Shown: in pieces, positions 1 through 64,000 of the stretch
Layout: every line of letters begins with the position of its first letter
Position numbering within the stretch: the stretch's first letter is position 1
NCBI GenBank assembly: GCA_950097015.1
Contig: CATNEN010000014.1
Span: 496,001 to 560,000 of the forward strand
Length of the DNA stretch: 64,000 nt
From: Macrostomum hystrix
Lineage: Eukaryota; Animalia; Platyhelminthes
Reading direction: 5' to 3'
Made by a program: the position numbers and the translations under genes
The notes under the pieces: generated by a model
What the model was told of the DNA's origin: nothing
The model's database searches: none
What the model saw: only the letters and a program-made list of their open reading frames with translations

Positions 1-2
1 CG

Positions 3-1738
3 CTGACTGTGCCCAGCTCCTTTGTAGCTGGCCGCTTCGTGTGCGGTGTCGGTCCGGCCGCGCCGCTGGCCTACGTGGTGAGCTGCCTTTGTTTTGGCTT
101 CCTAGTGCCCTTCGCCAGCCTGTGCTCTGTCTATGTGGCGATTGTCACCATTGGCGCCAAGGAGAGCGAGCGGCGCGGCGCCATGCAGAGCTCTACCGGC
201 TACAGCCAGGACCGCGTGGCTGTGCCTCAGGTTAGCAGAAAGCTAATAAGCCATTTTCCTCTCTTAGTTTAGCCAGATCTGAAAAAAGTTTGCCTCCGCA
301 ATCTTATAACCCACCAATTTGAATGCCATATCTGCCCAAACTGCAGACTTGGTCAGACTTAAACCTAGCCAAGATGACTGGCGGCCTGCTCGCAGCATGG
401 ATCCTCCTGGCCGGGCCCTACACTGTGGCAATCAGCATCGACCGGATCAAAAACTCTCTGGAGCTGCGCGACACTCTCAACAGGCTGCGCGACTCCACGG
501 ACCCCACAGTCGAGACCGTCCTGTTCTGGCTGCGCGTCGCCTTCGGCACCGCCTGTCCCTGTCTGGTGCTGGCTGTGCGGCCCGATGTGCGCAGGAAGCT
601 CGGCCACCTCGTCATCTGCAAGACGCCCAAGTCAAGCAATCACGTAACTGACGGGCCTCGCCTACTGCCCGGCGGTGGCGTCGGAGGTGAATTGAACGGT
701 TTCCATACAGACGTGAATGCGACTGGTACTGACTCGGCTCGGACTGGCGACGCGGCCCTGACGACTTTGTCGGACCAGGCTGCTGATGCTGTGTCCCCGG
801 CAGATGCCAGTGATGACCAACTCGCTGCTGAGACGGACCTTGCTGAGCCCGGTGAGACGCTGCGGGTGCCTGTTCTTTTCGCTACCGACCGAGGCCTGCA
901 CATGGAGGTGAGCTATGCATCTCAGTAGTTATAAATTATATTTTGTGCTAAAATTATATTGACTTGACCACAAGAACATACGCCACTTCAGAATGGCTAC
1001 CCGCCTGTCGTTTGCGACGTCGCCGACTCTGTGGTAGATATTCGTCAGACAGCGTTATCAGCGCATGAGAAGCAGCAACAGCAGCAGGTCAGTGCGGTGA
1101 CCAGTGATCACAGTGGCGACGAGGCAGAGCCCGCTGCCGATGCGACCAGCGACTACGAGTCAGCTTCGAGGCAGCAGCGGCAGCCGGATGAGTCGCAGAG
1201 GCCAAGGCGAAAGAAGAGCGGCGGCATTCAGGAGCCGTCAGAGCAGAAGCAGAAGAAAAAGCGAAAGAAAAAAGGTGCTGCTGCAGTTGTTGAGGCCGAG
1301 GCGCCCGCTGCAGACTCTAGCTTCAACAGCCAGTCCGGGCTGCTGCTCGCCACAAGTGAACTCCCCGACGCTCCTGGCGGTGACGCCACGGCATCCACTG
1401 CAAAGCGGCGGCCGCGCAGGGTGCGCCAGAACTCTGTAGAGCCGCCACCGCCGCCACAGCAGCAGCAACAGCAGCAGTTGCAGGCTCTTCCCCCGTGCAT
1501 CACAAAGTCGCCAGTCCGGCCGAAACCGCGCTCTGATTTGCCCGAGGCTGCCGGAGATGACTTGTCGACTCCCAGGGAAGAAGCCACAGAAATGACGGTG
1601 CTGCCCACTTCGCGGCTGCCTCCGCCGCAGCCGGAGCCGCCTCTGAAGAAAAAGCGGAAGCGGAGAGCGTCTCGACCGCTGCCGTTGATGCCTCAGCCTG
1701 TGCAGGACAATAGCGGCTTCATTGCTGGTGACGCTTGA
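3..1738 (+). CDS. Rhodopsin-like (class A) GPCR, 5'-partial (ECL2-TM5-TM6-TM7 plus long low-complexity C-tail); exons <1-230, 347-907, 992-1738
   Basis: Hydrophobic helices LAYVVSCLCFGFLVPFASLCSVYVAIV (TM5), GLLAAWILLAGPYTV (TM6, WxxxxxPY) and VLFWLRVAFGTACPCLVLAV (TM7) followed by RPDVRRKL (helix 8). Phase-0 introns CAG|gttagc..ctgcag|ACT and GAG|gtgagc..cttcag|AAT join ORFs 9-272, 323-928 and 1031-1738 in frame. Confidence 0.7.
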
Positions 1739-2878
1739 CTCTTCATTGGGTCTGACTATTCCCGTTGCCTGCTGCTGGCGGTCAGCTTTTGTACACCAAG
1801 AGAAAAAGGAAGTTTTCAGCTAATGAGATCAGAATATTCTTCTGTAGGGGCTGAACCGACCTATGCTTTCCGCTGCTGTTTTGCAATAAAGTGTGGTCTG
1901 CGATTCGCAGTTTCATTCAGCCGCCGCAGCCATTCGAAAAGGCCTGTTTTGGTCACGTATTTCTCTTGCATTGTTTGAAAAATCTCTGCGTCTATTCGCC
2001 TGCGGTCAAAACTTGTTTTAAATGAACTTTTCTAATCGGCGCGAATTCGAATTAGAGCTAGAAGAACTCGAATTCGGGCCTGCGCTCTCCAATGCAAGCA
2101 GTTTGCCTGCGTCTCCGTGTGTCCGCACTGGCCCACCTTCCGCATTCGCTGCTTCTAGTTAATTTTCTCTTCTAGGCCTCCCCCTCTATCTAGTTCTCTA
2201 ATTCGCCACTCGCTTATGGATTTGTATTAATTTGCACTTACTATCTCCCAATACAGTTGCTAGGCGGTGCCTTTGTCCCAGCAACCTGACCCTGCACTCC
2301 CCAAAGGTATGATCCCACTATTTGTCACTGACCATATCCGTCCCCATGCTTTTAAAGTGTCTTTGTTATTTTCTTATGGCGTGCCTTTCTGTTGCCCCGT
2401 CCATCGGCAGTTTTTACTCTGCCTATTGGCGGGCTGCTGCAGTTCTATTGTAAATAGCCCACACTGCCTGCTCCAATGGCCTTTGACCTGCATAGCTTTT
2501 TGCAGAGTGCTATTTACGTTTAATTCTATGACTGTGATTGATTTCTTCTAGCTCTGCTGTGCGCACCTGGCGCTGCACCAATCATGTATCATGGCCTATT
2601 TTTCTGCTATATATACACTTGCATATCTACTCTTCAAAGGTAGAATTCCGTCAGTGGCGGGCTGTCTGTCTGTTTCTCATTTTTAGCATTTTCCTAAAAT
2701 TACCTCTAGACAGGTCTTCGATGCAGCAAAGAAGCGATTAACTCGGAGTTGCATTTGCAGAATCATGTCAGAGGAAAGCCACATCGCCTACCATCCCATC
2801 CCAAACCTCCTGATATCTGAGATCGCTTCCGTGCGCTTTTTCATTCCGCAGCGTTTCCCTGCCCACACTAACTACGAC

Positions 2879-3748
2879 ATGCCGATAGCTCGAAAGCGAC
2901 AGTCAAAGGAGAAGCAGAAGGAAGAAGAGAAGCGGCAGAAAAAGCAGAAAACTGAAGAAGAGTCTGAAGAGTCCGAGGAAGATGACGCTGACGATTCTGA
3001 AGATGAGGTGGAGACAGCGGGCGCGCAGGAGCTAGAGTGGTTCTCGCTGGAGGGCTGCGATCCGGAGCCTGAAGACGCAGCCGGCGTTGCCCGTCTACTG
3101 CGGCATGGCCAGCTGCCGCCATGGGCTCCGGCTGGTGCCGCGGCTGCCGTGGCTGAGCGGCTGACTGCCACAGTCGAAGGCCGCCGCTTTGCCAGCGTAG
3201 TGAAGCAGTGCATCCCGGACGCCAGCGAAGGAGAAGGCAACGGCAGCGACTCTGCTGATGCTGAGGATGACGAAGACAGTGTGCTCTCAGTTCTGGGCAT
3301 AGTTGACGTGGCTGCCGTGCCTGGACTGCGCGAGAGCCTTGGCGCAGCCGCTCCGCCGCCTCCGCTGATGCTGTTAGTAAAGGCGCGGGCTCAGGAGCTG
3401 CCACCGGAGCTGTCGCTGCCGCAGCTGGAGGCCCTGCAGGCAGAACTAGCCAAGACGAAGTCACGACACAGCCGGCTGCTGCTGATCAGTCCAAGTTTGC
3501 CAGTTGGGAGAGATGGCGACACTGAAACCGGCGCCGAGACAGCGGTGTTCGCTGAGGACGAGATCCTGCAGTCGGCGGCAGGTTTGGACGGCTGGAAGGT
3601 CTTGCAGCCGCCCGCAGGCAGGGATAACAATGGCGATAGTCACAATGAGGCCTTGCACTACCGGGCCTGTCTCCTGGATGCAAACAGGCTTCCTCGAGCC
3701 ATCGAACTGCTGAAACAGGAGGTCGGTGGCCGGCTGCGGCCATCTTAA
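2879..3748 (+). CDS. BCCIP: BCCIP/Bcp1-family protein (p21/BRCA2-interacting, ribosome biogenesis), divergent, single exon; upstream in-frame ATG at 2765
   Basis: Basic N-terminus then acidic tract, followed by motifs aligning by recall to BCCIP: FSLEGCDPEPEDAAGVARLL (~FEAYSLSDNDYDGIKKLL), FASVVKQ (~IGSVIKQ), DDEDSVLSVLGIV, LLVKARAQELPPELSLPQLEALQAEL (~LLLSERFINVPPQIALPMYQQLQKEL), VFAEDEIL. Confidence 0.7.
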   Translation: MPIARKRQSKEKQKEEEKRQKKQKTEEESEESEEDDADDSEDEVETAGAQELEWFSLEGCDPEPEDAAGVARLLRHGQLPPWAPAGAAAAVAERLTATVEGRRFASVVKQCIPDASEGEGNGSDSADAEDDEDSVLSVLGIVDVAAVPGLRESLGAAAPPPPLMLLVKARAQELPPELSLPQLEALQAELAKTKSRHSRLLLISPSLPVGRDGDTETGAETAVFAEDEILQSAAGLDGWKVLQPPAGRDNNGDSHNEALHYRACLLDANRLPRAIELLKQEVGGRLRPS

Positions 3749-4299
3749 CGCTGTTCAGTTGCTAGACGTTGTTGCAGTTGACCTGCTAGTGTCGTTGCCT
3801 TTACCGAGAGCTTGTCAGTAGCTGCATTCAGATGTCGATCTAATAGCTACTGCTACTGCGTTAATCGTGTAGGTTTTGCAGTGAATCGCAAACCATTCAA
3901 ATCCAACGCTTTTAGTGGGGTTCAAATTTTATTCAAGTAATGCTGTCGTAATTTGATCTGCTTTTTGTACATTGACGTCCTGCATTTGCACTGCTTGTGC
4001 GGAGTTTGATTAAATATACGCTTATAACCACCAGTCATCTTTTTCTCCGTCGACAAAGCTTGAAATACGCCCCTGCGAGCTGTCGGCTTGTGTCTTTGCT
4101 ACCTTATTATGAGCTTATTAGATGTTGGCTTTGAGAACTCAATTTCTACGATGTTGACAGAGGACGGTACGGTACTCAATTCCTAGTATGAGTTAGGAGT
4201 TAGGAGACTCTTAAATAGAGCACCTCCCTCCACATGTTGCCAGCATTCCAACATGCTGGCAAACCTGCAGGAAGGGACAGGCAGCATCTGCAGCTCGTA

Positions 4300-4900
4300 C
4301 AGCTTTATAAGCCAGTCCTGCTTATTGCGCGGTAGCCAACAATAATATCCCCAGACGGAGAGCAGCTAGCCTTGGAGTAAGCCGTGTGCTGTTTTTCCAT
4401 CACACTGGAAGCCTGCGCCCGCCTTGCTGGGGCAGCTCCCGTATGTTTTTGTATCCCAGGTGCAGTTTAGTGCGTTGGGCTTAGCTTATCTGGACCATCG
4501 ATCGATGGTCACATAGCTAAGTCCAGCTGTGTGTTCAGCCATTAGTGCATTAGCGCTCCAGAGAAATGGAGTTAGCCAACAATTTATATTTCCCCTAGAT
4601 TGCTAATGCATGAATATTTGGAAAGAACAGGTGCAGACTTACCCCACTTGGAATGACCTGACAGTTCCTGTTTTACTCTCAACTATTTGCACTTGCCTCT
4701 AAAAAGGCAGCATTTTCCTATAGGTCTACTCAAGTGTTCTCATATCACAATAGGTGAAATCCATGCTTCCCAGCAGGAAGGTTTTGTTTTCCAAACAGCT
4801 CATACTTAAGGATTAGCGGCTGGCATAGTGCTTCAACTGTACTTTCACTTTCATACCCCATGCAACTCAATAAATTGACGATGAAAGATGCTGTGCTGTG
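4300..4900 (-). mobile_element. Possible highly degenerate LINE reverse-transcriptase relic
   Basis: Broken minus-strand peptides reminiscent of RT motifs (KHGF, SAPVL/FQIFMH, KLSPT). Many stops; weak call. Confidence 0.25.
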
Positions 4901-5713
4901 ATGAGCCGGATTTGTCAATTTGGCTGCTAATTGCCAAGTGGAGAACTTTTCATCTGACTACTCGGAGTTTCTCATGCAGCCCGCACTATTTGTACCAGAA
5001 TAGACTTGGTGAAATGCGCTATATGCTACCGTAAGTAGGTATGACTCGAAAATGTTTCCTGATATTGTAATTGAAGCATTGAAAAGGCAGCTTTTTCGCC
5101 TACTGTTATTAACTCTGACTATTAGCATATCGCAATCGCCTATTATACGAGCGTATCATAGCCCATTAAACGAACCTAAAAGACTCAATAAAAGCGATTT
5201 CGTGAGTTGTAAAAGTAGTCAGGTATCAACTCACAGCAGAATTTTATTTACTGATGATAACATTGCATGTGCAAGTGTACACACGTGTCTGAATGGCTTC
5301 ATGAGTATTCTCAGCTGAGGCTATATCGATGCAGCAAAAATTTGAAATCTGGCTGCTGCCAGACATAAAACTTTGTCGCAATATAGTAGTACAGCAGCCA
5401 ATCCCTCGGCTCATGTCATCAGAAAACTGTGTCCTGTAGTTTCAGCGACCAGGAAAGATGGCACCAGCTTTCGCAATCTACTCGCTCCTTGGCCAAACGT
5501 GGCACCATATAATTTTCGCGAATTAGAAGGCGCAGGTCCGAGGATAACTGCCTGCTGGGTAGTTACACGCAGCTTGCATTCCAACCGCTAGCCAATGGCA
5601 GGCAACGAAGGATCACTATAAATGCAAATGCAGCTGCTCACTATTTATACTCCTGCGAGTAAGTGTGGAGAAATCTTGCAATAGTCAGCACTGCTGCCAG
5701 ATAAATCGTTTGA

Positions 5714-8204
5714 ATGGATGCAGAGCACACACACACAACTGTGCAGTCACTTGACCTCCAGCAGACTCACGAATCCTTTGCTATGGTGCTGCTGATGACC
5801 CCGGACTCACCACTGTGTCTGGACGCTGCCGCTGCAGGTGCCAACGTCAGCGATGCCGAGGCTGCCTCATCTGGCAATCGATTGGAGGCCCTCAACGTAG
5901 CCCTCTGCTTATTCAATGCGCTTGCGAACGGCCTGTCCGTGGTTGTCTTTCTCAACCGCGCCTTCGCCCGCTCACCTGCCTGCCTGCTGCTCACCGGCCT
6001 ATCCCTGTTCGAGACCGCCTTCCAGATTTGCCAGGCCACCTACTTGGCCACCGGTCTGGCGCTGGTCCGCAGCCGCCTGCCGTTGCCGGGACCCAGAGTG
6101 GCGCTGCTGTTCGCTGCTCTGGCAGCTGCAGCGAGACAGGTGGGAGCGCCGTTCAGAGCTCGATTGGTTGGCGGCCTTCCGTTTTGCGAGCGTAGAATAG
6201 AAGTTTGATATTTCAAGCTCATACATTAGCAATTAATTTGCTTTAGTCCCACCGCTACACCATGCACAGGGCTCTGTGGCCTTCCAGATGGCCAGGAACT
6301 GGACACTGGCTGGCTTGAGCTTCCACCGCTTCGAGGCCGTCTGCCGTCACGCTGCCGGCCGGAAGCTGCTGGCCAAGTCGCGCTGCGTACCTGCGCTAGC
6401 CATCTGCGGCTTGGCCTGCGCGGGCGCCGCCCTGCCGCGACTCTTCGAGGTGCGGAAGTGGTATAGTCAAGCATTAGCGAGAAGTAGTGTGATGCCATTA
6501 TTTATAGGATAAATACACTATAGCTAGTGCTGTAATCTATTTCTGCTGCAGATTGAGAGGAGAAGGTGTGACAATGGAGCTCAGCGAATGAACTGGTGTA
6601 GAGTCGCATGGCTCAGAATACAGCCTCTGGTTCCTCTGTAGTGACTTGTTTTAGTATAGCCAGCCCCCACACTCCGTAGGCACAGGAAGTGGTTTGCGAG
6701 CTGTCCGGAGAGCTGCCAGCCTATGCAATGTCAGGGCCAGTGCCATTCGGACCAGTGTTTCACAGCCGCCTGTACCAGCTGCTGTACCTGTCAGCCTGCC
6801 TGTTTCTGCTGCAGTCTGGCGGCCCGGTCATTGTGGTGCTTGTGTGCAGCGCCCACGTGCTGCGGGTGAGAAATAAGGATACTTTATTTCATTTATCACC
6901 CGCTAATTAGCTATTAGTTCATTATTTAATGAGTGCCTGTCCTCCCTCGATAAACAAACATGGATAATATGTGTGTCTAATGTGTGACGCATGGTAGCTC
7001 TGACTTTTGGCGTGAAGCCTGCCTTCAGTGTCAGATTGTGTTCCTCGCGCATCCCCTTTGATCATGCCTGACCAAATCTGGCTTTGAGCTCGTGTGCCGC
7101 ACCAATGGCTCTCGCATCGCAGCTCTGAAAGCACGCGATTTCGATTATTGGATCAGCTCCTCCAGTTGTAGTGCCAGCGTCGATTGCTTGTACGAACTTC
7201 GATCGTATCGATCCGCTGTCAACGCCTGCTTGGGATTGAGAACTCTGTACCAGTCTCTTCATTCGCTTGCGCTGACTGCCCTGTAGCATGATTAATCCCG
7301 CGGTCCTACAAATGTATTCATTTTATCACGACCTGCACGAATTGATGCAGCTGTGGTCACAAGTCCACTTTTATATTTCCTTATGTGGTTGTTGGCATAC
7401 GAGCGTATTGCTTAGTGTAGATGAAAATACGGGGTCTAAGCAACTAATAGCAATATGCGTTTGAGAATAAGTGAAAAAATTCATAAATTTTTCAAGCAGC
7501 AGTTTGATTATCTTGTACTTTTAGCTTCTCAACCTGAAGTCCTTTCTGTGTCACTGAAAACTGTCACCAGGCACAAACGGACTTTATTTAGATTTATCAT
7601 TAAAATACTATGCAGTGTTGCAGTTACAGTTACAGTTACAGTTACAGTTACAGTTGCAGTGTTGCAGCCAGCGTCAGCAGTACAGTGAACCCGTTGACAC
7701 AGATTTGCTCTGTCAGCGGGTGCTGAACAGTTGGCAGAGAAAGGGCAGCTGTAAATGCGCTTCTGTACGATTAAGGCCTGATCTAGCTTCTCTTTCCAGG
7801 TGCTGTGGGAGCGACAGAGATTCCGCGAGTCTCGCAACCTGCGTCGCCGACGCGCCGGAACCGACAAGCTGATCGCCACCCTCGCCCTGACTTTTTTTGT
7901 CCTAGAGACGCCGGCTTTTTTCTCCAAGCTGCTGTTCGCCTTCCGAGCCCTGCCAGCCGAGGTCGAAGTGACGCTGGCTCAGTGGTCAAACTTCCTGATT
8001 ACGCTCGACTCTTCAATGAACGTCTTCATCTACCTGGTGTCCAACCCTACCTACTTATTGGTTTCTAGACGGTTGCTATGCGGCGGGGGCGATTCAGCAT
8101 CGGTGGCAGACGGACAATTCAGCAGACGGCGTGGGCTGGCTTCGACTCTGGAGACAGGCACCATCAGCAGGAGAGTCGCCCAACAGACTCACACAATGCT
8201 GTGA
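5714..8204 (+). CDS. Rhodopsin-like peptide GPCR (FMRFamide/myosuppressin-receptor-like); exons ~5714-6139, 6288-6449, 6680-6865, 7800-8204
   Basis: TM1 NVALCLFNALANGLSVVVF, TM2 CLLLTGLSLFE, TM3 MARNWTLAGLSFHRF (DRY equivalent), TM4 ..LPRLFE, TM5 LYQLLYL..GGPVIVVLVC, TM6 LALTFFVLETPAF, TM7 LITLDSSMNVFIY (NSSxNFxIY-type). Phase-0 GT-AG introns. A small extra exon near 6552 is possible. Confidence 0.75.
7614..7656 (+). repeat. (CAGTTA)n hexamer microsatellite in GPCR intron
   Basis: About 6 tandem copies of cagtta. Confidence 0.9.
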
Positions 8205-10023
8205 CACGCTTTGGTCCTGATTTTGTAAAATCATGAGTAGACCGTCTCATTGCTGTCTCATTGCGTCTCATTACATTTTTATCTGACTTATCAGACATCA
8301 GATTTATCCCACGCCTGAGAAGTTTGTTGCGTGAACTCTTATGGCACTAAGGAACCAAGAAAATTCAGTGCTCGGAAATCCTTTCTCTGGTAGTTCTCGA
8401 TGAACCCTGCTCGCGATCACGCCATCTCTCCGCAGACACAATCTTCACGGATAATCCAGGATTAACCAAAGCTCCTTGTCAAAAGGATTTTATTCCTGTA
8501 AGAAAATGCCGCTAATCTGAACTTGGGAGTTCTGACATGAGCAGTGCGTTAGCTGCGTGGAAGTTGCACAGGTTGTGCGAATAGCCCAGTCAGCTTTATC
8601 GCTAAGCGTTGTCAACCCAGCGAGCGTGGAACTGAGAGCACGCACTGAGTAACCGAGAGGCAGAAATTTCTGGCCTGTGGCGTACAACTATAATCCATCG
8701 GTTCGGCGAAGACTTGCCAAATCCTTAATCAGTGGTCGCATTGGCGCTGGTTGTGCTGAACACGAAAGAATAAATAAGAACGTTTTGGTCAAGTGATTTT
8801 CTATTGCGTCGACAAATAATTTCTGACGTTTGTGTTTCTAAGGCTCACATTTTATTTCCGGTAACAGAATTTCTGAAATAGCGTTTAAATTTCTGATGTG
8901 GTGCGATCAGAATTCAATTCATAGGCAATGATTTCAATTTTCACGAATAGTTTCAGGTTTCAGCAATCGGTAAAAATTTACTTTCTCATGACTGTGAGTA
9001 GCAGGAGTAATTATGAGTAAGTCTTCTATGCCCAATAAACAACGCTAAATTTCAAACTCGATCATTATTTTAGAAGTCCTATAGTCAGCTGTGCACTGAC
9101 ATTCATGAGCATCCAGAATGATCCAATCTTGTAAAGTGCACGAGAACTTTTCCTTACATCAAGATGCTTAATAAAAATAATTGTTATTATTACAGCAAGA
9201 TGCTTACAAACAAGAAACATATATTCTCAAGAGGCTGGTCTTACCGTCTCAGCTTTTAGGTCGTGACCAGCTGATGCTGTCTACTAGCCCGTATAAGCTC
9301 GCAGACGACCAGCTGCCCAGTAGAGCACTGTTTGCCCACTGTCACTGCCGTTGGTTCTTGATCGCAGTCGAGTACACAAGTCTAATCGACGAAGGCTGCC
9401 TGAATTTCCGCTACGCTGATGCCAGATACAGTCATGGGAAGGGAAATTAACTGGCCTGGGGACATGCAGCGCCAAGGGAAACAAGACAGCTTGGCAGTGG
9501 CTTAAATCCCTTATCAATTTATTTTTTTCATTTCCTCTTTTCCACTGCGCTGGGTGCAGTGCCAGGCGTCGTGCAAAGCAAGTCAAGGAAGAAGACAGCA
9601 GTGAATGTGAGGCAGGAGGGCTGATGGATGGCAGGAATCCTGAGCGCTGACTGACTAATAGGGCCATGATTGAGCCTGTTCTCAGCGGTAGTCACTGACT
9701 TCTGTGAGCCGATTCTTTCAGCGATTAGCTCGGTGAGCACTCCTCAATTTGCCAGGCGTGCATCTCGGCGCGCTGATGCTACTCGAAAAATTGCTTAGCG
9801 ATAGTATCGAGCCTTTCTAACCTTTTAATTAATTCTATTTCGAATTTTTATCGAAAAAAATTCTTCGATTTTTTACTAGCTCTTTTTACAGCCTCTTACT
9901 AGCTACAATGTACCAATTCGCTCGTATTGTGCTTCCGAATGCCTAATCTGATTCCAGCAGCAAGCTGCATGGGCTGTGAGGCTGCTCAAGCATAATTATT
10001 AGCAGGGATCAGCAGGGATCGCA

Positions 10024-10187
10024 TGAGAGACACACACCAGACACGACACGGATAGATAGAGAGCTGAGAGACATACACCAGACACGACACGGATGGATAG
10101 AGAGCTGAGAGACATACACCAGACACGACACGGATGGATACAGAGCTGAGAGACATACACCAGACACGACACGGATAGATAGAGACG
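10024..10187 (+). repeat. 41-bp minisatellite, 4 copies
   Basis: Unit tgagagacatacaccagacacgacacggatggatagagagc. Confidence 0.9.
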
Positions 10188-10196
10188 CTTTAACTT

Positions 10197-10412
10197 GTTA
10201 CTTGTTCTTGTCTCCAGGGTAATGGATTCGCGAATAGAAGCAAGGTTACTTGTTCTTGTCTCCAGGGTAATGGATTCGCGAATAGAAGCAAGGTTACTTG
10301 TTCTTGTCTCCAGGGTAATGGATTCGCGAATAGAAGCAAGGTTACTTGTTCTTGTCTCCAGGGTAATGGATTCGCGAATAGAAGCAAGGTTACTTGTTCT
10401 TGTCTCCAGGGT
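10197..10412 (+). repeat. 48-bp minisatellite, ~4.5 copies
   Basis: Unit ttacttgttcttgtctccagggtaatggattcgcgaatagaagcaagg, identical copies with no spacers. Confidence 0.95.
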
Positions 10413-11512
10413 CTTCGACAAGAATCGCTGAATATCTCGACGATGCTGACTTTGGACGGCTTGGAAAGATAGTTCATCGAAATGCGTCATTCACGAAAGT
10501 CGTCATTCGGTTTGGAGCTATCGTGAAGTGTGTATATGAAATAGCCCACAGGGGTAATGGCGTGGCGAGGAATAGCGAGGAAAAATAGCGTGGTCTTTGT
10601 ACAGTTAATCTGCTGAAACAAATTCAAACATCGCGTTCGCGACAGAGAAGCCAGGTGTGACGTCCGGATTAATTCACTCCTGAATCGCAAGCACTGCTGC
10701 AGCCATACAAGACGGCCAAGAAAGTAGTATGAAACTTTAAAATCGCTTGCGACGTTAGACCGTCTACTTTGCGACTGCTCAAACCATTGAAGGGAATGAA
10801 TCCGTACAGTTTGAGAATGAACACCTGAAATTCTTGTCGTGTAGGCCACCAAACCAAAAAATACATACCATGCATAAATACATACATAGACGAGCCTGCA
10901 TGACTTGTTGGGGTGCTGCATGCTCCACAAATTTCATCGTGAACAGTTTAAGCGTGCTGCAAGGGCAACAGGTGAGTCCAAGGAGTCATGGCACACCAAA
11001 CGGTGGATCATGACCCCAATAGCCACAATGACACAATTTCCTACCCCTTCTGGCTGCTGCACATGTGGCTAGTTGAAAAAGTCCTGGATACACCACTGGC
11101 TGTGAGTGTTCACGAGCGATATGGGTCTCTCCAAACCAATACCTTATTTATTTATAGTGCGACAACGTTAGACTTGGTTCCCAAGGTAGCTTAATGTCTA
11201 TCGTACTATTCGATGGTATAGTGATCAGCCACTGCTTTGGGGCCTATTGGTGTCTCACTAGCTATCACCTGCCCACCTGCTAAGGTAGCTTAGGTACCTG
11301 TCTCATTGTGAGCGAAGGCACTGAGTGACTGTCCAGCCCGGCTCCATCTGGCGCTGCATGGTCTGTTTCCTCTCTGCCCCGCTCGCGCTCCTAGGCCGCG
11401 CGTGTACTTTCTCTCCCCGTCAGGGATGAGTCATCACCTCTCTGTCCCGCGCTGGTCTCTCTTCGTTTCCTCGCTGTTTCATCAACGTGTTTCGTCTCAC
11501 GTGACTGGCCTC

Positions 11513-12181
11513 TTTCTTTGTGTTTCTTTGTGTTTCTTTGTGTTTTGTGTTTGTGTTTCTTTGTGTTTGTGTTTCTTTGTGTTTGTGTTTGTGTTTCTTT
11601 GTGTTTGTGTTTCTTTGTGTTTGTGTTTGTGTTTCTTTGTGTTTGTGTTTCTTTGTGTTTGTGTTTCTTTGTGTTTGTGTTTCTTTGTGTTTCTTTGTGT
11701 TTTGTGTTTGTGTTTCTTTGTGTTTGTGTTTGTGTTTCTTTGTGTTTGTGTTTGTGTTTCTTTGTGTTTGTGTTTCTTTGTGTTTCTTTGTGTTTGTGTT
11801 TGTGTTTCTTTGTGTTTGTGTTTGTGTTTCTTTGTGTTTGTGTTTCTTTGTGTTTGTGTTTCTTTGTGTTTCTTTGTGTTTCTTTGTGTTTCTTTGTGTT
11901 TCTTTGTGTTTCTTTGTGTTTCCTTGTGTTTGTGTTTCTTTGTGTTTCTTTGTGTTTCTTTGTGTTTCTTTGTGTTTCTTTGTGTTTCTTTGTGCTCTTT
12001 GTGTTTCTTTGTGTTTCTTTGTGTTTCTTTGTGTTTTGTGTTTGTGTTTCTTTGTGTTTGTGTTTGTGTTTCTTTGTGTTTGTGTTTCTTTGTGTTTGTG
12101 TTTGTGTTTCTTTGTGTTTGTGTTTCTTTGTGTTTGTGTTTGTGTTTCTTTGTGTTTGTGTTTCTTTGTGCTCTTTGTGTT
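11513..12181 (+). repeat. Compound simple repeat of TGTGTT/TGTTTCTTTG units
   Basis: ~670 bp of T/G/C-only sequence. The long ORFs in several frames are artefacts. Confidence 0.95.
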
Positions 12182-12847
12182 TAAAGTGCACTAAACATGT
12201 TCTCTGCACTGAGTGTTATAAGTATAAGTCGGAAGTGACGTTTGTACGCCACTGTCGTCAGTTGCTATAGAAACCGCGCACGATACCATCAGGTGCTCTT
12301 TAACTTAGCACTGGCCCTACGGAGGCCCCCGACTATAAATGAAACACCACTTCCCCGCTAATCTTCATGTGTTATTTCTTTTTCTAAGTTTTAATTTTTT
12401 TACTGGTCATTTTCTGTTCTACGAGTATCTGTTTGAAGTTCCGTGCCTCAATCTCTAAGCGTGCCAACGGGCTACTGCTCTCAGTTCTGGCCAAGTCCCG
12501 AAATTAATTTAGCCTTACCCTCGACCCGATCTACGAAGGACTCTGACAGCCTTTCGTTTTTTCGGTTTCGTTCCAATTTGAAACTGCATGCCTAATAGTT
12601 TACCATTTTGAACACTTATTTTCTTAATTCACAGTAATAAAAAATACAGGCAAAACAGGCTGCTTGCCTGAGCCAACCTACCAACTACTACTACTCACAA
12701 AGTTCCTGAACCCTACCTTAGTTTCTTCCCAAACCCTGACTACTCTACTCCCATATTCCCACAAAACACATCAAACTAACACTAGCTCCATCCTACCTAC
12801 TTATTCTACCTTCCTGTTGCTATCTTGTCCAATTGTCCTTTCTCCAC

Positions 12848-12940
12848 TGGCGGTCGGACGGAGCAGTCGGAGCAGGGATCTCTAGTGGTAGTCTGAGCAG
12901 TCGGGTCTCTAGTGGTGGTCGGAGCTGTCGGATCTCTAGT
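12848..12940 (+). repeat. Orphan degenerate copies of the 27-bp PTAPTTTRD coding repeat
   Basis: ggagcagggatctctagtggtagtctgagcagtcgggtctctagtggtggtcggagctgtcggatctctagt matches the repeat at 14070-14690. Confidence 0.85.
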
Positions 12941-13587
12941 TTGTTAAAATGAACCACCTGAAATTGACAACACCTGAGTTTGTTTCTAAGCAACACGAAT
13001 AAATAATTCAGGCTCGTTTTAAAGAGTTTTTTGAAATATTTGTGGACTTCTCCGAATGCATACTTTTAAATATATATTAGTTTGTTCTGTTGATAGAATT
13101 AGGTTTGGTTCACACTGTGGGGCAGAAGAAAGTATTGTAAAAAAACAGAATCATCATAGCCGTTCATCACTAGCAGCAAATACAAGAAGTGTTAGGGGCT
13201 ATCTATGCAGAGCTTGCAGCAGATAAACACTGTGCTTTAGTTAGGCAACAAATTTCTGGATGCGTGCAAACTTTATACAAACTTTATACAAAATAGTAGA
13301 CTAACGTTGGCAATTTTTCATTTTACTTTGCTACTATCAATCTCAAATTTAGTCTTCCTTACATATTTTTGTCTTAATATTGGTACAAGCTTAAAGCACA
13401 ATTGATTTAGAGTAGCAAGAAGTTGCTAAGCATAAAATTATATCGCTTATATTTACTTAGCTAAAAATACAAAAGCCATAATAATTTTTCCCATTGTTCT
13501 GCGCGATGGGAAAGAGTTAATAAAACATTTGGGTTATTCAAAGAGCTTTTCACTCCAATATTTTGTTCCATCAAAACTGCGCAGAAT

Positions 13588-16500
13588 CTATAGGTGTGTC
13601 GTGTCGCCACCATCACCATCTTCACCAGAGGCCCCCTTTGAAGCTTCATTATCGGCCCCGTCGAAGGCCTCGTTGACGTACTCCGAAGTGGTGGGCTGAG
13701 CCGATTCCAAAGCAAATGCTCCGGAAGTTTCTGCGGCCGTGCCGCCAGCAACAGCAGCGCCGCCGGCTTCGGCAGCACCACCAGCCGCAGCAGCAGCAAA
13801 TGCCGCGGTTCCCCCAACGGCTGCAATGCTGGAAGCCACAACAGAGCCAGAGATCGTCAGGACTTTGACGATCACGAAGACTGCGAGCCCAATAAAAGCG
13901 ATGCCAAGGACGGGGATGACAGACACCAGAGAGTAGAAGGCGGCACCAGGAGAGTCCTGTGGACCGATGGGTGGCCTAGAACTAGAGGTTGGAACGACAC
14001 TAGTAGTTATCGATGCTGTTGATTTTCTTGTTGTTGTCGTCGATGCGGTTGTTGTGGCTGTCGATGCGGTAGTCGGAGCAGTCGGATCCCTAGTGGTGGT
14101 CGGAGCAGTCGGGTCTCTAGTGGTAGTCTGAGCAGTCGGGTCTCTAGTGGTAGTCTGAGCAGTCGGGTCTCTAGTGGTGGTCGGAGCAGTCGGGTCTCTA
14201 GTGGTGGTCTGAGCAGTCGGGTCTCTAGTGGTAGTCTGAGCAGTCGGGTCTCTAGTGGTGGTCGGAGCAGTCGGGTCTCTAGTGGTAGTCTGAGCAGTCG
14301 GGTCTCTAGTGGTAGTCTGAGCAGTCGGGTCTCTAGTGGTAGTCTGAGCAGTCGGGTCTCTAGTGGTAGTCTGAGCAGTCGGGTCTCTAGTGGTGGTCGG
14401 AGCAGTCGGGTCTCTAGTGGTGGTCGGAGCAGTCGGATCTCTAGTGGTGGTCGGAGCAGTCGGATCTCTAGTGGTGGTCGGAGCAGTCGGATCTCTAGTG
14501 GTGGTCGGAGCAGTCGGATCTCTAGTGGTGGTCGGAGCAGTCGGATCTCTAGTGGTGGTCGGAGCAGTCGGATCTCTAGTGGTGGTCGGAGCAGTCGGAT
14601 CTCTAGTGGTGGTCGGAGCAGTCGGATCTCTAGTGGTGGTCGGAGCAGTCGGATCTCTAGTGGTGGTCGGAGCCGTTTGATCTCTAGACGTCGTTATGCC
14701 TGTAGTCTGGGCTGTTGTCGTTGTTGGATATACAAGATCGTCAACGAATGGAAGTACATTCTCCCACCAGCCGCAGTCCTGCCTGCGGAAGCCGAAGTTC
14801 AATTCCGGGAATTTATCGATTCCGAGAGCGCGGAAATACTTGGTGCGCTTCAGTCCCAGCTCGTAGGGTCTCCAATTCGGAGCACTCGGGTTCAAGTTCG
14901 GATTTCCATCCTTGGCGAATTTCACAAAGCGCCTCATAATTGACTCAGAGAGGTTGGCTCTATCCACAGTCTCTGCTGGACCAGGGCTTGTCGGATTGCC
15001 GAAGAAGAAGAACGCATCTTCAACTGCAAATTAGAAAATGAGGCGGCTAAGAAGGTTGCTTGATATTTATTTTGTTTTTGTCTACTTGCATGCTTAAATT
15101 TTTGTGATTTCAGAGTTTCGATTACGAATAGTTCTGGTAGAAAGAATCCAGTCGTGACATAAACTTACACAGTGTCGAACCCAGCAACGGCAAGCGCTCT
15201 CCTTGGAACAGGGCCATTTCGTCGAATAAATAGTAGTAGGTGGAGTTGTTTGGGCTGGCAGCAACGAACTTCTCCGCGAACTCGGTGATGTCGCAGGTGA
15301 AGTAGCGGTCGCTCAGTGCTTCCGCCCACTCTTGGATCTTCAGATCAAAGCTCTCTAGGTTTGACCACGGAGACTTGAACAGTTTCAGAATCTCCTGACC
15401 ACTGGTGGTCATCTGGGTCGGGAACCTTGGGAAGAAGGTGTTCGACTCGACCAGGGCCTGAAATTATTCAAGTGATGCAGTTTTGTTCTTGAGTGCGAAA
15501 GAATCGGGGCAATCAAATTATGCACTTCACACCGATGTGAATAACAGCGACTCGCACCTGTCGGTATGTCTCAAGCGTGAAGTTGTCCTTGTTCAGAATA
15601 ATGTCACCGACGATTCTCTCGAGAAGGAAATTTCCAGGACTGCTTGTCTGTCCAATGATCATCGGCATCTTGGCGAATCTTCCAGAGTTAACCAGAACCC
15701 ACGGATCGTCAGCGAAGAATTCGCCGTCAATAACAGGCTGGAACTCAATGCCCCTGAAGATCCGGTTAAAGTCCTCTTGCATCTCGTTGATCAACTCGGG
15801 TGTTAGACCTTGCAGACAGTTGAGTACATCTGAGCTGCAGCTCAATGACCTGACGAACTCGGCTTGGTACTGCTTCACAATGCTAGGCTGATCACTGAGC
15901 GGATAGCTCTGCATCGGACTGCCCGTCATCATGATGACTCTCTGGAACGGCTTGCTCGCAATTGGCTCTCGGAGGAGGTGGTATCCAACGGAGATTGAGC
16001 CAGCCTCCACACCGGCCAGCGTGATGGTGTTCTTGTCGCCACCGAACGCCTCAATGTTCTTTGCCACCCAGCTGACGGCGGCCTCCTGGTCAAACAGGCC
16101 CATGTTTCCCGTGATGCCGCTGGCTACAGAGGTTTCCAGAGCGAGGAAGCCAAAGGCTCCGAGGCGGTAGTTGATCGTGACAATCACTGCATGCTCATGA
16201 TCTAGGATGTTCCGACCGTTCCAGCGAGGCTCTGACGATGTGCCGACTTCGAAGAAGCCACCATGGATGAACACAATAACCGGATACGTGCCATTCGGAT
16301 TTCCTGCACTTCTTGGCGTCCAGATGTTCAGGAAAAGACAATCCTCGCTCATTGTGATGGGAGTGTAGTACTTTCTCTGGTAGCAAGAGGCACCCATTTC
16401 CTTTGCTTGATGTGTCACTCCTATGGGGGCAGTTAAAAAAATGAAGGGGTAATTAGAACGACCCAGACATTTTTCCGAATTTCAACAAACTCACCATCTC

Positions 16501-19500
16501 CGGCGTTCCTCAATGGCTCCGGACGCTTGAAACGTAAGTTTCCGACTGGTGGCTCAGCGTATCGCACGCCCAAGAACTCGGACATTGTGTTGTTGCCCTG
16601 AGTCACCACAGTCTGGCCAACGACAGTTCCGAATCCGCTCACGGAAACACTGTAATCAGCAATCACATTGCCCTGGATTTTCTGTGTGATTTTAGCTGTC
16701 TGAGGAGCGTTTCCGATGGACATATCAGGCAGCGCCTTTGTGGAGTCTCGTCGGGTTTTCTGGCCGAATGGCGTTCCGTTCTTCACGAGACCATCGACGT
16801 AAGGCAGGTCGTAGTACCAGACACCACATCGTTGAATAGTTTTGGCTCCCTCGGTGGCATTGTAGCGATCGTCGTAGAGGTTGTTGTAGTCGGCGTAGTC
16901 CCACACTCCCAGCTTTGTCTTTTGCCATGTGGGATCTGCAAATATTTTGGTTTTCGCTTCGATTTTAACACCGCAGCATTGGAAGTACACCGGTTTGCGC
17001 GACCTTGGTGAGCACTGACTGGAGTTAGTGAAGGACAGGCTTTGGTGGGGTGCTTTGGTCGGTGGTTGTTGGGGTGGGGGTCGCTTGTGTGGGGTGGGTT
17101 TGGCGTGGCGGGTGGTATTTAGTTTGTCGTTGTGACCCTTTTGCGTCTCGTTTGCGCGCTAGGTTTTTTTGCAAAAAAACTGCATCTGCTATTTTATTTC
17201 AATTGCCATTTTCGTATTTATTCGTTAAAATTTCTGAAAATATACACTTTGATGGGGCTTATTCTTTGCGTGCCCCTCTGCTTCATCGTCCCACGTTGTC
17301 CTGCCTTTGCCTTCAACTCAAGTTGCGGCACGTCTACCTAATTCCGGGTATTTTAGTCTTGACCAATGACAAATAGTTTCCCTTGAGCTGATGAGTGAGC
17401 ACCCAACCACTTGGTCAAAAAACACGAAGCTAAAATCACCTGATGGACAAGCTCACAAGTTATAGCTCAAGCTCATAAAAATCGGAAGCTATTTACGCTC
17501 GTACCTCAGAATTTCAACACATGCAGCATGCTGCACCTTTTCTTTATGCTTTTAGAGCGGAATGTAGAGTTTTACATGCATTTTATTAATATTTCGTCTA
17601 CAGAATCTATATTTCATTCCATTCACTCCAATCCATAATGAGACACTTGTGCTACCAAAATACTCACTCGGCTGGCCATCTCTGACGAACTTCACAATGT
17701 CCCGCATCATGCGAATCGAAAGCTTTGTGTGAGATTCCGGGTAGACGATGCCAGTACCAGCAGGAATGCCGAAAAAGTATCGGAGATCCGCTTGATGGTC
17801 TGAGCCCAGTTGTTTCCGATCGACGTCCCATGGATCTCGAGCCGTGAAAACGTACAGATAGGTCTCCGTGCTCGTTCGGTTCCGACCCTTCTGGACGATC
17901 GACTCCCACACAGGACAAAGAAAGTAGCGATCACCCACAGCCTGACCCCAGGTGTTTTGCAGAGTCTGCTTGTCAGGACTGCCGATGTAGTCATCGAAGT
18001 ACAGGTGGATGAAGTCGGTGCCGGTCTCGCTCAGTTTGCGAGGGAATCGTGGATGGTACGGGAACGTCTGGTTCAGGAACTGAAAACGGGTTTTATCAGT
18101 GTGTTTGTGATGAATATTGCTTCTAACTAATGAAATTTTCACGTTGCGAAAAATTTGAATGCATCTCAGAAACAATCTAGAGCCGTGTATCTCTCACCTT
18201 TTTGTAAGTCGAAGCATCAACGTCAGCAATGGTCAAGTTCTGATTCGCGAGAGCCTGAGCCACATAGCTTCCTCCAGTGTCTGTTGTGAATCCCATGAGC
18301 ATTTCGGTGGTGGCTGATCCAGCCTCCTGATTTCTCCATGCTTCAAGGGGGTCTCGGTTGTTGAAAAATTTTTCGTCTAGGACCGGTCGAAACTCCAACG
18401 TGAGAAGCAGCTTCAGGAATGGCGTCTGGGCGTTCACGATTGTTTGGGCATCAAGTCGCCTGATGCAAGCAATTGTTTCGGTGATGCCGGCGTTTCCACA
18501 TCCAAGTGCGAGAGCGACGAATGCGAGATTCAAGTCGCGCGTGTTCTCCTTGCCTCCATTGCTATCGTACCAAGCCATGGGCATCGTGGGGGAACCTCCC
18601 ATCATGATGGCTCGCTTGAAGAGTTGTTTCGAATCGGTGATGCTATGGAATCCGACGGCAGCCGCTCCGATACCATGTCCGGCAAGCGCGATGTTCTGAG
18701 GGTCTCCTCCGAAGTGGCTAATTTGGTCACGCACCAAACCGATCGCAAGGCGCTGGTCCAGCAGGCCCATGTTGCCGGGAAGCTCTGCGTCGTTGAGGTA
18801 CAGGAAGCCGAATGCTCCAAGTCGATAGGCCACAGTGACCAAGACGACATCCTCGTACGACAGGAGGTTTTCTCCGAATAGCTCGCGCTGACTGATGGAG
18901 CCAGATTCGAAATTCCCTCCGTGAATGTACACAATCACGGGATAGTTGCGTCCCGCCACCGCCTCCGGTGTCCAAATGTTCATATACAGACAGTCCTCAG
19001 AGATTGGAATTCCCAGCGTGCTGTTGTCTTGTGGGCAAGCTGGCGGAAGTGTCTGAGCTACTAGAGTTCCAGGAGCTCCGGAATATCCTCTCGATGGTGC
19101 GAACCTAAGATTTCCGACTGGTGAATCAGCGTAGGGCACTCCGAGGAATCTAGCTATGATTTTATTGTTTCTGTCGAGTCGAACACGGTGGCCGACGACG
19201 GTAAAGTCAGGGTTGACTACCACCGTCGCATTTCCGACGACAGTACCATCCGGTCCGATGGGGGGCCGAGTTGTTGGTTGAACTGTTGGCGGCAACGTCG
19301 TTGGATCCCTTGTCAAATTGTCCACGAAAGGGAGGATTTCATCCCAAAAGCCGCACTCCTGTCGTCGGTACCCGTCGCGGTACATCCTCGGTGGCAAGTT
19401 GTCCGCATCGAGAAGCAGATGCGACTTGTTCCTGGCATCGTACTTCTCCCACCTAATCGTTCCGCTGGGCTCGCCATCGCGCGCAAAGTTCACGATCACA

Positions 19501-22500
19501 TGCATGATTTCGTCAGACAGCTGGCGCTGCTCGTCCGGACGAGCTGGGCCCGGGCTCGACGGATTGCCGAAGACGTAGAACGCGTCTTCAACTGAAATGA
19601 GTTTTCGAAAGTCTTGCTAATTGGCGTGAGAACCAGTCTTTAAAGCCATTGTTATGGTGCTGCAACCAAGGCTAGTTGCATATATCTGCTAGAATATTCA
19701 CCTCTACTCGTGAAGAGCTCGGATTACAATAAATTCCATCAAAAACCAAAAAAGTTTTTTAGTTCACCTACATAGACTGGCGTGCTTGAGTGGTAGCGCC
19801 GATTCCTCGTAGTCTTTGCCCTCGGTGAACAGGTAGTTGAAAACTGGCTGGTTTGAAGCCTTGGAGTAGGCGTCGAGGAACTTGTTGTTTGCACAGGTAA
19901 AGTAGCGGTCGCTGACAGCGAGACCAAGGTCTCTCAGATCTCGCTCAAAGTTGCCCTGTCCGTTGTACTGCATGTAGTGGTTGCGCAGGCCAGTTCTGCC
20001 TGCGGTCGTCAACTCTGTCGGAAACCTCGGGAAGAACTCCGTCATGCGTTCCAGGGTCTGAAAATGATTTCAAGCGTTAAGAAGATACAGCAAACAATTT
20101 TAAATCCCGAAAGATTGCCCAGAGCAAAGTTAAACCTAAGCCAAAGTTCATTTGCTTAGTGCAGCTCTCGTATTGAAAGTTGTTATTACAAACTGGTGAA
20201 CAACAGTCTTAAAGTACGTCAAAAAATTATTAGCTAGGAACGATGAAGAAACAGCGCATTTTAAAAGGACTTTAGCTGCATTCGAAAAGTCTGGCTAGCT
20301 CCCCGGCGAAAATTCAGCAGACATACTCGGAAAAACCGGTCGTGAAAATTGGCATGCATTCGTCACTCACCCGAAGATAAACGCTGTGAGTGAAATTTCT
20401 TGGGGTCAGCAGCACACCCTCCGTGGCTCGCTCAAGAAGGAAATTGCCTGGTCTGTCGACGCCTCCGAAAATCATTGGAACCTGCATCAAATTTTTAGGA
20501 TCGACAGTCCACGGATCCTGAGAGATGAAGTCTCCGTCAATCATCGGTGGGAACTCAAGTCTCTGGAAAACCTGTTGGAAAACTTCCTGAGCCGCGTTGA
20601 TTGTGTCTGCAGGTAAATCCCGAATACACTTTAGAACCTCAGCACCTTGGCAGCGCAACCTAGTTTGAGCAAAGCTGATTTGAATGTCTCGAGCTTTCTC
20701 CACGTCATCCGTCAGCGGATAGGACATGTACGGAGATCCGGTCATGAGCACCACCTGGTGGAAGCGGTTCTGACTTGGTCGGGCCATGTGGTAGCCGATC
20801 GATACAGCACCTGCCTCAACGCCCATCAAAGTGATGCGCTGCTTGTTGCCTCCGAATCTGTCGATGTGGTCGGCCACCCACTGGAGAGCCATCTCCTGAT
20901 CCCAAAGACCGTAGTTTCCAACGATCTCTTTGCTGTCGAGCGAGAGGAAGCCGAACACTCCGAGTCGGTAGTTGATTGTCACAACGACGGCGTCCTCGTG
21001 ATCCAGGATCATGCTGCCGTGCCAGCGATCTTCGTTGATGCCGCCGACTTCGAAGAAGCCTCCAGGAATGAAGACAAGCACAGGAAGGTTCGAGACGTCC
21101 CTGTCGGCTCTCTTTGGCGTCCAGATGTTCAAGTAGAGGCAGTCTTCAGACATGCTCAGATTGTGGTATATCCTCTGGATACACATTGGGGGCATTTTCG
21201 TCGCATTGTGTATGGTGTCTGAAAAATAAATATAAATTTAAGAAATAATGGCAGCACTTAAGAGCGGCAAAATGTTTTAACAAAGACTCTTTAAGTATTC
21301 ATTCGATCATGCTGAGAAAATTGCTCGTACGCACCGGACGTTGTCTCTGGCTTCTCTGGCTTCGCCAATCGAAGATCTCCGACAGGCGGCTTTGCAAATG
21401 GGACTCCGAGAAATTGTGACATTGTGACGTTTGAAATCGTCCTAATAGTGTGTCCATGGACATGACCAAAGTTTGGAATCGCAACCGAGTAGTCTGCGAC
21501 TACTTCATGTACGTTGAAAGTCGAGGATTGCTGATGTAGTGGGCCAGCCGTCAGTTGCTGCTTTCCATTGACGCTAGCAAGAAGCTTGAGGAATTCTTCG
21601 TCGTCGTTGGCTGTTGAAGCGGTCAGATTGTTCACAAACGGCAGTTCATTCTTCCAGAGGGGGCAGCGGCCGGTGTTCAGCCCGAATCCATCTTCGACCA
21701 TGACTGACAGCACGGAGCCTGGACCACCTGAATCTTCCTGCACGACATCGTAGATGAGGAAGTCAGATGTTTGGAAGCTGGTCTGGTTCCATCGCGCAGG
21801 TGCTGCAATGAGTTTATACATGGCATTCAGTTGCTATAGATGTTTTTTAAACATGGAGATTCCAGCAAGCGAATTTACGGTTGCTTACCAGTGCCGTCCA
21901 TGTACTGCACAAAGTCGTCCATCATCAGCCGGGACAGATCCTTGTGAGACTCCGGATATCCGTCTCGCCTCAACGGCTCGCCAAACAGGTAGCGAATGTC
22001 TCCCCAGTGGTCGGCTCCAACCAAGCCTTCCTGCACTCGGAATGGGTCCTCCACATCAACGTAATACATGTGGATTGGGTGTTTCTTGGCTCTCAACAGG
22101 TCGCTTGCGGCCTCCCAGATTGGACACAGGAAGTTGAAGTCGCCCATCGCTCTCGACCAGATGGCCTTGATGCGCTCATTGTAGTCGAAGTAGTTCCACT
22201 CGGTGAGGGCCAGCTTGAGGAACTGCAGCGCTGAGGCTCGATTTCTGTCAGGAAATCTGGGGAAGTAGTTGAACTGCAGCTCCACGATCTGATAAGGAGA
22301 AGAATTGGGCATTAATCATTAATTTTTTACCTTATTTACTATCGATTCCAATGCGGGCTTCAGTTAAAGTTTGGAGTATTTTTGTAGGAGTCATCTTCAT
22401 CTTCATGTGGCTCCAAAAACTGTGTTGAAAATGATGCGACATTTGTCATGGAACAGTTTTTTTTAAAGTTTTAGGAAATCTGGTTTTGAGGTAAATGTAC

Positions 22501-24392
22501 TTTTGCAGCCCGTCTGTTTGTTAGATTCGCGTTTGAGGTGGTGTTCGTCTGAAATTCACGGGCAGATCGACCCAGTTTTTTACCCCCCCCTTGCAACCAC
22601 CCCTATCGATTTATTGCATGCGTAATATTTAAACATTTAACTTCCGACCCCACACACCTCAAGCTGAAGGCTAAATATAATACCATTGCCTTGGAGTTCT
22701 CTCAATGTGAATTTTTTCGACTATAGCAAATAGTTCACCAAATCGAGCGTTTTTCGACCTAGCCTAATAAACAAAATCTATGAAATTTTTGCTTCATGAT
22801 GACTACTTCAAAACTGTTTTTCTGATTCGAAGATAAGTCAACTTGTATATATTAGTCAATGACCGTAAAAATGCAAAAAAGTGATCTCAATGTGTTCTTT
22901 TCATGATGGCCATTACAATTTTTTTATTTGAAGAGATCTCCCGATTTCCCTTTTTTTCTTTGCTGAATTTAAGATGCATGAGTATTGTGTCTGAAATTTA
23001 AGATGCATGAGTATTGTGTCTGAAATTTAAGATGCAAGAGTATTGTGTCCGAAATTTAAGATGCATGAGTATTGTGTCTGAAATTTAAGATGCAAGAGTA
23101 TTGTGTCCGAAATTTAAGATGCATGAGTACAAGTGTCAGCTTTTGTCTGAAATTTAAGAAAGCATCGAGCTCACCCTCTCAAAGATGGTCCTGTTGAGCG
23201 ACTCCCACGAGATGTTGCGTCTCGCCAGCGACTGCTCGATGTAGTACCGTCCTGAGTCTGAGCCCACTCCAGTCATATACGGCTTGTCCATTTCTCCCTT
23301 CCACCATTCGTCATAAGGGTGAATATTGTTAAAGAAGGATTTGTTGAACACAGGCAAGAACAGCAGATGATCTCTCGAGTGCTGCATGTTAAGCTGCTCA
23401 GTCATGATTCTGTCGAGAGGAAGACTCCTCAGACATGTCAGGACGTCGTCCAGCGGACCTCGACCGCAATCAAGCTGAACGTTCACAAAGTATTCGCTCT
23501 CCTTCAGGACCTCCGCCGTCGAGCTTGACCAAGCGAGCGGCATTGAGGGCGAGCCACCCATCAGGATCATTCGGTCGAAGTAGGCTTTCGAGTCTGTGAC
23601 GGCGTGGAATCCGGCGGACGCAGCGTCTGTCCCGTGACCAATCAAAGTGATTCGGTTCCGGTCGCCACCGAATGCCGGGATCACTCTCCTGATAAAGTCC
23701 AATGCGAGTCGCTGATCCATCAGACCGAAGTTTCCAGGCAGCTTGTCGTCGTCCAGGAACAGAAAGCCGAGAGCTCCGAGTCGGTAATTGACTGTCACCA
23801 GAATCACGTCCTCGTTCTCGAGCAGCTGCTCACCTCGATATTCAGCCAGGCTGTTCGCTCCAGCTGTGTAGTTTCCACCGTGAAGGAACACTGCTGTCGG
23901 GTGTCTTCTGGATGTGTCTCTTGGAGCCCAGATGTTGAGGTACAGGCAGTCTTCGGACATGCTACCACCCGGCACTGGCGGGATCGTCTGAGGACATGCT
24001 GGGGGCATGGTCTTCGCTGTGTAGTTTCCTCCTTTTGGTAGTCCAGCGTTTGCGAACCGGGTTAGAGGCATTTCCGCGTACGGCACACCCAAGAACCGGT
24101 TAATTATCTTAGAGTTGTTTAACTGCACGACATGGCCAGCCAGAAGCATTCTCGAGGTGTTGTCGAGATCAAAATCGGTGAAAACTTCGTCAACTACAAT
24201 TCCTTCAGGTCCACCTGGTGGCGCAGTTGTCCTTTCTGTTGGCTCTGTTACATCTGAAACTCGATTTTGTCCATGAGTCTCAACGTTAGCCATCGATTGT
24301 TTGCCTTTGACCGAGACAGTCAGTGTCCCTACAACAATGGCAAATGTTGCCAACAGCCTAAGCGCTGCCTGTAGTCGTCGTGGCGTTGTCAT
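13588..24392 (-). CDS. Gene B: four-domain tandem non-catalytic carboxylesterase/cholinesterase-like (neuroligin-like) type I membrane protein, ~2684 aa; exons 24392-23175, 22288-21889, 21802-21335, 21218-20371, 20057-19772, 19591-18198, 18079-17668, 16935-16495, 16420-15558, 15457-15169, 15023-13588
   Basis: Signal peptide MTTPRRLQAALRLLATFAIVVGTLTVSVKG. Four copies of FLGVP(Y/F)A(x)P / SEDCL(Y/F)LNIW / GG(N/F)(F/Y) / NYRLGxxGFL / GNxGLxDQ / FGG(D/N)xxxI. Mucin stalk and TM FYSLVSVIPVLGIAFIGLAVFVIV. All introns are GT-AG with matching phases and the summed exon length (8055) is in frame. Confidence 0.85.
14070..14690 (-). repeat. Coding 27-bp minisatellite (PTAPTTTRD/PTAQTTTRD x ~23), mucin-like stalk of gene B
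   Basis: Seen directly in ORF 13588-14967. Absent from the paralogous exon of gene A. Confidence 0.95.
14750..16700 (-). other. Gene B domain 4 (type B pseudo-esterase; equals gene A domain 8)
   Basis: Elbow TLAGVEAGSISVGYH. GSTL-F-EDAFF at the catalytic His position. Confidence 0.85.
16840..19250 (-). other. Gene B domain 3 (type A pseudo-esterase; equals gene A domain 7)
   Basis: Elbow ALAGHGIGAAAVGFH. GSDHQADLRYFFG retains His. Confidence 0.85.
19320..21520 (-). other. Gene B domain 2 (type B pseudo-esterase; equals gene A domain 6)
   Basis: Elbow TLMGVEAGAVSIGYH. PGGFF oxyanion loop. Confidence 0.85.
21640..24190 (-). other. Gene B domain 1 (type A pseudo-esterase; related to gene A domains 3/5)
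   Basis: Elbow TLIGHGTDAASAGFH. GADHWGDIRYLFG retains His. Confidence 0.85.
22965..23160 (+). repeat. 29-bp minisatellite, ~6 copies, intron 1 of gene B
   Basis: Unit tgaaatttaagatgcatgagtattgtgtc. Confidence 0.9.
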
Positions 24393-24398
24393 GGCAAC
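24385..24398. promoter_or_regulatory. RFX X-box motif GTTGTCATGGCAAC overlapping the gene B start codon; second X-box-like site at 24496-24509
   Basis: Exact match to the X-box consensus GTHNYY-AT-RRNAAC. The second site is GTTGCCATGGCGTC. Confidence 0.45.
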
Positions 24399-25476
24399 GC
24401 AGTTTTTTTGGACGCCGCAAGAAAAAATGTCGATTTCGCTTTTTTGGGTTTGCTTTTATAAGCCCTTTAGCATATCAGCTGTCCGCCTTTTTTTCGTTGC
24501 CATGGCGTCAGGCATTTGCTTTGGTGTTTTGCCTATGCCATTTACTAAGATTGGTAATTTAGACTTTAAACCTACCTCTGTGCGAATTTTTATCTGTACC
24601 CAGCACCTTTCAAAGCGCTCGACGGTATATTTAGTAAATGTTTCGAGTTTGTTAATTACAACTGTTATTATCGATTTGGAAGAAAAAATCCCAGCATATA
24701 CTTCGTAGTAGATGTAGAAGCAGAAACGAGTTTTTGTAAAAAATAGGTTTTTAATTATAACAAGCAAACACACTGGAGCCCTTTAGCAGCTATGCAAACA
24801 GGCTGTTTTGCAGCCACTTTCGCAATGGCTTATTTTTGGCCTTCACCAGGGCATCTGAATTTCTGCTAGAGCAGGTGCAAAATCTAAATTTAATGACGCA
24901 CATAATTGCTAATGAGAAAACGAAAGATCAAAACTATTTTCTCCGAGCCCTTATCACAAGTGAGTAGGGGCCCACCTGTGCAAGTGTGAAGCACAGAGGC
25001 TGCAATCCAAGGCCTAAGGGGGTTTCTGGCTACCGCATAAATGGAGCTGATAGCAGCGAGCTGTATGGCGTATCAGTGACTCGGTTGGCTAAAATAGTCT
25101 AATTCCAGCACAGCCCATGTACATGTTATAAATACGAGTGTATAAAACTGTTGCCGTAGTGACATACAATCAGAAAAAACGTGCGTCATGGTTTTTTCCT
25201 AGTAGGCTCTTCATGGCATACTGGAAAGTGCTTCAATAGCGAAGAAGCAATGACGATAAGAGATACGATACAGGGCCCTGTTACAGCTCAGACTTTCCCT
25301 GTGCGACTTTGCGACACAACTAGTTTTAGTGCTAAATAGATTTATTTAAAAAACTTTCGTATCCTATAGTGCTGTGAAAATGCATTGGCACCAGCTGCAG
25401 CAGCGGCGGAACCAACTTTCAAAGCTATTCTACAGCAGCATCGTCGAGATATTCAGCATTTCTTGTCGAAGACCCT

Positions 25477-25745
25477 GGTGACAAAAACTGTGTAAACTTC
25501 TGTAAAAACATCTATGGCCAATCTACGAGCTCGTATATTTGTGCAATAATATTATACTATCAGTGGTGACAAAAACTGTGTAAACTTCTGTAAAAACATC
25601 TATGGCCAATCTACGAGCTCGTATATTTGTGCAATAATATTATACTATCAGTGGTGACAAAAACTGTGTAAACTTCTGTAAAAACATCTATGGCCAATCT
25701 ATGAGCTCGTATATTTGTGCAATAATACGAGTATTATACTATCAA
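25477..25745 (+). repeat. 88-bp tandem repeat, ~3 copies
   Basis: tgacaaaaactgtgtaaacttctgtaaaaacatctatggcc... recurs at 25479, 25567 and 25655. Confidence 0.95.
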
Positions 25746-27695
25746 CTACGAGTATATATTCTATACAACATAACTCACAATACGCTCGTAATAGCCAACA
25801 CGGTAACATGATTTTTAAGCAGAAAATGTATGCCGATATTTGTGCTTTTGCCACCAGACACCCCGACGATAATCGTTGAATATGCCGATGTTTTGTAATT
25901 CTGAAAGCTGTCTAATAGGATCCAGTGGAAAATTTAGCCCCGTGTTCTGGATTGTCATGCCGATTGGTTGAATGTGTCAATGAGATGCATAAAAAATATA
26001 CTCCAGCGTTCTTTCTACAGTTAGTGTCGCAACTTTTTTAGTCCTCCTTATTTGTTGTCTGCAGCTTGCCTTAGGGTTTGGCACTCGAAATGGCTGTCTT
26101 GCATCCTATATCACAGTACACTTATTACTTTTGCGTCTACGAAGATACGGAAGCCTGTATTTTTTTCATAAGAAATACAGCAATTTTCTACGGATTTCTC
26201 ATGTCTCGAAGTAGTCACCACCCGCCTGCCGCAATTCCTGATTCGCTGAAACCACGGCGCCCAGGCTCCAGCACGACGTTCGACCGACACCATCGAACCA
26301 TTCTATCGAAATCGATTCTCATAGCTTCGGAGCTCTTAAATCGAGTCCCTTGCCCCTCTGAGTTTGAATACTTTTAATATAATAGTTAATAATTTAAATA
26401 CTGACTTTAAATACTTTGCCCCTCTGAGTTTCTTGAGCAAAGCATTCTCTCAAACATCTGTGGCGGCCTGGAATCAGACTCACTGCTTCCTGTCAGCATA
26501 ACGTTTTTGGCATCTAAACAGTAGTAACCTGTGGCCCTCGATAGTGGCATGGAGTGGTGCCCTTGCTCTTAGCAGAAGCATGGGTACTTCATTAACGATT
26601 TGCGCACTATAGGACTCTAATGCCCTCAAACTTTGTGAGGCTGATCAGCTTTGAATGGACTTTTATAATGAAGCTTCGTGCACACGAGCTCAAAAGCTGT
26701 ATACGCCAGGCTAGGTTCTGGAAAGAACAACGTGAAAGATAAAATTCGTTTCTTCACCAGGTGTGTGCGTGCACGAGTGTTCTGCTGTGTCTTTACAGGC
26801 CTTCGTAATTCGTGGAAATTTTTATTGTTTGTATTTTTCAACGACCTGATTCGCTGAGACGTCACGGGAGAGCATGTCACAGCGCGAGTAGATGGGGTGC
26901 AGAAACTGGTGTTCCAGGTAAGTAGAGAAGCAGCTGCTCCATCCGAATCGATTTGAGTGAAGCGAGGTGGACGCAATTAAATATGAATATCTATAGCATG
27001 GGGTGAGAAAGATGACAAGCAGTGCTCATGATCGGAGCAGCTAGGTGCAAGTATATCCATTGGCTAACAGTGTTTTGTACAAAGAAACTGCAAAATCCAG
27101 CATGCCACGAGTCTGACATGCTGGAGACATGAATGAGAGAATCATTGAATTCTTGGACGGCTACAGAGGCTCGGCAGAGCAGAATTGTCGCAAACGCGGA
27201 CAGCAAGAGATGCTCATGCCAAAAGACATGAAGCAAAGCAGAAGACAGCGCTCACTCACCACGCATTGACAGAATGCGGTATGATTGAGCGGCTTGTCGG
27301 TAAATAGCTAAAAATATACAGCATGAGGAGCACGCAAAACTGTAGCAGAGGAGGCCAAGCAGGTGCTGAAACTCCTGTGTAAAAAATTAGTACTAAAGAT
27401 AAGCATTCCATCTTAGATAACAAAATGAACAAGTTAACTTATCAAATTTTAGAAGAGTATGTCTGCATCTCGAGCAAAAAGCATTCAACAGAACTAACAG
27501 GCCTCGTGTCAGGGTGAGACAGTGACATGAAAAGTGAGTAAATGGGAAACAAGGGACACTACACAGCATAATTAAAAACGATCAGGTCAAGTCTAGGTGA
27601 GATAGATAGCTAAGCAAGTCGGTGCAGGGCCAGTGGACACAGCAAGAAGAGGAGAATATACAGAGGCGAATGAAGATAGCTGAGCAGCGCTTCAG

Positions 27696-29931
27696 TCAGG
27701 CGGACTCCTCAGGCCAGGTGACGCGCAGGTTGTCAGTGTCCTCGTTCAGCGTGTAGAAGGCCTGGTGCTGCTGGTGCTGCAGCGAGTGCTGACCGGGCTG
27801 GAGGCCGATCAAGTTTGGCGAGGCGGCGAGTCGACTGACAGGCAGCGGTGAGTCGGTGGTCTGCCAGCCGCTGCCGCAGTGGTGCCTGCAGTAGGAGTGG
27901 TCCGAGTACGGCAGTGCGTACCTTCGACAGGAATGGAGTAATTTTTATTATTGAAGCGCCTTATGTATTTATATGGCTCGAAAAGTGATGAACGCTTACT
28001 AATAGTAGAGTAGGAGCGGATGGGGGCAAATACGCACTTATCTTAAATGCTTTAACAAAAAACTGGTTCCAGTAAATGGCTTTAGTTTTGATGATAAAAC
28101 ACGGCGGTTATTTAGAAAAAATGCAGAGGCAGCTTGCAGAGGACTTGCGGTAGAAACTTACGGCGTGCAAAACTGCGGCATGGTGCCAGTGTGTACCGTC
28201 AGACCATCTAGTTGGTGCCGATGCATCTGCTGATCTTGTTGATGCGGGTAGTGTTGTTGCTGCTGCTCCTGATGATGATGCTGACGCTTGCTGGGTGAAA
28301 CTGCGGCTGCAGCTGCTGCCGCGGCAGCCGCCTCGGCCTCGCGCCGCCGCTGTCTGGCCGCAGCGGAGCTGCTGGATGACAAAAAGATGAGGTTTGGGTT
28401 GCTCAGCGAAGCCTTGGATGGCCGACCGCGGCCGCGCTTCTGAATGACGAACGGCGCGACACCGAAGGCAGCAGCGGCGGCGCCGCCACCCAGTCGGGCC
28501 ATGGTTCGGCAGAGGCGGGCTAGGCAGACTGCTTTGTCCAGGCGCAGGTTGGGGTAGCGCTTCTTGGCTTGGCAGACCTCGCAGCGGCCGCAGTCCACGC
28601 GCAGCCGACAAGAGTCGCAGAAGCCGCAGCGCTTGGGGAAGCGGAAAACGCTGGTTGAGGCGAAGTCGTCCTCGTCTAGAAGTGAATTTGCCGCCCGGTC
28701 ACGGTCTGCGGCCGCCTCGGCGTCAGAGTCGTCTTCGGCCGGTGGAGGTCGGTAACCCCCGGCCGTCTCCATCTCGTCGTCGGTAGCGGACTCGTCTTCA
28801 GCAGGCAGCAGCATCATTTGTTCCGAGTCGTCCTCCTGTTCCGGTGCAGAGACCGCCGGCTCAACAACATCCTCATCATCGCTGATCTCGGCCTCCGCGC
28901 CCTCATCCTCCATCATATTCACAACTTCGAGATCTTCCGCCGCAACCAGATGTGGTTGAGGCTGGGGCGGAGGCGGCTGATGGTTTAGCTTGGTGGGCGC
29001 CAAGTCTGGAATGGTTGAATTTTAACTGGGAGCTGAAGGGTGTGTGATGGACAGCTCCAAGCTGCCTGCCTAATTGCCATAGACCTAGGTTGACCTCATA
29101 GTGGAGATGTGGCTTAGTGGGTAGAGCTAGGAATCCACTACGTCCAGACTTTAAGCTGGTGCTGGCAAAAGCGGCTCGATGACTGAATTAGCTCGCGTGC
29201 TGCGAGAGCGGCATTGTGGTTCGTTGACGAGAAAAAGCTGGCTAGGCACCATCGCTTCGTCAATTAGTGCCATAGACTATACTGCTGTTAGCATCGACTT
29301 GGCTACGGTTTTATTAGTGTTTGGGTTTACTACATGGAAATTATATTAGGGTGGGTGAGGCTATCTCCCCTATTCACTGACTGAACAGCTGTAAGCAGCA
29401 ACGACAAATATAGTATTAAATATTTTTTTTAATGTAGCATCAGCGATGGCGTAGGTCTTTGTTTAGGGGAATAAAGCCACTACATTTACGAAGTATTTTG
29501 TATCCGTCTCACTGGGTTTTTGTTACCCCAGGTGACCAAAGTTTATTACAGAACCTCATCCGATAATGAGCAGTGTAGCAACATCGGCTTGAGTAGCCGA
29601 TTCACCTACCTTCGTCGTCTCCGAAAGCACGCCGCCGCTTTGGCTGGCGCCGGGAGCGCCTCCTGCCGGCGCAGGCCGGACACCGAAATGCCTCGCCGCC
29701 GACGTCGCCTGGCGTCACGCCAACGCAGTCGCCGTGGAACCACTCCTGGCAAGAGTCGCAGGCGATCATGAAGCGGCGCGTGTCGCTGCTGCGGCACACG
29801 CAATAGACGGGAGCGGGTGCTGTGCTGCTGCCTCGCTTAACTTCGTTTCTACTTGCGGCTACCGCTGCAGCCGCTCTGCCGGCCTTTGCGGCGACGGCAA
29901 CGGCTCGAGCGTTGCTGCGCGGGTGGCGCGT
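27696..29931 (-). CDS. CFP1/CXXC1-like chromatin protein: PHD finger, CXXC zinc finger, AT-hook, HCF-binding motif; exons 29931-29610, 29005-28162, 27921-27696 (5' exon not identified)
   Basis: PHD VYCVCRSSDTRRFMIACDSCQEWFHGDCVG..FRCPAC. CXXC RCGFCDSCRLRVDCGRCEVC..VCLARLC. AT-hook KRGRGRPSK and DHSY motif. Phase-1 and phase-2 GT-AG introns keep the frame to TGA at 27696. Confidence 0.75.
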
Positions 29932-32900
29932 CTGAAGCAGATCAAGCAAATCAGTGTGAATCAGGTCTGCCTAAGAATGCCTTTTACTTCACTCCAACAA
30001 CTAAAACAGAATGTTTTGGGGTCCAGCCTTAATAGCACTGAATCAATGTACTGGACAGCTAGGCCTATACTACATTCACTAAGCTAAAGTTACCATTTTT
30101 TATCATGCAAGCATATAATTTGAGTTGGCTTATCTGGAAGTTTTTTGTTAACTGCATACTTATACTTAGCTTGTCAGTGCATGACATCCCCAGTGGACCT
30201 GATTTAGTCTGCCTGCTGGTCCTGCTGCATCAGGTGACACAGCCTTTTTTGTTTTTTGTGTAAATAAAAACTGTAGTAAGTTACTCAAACTGCTGTATAA
30301 AAGAAAAGTTATTTAATATACAAGAGCTGAAACAAAAAACACACTAACTGACTGATAGTTCTGTCTGTCTAAATATATAAATTAATGCATTTTTCATATT
30401 ACATAGCAGCATTATCAAAGAATCACAGTATTGGTATATCACATCATCACTGATACGAGCGTATTAACAAAAAATAATATGTGAAGCATTATTATATTCT
30501 AAACTTTAAAACAGGACACAAGTGGTCATTAAGTCTTCTTAATATTTAGTTCAAATTACTCTTAAAATTACAATAAAAAAATAAAAAGGACATATTTTTA
30601 TGTAACAGGGCTTAACACTATACTCGTCTCTCTGGGTAGCATATCACTTGGCACAAGCAGTCTAATCCTTCTAGGGCACTGGTCTCTTTTTCTCCAGTCT
30701 TTGCTGGTCATTCTCTGTGGATCAGAGGGTCACAGCCCCAAATAACCAACTCAATTCAACTCAACTATTAAAATATTCAAAATAGTTATTAGTCTATATA
30801 GATAATGTATGATTGAATTTGTAAAAATGTGAGGACTATACTCCTACTCCAATAGAAGTTACAAAATAACCTTTCTTCTTAAAATATAATTTTAATTAAT
30901 TTTAATTTAATCGAATAGCTTTAAATTATATTTTTTATTTATATTAACTTATGAATAGAGAAGACAGTTCTTCTAGTGTTTTAAGTTGCAGATGAGGGAA
31001 AACTAAATGTAGCAGTTGAGGGAACATTAAGCTACAGATAAGAGAAATGAAAAAGTCACAGATGAGGAAGTGAGGAAAAAAGTAACTCTAATTTAGTTTT
31101 ATCATTTGTGCAACTTTGTTTGGTTTATGGGTTAATATGACTTAATTTTTACTAAATTTCTTTGGCCCAATTTTTACATCCCTATTTCTGTTTTTCCTTT
31201 TTCTACTATATGTTCATTTTCTTCTCTTTTACTTCTACTCTTTGACTTTTTGTCTGTAACTCCTCTGCTTTTTTCTCTGCTTTTCTCACTCAGCTTTTTT
31301 CTTTCTATAATTGTTTTCTCATCTTAATATCTGTTTTTCTCTTCTCTCTATTTTTTCTTATCATTCTCTTCTAATCTATTATTTTCATCTTATCTACTCT
31401 TTGGTTTTCTTTTTTTCTTTCTCTTTTTCTTTTTCTGTGTTTTTAGCCTTTTCTTTATTTTTGAATATGGGAAAACTAAGCTGTCAATGAGTAAAAAGTT
31501 ACAAACCAAAATTTTTGCTAAATTCCCAAATGATAGTAAAATATTCTGCAGTCATTTTCTGTAGACTTCTTTCAAAGGCGTCAATTTCACCAAAGCTAGA
31601 ATATTTGGTCAATATGCTATGATTTCATCTGAATGTTTAATCAGATTTCAAATCAATGCATAGACTGCAGCTAGAACCAATTAGGTCATAATTGTGATTT
31701 GCAATTGTGACTTCTTTAAATTGTTGACATTTAAAATTTCTATCAAAACCTTATCACCAAGTATGACTTGCATTTAGGGCCTACAATGAAAAGTATACTG
31801 ATTCTAAACAAACAAATCTGTTGCTATATGTCATACTTTTGGGTTCAAACTAAGTTGCACAGCTGGCTTAGATTCTGGAAGTTGCATTTGTATGCCACAA
31901 AGAGTGGCCATCATGTGATAAGTAATTCATTCCATAGAAAATTGATATAGATAAACAATATCATTTTCTTTTTTCACTCAGCACCCCTAACAACCCTTAG
32001 AGACACATATTTATGAACCTACTAAAACTGAAACTAGGCCCTATAATATAATAGAAAATCTAAGTTTTAGAAGTCCAGCCTAACAATACATAGGAAGGCT
32101 AAAACTAATTTACTGTACAGATAAGACTAACATAATTACCATTACCTTCGTTTATTTAATGAAACTGACAGTGTCACAGGATAAAGTATAGGCCTAATAT
32201 AAAATGGTAGGGGGGCCTATTATACTATAACATACATATATATGTTGTAGGGCCAAAGTATTAAGTATTCTTTTGACATTGTATCATAATACAATGATTT
32301 TAATACAAAGATAATACTACTGCTAGTGCTACCTTATTCAAAATATATTATCCCTAGGGGTAGGCCCAAGGGCCTTGATGGTTATATGGGCATAGGTTGC
32401 CCATAGCCTACACACATATGTAACAGGAATAGGTGCTTCAAAGATAATACATAATGACGCTAGAACTATAAATATCAGTGAAATAGTAATTGCTAGTTAA
32501 CACAGATATTTTATCAATATCAATATCTATACATTTACAACTTATAAAAGGTAATTTTACTGCGCAATAAAATTGATAAAACAATAACTCATAAATGTAT
32601 TTAGAATCAAATGACTTTGATGGTCAGACTATGGCTATATTACATCACTTGTAGAAGCGCAGCATGTTTTTATTTTTAAGGCAAGCCATTGAACTGACAC
32701 TAGACTTCATCAGAAAGCAATCTAAGAAAATTCCAGGGGCATTTCCGCATTTGAACTTAAAGTCAGTTTCCTAAGTAATGACTTTATAATTGTTAATAGC
32801 TTCCAAACGAAAATGCTTTTATGTACGAGTTTACTATATTTTTAGCGTTTTTAGCATCTATTTAATAAATCTTGTTATAAATTATTCAATTTTTCGGTGT

Positions 32901-34143
32901 TATTGGATATTAGATACTTATTAGTAGAAATTGAAAGTCTTTATCGAATAAAATAATGTCGGCAGTACAAGATCCATTCGCTATTGAAACAGCCTTTCCA
33001 TTTCCTTTTCGGGCGCATGCCTTAATCGGTCGCATGCACTTGTCGCTACAAAATTCTGTATTCTGTATCTCTTTCTCTGTTGATGTCTGCTGGTGCGCGG
33101 TTTCGCGTCTACAAGTTAGGTCCCGGTTACGAGTTAGCTTAGGCGCTAGGCTCTGTCACCAAACGGTAAGAGGGCTGCTAGGATGCAGCTAGTAGTGTGC
33201 CTAGTTGGCCCGAAGTGACAAAAGGCTCACAGCGCGACCCGTGCACCTAAGCTAGGTTGGACAGGGCTGGCTGCCGCAGCTCTTATGGGGCCAGCCCTGC
33301 AGGGGCTTGACGAAAGCCCGGACATTGTGAATTACGTGGACCGTGCTGAGAGGGTGCCACTGCTTCAGTAATGCGGATGGCGCAGTTGCAACAGCAGGCT
33401 CAGCAGGTCCCAAGGGGCCGTCTTCGAGGTAAAAGACCGTCAAATACGACAGGAACAATTTTAATGCGACCGACTTTTAGGTGATGGTTCACTGCCTGCA
33501 CTGCCTGCACTAAACATCTGAACTTTTTTGGTCAGGTAAAAATGAATTAGCTATTTTAGCTATTATCTTGGCAGTTATTTAGATTTAAACCCTTAAGTTT
33601 GAACTTATAGGATACGCAAGCTTTCAGGCTTTTTCCCACACTGCCATGAAACGAGGCCAAAACACACAATTGTACATAATTTTTTAATGACCATGCATCT
33701 TAATATCACATATATGTACACCAAAAATGAGTCATTTGATGGCAGTATGAACGAGCTTTTTGGAATGGGCCTAAATGTACAGGAATTGCGCGAAAACATA
33801 ACCGTACAGTCTTGGAGCGGCCGCGTACTGGCCTTGAATGAGATATAGCTGAAAACATGTGGCTTGAAGGTAAAATCGTCACTCGGGGGTGAAAGCAGCT
33901 GTGCACATAGCTCGTACTCGTAGCAAGACGAAGCTTAGTTTTGAGGACCAACTGACTCCGTGAGGTCTTGTACTCTGCAATGAATCTCATATGTATTTCA
34001 TACACCTTTGATCATTATAATTTAACTAGACAAGAGCTTGTAATTTAGCTCACAAGAGACAGCGACAACTCAGCAGTTCCGAAATCTCAAGCGTCATGCG
34101 CAGCGGCAGCTTGAACTGCAAACTTTCCAAACTGCACGAGTAA

Positions 34144-37100
34144 ATGGCACTGCGCGACAGCCTAGACCGACTCTGCACCCAGTTGAAGCCGATCATCGTG
34201 CTTGGCATTGGCTGCGCCTGCTCACTGCTCATCGCCACCAACATCCGCTGCCGTGGCTCTGTGGTGGCATACTTGGCCCAAGAGTCTCCGTCCGCTGTGC
34301 CCAAGTTCGCCGAAGATTGGCTGGCTGCCGCACCAGGCGTGTTCACTTACCTTTTTGTGCCTTTGTTCACAGGTGCGGGTCTTCAGTGTTTGCAAGGCTT
34401 AACATTTGGATACCGAGCCATTTTGCCTCCCGTTTTTATACCAAGGGGGAATTTCTGGCCCCCTTTTGAAATTTATTTCGCAGCGCCCGAATGCTAGCAC
34501 AGATTAGGCAAGGGTGTCCTGTGGCTTTGTTGCGCCTGATATTTTGACTGATTGGTTGACAGATTAGGCAAGGGTGTCCTGTGGCTTTGTTGCGCCAGAT
34601 ATTTTGACTGATTGGTTGACAGATTAGTCAAGGGTGTCCTGTGGCTTTGTTGCGCCTGATATTTTGACTGATTGGTTGACAGATTAGGCAAGGGTGTCCG
34701 GTGGCTTTGTTGCGCCTGATATTTTGACTGATTGGTTGACAGATTAGGCAAGGGTGTCCTGTGGCTTTGTTGCGCCTGATATTTTGACTGATTGGTTGAC
34801 AGATTAGGCAAGGGTGTCCTGTGGCTTTGTTGTGCCTGATATTTTGACTGATTGGTTGACAGATTAGGCAAGGGTGTCCTGTGGCTTTGTTGCGCCTGAT
34901 ATTATGACTGATTGGTTGACAGATTAGGCAAGGGTGTCCTGTGGCTTTGTTGCGCCTGATATTTTGACTGATTGGTTGACAGATTAGGCAAGGGTGTCCT
35001 GTGGCTTTGTTGCGCCTGATATTTTGACTGATTGGTTGACAGATTAGGCAAGGGTGTCCTGTGGCTTTGTTGCGCCTGATATTTTGACTGATTGGTTGAC
35101 AGATTAGGCAAGGGTGTCCTGTGGCTTTGTTGCGCCTGATATTTTGACTGATTGGTTGACAGATTAGGCAAGGGTGTCCTGTGGCTTTGTTGCGCCTGAT
35201 ATTTTGACTGATTGGTTGACAGATTAGGCAAGGGTGTCCTGTGGCTTTGTTGCGCCTGATATTTTGACTGATTGGTTGACAGATTAGGCAAGGGTGTCCT
35301 GTGGCTTTGTTGCGCCTGATATTTTGACTGATTGGTTGACAGATTAGGCAAGGGTGTCCTGTGGCTTTGTTGCGCCAGATATTTTGACTGATTGGTTGAC
35401 AGATTAGTCAAGGGTGTCCTGTGGCTTTGTTGCGCCTGATATTTTGACTGATTGGTTGACAGATTAGGCAAGGGTGTCCGGTGGCTTTGTTGCGCCTGAT
35501 ATTTTGACTGATTGGTTGACAGATTAGGCAAGGGTGTCCTGTGGCTTTGTTGCGCCTGATATTTTGACTGATTGGTTGACAGATTAGGCAAGGGTGTCCT
35601 GTGGCTTTGTTGTGCCTGATATTTTGACTGATTGGTTGACAGATTAGGCAAGGGTGTCCTGTGGCTTTGTTGCGCCTGATATTATGACTGATTGGTTGAC
35701 AGATTAGGCAAGGGTGTCCTGTGGCTTTGTTGCGCCTGATATTTTGACTGATTGGTTGACAGATTAGGCAAGGGTGTCCTGTGGCTTTGTTGCGCCTGAT
35801 ATTTTGACTGATTGGTTGACAGATTAGGCAAGGGTGTCCTGTGGCTTTGTTGCGCCTGATATTTTGACTGATTGGTTGACAGATTAGGCAAGGGTGTCCT
35901 GTGGCTTTGTTGCGCCTGATATTTTGACTGATTGGTTGACAGATTAGGCAAGGGTGTCCTGTGGCTTTGTTGTGCCTGATATTTTGACTGATTGGTTGAC
36001 AGATTAGGCAAGGGTGTCCTGTGGCTTTGTTGCGCCTGATATTTTGACTGATTGGTTGACAGATTAGGCAAGGGTGTCCTGTGGCTTTGTTGCGCCTGAT
36101 ATTTTGACTGATTGGTTGACAGATTAGGCAAGGGTGTCCTGTGGCTTTGTTGTGCCTGATATTTTGACTGATTGGTTGACAGATTAGGCAAGGGTGTCCT
36201 GTGGCTTTGTTGTGCCTGATATTTTGACTGATTGGTTGACAGATTAGGCAAGGGTGTCCTGTGGCTTTGTTGCGCCTGATATTTTAGGCCTGATCAGTGA
36301 AATTGGAGAAATTCGTAGCAGGGTGTCCATTATTAGTGGCTTAGTTCCACCTGTTGTAGCCCTTGAGACGGCCTAGCAGTCCGTCTATGTAAAGGTAGGT
36401 GATCACCGAAGACGAGAGATAAGTATCGTATGCTTGCGTTGCTCCGCAGCTTCACGCCAGTTTGGTGAATTATTAGGATTGAATTATATTTTTCCAAAAA
36501 TACAAAAAAAAATATTTTTTTAATAATATACTTCCATTCGAAAAAGCAAGTGTACAATTGTTAGCTATTGAGTGGATTTCAGGGATAGCATATCTTCATT
36601 TGCGATTGATACGGCTCATAGGTCTGGTGGACGGCTTCAAGCTGAGCTACCCGCTCTGCATGCTTGGCTCGGGCGCCGCAGTCCTGCTTGGCTCCCTGCT
36701 GCCCCATGTTGCAGCCTGCCAATCCTGCACGCAGCTCCTTCTGCCAGTTGATGCCGCTGTTGGCGGCCTTGGCGCCAGTCTCATGCTCTCTGTGGTTCTG
36801 CTCGCCACAGACGACTGTTTCCCATCTGAGTCCGGCATTCGAACTCTGGCTACGACACTGGTGCAGGTAAAGTTGTTTCATTTCCCTGGCCTGGTCTCAG
36901 GATATGTTCTAGGCCTACCCAAGTTTACAAGGATCCAAAGATTTTCAATTCCAAATTATCCAAGGGCGTCGCGTTTGCGGGCTTCTTTCTGGTGGAAGCA
37001 CAGGCCGCCCTCACTCAGCGGCTGGGCTGGCGCGGGGCGCTGCTGGTCCATGGCGCGGCAGCCGCCCTCCTCGGCTTACTCGGTGCTGCAACATTCCCTA

Positions 37101-38503
37101 AGCGTCGGCCGCCGCGTCCTGTTGACTTGACAGTCAGCGCAATCGACATTCTGCGGGACCGTCGCGAGTGGAAGCTTCGACTGCTCAGTTTGTCTCAGGT
37201 GCTATATTATTTATGACGAATAGCCAAAAACAAAATGCTTGCGTTTTAACAGAAAGTTTTGTCTCGCTTCTATCAAATCCTACTTACATCCTTGAGCAGC
37301 CTGCTCACATCCTTAAGCAGCATACTCATATCCTGAAGCAGCCATTTCATAACCTGAAGCAGCCATTCATAACCTGAAGCAGCCAGTTCATAACCTGAAG
37401 CAGCCATTTCATAACCTGAAGCAGCCAATTCATAACCTGAAGCAGCCATTTCATAACCTGAAGCAGCCAATTCATATCCTGAAGCAGCCAATTCATAACC
37501 TGAAGCAGCCAATTCATATCCTGAAGCAGCCATTTCATAACCTGAAGCAGCCAATTCATATCCTGAAGCAGCCAATTCATAACCCGAAGCAGCCAATTCA
37601 TATCCTGAAGCAGCCAATTCATAACCTGAAGCAGCCAATTCATAACCCGAAGCAGCCAATTCATATCCTGAAGCAGCCAATTCATAACCCGAAGCAGCCA
37701 ATTCATAACCTGAAGCAGCCAATTCATAACCCGAAGCAGCCAATTCATATCCTGAAGCAGCCTACTAGCATACCAGAGCCGCCTTCTCACCCTCCACTGA
37801 TTCCGATGATATAGTGATTTTGACTCCATTCTCTATGTAATGCATGCCACAGGCTGAGCTGGAGTCCAGCCGCACCGTGCTGCTTTGGCTGCTGGAGCGG
37901 CTGCTTGCCGCGTTGGTTTCCGATGGTGCTTTCCAGTTTCTGATGGCTCGCTCCGGAGCCGCGCGTCACGCACCCGCACAGCAGCTGCTGATGACCGATG
38001 GCATTCTGCCAGCGCTTTTATTCTCAGGGGGCTCCACAGCCTCCTACTTGGGCGGGGCGGTGCTCGGCTGTCTCCTACCAGGTCAGCCGCTGCTGATTGG
38101 CCATGCAGCCTCCGCTCTGTTGGTGGGCTGTACAATCCTCGGCTGGTCAGCTGTTCTTGGCTCCAGTCGGCTCCGGAACGCCGAACTCCTGCTAGCCTGG
38201 GCCTGTGGCCTTGGAGTCGGCGGCATCGGCAGCTGCGCATACGCTGCCGGGGAGGTTGCCACAGGAGTCCAGGCACGGTCCGTCTACCCCTTCAGTCGAC
38301 TCGCTGGCGGTCTGGCCATCGTCACCGAGCTAGCAGCCCGTCACGTACTGCCGATTGGCGGCACTCAGATTTGGGAGCAACGACTTCTCCTGCGGCTACT
38401 GTTGCTTCTGTGTGCAGCTCAGCTGGGCGCCCTGCTAATTCTCATTCAACGAGTCTATGGTAGACGCCTGACCTATTCTAGTCCGCTGGTGGCCAAAAAA
38501 TGA
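34144..38503 (+). CDS. Major facilitator superfamily transporter, SLC16/monocarboxylate-transporter-like; exons 34144-34372, 36622-36866, 36965-37198, 37853-38503
   Basis: Multiple Gly/Ala-rich TM helices and an LGWRGALLVHG motif typical of SLC16. In-frame GT-AG junctions (phases 1, 0, 0). Confidence 0.7.
34399..36500. mobile_element. Non-autonomous TIR element carrying the 60-bp satellite (same family as 56600-57180)
   Basis: Left flank gcctcccgtttttataccaagggggaatt and right flank tgatcagtgaaattggagaaattcgtagcagggtgtcc..tccgtctatgtaaaggtaggtgatcaccgaagacga match 56605-56870. It begins with TTAAC..TACCGAG, like the piggyBac end at 57317. Confidence 0.6.
34497..36285 (+). repeat. 60-bp tandem satellite, ~30 copies, in MFS intron 1
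   Basis: Unit agattaggcaagggtgtcctgtggctttgttgcgcctgatattttgactgattggttgac. Confidence 0.98.
37290..37762 (+). repeat. 21-bp minisatellite, ~22 copies, in MFS intron 3
   Basis: Unit tgaagcagccaattcataacc, degenerate at the left end. Confidence 0.95.
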
Positions 38504-38570
38504 CAGCCGTTCTCTTGGTTGTTCGTTTTATATTGAATTTAAATCCGAGTATCAACATGGAAATTTTTTT

Positions 38571-38615
38571 AATTTCGACGCGTTTCGCACTTCAAGATGC
38601 ATCTTCAGGTATATT
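38571..38615 (-). ncRNA. Minimal type I hammerhead ribozyme motif (Penelope-like retroelement type), stem I degenerate
   Basis: Minus strand reads tatac-CTGAAGA-t-GCAtcttgaagTGC-GAAA-cgcg-TC-gaaatt: catalytic core, stem II, palindromic ACGCGT stem III and a GUC cleavage triplet. Confidence 0.55.
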
Positions 38616-39874
38616 TTGGAAAGAAGGTAAGTAAATCGAAAAAGGCGAATTAAAAATAATCATACAATCTATGGATTTAACCAGTGAGTAAATATTTCAA
38701 TGCACATAGCAGCCAGAGGTCGGTGGTTCGGATGTAGTCGGTTCATCGAAATTTTCATGAAATTCTATCTTGTTACTCGGATTTATATTCATTCTATAAT
38801 CAGCAACAGTCAAAAGTTCCACCCTACAAGCTAGAATAATTATTCTTTCTTATTGCAAGTCCCGCAACTTACTGCACGCGCGAAGCTCATTGAGAACGCG
38901 GCACCAAGCCGAGCCGATGCTGTCAACTAAAAGAACAGCTACACTGCGCTTGCCTTCCCAGTCCCCAGACATGAATCCTATCGAGCATGAATCCTATTTT
39001 CATCGCACTTGAATTATGGATGAACTTTTGAATGTGGCTGAGCATACTTGCCGAGCGCACATCCTCACCAAATTATCATTGAATTAGGAGCTATTACTGC
39101 TGCTGCGAGTACATCTCATTTTACGTCTTATACTAATGCTCATTATATTCCATTCATCTTGCCGTCATTGCGTGGTATCTGTCTCTTTGCGCTTTTGTTT
39201 ACCATCTTCTTGTAATGGTTGTTGAAATGAACCACCTGAAATAGACAACACCTGAGTTTGTTTCTAAGCAACACAAATAAATAATTCAGGCTCAGAGTTT
39301 TTTTCAATAGAGATACTTTTAAATATTAGTTTGTTCTGTTGATAGAATTAGGTTTGGTTCACACTGTGGGGCGGAAGAAAGTATTTAAAAAAAACTGAAT
39401 CATCATAGCCGTTCATCACTAGCAGCAAATACAAGAAGTGTTAGGGGCTATCTATGCAGAGCTTGCAGCAGATAAACACTGTGCTTTAGTTAGGCAACAA
39501 ATTTCCGGATGCGTGCAAGCTTTGAGCTTTGCTTTGCTAGAAGGCGAATTTATACAAAATAGTAGGCTAACGTTGGCAATTTTTCATTTTACTTTGCTAC
39601 TATCAATCTCAAATTTAGTCTTCCTTACATATTTTTGTCTTAATATTGGTACAAACTTAAAGCACAATTGTTTCAAAGCAGCAAGAAGTTGTTAAGCAGA
39701 AAATTATATCGCTTTCATTTACCAGCTACTTAGCTAAAAATACAAAAGCTACATAAAGTTTTCCCCTTGTTGTGTGCAAATAGCGACATTTGAAAGAGTT
39801 GATAAAACATTTGGTTTCATTATTCAAAGAGCTTTTTCACTCCAATATCTTGTTCGATCAAAACTGCGCAGAAT

Positions 39875-42800
39875 CTATAGGTGTGTCGTGTCACCAGCAT
39901 CACCTTCTTCACCAGAGGCCCCCTTTGAAGCTTCATTATCGGCCCCGTCGAAGGCCTCGTTGACGTACTCCGAAGTGGTGGGCTGAGCAGAATCCAAAGC
40001 AAATCCGCCAGCCTCAGCAGCGCCGCCGGCTTCGGCAGCACCGCCAGCCGCAGCTGCAGCAAATGCCGCAGTTCCCCCAACGGCTGCAGTGCTGGGAGCC
40101 ACAACAGAGCCAGAGCTCGTCAGGACTTTGATGATCACGAAGACTGCGAGCCCAATAAAAGCGATGCCAAGGACGGGAATGACAGACACCAGAGAGTAGA
40201 AGGCGGCACCAGGAGAGTCCTGTGGACCGATGGGTGGCCTAGAGCTAGAGGTTGGAGCGACACTAGTAGTTATCGATGCTGTTGTTGTCGTCGATGTGGT
40301 TGTTGTGGTTGTCGATGCTGTTGTCGACTGCGTCGTTATGTCTGTAGTCTGGGCTGTTGTCGTTGCTGGATAGACAAGATCGTCAACGAAAGGAAGTACA
40401 TTCTCCCACCAGCCGCAGTCCTGCCTGCGGAAGCCGAAGTTCAATTCTGGGAATTTATCGATTCCGAGAGCGCGGAAATACTTGGTGCGCTTCAGTCCCA
40501 GCTCGTAGGGTCTCCAATTCGGAGCACTCGGGTTCAAGTTCGGATTTCCGTCCTTGGCGAATTTCACAAAGCGCCTCATAATTGACTCAGAGAGGTTGGC
40601 TCTATCCACAGTCTCTGCTGGACCAGGGCTTGTCGGATTGCCGAAAAAGAAGAACGCATCTTCAACTGCAAATTAGAAAATGAGGCGGCTAAGAAGGTTG
40701 CTTGATATTTATTTTGTTTTTGTCTACTTGCATGCTTAAATTTTTGTGATTTCAGAGTTTCGATTACGAATAGTTCTGGTAGAAAGAATCCAGTCGTGAC
40801 AGAAACTTACACAGTGTCGAACCCAGCAACGGCAAGCGCTCTCCTTGGAACAGGGCCATTTCGTCGAATAAATAGTAGTAGGTGGAGTTGTTTGGGCTGG
40901 CAGCAACGAACTTCTCCGCGAACTCGGTGATGTCGCAGGTGAAGTAGCGGTCGCTCAATGCTTCCGCCCACTCTTGGATCTTCAGATCAAAGCTCTCTAG
41001 GTTTGACCACGGAGACTTGAACAGTTTCAGAATCTCCTGACCGCTGGTGGTCATCTGGGTCGGGAACCTTGGGAAGAAGGTGTTCGACTCGACCAGGGCC
41101 TGAAATTATTCAAGTGATGCAGTTTTGTTCCTGAGTGCGAAAGAATCGGGGCAATCAAATTATGCGCTTCAGACCGATGTGAATAACAGCGACTCGCACC
41201 TGTCGGTATGTCTCAAGCGTGAAGTTGTCCTTGTTCAGAATAATGTCACCGACGATTCTCTCGAGAAGGAAATTTCCAGGACTGCTTGTCTGTCCAATGA
41301 TCATCGGCATCTTGGCGAATCTTCCAGAGTTGACCAGAACCCACGGATCGTCAGCGAAGAATTCGCCGTCAATAACAGGCTGGAACTCAATGCCCTTGAA
41401 GATCCGGTTAAAGTCCTCTTGCATCTCGTTGATCAACTCGGGTGTTAGACCTTGCAGACAGTTGAGTACATCTGAGCTGCAGCTCAATGACCTGACGAAC
41501 TCGGCGCTATATAGCTTCACAATGCTAGGCTGATCGCTGAGCGGATAGCTCTGCATCGGACTGCCCGTCATCATGATGACTCTCTGGAACGGCTTGCTCG
41601 CAATTGGCTCTCGGAGGAGGTGGTATCCAACGGAGATTGAGCCAGCCTCCACACCGGCCAGCGTGATGGTGTTCTTGTCGCCACCGAACGCCTCAATGTT
41701 CTTTGCCACCCAGCTGACGGCGGCCTCCTGGTCAAAGAGGCCCATGTTTCCCGTGATGCCGCTGGCTACAGAGGTTTCCAGAGCGAGGAAGCCAAAGGCT
41801 CCGAGGCGGTAGTTGATCGTGACAATCACTGCATGCTCATGATCCAGGATGTTTCGACCGTTCCAGCGAGGCTCTGACGATGTGCCGACTTCGAAGAAGC
41901 CACCATGGATGAACACAATAACCGGATACGTGCCATTCGGATTTCCTGCACTTCTTGGCGTCCAGATGTTCAGGAAAAGACAATCCTCGCTCATTGTGAT
42001 GGGAGTGTAGTACTTTCTCTGGTAGCAAGAGGCACCCATTTCCTTTGCTTGATGTGTCACTCCTATGGGGGCAGTTAAAAAATGTAGGGGTAATTAGAAC
42101 GACCCAGACATTTTTCCGAATTTCAACAAACTCACCATCTCCGGCGTTCCTCAATGGCTCCGGACGCTTGAAACGTAAGTTTCCGACTGGGGGCTCAGCG
42201 TATCGCACGCCCAAGAACTCGGACATTGTGTTGTTGTCCTGAGTCACCACAGTCTGGCCAACGACAGTTCCGAATCCGCTCACGGAAACACTGTAATCAG
42301 CAATCACATTGCCCTGGATTTTCTGTGTGATTTTAGCTGTCTGAGGAGCGTTTCCGATGGACATATCAGGCAGCGCCTTTGTGGAGTCTCGTCGGGTTTT
42401 CTGGCCGAATGACGTTCCGTTCTTCACGAGACCATCGACGTAAGGCAGGTCGTAGTACCAGACACCACATCGTTGAATAGTTTTGGCTCCCTCGGTGGCA
42501 TTGTAGCGATCGTCGTAGAGGTTGTTGTAGTCGGCGTAGTCCCACACTCCCAGCTTTGTCTTTTGCCATGTGGGATCTGCAAATATTTTGGTTTTCGCTT
42601 CGATTTTAACACCGCAGCATTGGAAGTACACCGGTTTGCGCGACCTTGGTGAGCACTGACTGGAGTTAGTGAAGGACAGGCTTTGGTGGGGTGCTTTGGT
42701 CGGTGGTTGTTGGGGTGGGGGTCGCTTGTGTGGGGTGGGTTTGGCGTGGCAGGTGGTATTTAGTTTGTCGTTGTGACCCTTTTGCGTCTCGTTTGCGCGC

Positions 42801-45800
42801 TAGGTTTTTTTGCAAAAAAACTGCATCTGCTATTTTATTTCAATTGCCATTTTCGTATTTATTCGTTAAAATTTCTGAAAATATACACTTTGATGGGGCT
42901 TGTTCTTTGCGTGCCCCTCTGCTTCATCGTCCCACGTTGTCCTGCCTTTGCCTTCAACTCAAGTTGCGGCATGTCTACCTAATTCCGGGTATTTTTGTCT
43001 TGGCCAACGACAACTAGTTTCCCTTGAGCTGATGAGTGAGCACCCAACCACTTGGTCAAAAAACACGAAGCTAAAATCACCTGATGGACAAGCTCACAAG
43101 TTATAGCTCAAGCTCATAAAAATCGGAAGCTATTTACGCTTGTACCTCAGAATTTCAACACATGCAGCATGCTGCACCTTTTCTTTATGCTTTTAGAGCG
43201 GAATGTAGAGTTTTACATGCATTTTATTAATATTTCGTCTACAGAATTTATATTTCATTCCATTCACTCCAATCCATAATGAGACACTTGTGCTACCAAA
43301 ATACTCACTCGGCTGGCCATCTCTGACGAACTTCACAATGTCCCGCATCATGCGAATCGAAAGCTTTGTGTGAGATTCCGGGTAGACAATGCCAGTACCA
43401 GCAGGAATGCCGAAAAAGTATCGGAGATCCGCTTGATGGTCTGAGCCCAGTTGTTTCCGATCGACGTCCCATGGATCTCGAGCCGTGAAAACGTACAGAT
43501 AGGTCTCCGTGCTCGGTCGGTTCCGACCCTTCTGGACGATCGACTCCCACACAGGACACAGAAAGTAGCGATCACCCACAGCCTGACCCCAGGTGTTTTG
43601 CAGAGTCTGCTTGTCAGGACTGCCGATGTAGTCATCGAAGTACAGGTGGATGAAGTCGGTGCCGGTCTCGCTCAGTTTGCGAGGGAATCGTGGATGGTAC
43701 GGGAACGTCTGGTTCAGGAACTGAAAACGGGTTTTATCAGTGTGTTTGTGATGAATAGTGCTTGTAACTAATGAAAATTTCAAGTTGCGAAAAATTTGAA
43801 TGCATCTCAGAAACAATCTAGAGCCATGTATCTCTCACCTTTTTGTAAGTCGAAGCATCAACGTCAGCAATGGTCAAGTTCTGATTCGCGAGAGCCTGAG
43901 CCACATAGCTTCCTCCAGTGTCTGTTGTGAATCCCATGAGCATTTCGGTGGTGGCTGATCCAGCCTCCTGATTTCTCCATGCTTCAATGGGGTCTCGGTT
44001 GTTGAAAAATTTTTCGTCTAGGACCGGTCGAAACTCCAACGTGAGAAGCAGCTTCAGGAATGGCGTCTGGGCGTTCACGATTGTTTGGGCATCAAGTCGC
44101 CTGATGCAAGCAATGGTTTCGGTGATGCCGGCGTTTCCACATCCAAGTGCGAGAGCGACGAATGCGAGATTCAAGTCGCGCGTGTTCTCCTTGCCTCCAT
44201 TGCTATCGTACCAAGCCATGGGCATCGTGGGGGAACCCCCCATCATGATGGCTCGCTTGAAGAGTTGTTTCGAATCGGTGATGCTATGGAATCCGACGGC
44301 AGCCGCTCCGATACCATGTCCGGCAAGCGCGATGTTCTGAGGGTCTCCTCCGAAGTGGCTAATTTGGTCACGCACCAAACCGATCGCAAGGCGCTGGTCC
44401 AGCAGGCCCATGTTGCCGGGAAGCTCTGCGTCGTTGAGGTACAGGAAGCCGAATGCTCCAAGTCGATAGGCCACAGTGACCAAGACGACATCCTCGTAGG
44501 ACAGGAGGTTTTCTCCGAATAGCTCGCGCTGACTGATGGAGCCAGATTCGAAATTCCCTCCGTGAATGTACACAATCACGGGATAGTTGCGTCCCGCCAC
44601 CGCCTCCGGTGTCCAAATGTTCATATACAGACAGTCCTCAGAGATTGGAATTCCCAGCGTGCTGTTGTCTTGTGGGCAAGCTGGCGGAAGTGTCTGAGCT
44701 ACTAGAGTTCCAGGAGCTCCGGAATATCCTCTCGGTTGTGCGAACCTAAGATTTCCGACTGGTGAATCAGCATAGGGCACTCCGAGGAATCTAGCTATGA
44801 TTTTATTGTTTCTGTCGAGTCGAACACGGTGGCCGACGACGGTAAAGTCAGGGTTGACTACCACCGTCGCATTTCCGACGACAGTACCATCCGGTCCGAT
44901 GGGGGGCCGAGTTGTTGGTTGAACTGTTGGCGGCAACGTCGTTGGATCCCTTGTCAAATTGTCCACGAAAGGGAGGATTTCATCCCAAAATCCGCACTCC
45001 TGTCGTCGGTACCCGTCGCGGTACATCCTCGGTGGCAAGTTGTCCGCATCGAGAAGCAGATGCGACTTGTTCCTGGCATCGTACTTCTCCCACCTAATCG
45101 TTCCGCCGGGCTCGCCATCGCGCGCAAAGTTCACGATCACATGCATGATTTCGTCAGACAGCTGGCGCTGCTCGTCCGGACGAGCTGGGCCCGGGCTCGA
45201 CGGATTGCCGAAGACGTAGAACGCGTCTTCAACTGAAATGAGTTTTCGAAAGTCTTGCTAATTGACGTGAGAATCAGTCTTTAAAGCCATTGTTATGGTG
45301 CTGCAACCAAGGCTAGTTGCATATATCTGCTAGACTATTCACCTCTACTCGTGAAGAGCTCGGATTACAATAAATTCCATCAAAAACCAAAAAAGTTTTT
45401 TAGTTCACCCACATAGACTGGCGTGCTTGAGTGGTAGCGCCGATTCCTCGTAGTCTTTGCCCTCGGTGAACAGGTAGTTGAAAACTGGCTGGTTTGAAGC
45501 CTTGGAGTAGGCGTCGAGGAACTTGTTGTTTGCACAGGTAAAGTAGCGGTCGCTGACAGCGAGGCCAAGGTCTCTCAAATCTCGCTCAAAGTTGCCCTGT
45601 CCGTTGTACTGCATGTAGTGGTTGCGCAGGCCAGTTCTGCCTGCGGTCGTCAACTCTGTCGGAAACCTCGGGAAGAACTCCGTCATGCGTTCCAGGGTCT
45701 GAAAATAATTTCAAGCGTTAAGAAGATACAGCAAACAATTTTAAATCCCGAAAGATTGCCCAGAGCAAAGTTAAACCTAAGCCAAAGTTCATTTGCTTAG

Positions 45801-48800
45801 TGCAGCTCTCGTATTGAAAGTTGTTATTACAAACTGGTGAACAACAGTCTTAAAGTACGTCAAAAAATTATTAGCTAGAAACGATGAAGAAACAGCGCAT
45901 TTTAAAAGGACTTTATCTGCATTCGAAAAGTCTGGCTAGCTCCCCGGCGAAAATTCAGCAGACATAAAAACCGGTCGTGAAAATTGGCATGCATTCGTCA
46001 CTCACCCGAAGATAAACGCTGTGAGTGAAATTTCTTGGGGTCAGCAGCACACCCTCCGTGGCTCGCTCAAGAAGGAAATTGCCTGGTCTGTCGACGCCTC
46101 CGAAAATCATTGGAACCTGCATCAAATTTTTAGGATCAACAGTCCACGGATCCTGAGAGATGAAGTCTCCGTCAATCATCGGTGGGAACTCAAGTCTCTG
46201 GAAAACCTGTTGGAAAACTTCCTGAGCCGCGTTGATTGTGTCTGCAGGTAAATCCCGAATACACTTTAGAACCTCAACACCTTGGCAGCGCAACCTAGTT
46301 TGAGCAAAGCTGATTTGAATGTCTCGAGCTTTCTCCACGTCATCCGTCAGCGGATAGGACATGTACGGAGATCCGGTCATGAGCACCACCTGGTGGAAGC
46401 GGTTCTGACTTGGTCGGGCCATGTGGTAGCCGATCGATACAGCACCTGCCTCAACGCCCATCAAAGTGATGCGCTGCTTGTTGCCTCCGAATCTGTCGAT
46501 GTGGTCGGCCACCCACTGGAGAGCCATCTCCTGATCCCAAAGACCGTAGTTTCCAATGACATCTTTGTTGTCGAGCGAGAGGAAGCCGAACACTCCGAGT
46601 CGGTAGTTGATTGTCACAACGACGGCGTCCTCGTGATCCAGGATCATGCTGCCGTGCCAGCGATCTTCGTTGATGCCGCCGACTTCGAAGAAGCCTCCAG
46701 GAATGAAGACAAGCACAGGAAGGTTCGAGACGTCCCTGTCGGCTCTCTTTGGCGTCCAGATGTTCAAGTAGAGGCAGTCTTCAGACATGCTCAGATTGTG
46801 GTGTTGCCTCTGGATACACATTGGGGGCATTTTCGTCGCATTGTGTATGGTGTCTGAAAAATAAATTTAAATTTAAGAAATAATGGCAGCGCTTAAGAGC
46901 GGCAAAATGTTTTAACAAAGCCTCTCAAGTATTCATTCGATCATGCTGTGAAAATTGCTCGTACGCACCGGACGTTGTCTCTGGCTTCTCTGGCTTCGCC
47001 AATCGAAGATCTCCGACAGGCGGCTTTGCAAATGGAACTCCGAGAAATTGCGACATTGTGACGTTTGAAATCGTCCTAATAGTGTGTCCGTGGACATGAC
47101 CAAAGTTTGGAATTGCAACCGAGTAGTCTGCGACTACGTCATGAACGTTGAACGTCGACGATTTCTGATGTAGTGGGCCAGCCGTCAGTTGCTGCTTTCC
47201 ATTGACGCTAGCAAGAAGCTTGAGGAATTCTTCGTCGTCGTTGGCTGTTGAAGCGGTCAGATTGTTCACAAACGGCAGTTCATTCTTCCAGAGGGGGCAG
47301 CGGCCGGTGTTCAGCCCGAATCCATCTTCGACCATGACTGACAGCACGGAGCCTGGACCACCTGAATCTTCCTGCACGACATCGTAGATGAGGAAGTCAG
47401 ATGTTTGGAAGCTGGTCTGGTTCCATCGCGCAGGTGCTGCAATGAGTTTATACATGGCATTCAGTTGCTACACATGTTTTTTAAACATGGAGATTCCAGC
47501 AAGCGAATTTATGGTTGCTTACCAGTGCCGTCCATGTACTGCACAAAGTCGTCCATCATCAGCCGGGACAGATCCTTGTGAGACTCCGGATATCCGTCTC
47601 GCCTCAACGGCTCGCCAAACAGGTAGCGAATGTCTCCCCAGTGGTCGGCTCCAACCAAGCCTTCCTGCACCCGGAATGGGTCCTCCACATCAACGTAATA
47701 CATGTGGATTGGGTGTTTCTTGGCTCTCAACAGGTCGCTTGCGGCCTCCCAGATTGGACACAGGAAGTTGAAGTCGCCCATCGCTCTCGACCAGATGGCC
47801 TTGATGCGCTCATTGTAGTCGAAGTAGTTCCACTCGGTGAGGGCCAGCTTGAGGAACTGCAGCGCTGAGGCTCGATTTCTGTCAGGAAATCTGGGGAAGT
47901 AGTTGAACTGCAGCTCCACGATCTGATAAGGAGAAGAATGATGCGAAATATTTTACTTTTAGCTTGTTAAAGAAGGTTTTGACTGTACACGCAATTCTAC
48001 AATAATGTAAGAAATAGAAGGATTTTTCTAAAAACTTTTTTCGTCTGAAGAAAACCAAATGGGAAGTTGAATTGTTAAGCCTAGGTTGCGGCACTTCTAT
48101 ACCAACAGCCACAGGCGCTGTTTGTATGGAGTTTTGCTAATGACACCTTGGGAGGTCGAGGTTGTGATGACACCTTCGTTGGTCACATCCAAAGTCGCCA
48201 TCCGAAGTTTAATCATTTTCCCATGAATGTCTATTCTGGTTTCCGGGCCTACTAGCTTACATGTTACTGAATAATATAATTGCTTAATCATTTTTGTGTG
48301 TCATATGGGTTCTTAAGAGTCTGATTTTCCATGGCGCGGGTTTGACTAGAACAGTCTGAATTTTATATGACGTAGGCATGTCTAGCTCTGGTAATATTAT
48401 AATTTCACTTCTTTCTCTTTGGCAAAATCATATTCATAATGAAACAAACAGGAGAGAAAAGAGATGCAGTTTCACAAGCGACAAAATCCTAAGCTCTGTG
48501 ACTAATTTAATCTATTATGCATTTTAACCCAAGAATAAAAATATAATCACCTTCCTTACGAAACATATAAATACAAGTACTCTCATTCGCAAGATATCCG
48601 TGGTCGGAAATCAGAACATGGCTGCATATAATGTCCAACTCACCCTCTCAAAGATGGTCCTGTTGAGCGACTCCCACGAGATGTTGCGTCTCGCCAGCGA
48701 CTGCTCGATGTAGTACCGTCCTGAGTCTGAGCCCACTCCAGTCATGATCGGCTTATCCATTTCGCCACTAGCCCAAACATCATAGGGGGGAGTATTGTTG

Positions 48801-51800
48801 AAGAAGGATTTGTTGAACACAGGCAAGAACAGCAGATGATCTCTCGAGTGCTGCATGTTAAGCTGCTCAGTCATGATTCTGTCGAGAGGAAGACTCCTCA
48901 GACATGTCAGGACGTCGTCCAGCGGACCTCGACCGCAATCAAGCTGAACGTTCACAAAGTATTCGCTCTCCTTCAGGACCTCCGCCGTCGAGCTTGACCA
49001 AGCGAGCGGCATTGAGGGCGAGCCACCCATCAGGATCATTCGGTCGAAGTAGGCTTTCGAGTCTGTGACGGCGTGGAATCCGGCGGACGCAGCGTCTGTC
49101 CCGTGACCAATCAAAGTGATTCGGTTCGGGTCGCCACCGAATGCCGGGATCACTGTCCTGATAAAGTCCAATGCGAGTCGCTGATCCATCAGACCGAAGT
49201 TTCCAGGCAGCTTGTCGTCGTCCAGGAACAGAAAGCCGAGAGCTCCGAGTCGGTAATTGACTGTCACCAGAATCACGTCCTCGTTCTCGAGCAGCTGCTC
49301 ACCTCGATATTCAGCCAGGCTGTTCGCTCCAGCTGTGTAGTTTCCACCGTGAAGGAACACTGCTGTCGGATTTCCAGATGTGCCGTTAGGAGCCCAGATG
49401 TTGAGGTAAAGGCAGTCTTCGGACATGCTACCACCCGGCACTGGCGGGATCGTCTGAGGACATGCTGGGGGCATGGTCTTCGCTGTGTAGTTTGTGCCTT
49501 TCGGGAAAACAGCGTTTGCGAACCGGGTTAGAGGCATTTCTGCGTAAGGAACTCCCAAAAACCGGTTAATGATCTTTCCGTTTGGAAGCTGCACCAAGTC
49601 GCCTGAGATGGCTAAGCGACTTTCAGCTCTGGAAAGATCGATTTCAATGATGATTTCGTCGATAACGCTGCCGTCAGGTCCGATCGGTGGTCGAGTGGGC
49701 GGCACTGCAGTGCCGTTTAGGCTGTTCACGAACGGGAGTGTATGATCCCAGAAGCCGCACTCTTGTCTTCGGTAGCCATCTTTGTACATAGCGGGTGGTA
49801 GGGAATCTGCATCAAGCAGCAAGTGTGCCTTCTTTTCAAAGTCGTATCGCTCCCATTGGAGCAAGTCACTGGGGCTTCCGGTCTTGGCAAACTGGACAAT
49901 AGCCTGCATGATGACATCGGACAGGCGCCTCTGCTGGTCTGGCACCGCCGGTCCTGGACTCGATGGGTTTCCGAACACGTAGAAGGCGTCCTCAACTGAA
50001 ATTCCACATGCTCAAGATATTGATCTTTCCAGCACAAGTGCGAGCATTAATATGCTAACACGAGCTATGTATGGTCTTTTTGGTAAAATCCTGTTTTTGT
50101 GTCCTAGCAGCTTAAATATTGCGAAATCATTAAAATATGCTTTTTTTCTTGGCATTATTTCAATGGCGCACTTTCTGTGGAACTTTTTTAATTTACTTTT
50201 TTATTCTTATTATTTAACACTTGTAATTTTTTCAAGGCAAATTTCTAAGCGACTTTCGCTTCCGAAATATCACACAAAAATTAGTACCAGAGAATCGGAA
50301 TTTCTCAGAGCTGGGTTTTAAAATATGGATAGAATTACGAGCCTGAATACGTTTAAGGAATCGACATGACATTCAAATTCGGTCGTTATCAAAGGATTGC
50401 GACTTTTATAAACCTCTGACTTTGTACAGTTCCCCGGCTAGCTTAATGGTAGAGAAGACGTTCTAACAGTTGTCTTTGGACTTACACAGACTCGCGTGCT
50501 GCAACGGTAGCAGTGTGTCGCCCATGTACTCTTTGCCCTCTGTGAATAGATAGTTAAACACTGGCTGGCTTGAAGCCTTGGAGTAGGCGTCAAGGAACTT
50601 GTTGTTTGCGCAGGTGAAGTAGCGATCACTGAGTGCTAGTCCGAGATCCCTGAGGTCTCGCACTAGATTACCCTGTCCATTGTACTGCATAAAGTGGTTG
50701 CGCAGACCGGCCTTTCCGGAAATCGTCATCTCAGTGGGAAACCGTGGGAAGTACTCGTTTGTTCTCTCCAGACTCTGGCGTCAAAATGAATTGCAAGGCT
50801 TGTTTTAATGTCATCATACGAGCATCATCGCACATACACTCGCGTTGTTCGCGTTTTAAGTGGCCCTACACAATTAAAATTCAAAGAGACAAATTTAAAG
50901 TCAAATACATAACTGTTTTGCTTCCTTTAAGTTCAGATTCAGGCATTTAGACGGATACGACTGCGAATGCAGCTCTTGAAAGCAATTTCTCACCGCCAAA
51001 AATACGCTGTGCGTGAAGTTCTCCGGTGTCAGTAGTCCAGTCTCCGCCAGTCTTTCGATGAAATTGTTTCCTGGACGATCCACTCCACCGAATATCATGG
51101 GAACCTTCATCAAATTGTTAGGGTCCATGGTCCACGGATCTTGCCTAATGAAGTCACCGTCAATCACTGGTGGGAACTCAAGTCGTGCGAACAGCTGTTG
51201 GAAAACTTCTTGCTCATTGTTGATTTCCTCGGCAGTTTTGTTCCGAAGACACTCCAACACGTCGCCTCCTCGGCAACGCATTTTGTTAAGAACAAAGTTG
51301 TTCTGCAGTTCACGTGCTTTCTGTGTGTCATCCGTCAGTGGATAGGACATGTACGGAGATCCGGTCATGAGCACCACCTGGTGGAAGCGGTTCTGCTTTG
51401 GTCGGGCCATGTGGTAGCCGATCGACACAGCACCTGCCTCAACGCCCATCAAAGTGATGCGCTGCTTGTCGCCTCCGAATCTGTCGATGTGGTCGGCCAC
51501 CCACTGGAGAGCCATCTCCTGATCCCAAAGACCGTAGTTTCCAATGACATCTTTGTTGTCGAGCGAGAGGAAGCCGAACACTCCGAGTCGGTAGTTGATT
51601 GTCACAACGACGGCGTCCTCGTGATCCAGGATCATGCTGCCGTGCCAGCGATCTTCGTTGATGCCGCCGACTTCGAAGAAGCCTCCAGGAATGAAGACAA
51701 GCACAGGAAGGTTCGAGACGTCCCTGTCGGCTCTCTTTGGCGTCCAGATGTTCAAGTAGAGGCAGTCTTCAGACATGCTCAGATTGTGGTGCTGCCTCTG

Positions 51801-54800
51801 GATACACATTGGGGGCATTTTCGTCGCATTGTGTATGGTGTCTGAAAAATATAAATTTAAGAATTAATGGCAGCACTTAAGAGCGGCAAAATGTTTCAAC
51901 AAAGCCTCTCAAGTATTCATTCGATCATGCTGTGAAAATTGCTCGTACGCACCCGACGTTGTCTCAGGCTTCACCGGCTTCGCCAATCGAAGATCTCCGA
52001 CAGGCGGTTTTGCGAATGGGACTCCGAGAAATTGCGACATTGTGACGTTTGAAATCGTCCTGATAGTGTGTCCATGGACATGACCAAAGTTTGGAATCGC
52101 AACCGAGTAGTCTGCGACTACGTCATGAATGTTGAACTTTGACACATCCGGAAGATTTTGCTTTGTCGCCTTCGGCAGTTTTTTTGTTAGGCTACTAAAT
52201 AGGCCAGTTGTGACTGTGTCCATGAAAGGCGCTTGATTAAAAGTATTCACGTACGGAAGTTCGTTCTTCCAGAGCGGGCATCGACCACTGTTCAGACCGA
52301 AGCCGTCTTCCACCATCACCGACTGTATAATGCCTGGTCCTCCCGAACTCGATTGCGCAATATCGTAAATTAGAAAGTCGGAGGAATTTAACCTAGTCCG
52401 ATTCCAACGAGATGTATCTGTAAAAAAAGAAGTCCTGCAGCTCTATAAACACTGTGCTAAAAGGGTTTCAAGCAAAAGCTGCAATTATGAGATCTACTAG
52501 CGCTGAACTATTTAATTTTAGGTTTCGATAAAAATCGATACAGTAATTTTAAGTTGAGCAACTTTTCAACCTGTTGAGATAACATCGTTGTTTGTAAAGG
52601 ACCCGCGTACTAAGGGATACTCTATTAAAACTAGCCGATTGTTACCTGTTACAGGCTTACCTGTTCCAGCGATATAGTGAACAAAGTCATTCATCATCAG
52701 TCGAGACAAGTTCTTGTGAATATCCGGATATCCGTCTCGCCTCAGCGGCTCGCCAAACAGGTAGCGGATGTCCCCCCAGTGGTCGGCTCCAATTAGACCC
52801 TCCTGCACTCGGAATGGGTCCTCCACATCAACATAGTACATGTAGATGGGGTGAGTGTCTTTCGCTCGCAGCAGATCACTAGTGGCTTCCCAGATCGGAC
52901 ACAAAAAGTTGAAGTCGCCCATCGCTCTTGACCAGATGGCCTTGATGCGATCATTGTAGTCAAAGTAGTTCCACTCGGTGAGGGCCAGCTTGAGGAACTC
53001 CAATCCAGTACGTCGGTTTTTCTCAGGAAATCGAGGGAAGTAGTTGAACTGCAGCTCAACAATCTAAAATGTGCATCACTTTCTCGATCTAGAATGCCGA
53101 AGCATTACATTCAGCTGGAAAGCCTTTGCATTAGGGCTTTATAATTACCTTCTCAAAGATGGTCCTGTTGAGCGACTCCCACGAGATGTTGCGTCTCGCC
53201 AGCGACTGCTCAATGTAGTACCGTCCTGAGTCTGAGCCCACTCCAGTCATATACGGCTTGTCCATTTCTCCCTTCCACCATTCGTCATAAGGGTGAATAT
53301 TGTTAAAGAAGGATTTGTTGAACACAGGCAAGAACAGCAGATGATCTCTCGAGTGCTGCATGTTAAGCTGCTCAGTCATGATTCTGTCGAGAGGAAGACT
53401 CCTCAGACATGTCAGGACGTCGTCCAGCGGACCTCGACCGCAATCAAGCTGAACGTTCACAAAGTATTCGCTCTCCTTCAGGACCTCCGCCGTCGAGCTT
53501 GACCAAGCGAGCGGCATTGAGGGCGAGCCACCCATCAGGATCATTCGGTCGAAGTAGGCTTTCGAGTCTGTGACGGCGTGGAATCCGGCGGACGCAGCGT
53601 CTGTCCCGTGACCAATCAAAGTGATTCGGTTCGGGTCGCCACCGAATGCCGGGATCACTGTCCTGATAAAGTCCAATGCGAGTCGCTGATCCATCAGACC
53701 GAAGTTTCCAGGCAGCTTGTCGTCGTCCAGGAACAGAAAGCCGAGAGCTCCGAGTCGGTAGTTAACTGTCACCAGAATCACGTCCTCGTTCTCGAGCAGC
53801 TGCTCACCTCGATATTCAGCCAGGCTGTTCGCTCCAGCTGTGTAGTTTCCACCGTGAAGGAACACTGCTGTCGGATTTCCAGATGTGCCGTTAGGAGCCC
53901 AGATGTTGAGGTAAAGGCAGTCTTCGGACATGCTACCACCCGGCACTGGCGGGATCGTCTGAGGACATGCTGGGGGCATGGTCTTTGCTATGAACGTCGT
54001 TCCAGTCGGAAACGCAGCGTAGCTGAATCGCTGCAGGGGCATACTTGCGTAAGGCACTCCTAGAAATCGGTTGATGATTTTTTCATTTGAAAGCTTTACC
54101 ACATCACCGGTTATTTTTGCTGGAGTTCCTAAATTGATGTCAACTTCTATCTCGCCAATAATTTCTCCTTCCGGTCCAATTGGGGGTGGTGTTGGTGTCG
54201 GTTCGACTAGCTCATTGACGTATGGAAGAACCGCCTGCCAAAATCCGCAGTCGTTGATTCGGAAACCGTGGTTGACAGAAACGTTGTAAACTTTAGCGTC
54301 AAGCACCAAATAGGGTTTAAGATTTGTTGTGTATTCCCACCACAAATCCGGACTATTTTTAGGATTTGGGTTTCCTGTGTTAGCGAAATAAGTGAAAAGT
54401 TCGATCATTTTTTCAGAAAGATTTCTTTGAAGGTTGCTCCACTCTGGACCCGTAAGCGGATTTCCAAATAGGTAGAAGGTGTCTTCAGCTGTAAAAGGTG
54501 AGAGTTTCAGATTATTATTAGGGTTATGCAAGACGAATATTTATAGAAATCCAGATTTACTCAAAAACGAGCCGCTTACAGAGGCCTGCACCATCAGATG
54601 TAATCCCTTCGATATTGGAATGCTCAGAAAACACGTAGTGATAGATGAATGCATCTAGAGGATGCCTCTTTGAAGTGACTTGTTGCAAATATTCATTGTT
54701 TCCGCAGGTATAGAAGCGGTCACTGTAAGCTTCGCTGAGACTGTCGACTAGCACTTTTCGGTGCATCAGCGGTGGCCGGTAGTGCATCCCAATAAGGGTG

Positions 54801-57800
54801 GCGCCTGGCACCTTGAGTTCTTCCGGAAGCCTTGGGTTGTAGAAGGAAGCGTTCACGATATTCTGAAATATTACGATGTGACTGTCTCAACTCGGCAAAG
54901 AAAAAAATATAGTGAAACACTGACAATGTTATTTGTAGTATCTAATTATTTTACCTCAAGGACTTCGTCGTAGGAGATATTCAGTAGGTCCATCTCGCCG
55001 AGTCTGACCCTGCGCTTAATAATTTCATTGCCAGGTCTATCGACGAAGCCGATAATCATAGGCACCTGGTTCATGTGACCTTTTTGCACTGATATCCAAG
55101 GGTCCTCCTTGAGAAAGTCTTCATCGATTGTTACCAGAGCCTCCGGACCGAACCTGTTAGCGAACTGGTTTGTGTAGACTTCGCGAATCTCCTCTTTGGT
55201 CTTGTTTCGCATGCAGGCGAGCCGCGCACTATTTAATCCTGAATCACAGCCCATCAGCCGTAGAAACTGCTGGACGCGCATTTGCGAGCTTTGGCTATCA
55301 TTAGTCAGAGGATAAGCCATTGAGGGACTGCCAGTCTGAAGAATGGCTCTGGCAATTCGTGTTTCATTTCGAATCAAGTGGTAGCCGATGGAAACAGCGC
55401 CTGCGTCATCTCCAACGGCGGTAATAAGGCTGGCATTTCCACCAAAGTTGTGAATATGCTCCTCAACCCACTTTATCGCCATCTCTTGATCAAAGAGTCC
55501 GAAATTTCCTCGGTTTCCATCGCTTGAAAATGGTAGGAAGCCCAGAGCCCCCAGACGATAGCCGACAGTTACCACGACAACGTCCTGCAGCTCGACTATC
55601 TTTTGGCCGCTTCTTGCTGGTTCCTGAATTCCTCCTACTTCAAAAAAGCCACCGTGAATATAGACAAGAACTGGGACTTGTGTACCGTTCGTTAGACGAG
55701 GCCTTGGGGTCCAAATGTTCAGGTACAGGCAGTCCTCGCTCTCTTCTAAGTTTCCGCCATATGCTTGAGGACAAACTTTTGGCATTTCTAGTGCCAAGAT
55801 TTCCTCTGAAAAAAATAAATTATATGATACACATTTTTAGGGCTGTACATATATTAAAGTCCAAGCTCAAATCGTAATCGATGAATATTTCCTTACTGTT
55901 ATTGATAGGATACATCGATGGTTTTTCGAATCGCTTGTCATTGATTGGGGGCTCGGCATAGGGAACCCCCAGGAAGCGCTCCATCTGAACACCGCTTTCG
56001 TTGACCTTCAGAAGGTTTCCGACGATTTTTGCATTGACGTCAGGTAGATCTATCGTCACATTGCTAACGATTTCCTCAGTGGTGGGTATCCTGAGGCTCT
56101 TGGCAGCTTTCTTCTCTTCCTTGGCTCGGTGGCTGTCATCGGGAATAGTACCATCCAACAAGAACGGATCCCTAGGCAGCGGGATCTTTACTCTTGTTGA
56201 GTCTCCAGGTACCAATCGATTCACGTAACTGAGTGTGTCGAACCACCAGCGGCAGCGACGAATCGCGAAGCCGCCAGTTAAGTTGTAGAGGCCTGGATCG
56301 TCGACCGGGCGGTAGTCGTTGAAGTTCCAATCTCCGGCGATTACGCTTGGCCAGTGTTGGTCTGTTGGTCGCAATAAGATAGCTTTGTTATTGCCCTTTT
56401 CTGCCGGAATTCTTACTTAAAAGTATAAGCTAGCCGATTTGTCTACAGGACAGGAAAAATGCGGATTAAATAGAAAAAAGTTTTCAACATTTATTTTTCT
56501 AGAAGGGCGATGCTCAGAAATTGATTTCTTACGCGAAATCAATTCTCGTATTTGAATAGGGTATGTAATTTATTCTTTCAGAGTAAGACAACGAAGCTGT
56601 TTAGCCGCCCGTTTTTACCAATAGGGAATTTCCCCTCTGTTATATTTTGGTAGCGCCTAAATCCTAATAGCGTTGGCAGGTGACTGATTGGTTGGCAGAC
56701 TAGGCAATGGTGTACTGTGGTTGAGCTGCGCCTAATATTTTGGCTTGATCAGGAAATTTGGAGAAATTCGCGTCGGGGTGTCCATAGTGGCCTATTTCCA
56801 CTAGTTTTAGTAGCACTTGAAGGTCCAGCGAATCCGTCTAGATGAAGGTAGGTGACCACCAAAGACGAAGATGATGCAGGTACATTCGGTTAACATGCTG
56901 ATACATTTCGAAGGCCTTGCAAGGTCACGCTGAGGCGCAGTGTTAATTTGTGTATCTTGGTGCATGAAACGCACTAGCGCTTATGGGAAAAATCCTACTT
57001 CCGGGCCAGAAGCATTGAATATCCCGATGGTCTGAAGAGCTGGCGACTTGATTCTTTTTTCAGAAGATGGTAAAGAAAAAGTTGGCCCGTGTTTTTGAGT
57101 TTCGTTTTTTGCGTTGCTCCGTTCGGATGAAGCTCAAAAAATTGTCACGGGGGGTAAATTCCCCCCATGGTAAATCAGAAGACGAATCATTTGTCATAGA
57201 CGATTTGAAATAGAGCAAAAGGTTGCCAAACTGTATCCATCAATTCCAAATGCAGTTTTTTAACTAACCTACACATAGCCTAGTTTGTCATAAGTACATC
57301 AAGCACATTAAGCACATTAACCTCTTCCGTACCGAGACTTTTTACTGCACTCCGTGAAAATCTGTATGGTCAGCATGGCTGACCATAGACTTTTTCATCC
57401 TTGGCGTGTGGTCTTGCTTCACTCCATGAAAATCCGAAGCGAACTCTATGCAGTTCTTGCGCATCGGTTTTTTATTCCTTAGACGAATGGGTGGGTGGCT
57501 GTAACGCAATGCGTCTATGTCCTAAACCTTCCAACCCTATATATGTACAGTAAGCTGTTGGCGCAGTACAGCTTGATGCCGTACTTGGCACGCTTCGTTG
57601 CGATGTACTGCTTGAAGCGCAGTCGCCCCTTGTACAGCACCACTGGCTCCTCCTCCGGCCTGTAGACATTCATGCACAGATGTCTCAAGGTATGCAGCAA
57701 AGGTCGAATCTTAAACAACGAATCGCCAAGAGCCAGATCCTCGGTGCAATCGCAAAAGCGAAAGCAGACCGAGCAGCTGCTTGAACAGATCCCTGCAGAG

Positions 57801-60800
57801 CGCTTCAGGGATTTGAAAGAATGGTGTTGAATAGTAGCTGTCCATACATCAGTACTGGTTCATCTCGGCTTTTTGTTGCTGCCCATTTAGAGGTACATCC
57901 CAATTAACTTCATCACTTTATTCGCACCACAATCAGTCCGTTTTCGAAAAATCACAGCTAGGTCATCAGCAGGCGTTGCATGGATTACGGCCCAAGGCTC
58001 TTCGGTTAGTCCATTCAAACATTAGTCTTCAAACAAAGAGTCGGGGAGATAGAGACAAAGAAAAAAAGAAGTGAACTGCTCAACATCACCGGGAACTTCG
58101 ATTCCAGGATTAAGTCCTGGTGTGCCTAGAAATTCAGTTTCACTTTCGGAAACGTCAATCCCAGCGATAGCAGGACGCCATGGCATCTCAACGCCCGCTT
58201 CTTCATTGCCTGTGTCCATGACATCAGACGCCTCCTCCAAGATGACTAAGTCCTCATCATCTGACGTCATTAGCTCATCCATTCGCTTATTTTCTTTGTG
58301 ACGTTACTGAAAATGTCGCTGCTGTCTAATAAATGGTGGCTGAAGTTAGCTTGTTTACACTAAGCTTGTTTACACTACTCTTAGGTCAAGACCCTAGGAT
58401 GTTACAGTGACATACATGACTTCTTTATGTACTCGTACATTCGTTAGTTTGAAGCATACACAGCTGAAATCCGAGATTTTTCAGTTATCACTTATGGCCT
58501 CACAGTTATCAAGCCCGCTTTGCAGAAGCTATTTAACTCAATCCTTAGGCTTGGATGTACTCCTAAACAATGGTCACTAGCATTAATAAGCCCAATCTAC
58601 AAGAAGGGGTCTCGCAGTGATCCAAAAACTACAGACGAATAAGCGTCCTGCCAGCCATCGCGAGACTGTTTGCATCAATTATTTACGAGAAATTAGAAGC
58701 ACACATCAAAGCCCTGAACTCACTATCGGCTAGTCAAATAGGAAGCAGAAAAAGTTGCCGGACTTCTGATCACATCGCAACCCTATTGACATTAATTCAT
58801 AAAAATAAGAAGTATAGACCTTTCTATCTCGTTTTCTTTGATTTAAAAAGCGCCTTTGACATGGTTCACCAGCCAACCCTAGTCACACGATTAAAGCAGT
58901 TGGGCGTGAACCCAGCAATAATAAGTATTATTGAGATTATGTACTCAAGCGCGAAATTTTACCTCATGGTTTCAGAAAGCAACCATGAAGCGTGTCAAAT
59001 TACTAATGGTGTCAGACAAGGATGCCCCTATCTCCACTGCTATTCTCCCGATGCATCGACCCGCTAAGCACAATTCTAAAAAACTCATTTCAAAGCCATA
59101 CCTCCATATTGAATGAAGAAGTAAACAACCTGCTTTATTGTGACGATTTAGTCATTTTTGGTGAAGACCTGACAGAATTACAAAAAAGCCTCTACAAAAT
59201 AGCAGACTTTTGCAATACTCATAAATTAGAAATAAACATTCAGAAGACAAAGCTTCTGAGCTGCAATCTCCACTCAAGGGCAACACATAGACTGTTTTTA
59301 CCAAGGACCACTAGTAGACTACTTGAGTAGTCCGTGGTTTTTACATGGTCAACTTGTTGAACCCGTACGACAGTGGAAATATCTTTGGTTTCACATGAAC
59401 GTGAAGGGAACAGTAGATACTCATGCCATAGTACCAGGTAAAAAAGTGGACATCCAATAATGCTTCTGAGAAAGTTGGCAGGATTTCAGAGAGCAACACT
59501 AACAGCTCATCTTGTTTAGCACAACTTTGATTGAAAGCATAGTTCTCTATGCATCAGAGGCCTGGGGAGCTTTTGTCTCCTGGAAACTGGGTACTTGGGA
59601 TCGGAACCTTATAGAGAGAATTAATTTTAGAATCTGCAAGTCGATTCTGCAAGTTAGTCCAAACACTGACAGCAATGGTGCTCGGTCCGGTTAGGAAGAC
59701 TACCACTATTATAAAGTATCCAAAAAGAAGCCGTCAATACTGGTCCTCAGTTCGGAGCCGACCAGACTCCATCATCGCGAAATGTGTGGCAGATTACAGA
59801 ATACATCGATGTTGGCATTGGGGAAAAATTAATAGTGAAGTAATGCGGAATTGTCAACTGACTAGAAAAACAAAGTCCATCAAAACGCACAGAGAGAATT
59901 TTGAGTCAGAGTTTCGAAGGCACTGGACTCAGAGGATGGGAAAATCAGCCAAGCTCAGCCACTTCTATTACACGTTTAAGAAAGATTTCTCCCGAGAAAA
60001 GTACCTAACAATAATCTCTAACCCAGAAAAAAGGCGCACAATGTCCCGATTTCGTCTAGGAAACCACAAACTGGCCTGTGAGACATTGCGCACTGTAAGA
60101 CCGAAAATCGCCTATGAAAACAGAACATGCCCAAAATGTAGAGTCGAGGTAGAGAACGAAAATCATATTCTCTTTAGATGCGGTTGGTCCGTTTATGTTC
60201 CAATTAGAAATAAATCCATAGAGAAAGTGGCAGGCACAGTTCGAAATTTCGAAAGCCTAACAGCTGATGACAAAATGGTGTATTTAATGACACAAGGAAA
60301 GCACAGAACTAACAGAAAGTTTTGTGAACTTCATAGAAAGCAAACTTAAAGCTAGATAAAAAAGCCACTGCCCTGAGGCCCATAGTTAGAATGCTTGATT
60401 ATAATTTGAGTTTTAGTTTTCTTATATTTGATCGTAACTTGCAAAAACAAAATAGCTATTCTCCTTTCGGGATTGAAGTGATTTCAGTCACAGTTTTAAT
60501 TTTATCTTTAAATTTCTATATTTCATTTTTTTGTTGTAATGCCTTTGTTTACAAATTTCAAATATTTTATTTACCTAAAATTAAAATTACTATTATGAAT
60601 GCTACTGTTTTTCTTTCACCTTTTTAAATCGAATTGTTCAGCCTTGTTACCAACATCAAATAAACAAAAAATCTGTACCCAATCGGCATGCGCACTTTAA
60701 TAATAATAATAATTATTATTATTATTACAATATCTCTCAAGCGTTTTTTGTTCATTCCGAAATTGTAGTCAAATGCACTGTCTATGCTTCCTGCAAAAAC

Positions 60801-63800
60801 AGGAGTTGTCTGTGTTAAGTGCTGCTTACGCTTAAGTGCTGATATGTTGCACAAACTAGACCAGTTCGGAAGAGGTAGTCTAAACTAAGGTCTGCTATTA
60901 TCAGAGCTCTTGCTTTTTGGGGTCTCAGTCAGTTAGTACAATAGCAGGTGCAATATAACGATCGTAATTAGAGGTCAGGATTAGGGGTCAGGAAAAGAGG
61001 ACCTGCATCCCGAGACTTCAAATTTGCAAGACCACAGCACTAACTAGTCAAACACTTTAAGTTAGTAGGGAAAGATTTTGCAAAGCGATAACAAAGTTGC
61101 TAACTGCTATCTACGTTGGATCAGATTATCTCAGAGGCAGATGCGGTGCGAGTGGGGCGGAGGAATGTGAAGAGAGACCTATTAAGGGGAGTTAACGTCT
61201 GTTAAGCACCTAAGAGTTGCAACTGCAGCTGCGCTATGTGGCCTCACCGCAGAATCGAGCTCGTGGACATTGGGGTGAGAAGCAAATGCGTTAGACCCCT
61301 ATGGCACTCACCCCAGCAACCCATACAAAAAATGTTGCCCATCGCAGATTTTCAGCTTTACTGATTCTGTCGATGGCTCTAGCAACTCGTGAATGCTTGT
61401 AAGCGTTGGGTGATCAACTCTACATATTTCATTAAAGCACTTATGCTCTTCAGAACTACCATTACTTTCAGAATTACCTTTACAGTAGCGCTTATCTGTT
61501 TGCAAAAACTTTATGTTACACTTCGCATTGTGAAATAAATTTCAATAAGCCAAATTGAAATCAACCAGTTTTGTAACTTCTATACCCTTGAATTTAATTT
61601 AATAATCTGCATGACAGATCCTGCCTATGCAACTGTGAATATGCTACTGAGCCACGAGTTATCCAGTAGATATTATACCCAGATCTTAAGCCTAGACCAG
61701 AGGAATTCATAATAATGCGCCCAGTGAGGGGTTTCGGTGCAATAATCAACAGATTCCAGCTTACTGGGCACTCCGTTGGTGACGAAGTTCGCCAGGTCCG
61801 CCATCATGCGTTTCGACAGATTGTTGTGCGCATCCGGGAATGCGGGTCCCGGTCCGTCTGGCACGCCCAGGAAGTAGCGGACGTCGTTCACGTGACCAGG
61901 CGCCGCGTCCTCTCTGAACGGATCCGGGGCGCCGAAATAGTACAAGAAGCTTTTCATGTCCTCGCCAGGCTTCGGCCTGTCGTCGTCAAATAGTGCGTAC
62001 AGTGTCGGGCAAAGGTAGCTGAAGTCGCCCAGCGCTTCGGCCCACTTCTTCAGCAGCAGCTGCTTGTTCTCAGCATCGTTCCATTCCGTGTGCGACAGCT
62101 GGAGAAACTTCATACCCGTGTCGTCTACCCGCGTCGGGAAGCGAGGATGGAATGGGAACTGCAGACGCAGGATCTGGATTAGAAAGTGGGTTTGCAGAAT
62201 GAGATTCGCTATAAATATGAAAGTTTGAATGTACGAGCTAGTATTTAAAAAGTTTAAATGGAAGTTAATATTGTAGAAGTTTTGCAAAAACAGCTTGAGA
62301 GAATTCAAAGCCTCTATACGAGTGTTTTGTGCATTCGCTAATTAATGAGGGAAATTTAAGAAAACTTGTTCAAATTACTATTTTTTTACTTTTTCCTCAC
62401 CGATTTTCATTAAAAGTTTCTTAATTACTTAAAAAACTTGTCTGATAAGAACTCGGATCGAATGCTCCAAGCGTATAAAAGGTTCAGTAACTGGTCTTAC
62501 TAATGATAATTATCTTATATACTGCAAAAAAACGCAGTAAAATGGTGCAATTGAACGCGCAAGATAAACGCTATAGTTTCCACATGTTCTTACATTCAGG
62601 TTAAGTTTTTTGCCTACAACCAAAGAATATTACGAGCTTAAAACCTTCAACTAGGACCGAAACCTTAGTTCTGTTTGACATTTCTTCAATGCCAAAAGTA
62701 TAGCAGCTTTATTTACGAAGCGCCACTCACTTCGTAGTACACGGTGCGGTTCATGATATCGATGGTCAGGTTCCTCGAGTTGAGCGAGTTCAGAGCAAAC
62801 TCGATGCCCGAATCGGCCGTGACACCCATCAGGATGGTGACGTTCTTGCGACGCTCGCCCCAGCTGATGAGAGGGTCCAGATAGTTGAAGAACTCTCGGT
62901 CCAGCACCGGCATAAACTCAAGGGTGGTGTAAAGCTTTTCATAGTTCTTCTGCTCCTCGATGAGCTTCTCAATCGAAACATCTTTCCTGACGCAGTCGAT
63001 CACCTCGGCCAGCTTACCGTCGCCTTTTGCACAGTCGAGCTGGATGTTCACAAACCGCTCGCTGATTTCTCTCACTGCGTTGATGTCGTTGGACCAGGCC
63101 AGGGGCATGAAGTGCGAGCCGCCCATCATCACTGCACGGGTCAGGGGAATGGAGCCAGCAGCAATGTGGAACCCGACGGACGCTGAGCCTGTGCCGTGAC
63201 CAGCCAGAGTGATTTTGTCCCGGTCTCCACCGAATGATCCAATCAGCTCTGTAATAGTCCTTAACGCCAGGCGTTGGTCCAGCAGACCGAAGTTTCCAGG
63301 CATCTCATTCGGGTCGAGATAAAGGAATCCAGTGACTCCGAGTCGGTAGTTGATGGTCACGAACACAATGTCCTGGTTTCGCAGTAGCGTCTCGCCCTGG
63401 TTCTCGGGCTCAGCAATGCCGCCAGTCTCAAAGCGGCCGCCATGTATGTAGACGAGAACAGGATACTTTGCACCGCCTGTGGTGTTAGGGGACCAGATGT
63501 TCATGTACAAGCAGTCTTCGCTGTAGGGTAGGCTCTTCGTGGAGTTGTCCTGGGGACACAGCGGTGGCTGATGCGTGGCGTCAATTGTGACGTCCTCAGC
63601 ATAACTCAGCGGGCTGGGCCTAGCGAAACGGCGATCGCCAGTTGGTGGCTGAGCGTAAGGGACTTTGAGAAATCTGTTGATCTCTTTCCACTCGGTTTGG
63701 GAAGTGACATTCACACGATGGCCATTGAACTTGTAGCCATCATGGGTCACCTGAACAGGTCCGATGACTGAGTCGGCATTGAAGCCGGCAGTCAGAGCCA

Positions 63801-63840
63801 GTAGCAGGACTGCTACTAGCGTGATTTTTAGCGGCCTCAT
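39875..63840 (-). CDS. Gene A: giant eight-domain tandem non-catalytic carboxylesterase/cholinesterase-like (neuroligin-like) type I membrane protein, ~4681 aa; exons 63840-62731, 62173-61765, 56400-55897, 55805-54955, 54862-54580, 54488-53149, 53063-52661, 52417-51953, 51841-50994, 50774-50486, 49995-48644, 47922-47523, 47436-46969, 46853-46006, 45698-45413, 45232-43839, 43720-43309, 42576-42136, 42062-41200, 41099-40811, 40665-39875
   Basis: Signal peptide MRPLKITLVAVLLLALTAGFNA. Eight COesterase motif sets, and no internal signal peptide or stop. Each ORF ends or starts at a GT/AG site, phases match at all 20 introns, and the total (14046 nt) is divisible by 3. Ser/Thr stalk, TM and tail ..DTTHL*. 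Confidence 0.8.
40390..42330 (-). other. Gene A domain 8 (type B)
   Basis: GVEAG elbow, HGGFF, GQTSSPG (acid lost), STLFEDAF (His lost). Confidence 0.85.
42480..44890 (-). other. Gene A domain 7 (type A)
   Basis: GHGIG elbow, HGGNF, GSDHQADLRY. Confidence 0.85.
44960..47150 (-). other. Gene A domain 6 (type B)
   Basis: GVEAG elbow, PGGFF, HASLFEDAFY. Confidence 0.85.
47270..49670 (-). other. Gene A domain 5 (type A)
   Basis: GHGTD elbow, HGGNY, GADHWGDIRY. Confidence 0.85.
49740..52140 (-). other. Gene A domain 4 (type B)
   Basis: GVEAG elbow, PGGFF, HASLFEDAFY. Confidence 0.85.
52260..54170 (-). other. Gene A domain 3 (type A)
   Basis: GHGTD elbow, HGGNY, GADHWGDIRY. Confidence 0.85.
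54230..56070 (-). other. Gene A domain 2 (type B)
   Basis: GDDAG elbow, HGGFF, GAGLSEDTFY. Confidence 0.85.
56600..57180. mobile_element. MITE-like element with imperfect TIRs containing a single monomer of the 60-bp satellite
   Basis: Left end tttttaccaatagggaatttcccctc and right end ggggtaaattccccccatggtaaat are imperfect inverted repeats. Internal gactgattggttggcagactaggcaatggtgtactgtgg..gcgcctaatattttgg. Confidence 0.6.
57317..58400 (-). mobile_element. Degenerate piggyBac (PGBD-like) DNA transposon
   Basis: Minus-strand EEPVVLYKGRLRFKQYIATKRAKYGIKLYC (piggyBac DESMxxFKGR..KYGIK motif) and N-terminal FLGTPGL..FTSFF. TTAA|CCTCTTCCG end at 57317. Frameshifts and stops. Confidence 0.85.
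58545..60400 (+). mobile_element. 5'-truncated, frameshifted non-LTR retrotransposon (LINE, CR1/L2-like) reverse transcriptase
   Basis: ISPIYKKGSRSDPK..YRRISVL, FFDLKSAFDMV, GVRQGCP/LSPLLF, LLYCDDLV, LEINIQKTK, and C-terminal RTCPKC..ENENHILFRC across several frames. Confidence 0.92.
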
Positions 63841-63945
63841 TTTCCCAACGGGTTCGAGGTCGCTCAGAAGATCAGATTTCGAGTGTGAGCTTGCGTCTGG
63901 GGCAACATTTATCAATTCCAGTTTTTACTTCAGTAGCGTTATCGA

Positions 63946-63959
63946 TCTACCATGGCAAC
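63946..63959. promoter_or_regulatory. X-box-like motif (GTTGCCATGGTAGA on minus strand) ~110 bp upstream of the gene A ATG
   Basis: 12/14 match to the RFX palindrome GTTGCCATGGCAAC's consensus form GTTGCCATGGTAAC. Additional GGCAAC half site near 63901. Confidence 0.35.
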
Positions 63960-64000
63960 GGAACAACAAACAACCCATACAGAGATCTGGCAATCTCGCC

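What the first reader, a model, noticed from the sequence alone, without database searches (positions are those of the whole stretch)
13588..63840. Strict A/B alternation of two differently inactivated domain types, suggesting built-in pseudo-heterodimers
Seen: odd (A) domains have elbow GHGTG/GHGTD/GHGIG (Ser->Gly, as in neuroligins) and keep the triad His (GHVND, DHWGD, DHQAD). Even (B) domains have GDDAG/GVEAG (Ser->Asp/Glu) and Leu at the His position (GL-S-EDTF, SL-F-EDAF, TL-F-EDAF). The triad acid is lost in both (DSG/DTG versus RPG/SPG), and the first disulfide loop is short (CPQ..SEDC, ~11-13 aa). Order is ABABABAB in gene A and ABAB in gene B. Established: neuroligins and AChE dimerise through C-terminal four-helix bundles. 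Inference: each A-B pair forms an intramolecular dimer that is the functional unit, with an acidic residue in B's vestigial pocket possibly used for ion or ligand binding.
Basis: partly seen in the sequence, partly recalled or inferred. Interest (0 to 1): 0.8.

Follow-up and report, generated by a model that had tools for sequence, protein, structure and literature searches.

The report
Alternating dead-esterase domains, flatworm membrane proteins
Two neighbouring flatworm genes encode giant cell-surface proteins made of 8 and 4 cholinesterase-like domains that have lost catalysis in two different ways and strictly alternate, because a two-domain A-B module was copied again and again; whether each A-B pair folds into a built-in dimer could not be tested here.

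Summary
Two minus-strand, intron-split genes encode type I membrane proteins. Gene A (63840-39878) has 21 exons, 4668 aa and domain order ABABABAB. Gene B (24392-13591) has 11 exons, 2684 aa and order ABAB. Both end in a mucin stalk, a TM helix and a tail ending TTHL. Spliced transcript contigs confirm eight tested junctions, including two that split a B-domain 'His' codon.

A domains have GHG(T/I)(G/D), keep His and lack the acid. B domains have G(D/V)(D/E)AG, Leu for His and Pro for the acid. A and B are separate clades (100/100). Further A-B genes lie on contigs C12 and C29. The M. lignano orthologue (74-84% identical) keeps the same order and motifs. dN/dS is about 0.18 for both types.

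The alternation is best explained by duplication of an A-B-stalk module, not by independent selection for order. The catalytic Ser was probably lost once, as Ser->Asp in single-domain GLDAG relatives, before A and B split. B's acidic residue is therefore inherited.

No paper describing such proteins was found. This scan also noted a 'double-headed' two-domain relative elsewhere in this genome (s1-300470). Verdict: a real, expressed, lineage-specific new variant of non-catalytic cholinesterase-like membrane proteins.

The parts
39875..63840 (-). Gene A. 21 exons, 4668 aa: signal peptide, A1 B1 A2 B2 A3 B3 A4 B4, short Thr-rich stalk, TM helix, cytoplasmic tail. Exons: 63840-62731, 62173-61765, 56361-55897, 55805-54955, 54862-54580, 54488-53149, 53063-52661, 52417-51953, 51841-50994, 50774-50486, 49995-48644, 47922-47523, 47436-46969, 46853-46006, 45698-45413, 45232-43839, 43720-43309, 42576-42136, 42062-41200, 41099-40811, 40665-39878.
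   Evidence: GT-AG model with no stop. Eight junctions confirmed by spliced contigs. Colinear with M. lignano protein P0121 at 74-78% identity.
13588..24392 (-). Gene B. 11 exons, 2684 aa: signal peptide, A1 B1 A2 B2, long mucin, TM helix, tail. Exons: 24392-23175, 22288-21889, 21802-21335, 21218-20371, 20057-19772, 19591-18198, 18079-17668, 16935-16495, 16420-15558, 15457-15169, 15023-13591.
   Evidence: Junctions mapped from gene A by flanking sequence; the frame stays open. Region 14689-22305 is 98.7% identical to 40331-47939, introns included. Gene B's own junctions were not checked with reads.
56219..63768 (-). Gene A domain A1 (aa 25-554). Elbow GHGTG at 63187-63201. His site GHVND at 61883-61897. 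The span contains a 5.4 kb intron that holds a retroelement fragment.
54214..56071 (-). Gene A domain B1 (aa 604-1131). Elbow GDDAG at 55399-55413. The Leu-for-His site GL|S|EDTF spans the intron 54580|54488.
52245..54162 (-). Gene A domain A2 (aa 1149-1678). Elbow GHGTD at 53599-53613. DHWGD at 52770-52784.
49724..52127 (-). Gene A domain B2 (aa 1718-2245). Elbow GVEAG at 51432-51446. SL|F|EDAF spans the intron 50486|49995.
47264..49657 (-). Gene A domain A3 (aa 2268-2796). Elbow GHGTD at 49094-49108. DHWGD at 47632-47646.
44961..47143 (-). Gene A domain B3 (aa 2837-3363). Elbow GVEAG at 46444-46458. SL|F|EDAF at 45219-45419.
42434..44885 (-). Gene A domain A4 (aa 3389-3922). Elbow GHGIG at 44307-44321. 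DHQAD at 43427-43441.
40382..42313 (-). Gene A domain B4 (aa 3963-4500). Elbow GVEAG at 41641-41655. TL|F|EDAF at 40652-40817.
21630..24191 (-). Gene B domain A1 (GHGTD at 23625-23639). 94% identical to gene A A3; its first exon is closer to A2.
19320..21509 (-). Gene B domain B1 (GVEAG at 20809-20823). 98% identical to gene A B3.
16793..19244 (-). Gene B domain A2 (GHGIG at 18666-18680). 99% identical to gene A A4.
14740..16672 (-). Gene B domain B2 (GVEAG at 15999-16013). 99% identical to gene A B4.
54172..54186 (-). PPIGP motif in the B1->A2 linker. The same motif lies in B2->A3 (49676-49690) and B3->A4 (44892-44906). It also lies just before the TM helix of gene A (40223-40237) and gene B (13960-13974), and in gene B's B1->A2 linker (19251-19265).
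   Evidence: The same juxtamembrane motif occurs in the C12 gene and in single-domain relatives P0001 and P0156.
14068..14687 (-). Gene B mucin array: a 27-nt unit repeated 23 times (TTTRDPTAP/Q). It is absent from gene A.
40130..40207 (-). TM helix of gene A (gene B: 13867-13944). It is followed by an Ala/Gly-rich then acidic tail ending TTHL (39878-39889; gene B 13591-13602).
   Evidence: The hydrophobic stretch and the [S/T]-x-hydrophobic C-terminus are read from the sequence.

Best explanation
These are two paralogous genes of a Macrostomum-type flatworm. They encode heavily glycosylated type I membrane proteins whose ectodomains are strings of non-catalytic cholinesterase-like (COesterase) domains.

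The building block is a two-domain module. An A domain (nucleophile Gly, His kept) is followed by a roughly 40-50 aa linker, then a B domain (nucleophile Asp/Glu, His->Leu), then a short Pro/Thr stalk ending in PPIGP.

One-module genes carry this block directly on a mucin stalk, a TM helix and a PDZ-type tail. The genes in the window arose by serial duplication of the whole module. That produced four modules in gene A, and a very recent copy of its last two modules became gene B. This is why A and B alternate strictly.

Both types are kept by purifying selection and are transcribed and spliced as multi-domain mRNAs.

Shown:
- the architecture
- the loss of the catalytic triad
- two clades for A and B
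- module duplication
- conservation in M. lignano
- transcription

Inferred:
- The domains act as rigid binding or adhesion surfaces, like neuroligins and other cholinesterase-like adhesion molecules.
- The tail (TTHL) docks PDZ scaffolds.
- The module number sets reach or valency.
For: - Architecture and splicing.
- Triad states.
- Disulfide pattern: six Cys per domain and a short first loop.
- A and B each form a clade at 100/100. Both sit inside a clade that otherwise holds only Macrostomum single-domain GLDAG proteins.
- The A and B trees agree on (unit 2,(C12,C29)).
- One-module A-B genes on C12 and C29 share intron positions and phases, including the phase-1 intron in the B 'His' codon.
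- PPIGP lies in every B->A linker and before every TM helix.
- Segmental duplication at 98.7% identity, introns included.
- dN/dS is 0.19 for A2/A3 and 0.17 for B2/B3.
- M. lignano orthologue P0121 has the same order and motifs, at 75-84% identity per domain.
- Tails end TTHL, SPV or TPV.
Against: - No functional, localisation or binding data exist for any member.
- The adhesion/receptor role rests on analogy with neuroligins and related proteins, which are not orthologues.
- The PDZ reading rests on three C-terminal residues.
- Gene B's own 5' exon and junctions were not checked against reads. A 98.7%-identical copy could in principle be an assembly duplicate, although its mucin array and first exon differ.
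- Transcript evidence comes from assembled contigs, some from runs whose RNA status is only guessed.
Confidence: 0.72

Rival explanations
1. Each A-B pair folds back on itself into an intramolecular pseudo-heterodimer through the canonical four-helix bundle (helices alpha3(7,8) and alpha10). Gene A would then display four dimer-like beads. B's acidic pocket residue would bind an ion or ligand. This is compatible with the module-duplication history and would add a structural reason for it.
For: - The canonical ChE/neuroligin/thyroglobulin dimer uses alpha3(7,8) and alpha10 (PMC5943944).
- Both types keep an AChE-like alpha10 (C-x-F/W-W...L-P-F/Y-V).
- A and B always occur together, in A-then-B order, in five genes of this genome and in M. 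lignano.
- A->B linkers are long (about 40-50 aa) and not stalk-like, whereas B->A linkers look like stalk.
Against:
- Co-occurrence and order are fully explained by descent from one A-B ancestor.
- No position is invariant within A and within B yet different between them.
- The alpha3(7,8) region of B is not clearly hydrophobic.
- B's acid is an inherited state shared with single-domain relatives, not a feature tied to pairing.
Confidence: 0.3
2. Polyprotein or shedding model. The conserved PPIGP motif at every module boundary and next to the membrane is a processing site. Gene A would then be cut into soluble A-B didomains plus one anchored didomain.
For: The motif R/P-P-P-I-G-P-(D/E/Q) sits exactly at each B->A boundary and 5-10 residues before the TM helix, in multi-domain, didomain and single-domain relatives.
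Against: - No known protease site matches.
- The motif may simply be the relic of the ancestral stalk that was copied with the module.
- There are no protein-level data.
Confidence: 0.1
3. Residual or altered catalysis. The Asp/Glu at the nucleophile elbow of B (or the Asp-His-Glu set of the single-domain GLDAG relatives) acts as a carboxylate nucleophile, as in some other alpha/beta hydrolases. The proteins would then be enzymes, not pseudoenzymes.
For: - The elbow carboxylate is retained in all B domains and all GLDAG relatives across two species.
- The oxyanion-hole GG is retained.
Against: - B lacks both His and the acid.
- A lacks the nucleophile and the acid.
- The Cys loop that forms much of the gorge is cut to 13-15 residues.
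- To my knowledge (general knowledge, not tested here) no COesterase-family enzyme with an Asp nucleophile is known.
Confidence: 0.05
4. Artefact. The multi-domain proteins are tandem single-domain genes wrongly joined, or the repeats are assembly errors.
For: Many multi-COesterase database entries from other phyla look like fused tandem genes, for example four nearly identical GESAG domains in Lineus P0123.
Against: - Domain boundaries lie inside single exons. The B tail, the linker and the A head share one open frame, and so do the A tail, the linker and the B head.
- There is no signal peptide, stop or TM helix between domains.
- Spliced contigs bridge A1-B1-A2 and B2-A3.
- The M. lignano protein is colinear over 2253 aa.
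Confidence: 0.03

Closest known systems
Neuroligins (cholinesterase-like adhesion molecules, CLAMs)
   Same: Type I membrane protein. Cholinesterase-like ectodomain without the catalytic Ser (Gly in A domains). Ser/Thr-rich stalk, single TM helix, and a C-terminus of the [S/T]-x-hydrophobic kind (TTHL here).
   Different: - Neuroligins have one domain and form homodimers between chains; here there are 2, 4 or 8 domains of two types in one chain.
- His is also lost in B, and the acid is lost in both types.
- The Cys loop is much shorter.
- They are not orthologues. The genome's own neuroligin-like locus groups with a barnacle 'neuroligin-2-like' protein, outside the A/B clade.
- Neurexin binding is untested.
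Macrostomum single-domain GLDAG membrane proteins (P0001, P0156; this genome C41, C38)
   Same: These are the nearest relatives by tree. They share the stalk, the PPIGP juxtamembrane motif, the TM helix and the short Cys loop. Their nucleophile is already Asp.
   Different: They have a single domain and keep His and Glu. A and B are further-degenerated descendants that are fixed as a pair.
Cholinesterase-like domain of thyroglobulin; Drosophila gliotactin, neurotactin, glutactin
   Same: A non-catalytic COesterase fold used for dimerisation, chaperoning or adhesion (PMC5943944).
   Different: They have a single copy per chain and belong to different lineages. None shows heterotypic tandem arrays.
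Predicted multi-COesterase proteins of other phyla (Styela P0122; Lineus P0123 and P0165; echinoderm didomain proteins P0134, P0140, P0150)
   Same: Several COesterase domains in one predicted chain. The echinoderm set also pairs a triad-bearing first domain with a Ser-less second domain, and first and second domains cluster separately.
   Different: - They fall outside the Macrostomum clade and arose independently.
- Most keep full triads and may be fused gene models.
- All the looked-up ones (Styela, Lineus, Acanthaster, Lytechinus) are annotated 'uncharacterized'.

Membership tests
COesterase / type-B carboxylesterase fold (Pfam PF00135) | Significant match to the family profile over the whole domain | tested here: met
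   Exon pieces score 225-301 bits against a cut-off of 27. A local HMM covers positions 2-533 of 533 in all 12 domains.
COesterase / type-B carboxylesterase fold (Pfam PF00135) | Three conserved disulfides (six Cys in the canonical order) | tested here: met
   Exactly six Cys per domain at aligned positions. The first loop is shortened to 13-15 residues. The pairing itself is inferred.
Catalytically competent carboxyl/cholinesterase | Ser nucleophile in G-x-S-x-G | tested here: not met
   Gly in all A domains and Asp or Glu in all B domains.
Catalytically competent carboxyl/cholinesterase | Triad His and triad Glu/Asp | tested here: not met
   His is present in the window's A domains only. It is Leu in B. 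The acid position is Ser/Thr in A and Pro in B.
Neuroligin | Groups with neuroligins in a family tree | tested here: not met
   A and B lie in a Macrostomum-only clade (100/99). The genome's own GHGYG multi-exon locus joins 'neuroligin-2-like' P0174 elsewhere (99/96). Only one named neuroligin-like sequence, of low quality, was available.
Neuroligin | Single ChE-like ectodomain, Ser->Gly, stalk, TM helix, PDZ-binding tail | tested here: inconclusive
   Ser->Gly is met in A only. Stalk, TM helix and an [S/T]-x-hydrophobic end are present. The single-domain criterion fails.
Neuroligin | Binds neurexin LNS domain | not testable with these tools
Canonical ChE-type four-helix-bundle dimer (here proposed within one chain) | alpha3(7,8) and alpha10 helices with a hydrophobic packing face | tested here: inconclusive
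   alpha10 is AChE-like in both types. The alpha3(7,8) region is hydrophobic in A and less so in B. Sequence alone cannot decide.
Canonical ChE-type four-helix-bundle dimer (here proposed within one chain) | A predicted or observed A:B interface | not testable with these tools
The step is referred.

The most novel reading that the evidence does not exclude
Each A-B module is a hard-wired, asymmetric version of the cholinesterase/neuroligin dimer. Two pseudoenzyme halves have diverged so that each keeps a different remnant of the active site. They pack through the four-helix bundle within one chain, and the modules are multiplied (1, 2 or 4 per protein) to tune valency or reach at the cell surface. 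This would be the first covalent heterodimeric form of the ChE dimer, and a natural experiment on why this fold dimerises.
Probability: 0.3. Interest if true: 0.75.

Novelty: new variant of a known kind. Interest (0 to 1): 0.55.

Why it matters
Non-catalytic cholinesterase-like domains are known as single-copy adhesion or dimerisation modules in neuroligins, thyroglobulin and the insect CLAMs. Here the same fold is used as a repeated, heterotypic building block of up to eight copies. It is expressed, is under purifying selection, and is conserved between two Macrostomum species.

The family gives a stepwise record of pseudoenzyme decay. Ser->Asp came first, and then two complementary losses followed. 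It also offers a testable case of whether the ChE dimer interface can be internalised into one chain.

M. lignano is a laboratory model with RNAi and in situ methods, so the function can be addressed directly. The family seems lineage-restricted and has no functional data, so its wider significance is still open.

Tried and rejected
1. Complex prediction on the M. lignano A1 and B1 domains (P0121:100-599 and 680-1179) returned NOT FOLDED, because chain 1 resembles a class the tool does not fold. There is no verdict.
I left it uncollected on purpose.
3. The joined (spliced) protein models were not sent to any database search or folding tool. Searches used single exons by reference. The joined models were used only in local scripts for alignment, trees and dN/dS.
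4. I asked whether didomain proteins of Lineus (P0165: GHGA then GSDT) and of a maker-annotated EukProt entry, Tk02295 (P0158: GHGA then GQDS), are distant A-B relatives. Rejected: they fall outside the clade, and the two Lineus domains are each other's sisters.
5. I searched for positions that are invariant within A and within B but differ between them. None was found under strict invariance.
6. Literature searches for tandem or multiple cholinesterase-like or carboxylesterase domains, and for Macrostomum together with esterase terms, found no paper on such proteins. The library is incomplete, so this is weak evidence of absence.
7. The search for homologous proteins with one exon found only single-domain hits of 38% identity or less, because of its length window. 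The orthologue appeared only in the exhaustive search.
Full report
**What is there.** The window is a stretch of a 220 Mb eukaryotic genome (G000 contig C14). Paralogues elsewhere in the genome look, by eye, about 85-90% identical to a Macrostomum lignano protein (P0001). The gene A orthologue in M. lignano is 74-84% identical. I therefore infer that the organism is a Macrostomum flatworm other than M. lignano.

On the minus strand, long open frames with COesterase matches assemble through canonical GT-AG junctions into two complete genes:
- Gene A: ATG 63840, 21 exons, 4668 aa.
- Gene B: ATG 24392, 11 exons, 2684 aa.

Each gene starts with a signal peptide. Eight (gene A) or four (gene B) complete domains of 527-538 aa follow. 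Each ends with a Thr/Pro-rich stalk, one TM helix, and an Ala/Gly-rich then acidic tail finishing in TTHL.

The domain boundaries lie inside single exons. A B tail, its linker and the next A head share one frame, and so do an A tail, its linker and the next B head. These are therefore true multi-domain proteins, not fused neighbouring genes.

**Transcription.** Contigs of public runs from two studies were laid on 49950-55949. They show joints at eight predicted junctions, with GT..AG ends on the gene's strand. Two of them, 54580|54488 and 50486|49995, split the codon next to the Leu that replaces the catalytic His in B1 and B2. One 3.7 kb contig runs from A2 back through B1 and beyond the upstream end of the stretch. 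The RNA status of some runs is a guess, and contigs cannot give expression levels. Gene B was not checked.

**The observation.**
- Odd domains: elbow GHGTG, GHGTD or GHGIG (Ser->Gly). His is kept. Ser or Thr sits at the acid position.
- Even domains: elbow GDDAG or GVEAG (Ser->Asp/Glu). Leu sits at the His position and Pro at the acid position.

All domains have six Cys. The first loop has 13-15 residues between its Cys, against about 24-28 in reference cholinesterases. The order is strictly ABABABAB and ABAB.

**Are A and B real classes?** Yes.
- Identity is 39-43% among old A copies and 36-47% among old B copies, but only 28-35% between types.
- In maximum-likelihood trees, A and B are each one clade at 100/100.
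- The two types also differ in intron positions.

Both clades sit inside a strongly supported clade (100/99). Apart from A and B, that clade holds only Macrostomum single-domain membrane proteins with the elbow GLDAG, which keep His and Glu.

The simplest history is therefore as follows. Ser->Asp happened once, before A and B split. B kept the carboxylate and lost His and the acid. A changed Asp to Gly and lost the acid. B's acidic residue is inherited, not a new device.

**Why they alternate.**
- Gene B positions 14689-22305 match gene A 40331-47939 at 98.7% identity, introns included.
- A2/A3 and B2/B3 are recent copies with mosaic stretches of 98-100% identity.
- The genome holds further one-module genes: one on C12 (GHGDA then GVEAG) and an inverted pair on C29 (GHGPS then GVESG). 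The C12 gene has the same intron positions and phases, a mucin stalk, PPIGP, a TM helix and an SPV end. The C29 genes show the same A-then-B exon layout; their exact junctions and their stalk and tail were not examined.
- Their A domains fall in the A clade and their B domains in the B clade. Both trees agree on (unit 2,(C12,C29)).
- Every B->A linker carries the PPIGP motif that otherwise sits just before the TM helix, also in single-domain relatives.

The copied unit is thus A-linker-B-stalk. Unequal exchange between such units can only give whole numbers of A-B pairs, so strict alternation is expected without any selection on order. The 12 domains amount to three old modules in this window.

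**Is it functional?**
- dN/dS is 0.19 for A2/A3 and 0.17 for B2/B3.
- M. lignano protein A0A1I8G704 (P0121, 3380 aa, an incomplete model) is colinear with gene A and has the same order and motif states.
- Per-domain identity between the species is 75-84% for both types.

Both types are therefore maintained.

**How it most likely works.** The triad is gone and the gorge-forming Cys loop is truncated, so catalysis is unlikely.

The overall build is a ChE-like ectodomain on an O-glycosylated stalk, then a TM helix, then an [S/T]-x-hydrophobic C-terminus. This is the build of neuroligins and other cholinesterase-like adhesion molecules. I therefore read these proteins as cell-surface binding or adhesion proteins, in which module number sets valency or reach. 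This is inference by analogy.

They are not neuroligin orthologues, because the genome's own neuroligin-like locus groups elsewhere.

**The pseudo-heterodimer idea.** It is reasonable. The canonical dimer of this fold uses alpha3(7,8) and alpha10 (PMC5943944). alpha10 is well kept in both types. A->B linkers are long and unlike stalk, while B->A linkers look like stalk.

Everything I could measure is equally explained by common descent, however. I put the idea at about 0.3.

**Novelty.** An exhaustive protein search finds many predicted multi-COesterase proteins in other phyla. They lie outside this clade, and most keep full triads. No paper on tandem ChE-like domains was found in the held library.

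The scan's own notes list the four-domain paralogue (s1-262301) and a 'double-headed' two-domain receptor elsewhere in this genome (s1-300470). I checked the former directly, and I checked the latter by finding the C12 and C29 genes.

I class this as a new variant of a known kind.

Noticed in passing
window 28158-29949 (-): Between the two genes lie exons with a PHD finger (29602-29949) and a CXXC zinc finger (28158-29003). The pair suggests a CFP1/CXXC1-like gene.
   Followed up: partly
window 58786-60349 (+): Frameshifted reverse-transcriptase fragments (Pfam RVT_1) of a retroelement lie inside the 5.4 kb second intron of gene A, on the opposite strand.
   Followed up: partly
window 34494-36251 and 37273-37829: Two minisatellite arrays in the intergenic region. 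By eye, from the translations, the units are about 60 nt (reading PNLSTNQSKYQAQQSHRTPL) and about 21 nt (AASGYEL). They create long spurious ORFs in several frames.
   Followed up: no
window 48611-49978, 53131-54531, 23154-24392: The first exons of A2, A3 and gene B A1 are a mosaic. Gene B's exon is 97.9% identical to A2 but 95.5% to A3, while the rest of gene B follows A3-B4. Central parts of A2/A3 and B2/B3 are 98-100% identical and their ends 50-90%. This looks like gene conversion or unequal exchange.
   Followed up: partly
G000:C12:1836000-1847000 (L007, L008); G000:C29:2603000-2623500 (L024, L025): Three more A-B genes of one module each. The C12 gene has a 1.9 kb intron filled with a tandem repeat. 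The C29 genes form a head-to-head inverted pair, and their A domain has also lost the His.
   Followed up: partly
G000:C41:911000-918000 (L003); C38:33365000-33376600 (L004, L023); C38:12768000-12815000 (L005, L006): Single-domain membrane COesterase-like genes with elbow GLDAG (Asp for Ser) that keep His and Glu. Whether an Asp-His-Glu set has any activity is open.
   Followed up: partly
P0134, P0140 (Acanthaster), P0150 (Lytechinus), P0135, P0141: An unrelated two-domain COesterase family, named for echinoderms where looked up (P0135 and P0141 were not). It pairs a Ser-bearing first domain with a Ser-less second domain (GHGS, GHGA, GMGS...). The second domains cluster together (support 93), while the first domains sit together only in a poorly resolved group. 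This is a second, independent heterotypic didomain architecture, annotated 'uncharacterized'.
   Followed up: partly
G000:C38:27749500-27757500 (L026); G000:C1:12624800-12625150 (L020): Multi-exon loci with elbows GHGYG and GHGFG. The C38 one groups with a barnacle 'neuroligin-2-like' protein and is probably the worm's true neuroligin-type gene.
   Followed up: partly
window 53690-55949 in runs X6 and X7: Transcript contigs show a 'goes back 2260' joint (55949 -> 53690), and clusters of differences around 53870-53915. The likely causes are assembler cross-over between near-identical A-domain exons, or strain differences.
   Followed up: no

What the first reader, a model, noticed from the sequence alone, without database searches (positions are those of the whole stretch)
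39875..63840. Giant poly-pseudoesterase membrane protein: eight cholinesterase-like domains in one ~4,680-aa chain
Seen in sequence: 21 exons join in frame via canonical GT-AG sites into one ORF with signal peptide, 8 COesterase domains, Ser/Thr stalk, TM and short tail. There is no internal signal peptide or stop. Established: cholinesterase-like adhesion molecules (neuroligin, gliotactin, neurotactin, glutactin) carry ONE such domain. Inference: this is a beads-on-a-string surface receptor, adhesion or glycocalyx protein that an ORF-level annotation would miscall as a cluster of separate esterases. I know of no described family with this architecture.
Basis: partly seen in the sequence, partly recalled or inferred. 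Interest (0 to 1): 0.92.

Follow-up and report, generated by a model that had tools for sequence, protein, structure and literature searches.

The report
Eight-domain dead-esterase membrane protein gene
One flatworm (Macrostomum-type) gene, confirmed by spliced RNA, encodes a 4,668-residue membrane protein made of eight acetylcholinesterase-like domains that have all lost their catalytic residues; relatives are in databases but none appears to have been studied.

Summary
On the minus strand, 63840-39875, 21 exons with GT..AG introns join into one 14,007-nt ORF of 4,668 aa. It has a signal peptide, 8 COesterase (PF00135) domains, a Thr/Ser-rich stalk, one TM helix and an 83-aa tail ending TTHL.

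Spliced RNA contigs from two studies show 14 junctions directly and two through loose ends that match exactly. A paralogue-diagnostic contig supports one more. Three rest on paralogy, phase and length arithmetic. The only correction is the exon 3 acceptor, 56361 rather than 56400.

All eight domains lack the nucleophile Ser (Gly in odd domains, Asp/Glu in even ones) and the acidic residue. Even domains also lack His. All keep the three cholinesterase disulfide pairs.

Domains alternate between two types, (A-B)x4, with five introns per unit in phases 0-1-1-0-1. This fits growth by exon-set duplication. dN/dS between units is 0.21.

The novelty claim is overstated. M. lignano has uncharacterised 2-, 6- and (partial model) 8-domain relatives in UniProt and GenBank. 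Multi-ChE-like membrane proteins are also predicted in Styela, echinoderms, hemichordates and Lineus. I found no paper describing them.

The most likely function is non-catalytic: a neuroligin/gliotactin-like surface adhesion or spacer protein. That function is inferred, not shown.

The scan had already noted a 4-domain paralogue in this window. I confirmed it.

The parts
62731..63840 (-). Exon 1: ATG at 63840, signal peptide (aa 1-23, 63840-63772), N-terminal two thirds of domain D1 (type A)
   Evidence: ORF and Pfam COesterase 8e-77. Hydrophobic segment at aa 8-26. The N-terminus is conserved in M. lignano P0155. The donor is at the position paralogous to RNA-proven J6 and J16, phase 0.
61765..62173 (-). 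Exon 2: C-terminal part of D1 (retains the His position)
   Evidence: Pfam profile positions 358-486. The donor at 61765 is proven by a contig loose end at 56361 that matches 61765-61794 exactly.
56362..61764 (-). Intron 2 (5,403 nt), enlarged by transposon remnants
   Evidence: GT..AG ends. piggyBac-type DDE_Tnp_1_7 fragment at 57518-57859(-) and RVT_1 fragment at 59022-59330(+).
55897..56361 (-). Exon 3: end of D1, 50-aa A-to-B linker, start of D2 (type B)
   Evidence: A 3,681-nt contig in X6 (3,625 nt in X7) with 0 mismatches. Junction 55897/55805 is a CT..AC skip.
54955..55805 (-). Exon 4: core of D2 (nucleophile position = Asp)
   Evidence: Pfam 3e-66, RNA junctions on both sides, motif alignment.
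54580..54862 (-). Exon 5: D2 C-terminal part
   Evidence: RNA junctions 54955/54862 and 54580/54488.
53149..54488 (-). Exon 6: end of D2, Pro-rich PPIGPEG linker, core of D3 (type A, nucleophile = Gly)
   Evidence: Pfam 3e-89 with two stretches, RNA junctions.
52661..53063 (-). Exon 7: D3 C-terminal part
   Evidence: RNA junctions 53149/53063 and 52661/52417.
51953..52417 (-). Exon 8: end of D3, linker, start of D4 (type B)
   Evidence: ORF across the linker. RNA junction at about 51953/51841.
50994..51841 (-). Exon 9: core of D4 (nucleophile = Glu)
   Evidence: Pfam 1e-75. RNA junction 50994/50774 in X1, X6 and X7.
50486..50774 (-). Exon 10: D4 C-terminal part
   Evidence: RNA. The loose end at 50486 in four runs equals 49966-49995 exactly and differs from the exon 16 start.
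48644..49995 (-). Exon 11: end of D4, RPPIGPDG linker, core of D5 (type A)
   Evidence: Pfam 4e-83. The acceptor is proven by the loose end. The donor rests on paralogy with J6 and J16, phase 0.
47523..47922 (-). Exon 12: D5 C-terminal part
   Evidence: Pfam. The junctions rest on paralogy and phase only. The length of X1's 5,288-nt contig implies it reaches into this exon.
46969..47436 (-). Exon 13: end of D5, linker, start of D6 (type B)
   Evidence: ORF across the linker. A spliced 679-nt contig carries D5/D6-copy letters at 11 of 15 variant sites.
46006..46853 (-). Exon 14: core of D6 (nucleophile = Glu)
   Evidence: Pfam 2e-72. RNA junction 46006/45698 in four runs.
45413..45698 (-). Exon 15: D6 C-terminal part
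   Evidence: RNA junctions.
43839..45232 (-). Exon 16: end of D6, RPPIGPDG linker, core of D7 (type A, Ser200 equivalent = Gly, Glu327 equivalent = Thr)
   Evidence: Pfam 9e-90, residue-by-residue alignment to Torpedo AChE, RNA.
43309..43720 (-). Exon 17: D7 C-terminal part
   Evidence: RNA junctions 43839/43720 and 43309/42576.
42136..42576 (-). Exon 18: end of D7, linker, start of D8 (type B)
   Evidence: RNA, Pfam.
41200..42062 (-). Exon 19: core of D8 (nucleophile = Glu)
   Evidence: Pfam 2e-71, RNA.
40811..41099 (-). Exon 20: D8 C-terminal part
   Evidence: RNA junctions 41200/41099 and 40811/40665.
39875..40665 (-). Exon 21: end of D8, Thr/Ser stalk (40372-40208), TM helix (40207-40127), 83-aa Ala/Gly/acidic tail ending TTHL (40126-39878), stop codon at 39877-39875
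   Evidence: ORF, hydropathy peak 2.78, coordinates. By length arithmetic, X7's 4,807-nt contig runs to about 39920.

Best explanation
This is one gene for a giant type I membrane glycoprotein.

Shown here:
- One transcript and one ORF encode a signal peptide and eight acetylcholinesterase-fold domains. These are followed by a mucin-like Thr/Ser stalk, a single TM helix and an 83-residue cytoplasmic tail.
- All eight domains are catalytically dead. The nucleophile Ser is replaced by Gly (D1, 3, 5, 7) or Asp/Glu (D2, 4, 6, 8). The acidic triad residue is replaced by Ser, Thr or Pro. His is kept only in the odd domains.
- The three structural disulfide pairs of cholinesterases are kept in every domain.
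- The chain is four A-B units. Each unit ends in a short Pro-rich 'PPIGP' linker, and the same motif precedes the TM helix.
- Each unit has the same five intron positions, in phases 0-1-1-0-1.

Inferred from these facts: the gene grew from a 2-domain ancestor (SP-A-B-stalk-TM, still present in M. lignano) by tandem duplication of phase-compatible exon sets, with later gene conversion between repeats.

Inferred function: it acts by binding rather than catalysis, as a cell-surface adhesion, receptor or spacer molecule. This is the manner of the single-domain cholinesterase-like adhesion molecules (neuroligin, gliotactin). The conserved C-terminal T-x-L would serve as a possible PDZ-type anchor. 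Each A-B pair may pack as a semi-rigid module, giving four beads on a Pro-rich string.

My confidence is about 0.9 for the architecture, about 0.95 for catalytic inactivity and about 0.45 for the adhesion/receptor mechanism.
For: - Eight PF00135 matches, with ORFs running through every linker.
- A 21-exon GT..AG model without internal stops.
- Spliced contigs: 3,681 nt covering D1 to D3, and 4,513-4,807 nt covering mid-D6 through D8 into the last exon (to about 39920 by length arithmetic). Both have 0 mismatches in X6-X8. An independent study (X1) shows the same junctions.
- Loose ends prove the D1/D2 and D4/D5 joins.
- Only two hydrophobic segments are found, and there is no furin-type site in any linker.
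- Triad columns read GSH DPL GSH EPL GSH EPL GTH EPL, against SEH in 64 single-domain relatives. The Torpedo AChE alignment shows Ser200 to Gly and Glu327 to Thr in D7.
- Each domain has 6 Cys and there are 60 N-x-S/T sequons.
- The AF2 model of the orthologous A-B pair has mean pLDDT 81, and each domain matches AChE at TM 0.85.
- pTM is 0.68 for A-B and 0.56 for B-A at equal pLDDT. This is a weak hint that A-B is the packed unit.
- A-to-B linkers are 40-50 aa. B-to-A linkers are 18-26 aa with a PPIGP motif.
- dN/dS between the D3D4 and D5D6 units is 0.21.
- The M. lignano relative keeps the same dead-triad pattern, the TM helix, the tail motif E(Y/V)VNEA(F/Y) and a C-terminal S/T-T-x-L.
- In the domain tree the A and B types are two starred sister clades. 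They include the 2-domain M. lignano protein.
Against: - There is no functional, localisation or protein-level evidence, and no binding partner is known.
- No single read or contig spans all 14 kb, because contigs break at the near-identical repeats. An isoform that skips units cannot be excluded.
- J1, J11 and J12 were not seen directly in RNA.
- The PDZ-ligand reading rests on three terminal residues.
- The pTM difference is small, and no PAE or coordinates were available.
- The domains are closer in sequence to acetylcholinesterases than to neuroligins: the 60 PDB matches shown, of 158, are all AChE, BChE or carboxylic ester hydrolases. The analogy to neuroligin is therefore one of topology, not orthology.
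Confidence: 0.6

Rival explanations
1. It is a passive glycocalyx or barrier protein. In this reading the long, heavily glycosylated, membrane-tethered (possibly shed) rod has only a steric, lubricating or protective role. It would act like a membrane mucin, with no specific ligand and no signalling.
For: The ectodomain has 60 N-glycosylation sequons and a Thr/Ser stalk, and it is net acidic (533 D+E against 416 K+R). The neighbouring paralogue has expanded its stalk to 23 copies of a 9-aa TTTRDPTAP repeat, as mucins do. The number of units differs between paralogues (2, 4, 6, 8). This suggests that length itself is the variable under selection.
Against: Folded 60-kDa domains under purifying selection (dN/dS 0.21) are an expensive way to build a spacer. 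Two distinct, conserved domain types alternate strictly. The cytoplasmic tail motifs and the terminal T-x-L are conserved between species. Both points suggest specific interactions.
Confidence: 0.25
2. It is a non-catalytic ligand sponge or carrier. The relic active-site gorges would bind small molecules (choline esters, lipids, xenobiotics) stoichiometrically at the cell surface, eight sites per chain.
For: The fold is closest to acetylcholinesterase (E = 1e-53, TM 0.85). The GG of the oxyanion-hole motif is kept, and His is kept in the odd domains.
Against: Neither the nucleophile nor the acidic residue survives in any domain, and the third oxyanion Gly is replaced. Nothing here tests whether a gorge is still open.
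Confidence: 0.1
3. It is not one protein. It is either a tandem cluster of separate esterase genes wrongly joined, or a decaying, non-functional repeat array.
For: Such false fusions do occur in public gene models. The Lineus 4-domain model carries a signal peptide before each domain. The Branchiostoma 8-domain model has an internal KDEL followed by a new signal peptide.
Against: Every linker lies inside an exon, and there is no internal signal peptide or stop. Spliced contigs cross the domain boundaries D1/D2/D3, D3/D4, D4/D5 and D6/D7/D8. dN/dS is 0.21, all 48 Cys are kept, and a relative exists in M. lignano.
Confidence: 0.03

Closest known systems
Macrostomum lignano predicted proteins: UniProt A0A1I8G704 (3,380 aa), GenBank BOX15_Mlig018316g1 (3,558 aa), BOX15_Mlig025559g3 / PAA79323.1 (1,232 aa)
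   Same: They belong to the same subfamily and the same A/B clades in the tree. A0A1I8G704 is 74-78% identical to this protein. They share the dead-triad pattern, TM helix, tail motifs and C-terminal T-x-L.
   Different: They are uncharacterised automatic predictions. A0A1I8G704 is a partial model with exons missing and no TM. The GenBank entry has 6 domains, and the third entry has only one A-B unit. The window's gene comes from a related but different genome or copy, and it is the only complete RNA-supported 8-domain form that I examined.
Neuroligins (and Drosophila gliotactin), the cholinesterase-like adhesion molecules
   Same: Both are type I membrane proteins. Shown here for this protein: ChE-fold ectodomains without the nucleophile Ser (Gly in the odd domains), a Ser/Thr-rich stalk, a single TM helix and a C-terminal S/T-x-hydrophobic motif. 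That neuroligins share the Gly substitution, an O-glycosylated stalk and a tail ending in a class I PDZ ligand is from my own knowledge. PMC5943944 supports only that these proteins lack a functional triad and have one ChE-like domain.
   Different: Those proteins have one ChE-like domain and dimerise between chains through a four-helix bundle (PMC5943944). This one has eight domains in a single chain. There is no orthology: all 60 PDB matches shown are AChE, BChE or carboxylic ester hydrolases, with no neuroligin among them. The domains form their own Macrostomum clade. No partner of the neurexin kind is known.
Thyroglobulin
   Same: It is a very large secretory-pathway protein that uses an inactive ChE-like domain non-catalytically, as an intramolecular chaperone and dimerisation module (PMC12992692, PMC5943944).
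   Different: It has one ChEL domain at the C-terminus of a Tg1/2/3 repeat protein, it is secreted and it has no TM helix. It appears only as a weak hit (E = 4e-43 against 0 for the true relatives).
Predicted multi-ChE-like membrane proteins of other phyla: Styela clava XP_077968891.1 (4 domains); Lytechinus, Diadema, Acanthaster, Saccoglossus, Glandiceps and Lineus (2 domains)
   Same: The layout is the same: signal peptide, tandem ChE-like domains without internal signal peptides, Ser/Thr stalk, TM helix and short tail. Several end in S/T-x-hydrophobic.
   Different: They fall in separate clades, so the tandem layout probably arose independently. Many of their domains still have an intact Ser-acid-His triad, for example Styela with SDH x3 plus GEH. 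They have at most 4 domains. All are uncharacterised.
Predicted amphioxus poly-carboxylesterase (Branchiostoma lanceolatum XP_066292865.1)
   Same: Many COesterase domains sit in one chain, joined by very short linkers.
   Different: All of its domains keep an intact SEH triad and the protein ends in KDEL, so it would be an ER-resident enzyme rather than a membrane pseudo-enzyme. The 8-domain model is a fusion of a 6-domain gene and a 2-domain gene.

Membership tests
Carboxylesterase type B / cholinesterase fold (Pfam PF00135) | Significant match to the COesterase profile over the whole domain | tested here: met
   There are eight matches. The piecewise Pfam E-values go down to 9e-90. In my own domain HMM each domain covers profile positions 5-554 with 616-687 bits.
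Carboxylesterase type B / cholinesterase fold (Pfam PF00135) | The three conserved intradomain disulfide pairs of cholinesterases | tested here: met
   Each domain has exactly 6 Cys, at the aligned positions P.C.Q/SEDC, L.C...C.R and F.C/C.FW.
Carboxylesterase type B / cholinesterase fold (Pfam PF00135) | AChE-like three-dimensional fold | tested here: met
   The AF2 model of the orthologous A-B pair (mean pLDDT 81) matches human and mouse AChE with TM 0.85 normalised to the target.
Active carboxyl/cholinesterases | Ser-Glu/Asp-His catalytic triad | tested here: not met
   The triad columns read GSH, DPL, GSH, EPL, GSH, EPL, GTH, EPL. Sixty-four single-domain relatives in the same alignment read SEH. 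The Torpedo AChE alignment shows Ser200 to Gly.
Cholinesterase-like adhesion molecules (neuroligin, gliotactin, neurotactin, glutactin) | ChE-like extracellular domain without a functional triad | tested here: met
   The family definition is taken from PMC5943944.
Cholinesterase-like adhesion molecules (neuroligin, gliotactin, neurotactin, glutactin) | Membrane anchoring with the ChE-like part outside the cell | tested here: met
   The scan finds an N-terminal hydrophobic signal and a single C-terminal TM segment (hydropathy 2.78). This is a crude Kyte-Doolittle scan; SignalP and TMHMM were not available.
Cholinesterase-like adhesion molecules (neuroligin, gliotactin, neurotactin, glutactin) | A single ChE-like domain per chain | tested here: not met
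   There are eight domains per chain.
Cholinesterase-like adhesion molecules (neuroligin, gliotactin, neurotactin, glutactin) | Demonstrated cell adhesion or partner binding | not testable with these tools
   This needs cell-aggregation, pull-down or knock-down experiments.
Neuroligin (orthology) | Closest relatives are neuroligins, and the neurexin-binding surface is present | tested here: inconclusive
   The 60 PDB sequence matches shown, of 158, are all AChE, BChE or carboxylic ester hydrolases, with no neuroligin among them. The domains form a clade of their own. Neuroligin sequences were not placed in the tree, and the neurexin-binding surface was not examined.
Macrostomum (A-B)n poly-pseudoesterase subfamily (defined here) | Alternating A and B domain types with the GSH/GTH and DPL/EPL triad relics, a PPIGP linker after each B domain, a TM helix, and a tail ending S/T-T-x-L | tested here: met
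   The tree clades have 98-99% SH-aLRT support. Triad patterns are, linkers and tails. The tail and terminal motif were checked only in the giant, its 4-domain neighbour and the 6-domain M. lignano protein; the 2-domain M. lignano proteins have different tails.

The most novel reading that the evidence does not exclude
The A-B pair may be an intramolecular copy of the canonical cholinesterase/neuroligin dimer, with two diverged dead domains locked together through the four-helix bundle. Macrostomum would then have amplified this pseudo-dimer module by exon-set duplication into a graded family of rods with 1, 2, 3 and 4 modules. These rods would set intercellular or cell-to-surface distance and bind a still unknown partner. 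That would be a new class of cell-surface receptor built entirely from pseudo-enzyme domains.
Probability: 0.2. Interest if true: 0.75.

Novelty: new variant of a known kind. Interest (0 to 1): 0.6.

Why it matters
Non-catalytic cholinesterase-like domains are known as single modules in neuroligins, gliotactin, neurotactin, glutactin and thyroglobulin. Here eight of them, of two alternating kinds, form almost the whole ectodomain of a protein with a peptide mass above 500 kDa, and the mRNA evidence is good.

- It gives a clean example of how a pseudo-enzyme domain pair can be amplified by duplication of phase-compatible exon sets and then homogenised by gene conversion.
- It defines a small length-graded family (2, 4, 6 and 8 domains) in a tractable model genus. 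M. lignano has RNAi, in situ hybridisation and transgenesis, so function can be tested directly.
- It draws attention to unstudied multi-ChE-like membrane proteins in tunicates, echinoderms, hemichordates and nemerteans.
- It shows that some public 'poly-esterase' gene models are false fusions while others are real. Each has to be checked for internal signal peptides and retention signals.

Tried and rejected
- Separate tandem genes: rejected, because the linkers lie inside exons, there are no internal signal peptides, and spliced contigs cross the domain boundaries.
- A 6-domain isoform joining D4 directly to D7: not seen. The loose end at 50486 matches the exon 11 start, not the exon 16 start. 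It cannot be excluded as a minor form.
- RNA contigs coming from the 98.7%-identical neighbouring paralogue rather than from this gene: rejected. The X6-X8 contigs match this locus with 0 mismatches. The paralogue differs by 91 mismatches in 7.6 kb.
- Polyprotein processing: there is no R-x-K/R-R site in any linker.
- Alternative catalysis by the Asp/Glu at the nucleophile position of B domains: rejected, because those domains also lack the acid and the His.
- Deep orthology of the di-domain unit across phyla: not supported. The Macrostomum A and B types are sister clades, separate from the ambulacrarian d1 and d2 clades.
- Literature: six searches found no description of proteins with several cholinesterase-like domains. 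Johnson & Moore 2012 could not be opened.
- A words search of the scan's earlier notes found nothing.
- The read laying cap left exons 11-13 (46620-50400) and exons 1-2 without directly laid reads.
- The AF2 output gave no PAE or coordinates, so the A-B interface geometry could not be inspected.

Full report
**What is there**

The window is eukaryotic DNA. On the minus strand between 63840 and 39875 the six-frame ORF list shows a series of open segments. Pfam assigns every one of them to the carboxylesterase/cholinesterase family PF00135.

The pattern of matches is informative. Eight segments begin a COesterase profile. Seven segments carry the end of one profile match and the beginning of the next. 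The inter-domain linkers therefore lie inside exons, while the introns lie inside the domains. That alone makes a set of separate genes unlikely.

**Gene model and RNA evidence**

I enumerated frame-compatible GT/AG pairs and then used public RNA data. One search found runs holding this sequence. Contigs of four runs were laid on 50400-56399 and on 40620-46619.

- X6-X8 (one study) match the window with 0 mismatches. X1 and X3 (another study) differ by 1-2%.
- Fourteen introns appear as clean CT..AC skips, which are GT..AG on the minus strand.
- A 3,681-nt contig runs from D1 through D2 into D3.
- A 4,513-4,807-nt contig runs from the middle of D6 through D7 and D8 into the last exon. By its length, X7's copy reaches about 39920.
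- Two loose ends settle the joins that left the laid stretch. The letters beyond 56361 equal 61765-61794 exactly. The letters beyond 50486 equal 49966-49995 exactly, and they differ from the paralogous start of exon 16. D1 is therefore joined to D2 across a 5.4-kb intron, and D4 is joined to D5.
- A spliced 679-nt contig carries, at 11 of 15 variant sites, the letters of the D5/D6 copy. This supports the exon 13/14 junction.

The final model has 21 exons, all with GT..AG introns, a 14,007-nt CDS and 4,668 aa with no internal stop. Junctions J1, J11 and J12 were not seen directly. They lie at exactly the positions and phases of RNA-proven paralogous junctions. The contig lengths also fit them: 1,549 nt upstream of 56361 equals exon 2 plus exon 1 plus 30 nt.

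The fourth needs acceptor 56361 instead of 56400, which accounts for 4,668 versus about 4,680 aa.

**The protein**

A hydropathy scan finds only two hydrophobic segments, residues 8-26 (signal peptide) and 4566-4584 (TM). Between them lie eight domains of about 530 residues.

After D8 comes a 55-residue stalk rich in Thr and Ser, then the TM helix. The 83-residue tail is rich in Ala, Gly and acidic residues and ends in TTHL. Each domain has exactly six Cys at the positions of the three cholinesterase disulfides. The ectodomain has 60 N-x-S/T sequons. No furin-type site lies in any linker.

**Catalytic residues**

I aligned the eight domains with canonical single-domain relatives and applied a domain HMM to all retrieved proteins.

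| Triad position | Odd domains (D1, 3, 5, 7) | Even domains (D2, 4, 6, 8) |
|---|---|---|
| Nucleophile (Ser in active enzymes) | Gly | Asp in D2, Glu in D4, D6, D8 |
| Acidic residue | Ser or Thr | Pro |
| His | kept | Leu |

The phmmer alignment to Torpedo acetylcholinesterase shows directly that Ser200 is Gly and Glu327 is Thr in D7. In the same alignment 64 single-domain relatives read Ser-Glu-His. All eight domains are therefore pseudo-enzymes.

An AlphaFold2 model of the orthologous first two domains has mean pLDDT 81. Each domain matches human and mouse AChE with TM 0.85.

**Internal structure and origin**

Pairwise identities and a maximum-likelihood tree separate two domain types. Type A comprises D1, 3, 5 and 7; type B comprises D2, 4, 6 and 8. 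Identity is about 40% within a type and about 30% between types.

- A-to-B linkers are 40-50 residues.
- B-to-A linkers are 18-26 residues, Pro-rich, and contain PPIGP(D/E)G. The same RPPIGP motif sits just before the TM helix.
- Every A-B unit has five introns at the same positions, in phases 0-1-1-0-1.
- The block from one phase-1 intron to the next, five exons long, can therefore be duplicated in frame.

The D3D4 and D5D6 units are 86% and 79% identical in protein. Their overall dN/dS is 0.21. dS ranges from 0.02 to saturation along the unit, which points to an older duplication patched by gene conversion.

In AF2 the A-B pair gave pTM 0.68 and the B-A pair 0.56, at equal pLDDT. This is a weak hint that A-B is the packed module. 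No PAE or coordinates were available, so it stays a hint.

**Relatives**

A full HMMER scan of 1.8 billion representatives puts multi-domain proteins at the top.

The nearest relative is Macrostomum lignano UniProt A0A1I8G704. It is 74-78% identical and colinear but lacks several exons, so it is a partial model of an 8-domain gene. The window therefore comes from a Macrostomum-type flatworm that is not identical to that entry.

M. lignano also has two other relevant GenBank proteins:
- A 3,558-aa protein with six complete domains, the same dead-triad pattern, a stalk, a TM helix, the tail motif E(Y/V)VNEA(F/Y) and a C-terminal STDL.
- A 1,232-aa protein with a single A-B unit plus a TM helix.

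In the tree all these domains form one clade, split into an A clade and a B clade (98-99% SH-aLRT). The di-domain thus arose in this lineage and was then amplified.

Multi-ChE-like proteins occur elsewhere too, but in other clades:
- Styela clava has a 4-domain type I membrane protein, with three intact triads and one dead one.
- Sea urchins, starfish, acorn worms and Lineus have 2-domain type I membrane proteins. Their first and second domains are orthologous across species.
- Amphioxus has a chain of active esterase domains ending in KDEL.

Some public models are false fusions. The Lineus 4-domain model has a signal peptide before each domain. The amphioxus 8-domain model contains an internal KDEL followed by a new signal peptide, so it is a 6-domain gene joined to a 2-domain gene.

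**Literature**

Six full-text searches found no description of proteins with several cholinesterase-like domains. A structural review lists the non-catalytic members as neuroligin, glutactin, gliotactin, neurotactin and the thyroglobulin ChEL domain, each with one domain. It describes their dimerisation through a four-helix bundle (PMC5943944).

A 2026 paper cites Johnson & Moore 2012 for duplication and rearrangement of ChE-domain genes in invertebrate deuterostomes (PMC12992692). As I recall that abstract, it mentions multidomain proteins made of multiple carboxylesterase domains. I could not open it, so this is memory and not a result.

**Interpretation**

The architecture and the catalytic inactivity are shown. 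The function is inferred. A signal peptide, glycosylated disulfide-bonded dead domains, a mucin-like stalk, one TM helix and a conserved tail ending in S/T-x-L reproduce the layout of neuroligin and gliotactin, eight-fold.

The most likely mechanism is therefore non-catalytic binding at the cell surface: adhesion, reception or spacing. The tail may be held by a PDZ protein, and four semi-rigid A-B modules may be spaced by Pro-rich hinges.

A purely steric glycocalyx role is the main rival. It is favoured by the graded unit number and by the expanded stalk repeat of the neighbouring paralogue. A small-molecule sponge is a further rival. Separate genes, or a decaying array, are essentially excluded.

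**Neighbourhood**

A second gene lies at 13588-24392 on the same strand. The scan had noted it earlier.

- It has four domains corresponding to D5-D8.
- It has its own signal-peptide exon.
- It is 98.7% identical to 40331-47939 over 7.6 kb, introns included.
- It has a 23-copy 27-bp repeat that lengthens the stalk.
- Its TM helix and tail are almost identical to those of the giant gene and also end in TTHL.

Intron 2 of the giant gene is large because it holds piggyBac-type and reverse-transcriptase remnants.

**Verdict**

Novelty is moderate: a new, RNA-verified, extreme variant of the cholinesterase-like membrane proteins. It belongs to a Macrostomum subfamily that already exists in databases as uncharacterised predictions.

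Noticed in passing
window 13588-24392 (minus strand): A four-domain paralogue of the giant gene. It has its own signal-peptide exon (23154-24392), domains equivalent to D5-D8, and a TM helix and tail almost identical to the giant's, also ending in TTHL. It is 98.7% identical in DNA to 40331-47939 over 7.6 kb, introns included. That indicates a very recent segmental duplication or gene conversion.
   Followed up: partly
window 14068-14687: A 27-bp unit repeated 23 times at 96% match. It encodes TTTRDPTAP repeats that lengthen the paralogue's mucin-like stalk about five-fold compared with the giant gene.
   Followed up: partly
window 56362-61764 (intron 2 of the giant gene): Transposon remnants explain the 5.4-kb intron. 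There is a piggyBac-type DDE_Tnp_1_7 fragment at 57518-57859(-) and an RVT_1 reverse-transcriptase fragment at 59022-59330(+). A 224-aa ORF follows at 59675-60349(+), with only faint zinc-finger and MADF hits.
   Followed up: partly
window 48644-54488 (units D3D4 and D5D6): Synonymous divergence between the two duplicated units is mosaic. dS is 0.02 over aa 1276-1416 but saturated elsewhere, which suggests patches of gene conversion between repeats within the gene.
   Followed up: partly
window 53306-53985 (RNA contigs of X1, X6, X7): 683-nt contigs carry 8-12 differences and small indels. Only 2 of the 14 differences match the D5 copy, so they fit neither the D3 nor the D5 copy. Further expressed copies or alleles of this family probably exist outside the window.
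   Followed up: no
window 28158-29003 (minus) and 2765-3748 (plus): Two unrelated ORFs. One has a CXXC zinc-finger match (8e-08). The other has a weak BCCIP match (2e-06).
   Followed up: no
public proteins P0002 (Lineus longissimus XP_064631732.1) and P0158 (Branchiostoma lanceolatum XP_066292865.1): Both 'poly-esterase' gene models are at least partly false fusions. The Lineus model has an identical signal-peptide-like segment before each of its four domains. The amphioxus model has an internal KDEL followed by a new signal peptide, so it is a 6-domain gene joined to a 2-domain gene. The 6-domain amphioxus chain of active esterases ending in KDEL looks real and is itself unusual.
   Followed up: partly
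run X5 (sediment metatranscriptome): An environmental sediment metatranscriptome holds 16% of the sampled words of 53131-56374. This fits a meiofaunal organism that expresses the gene in the field.
   Followed up: no
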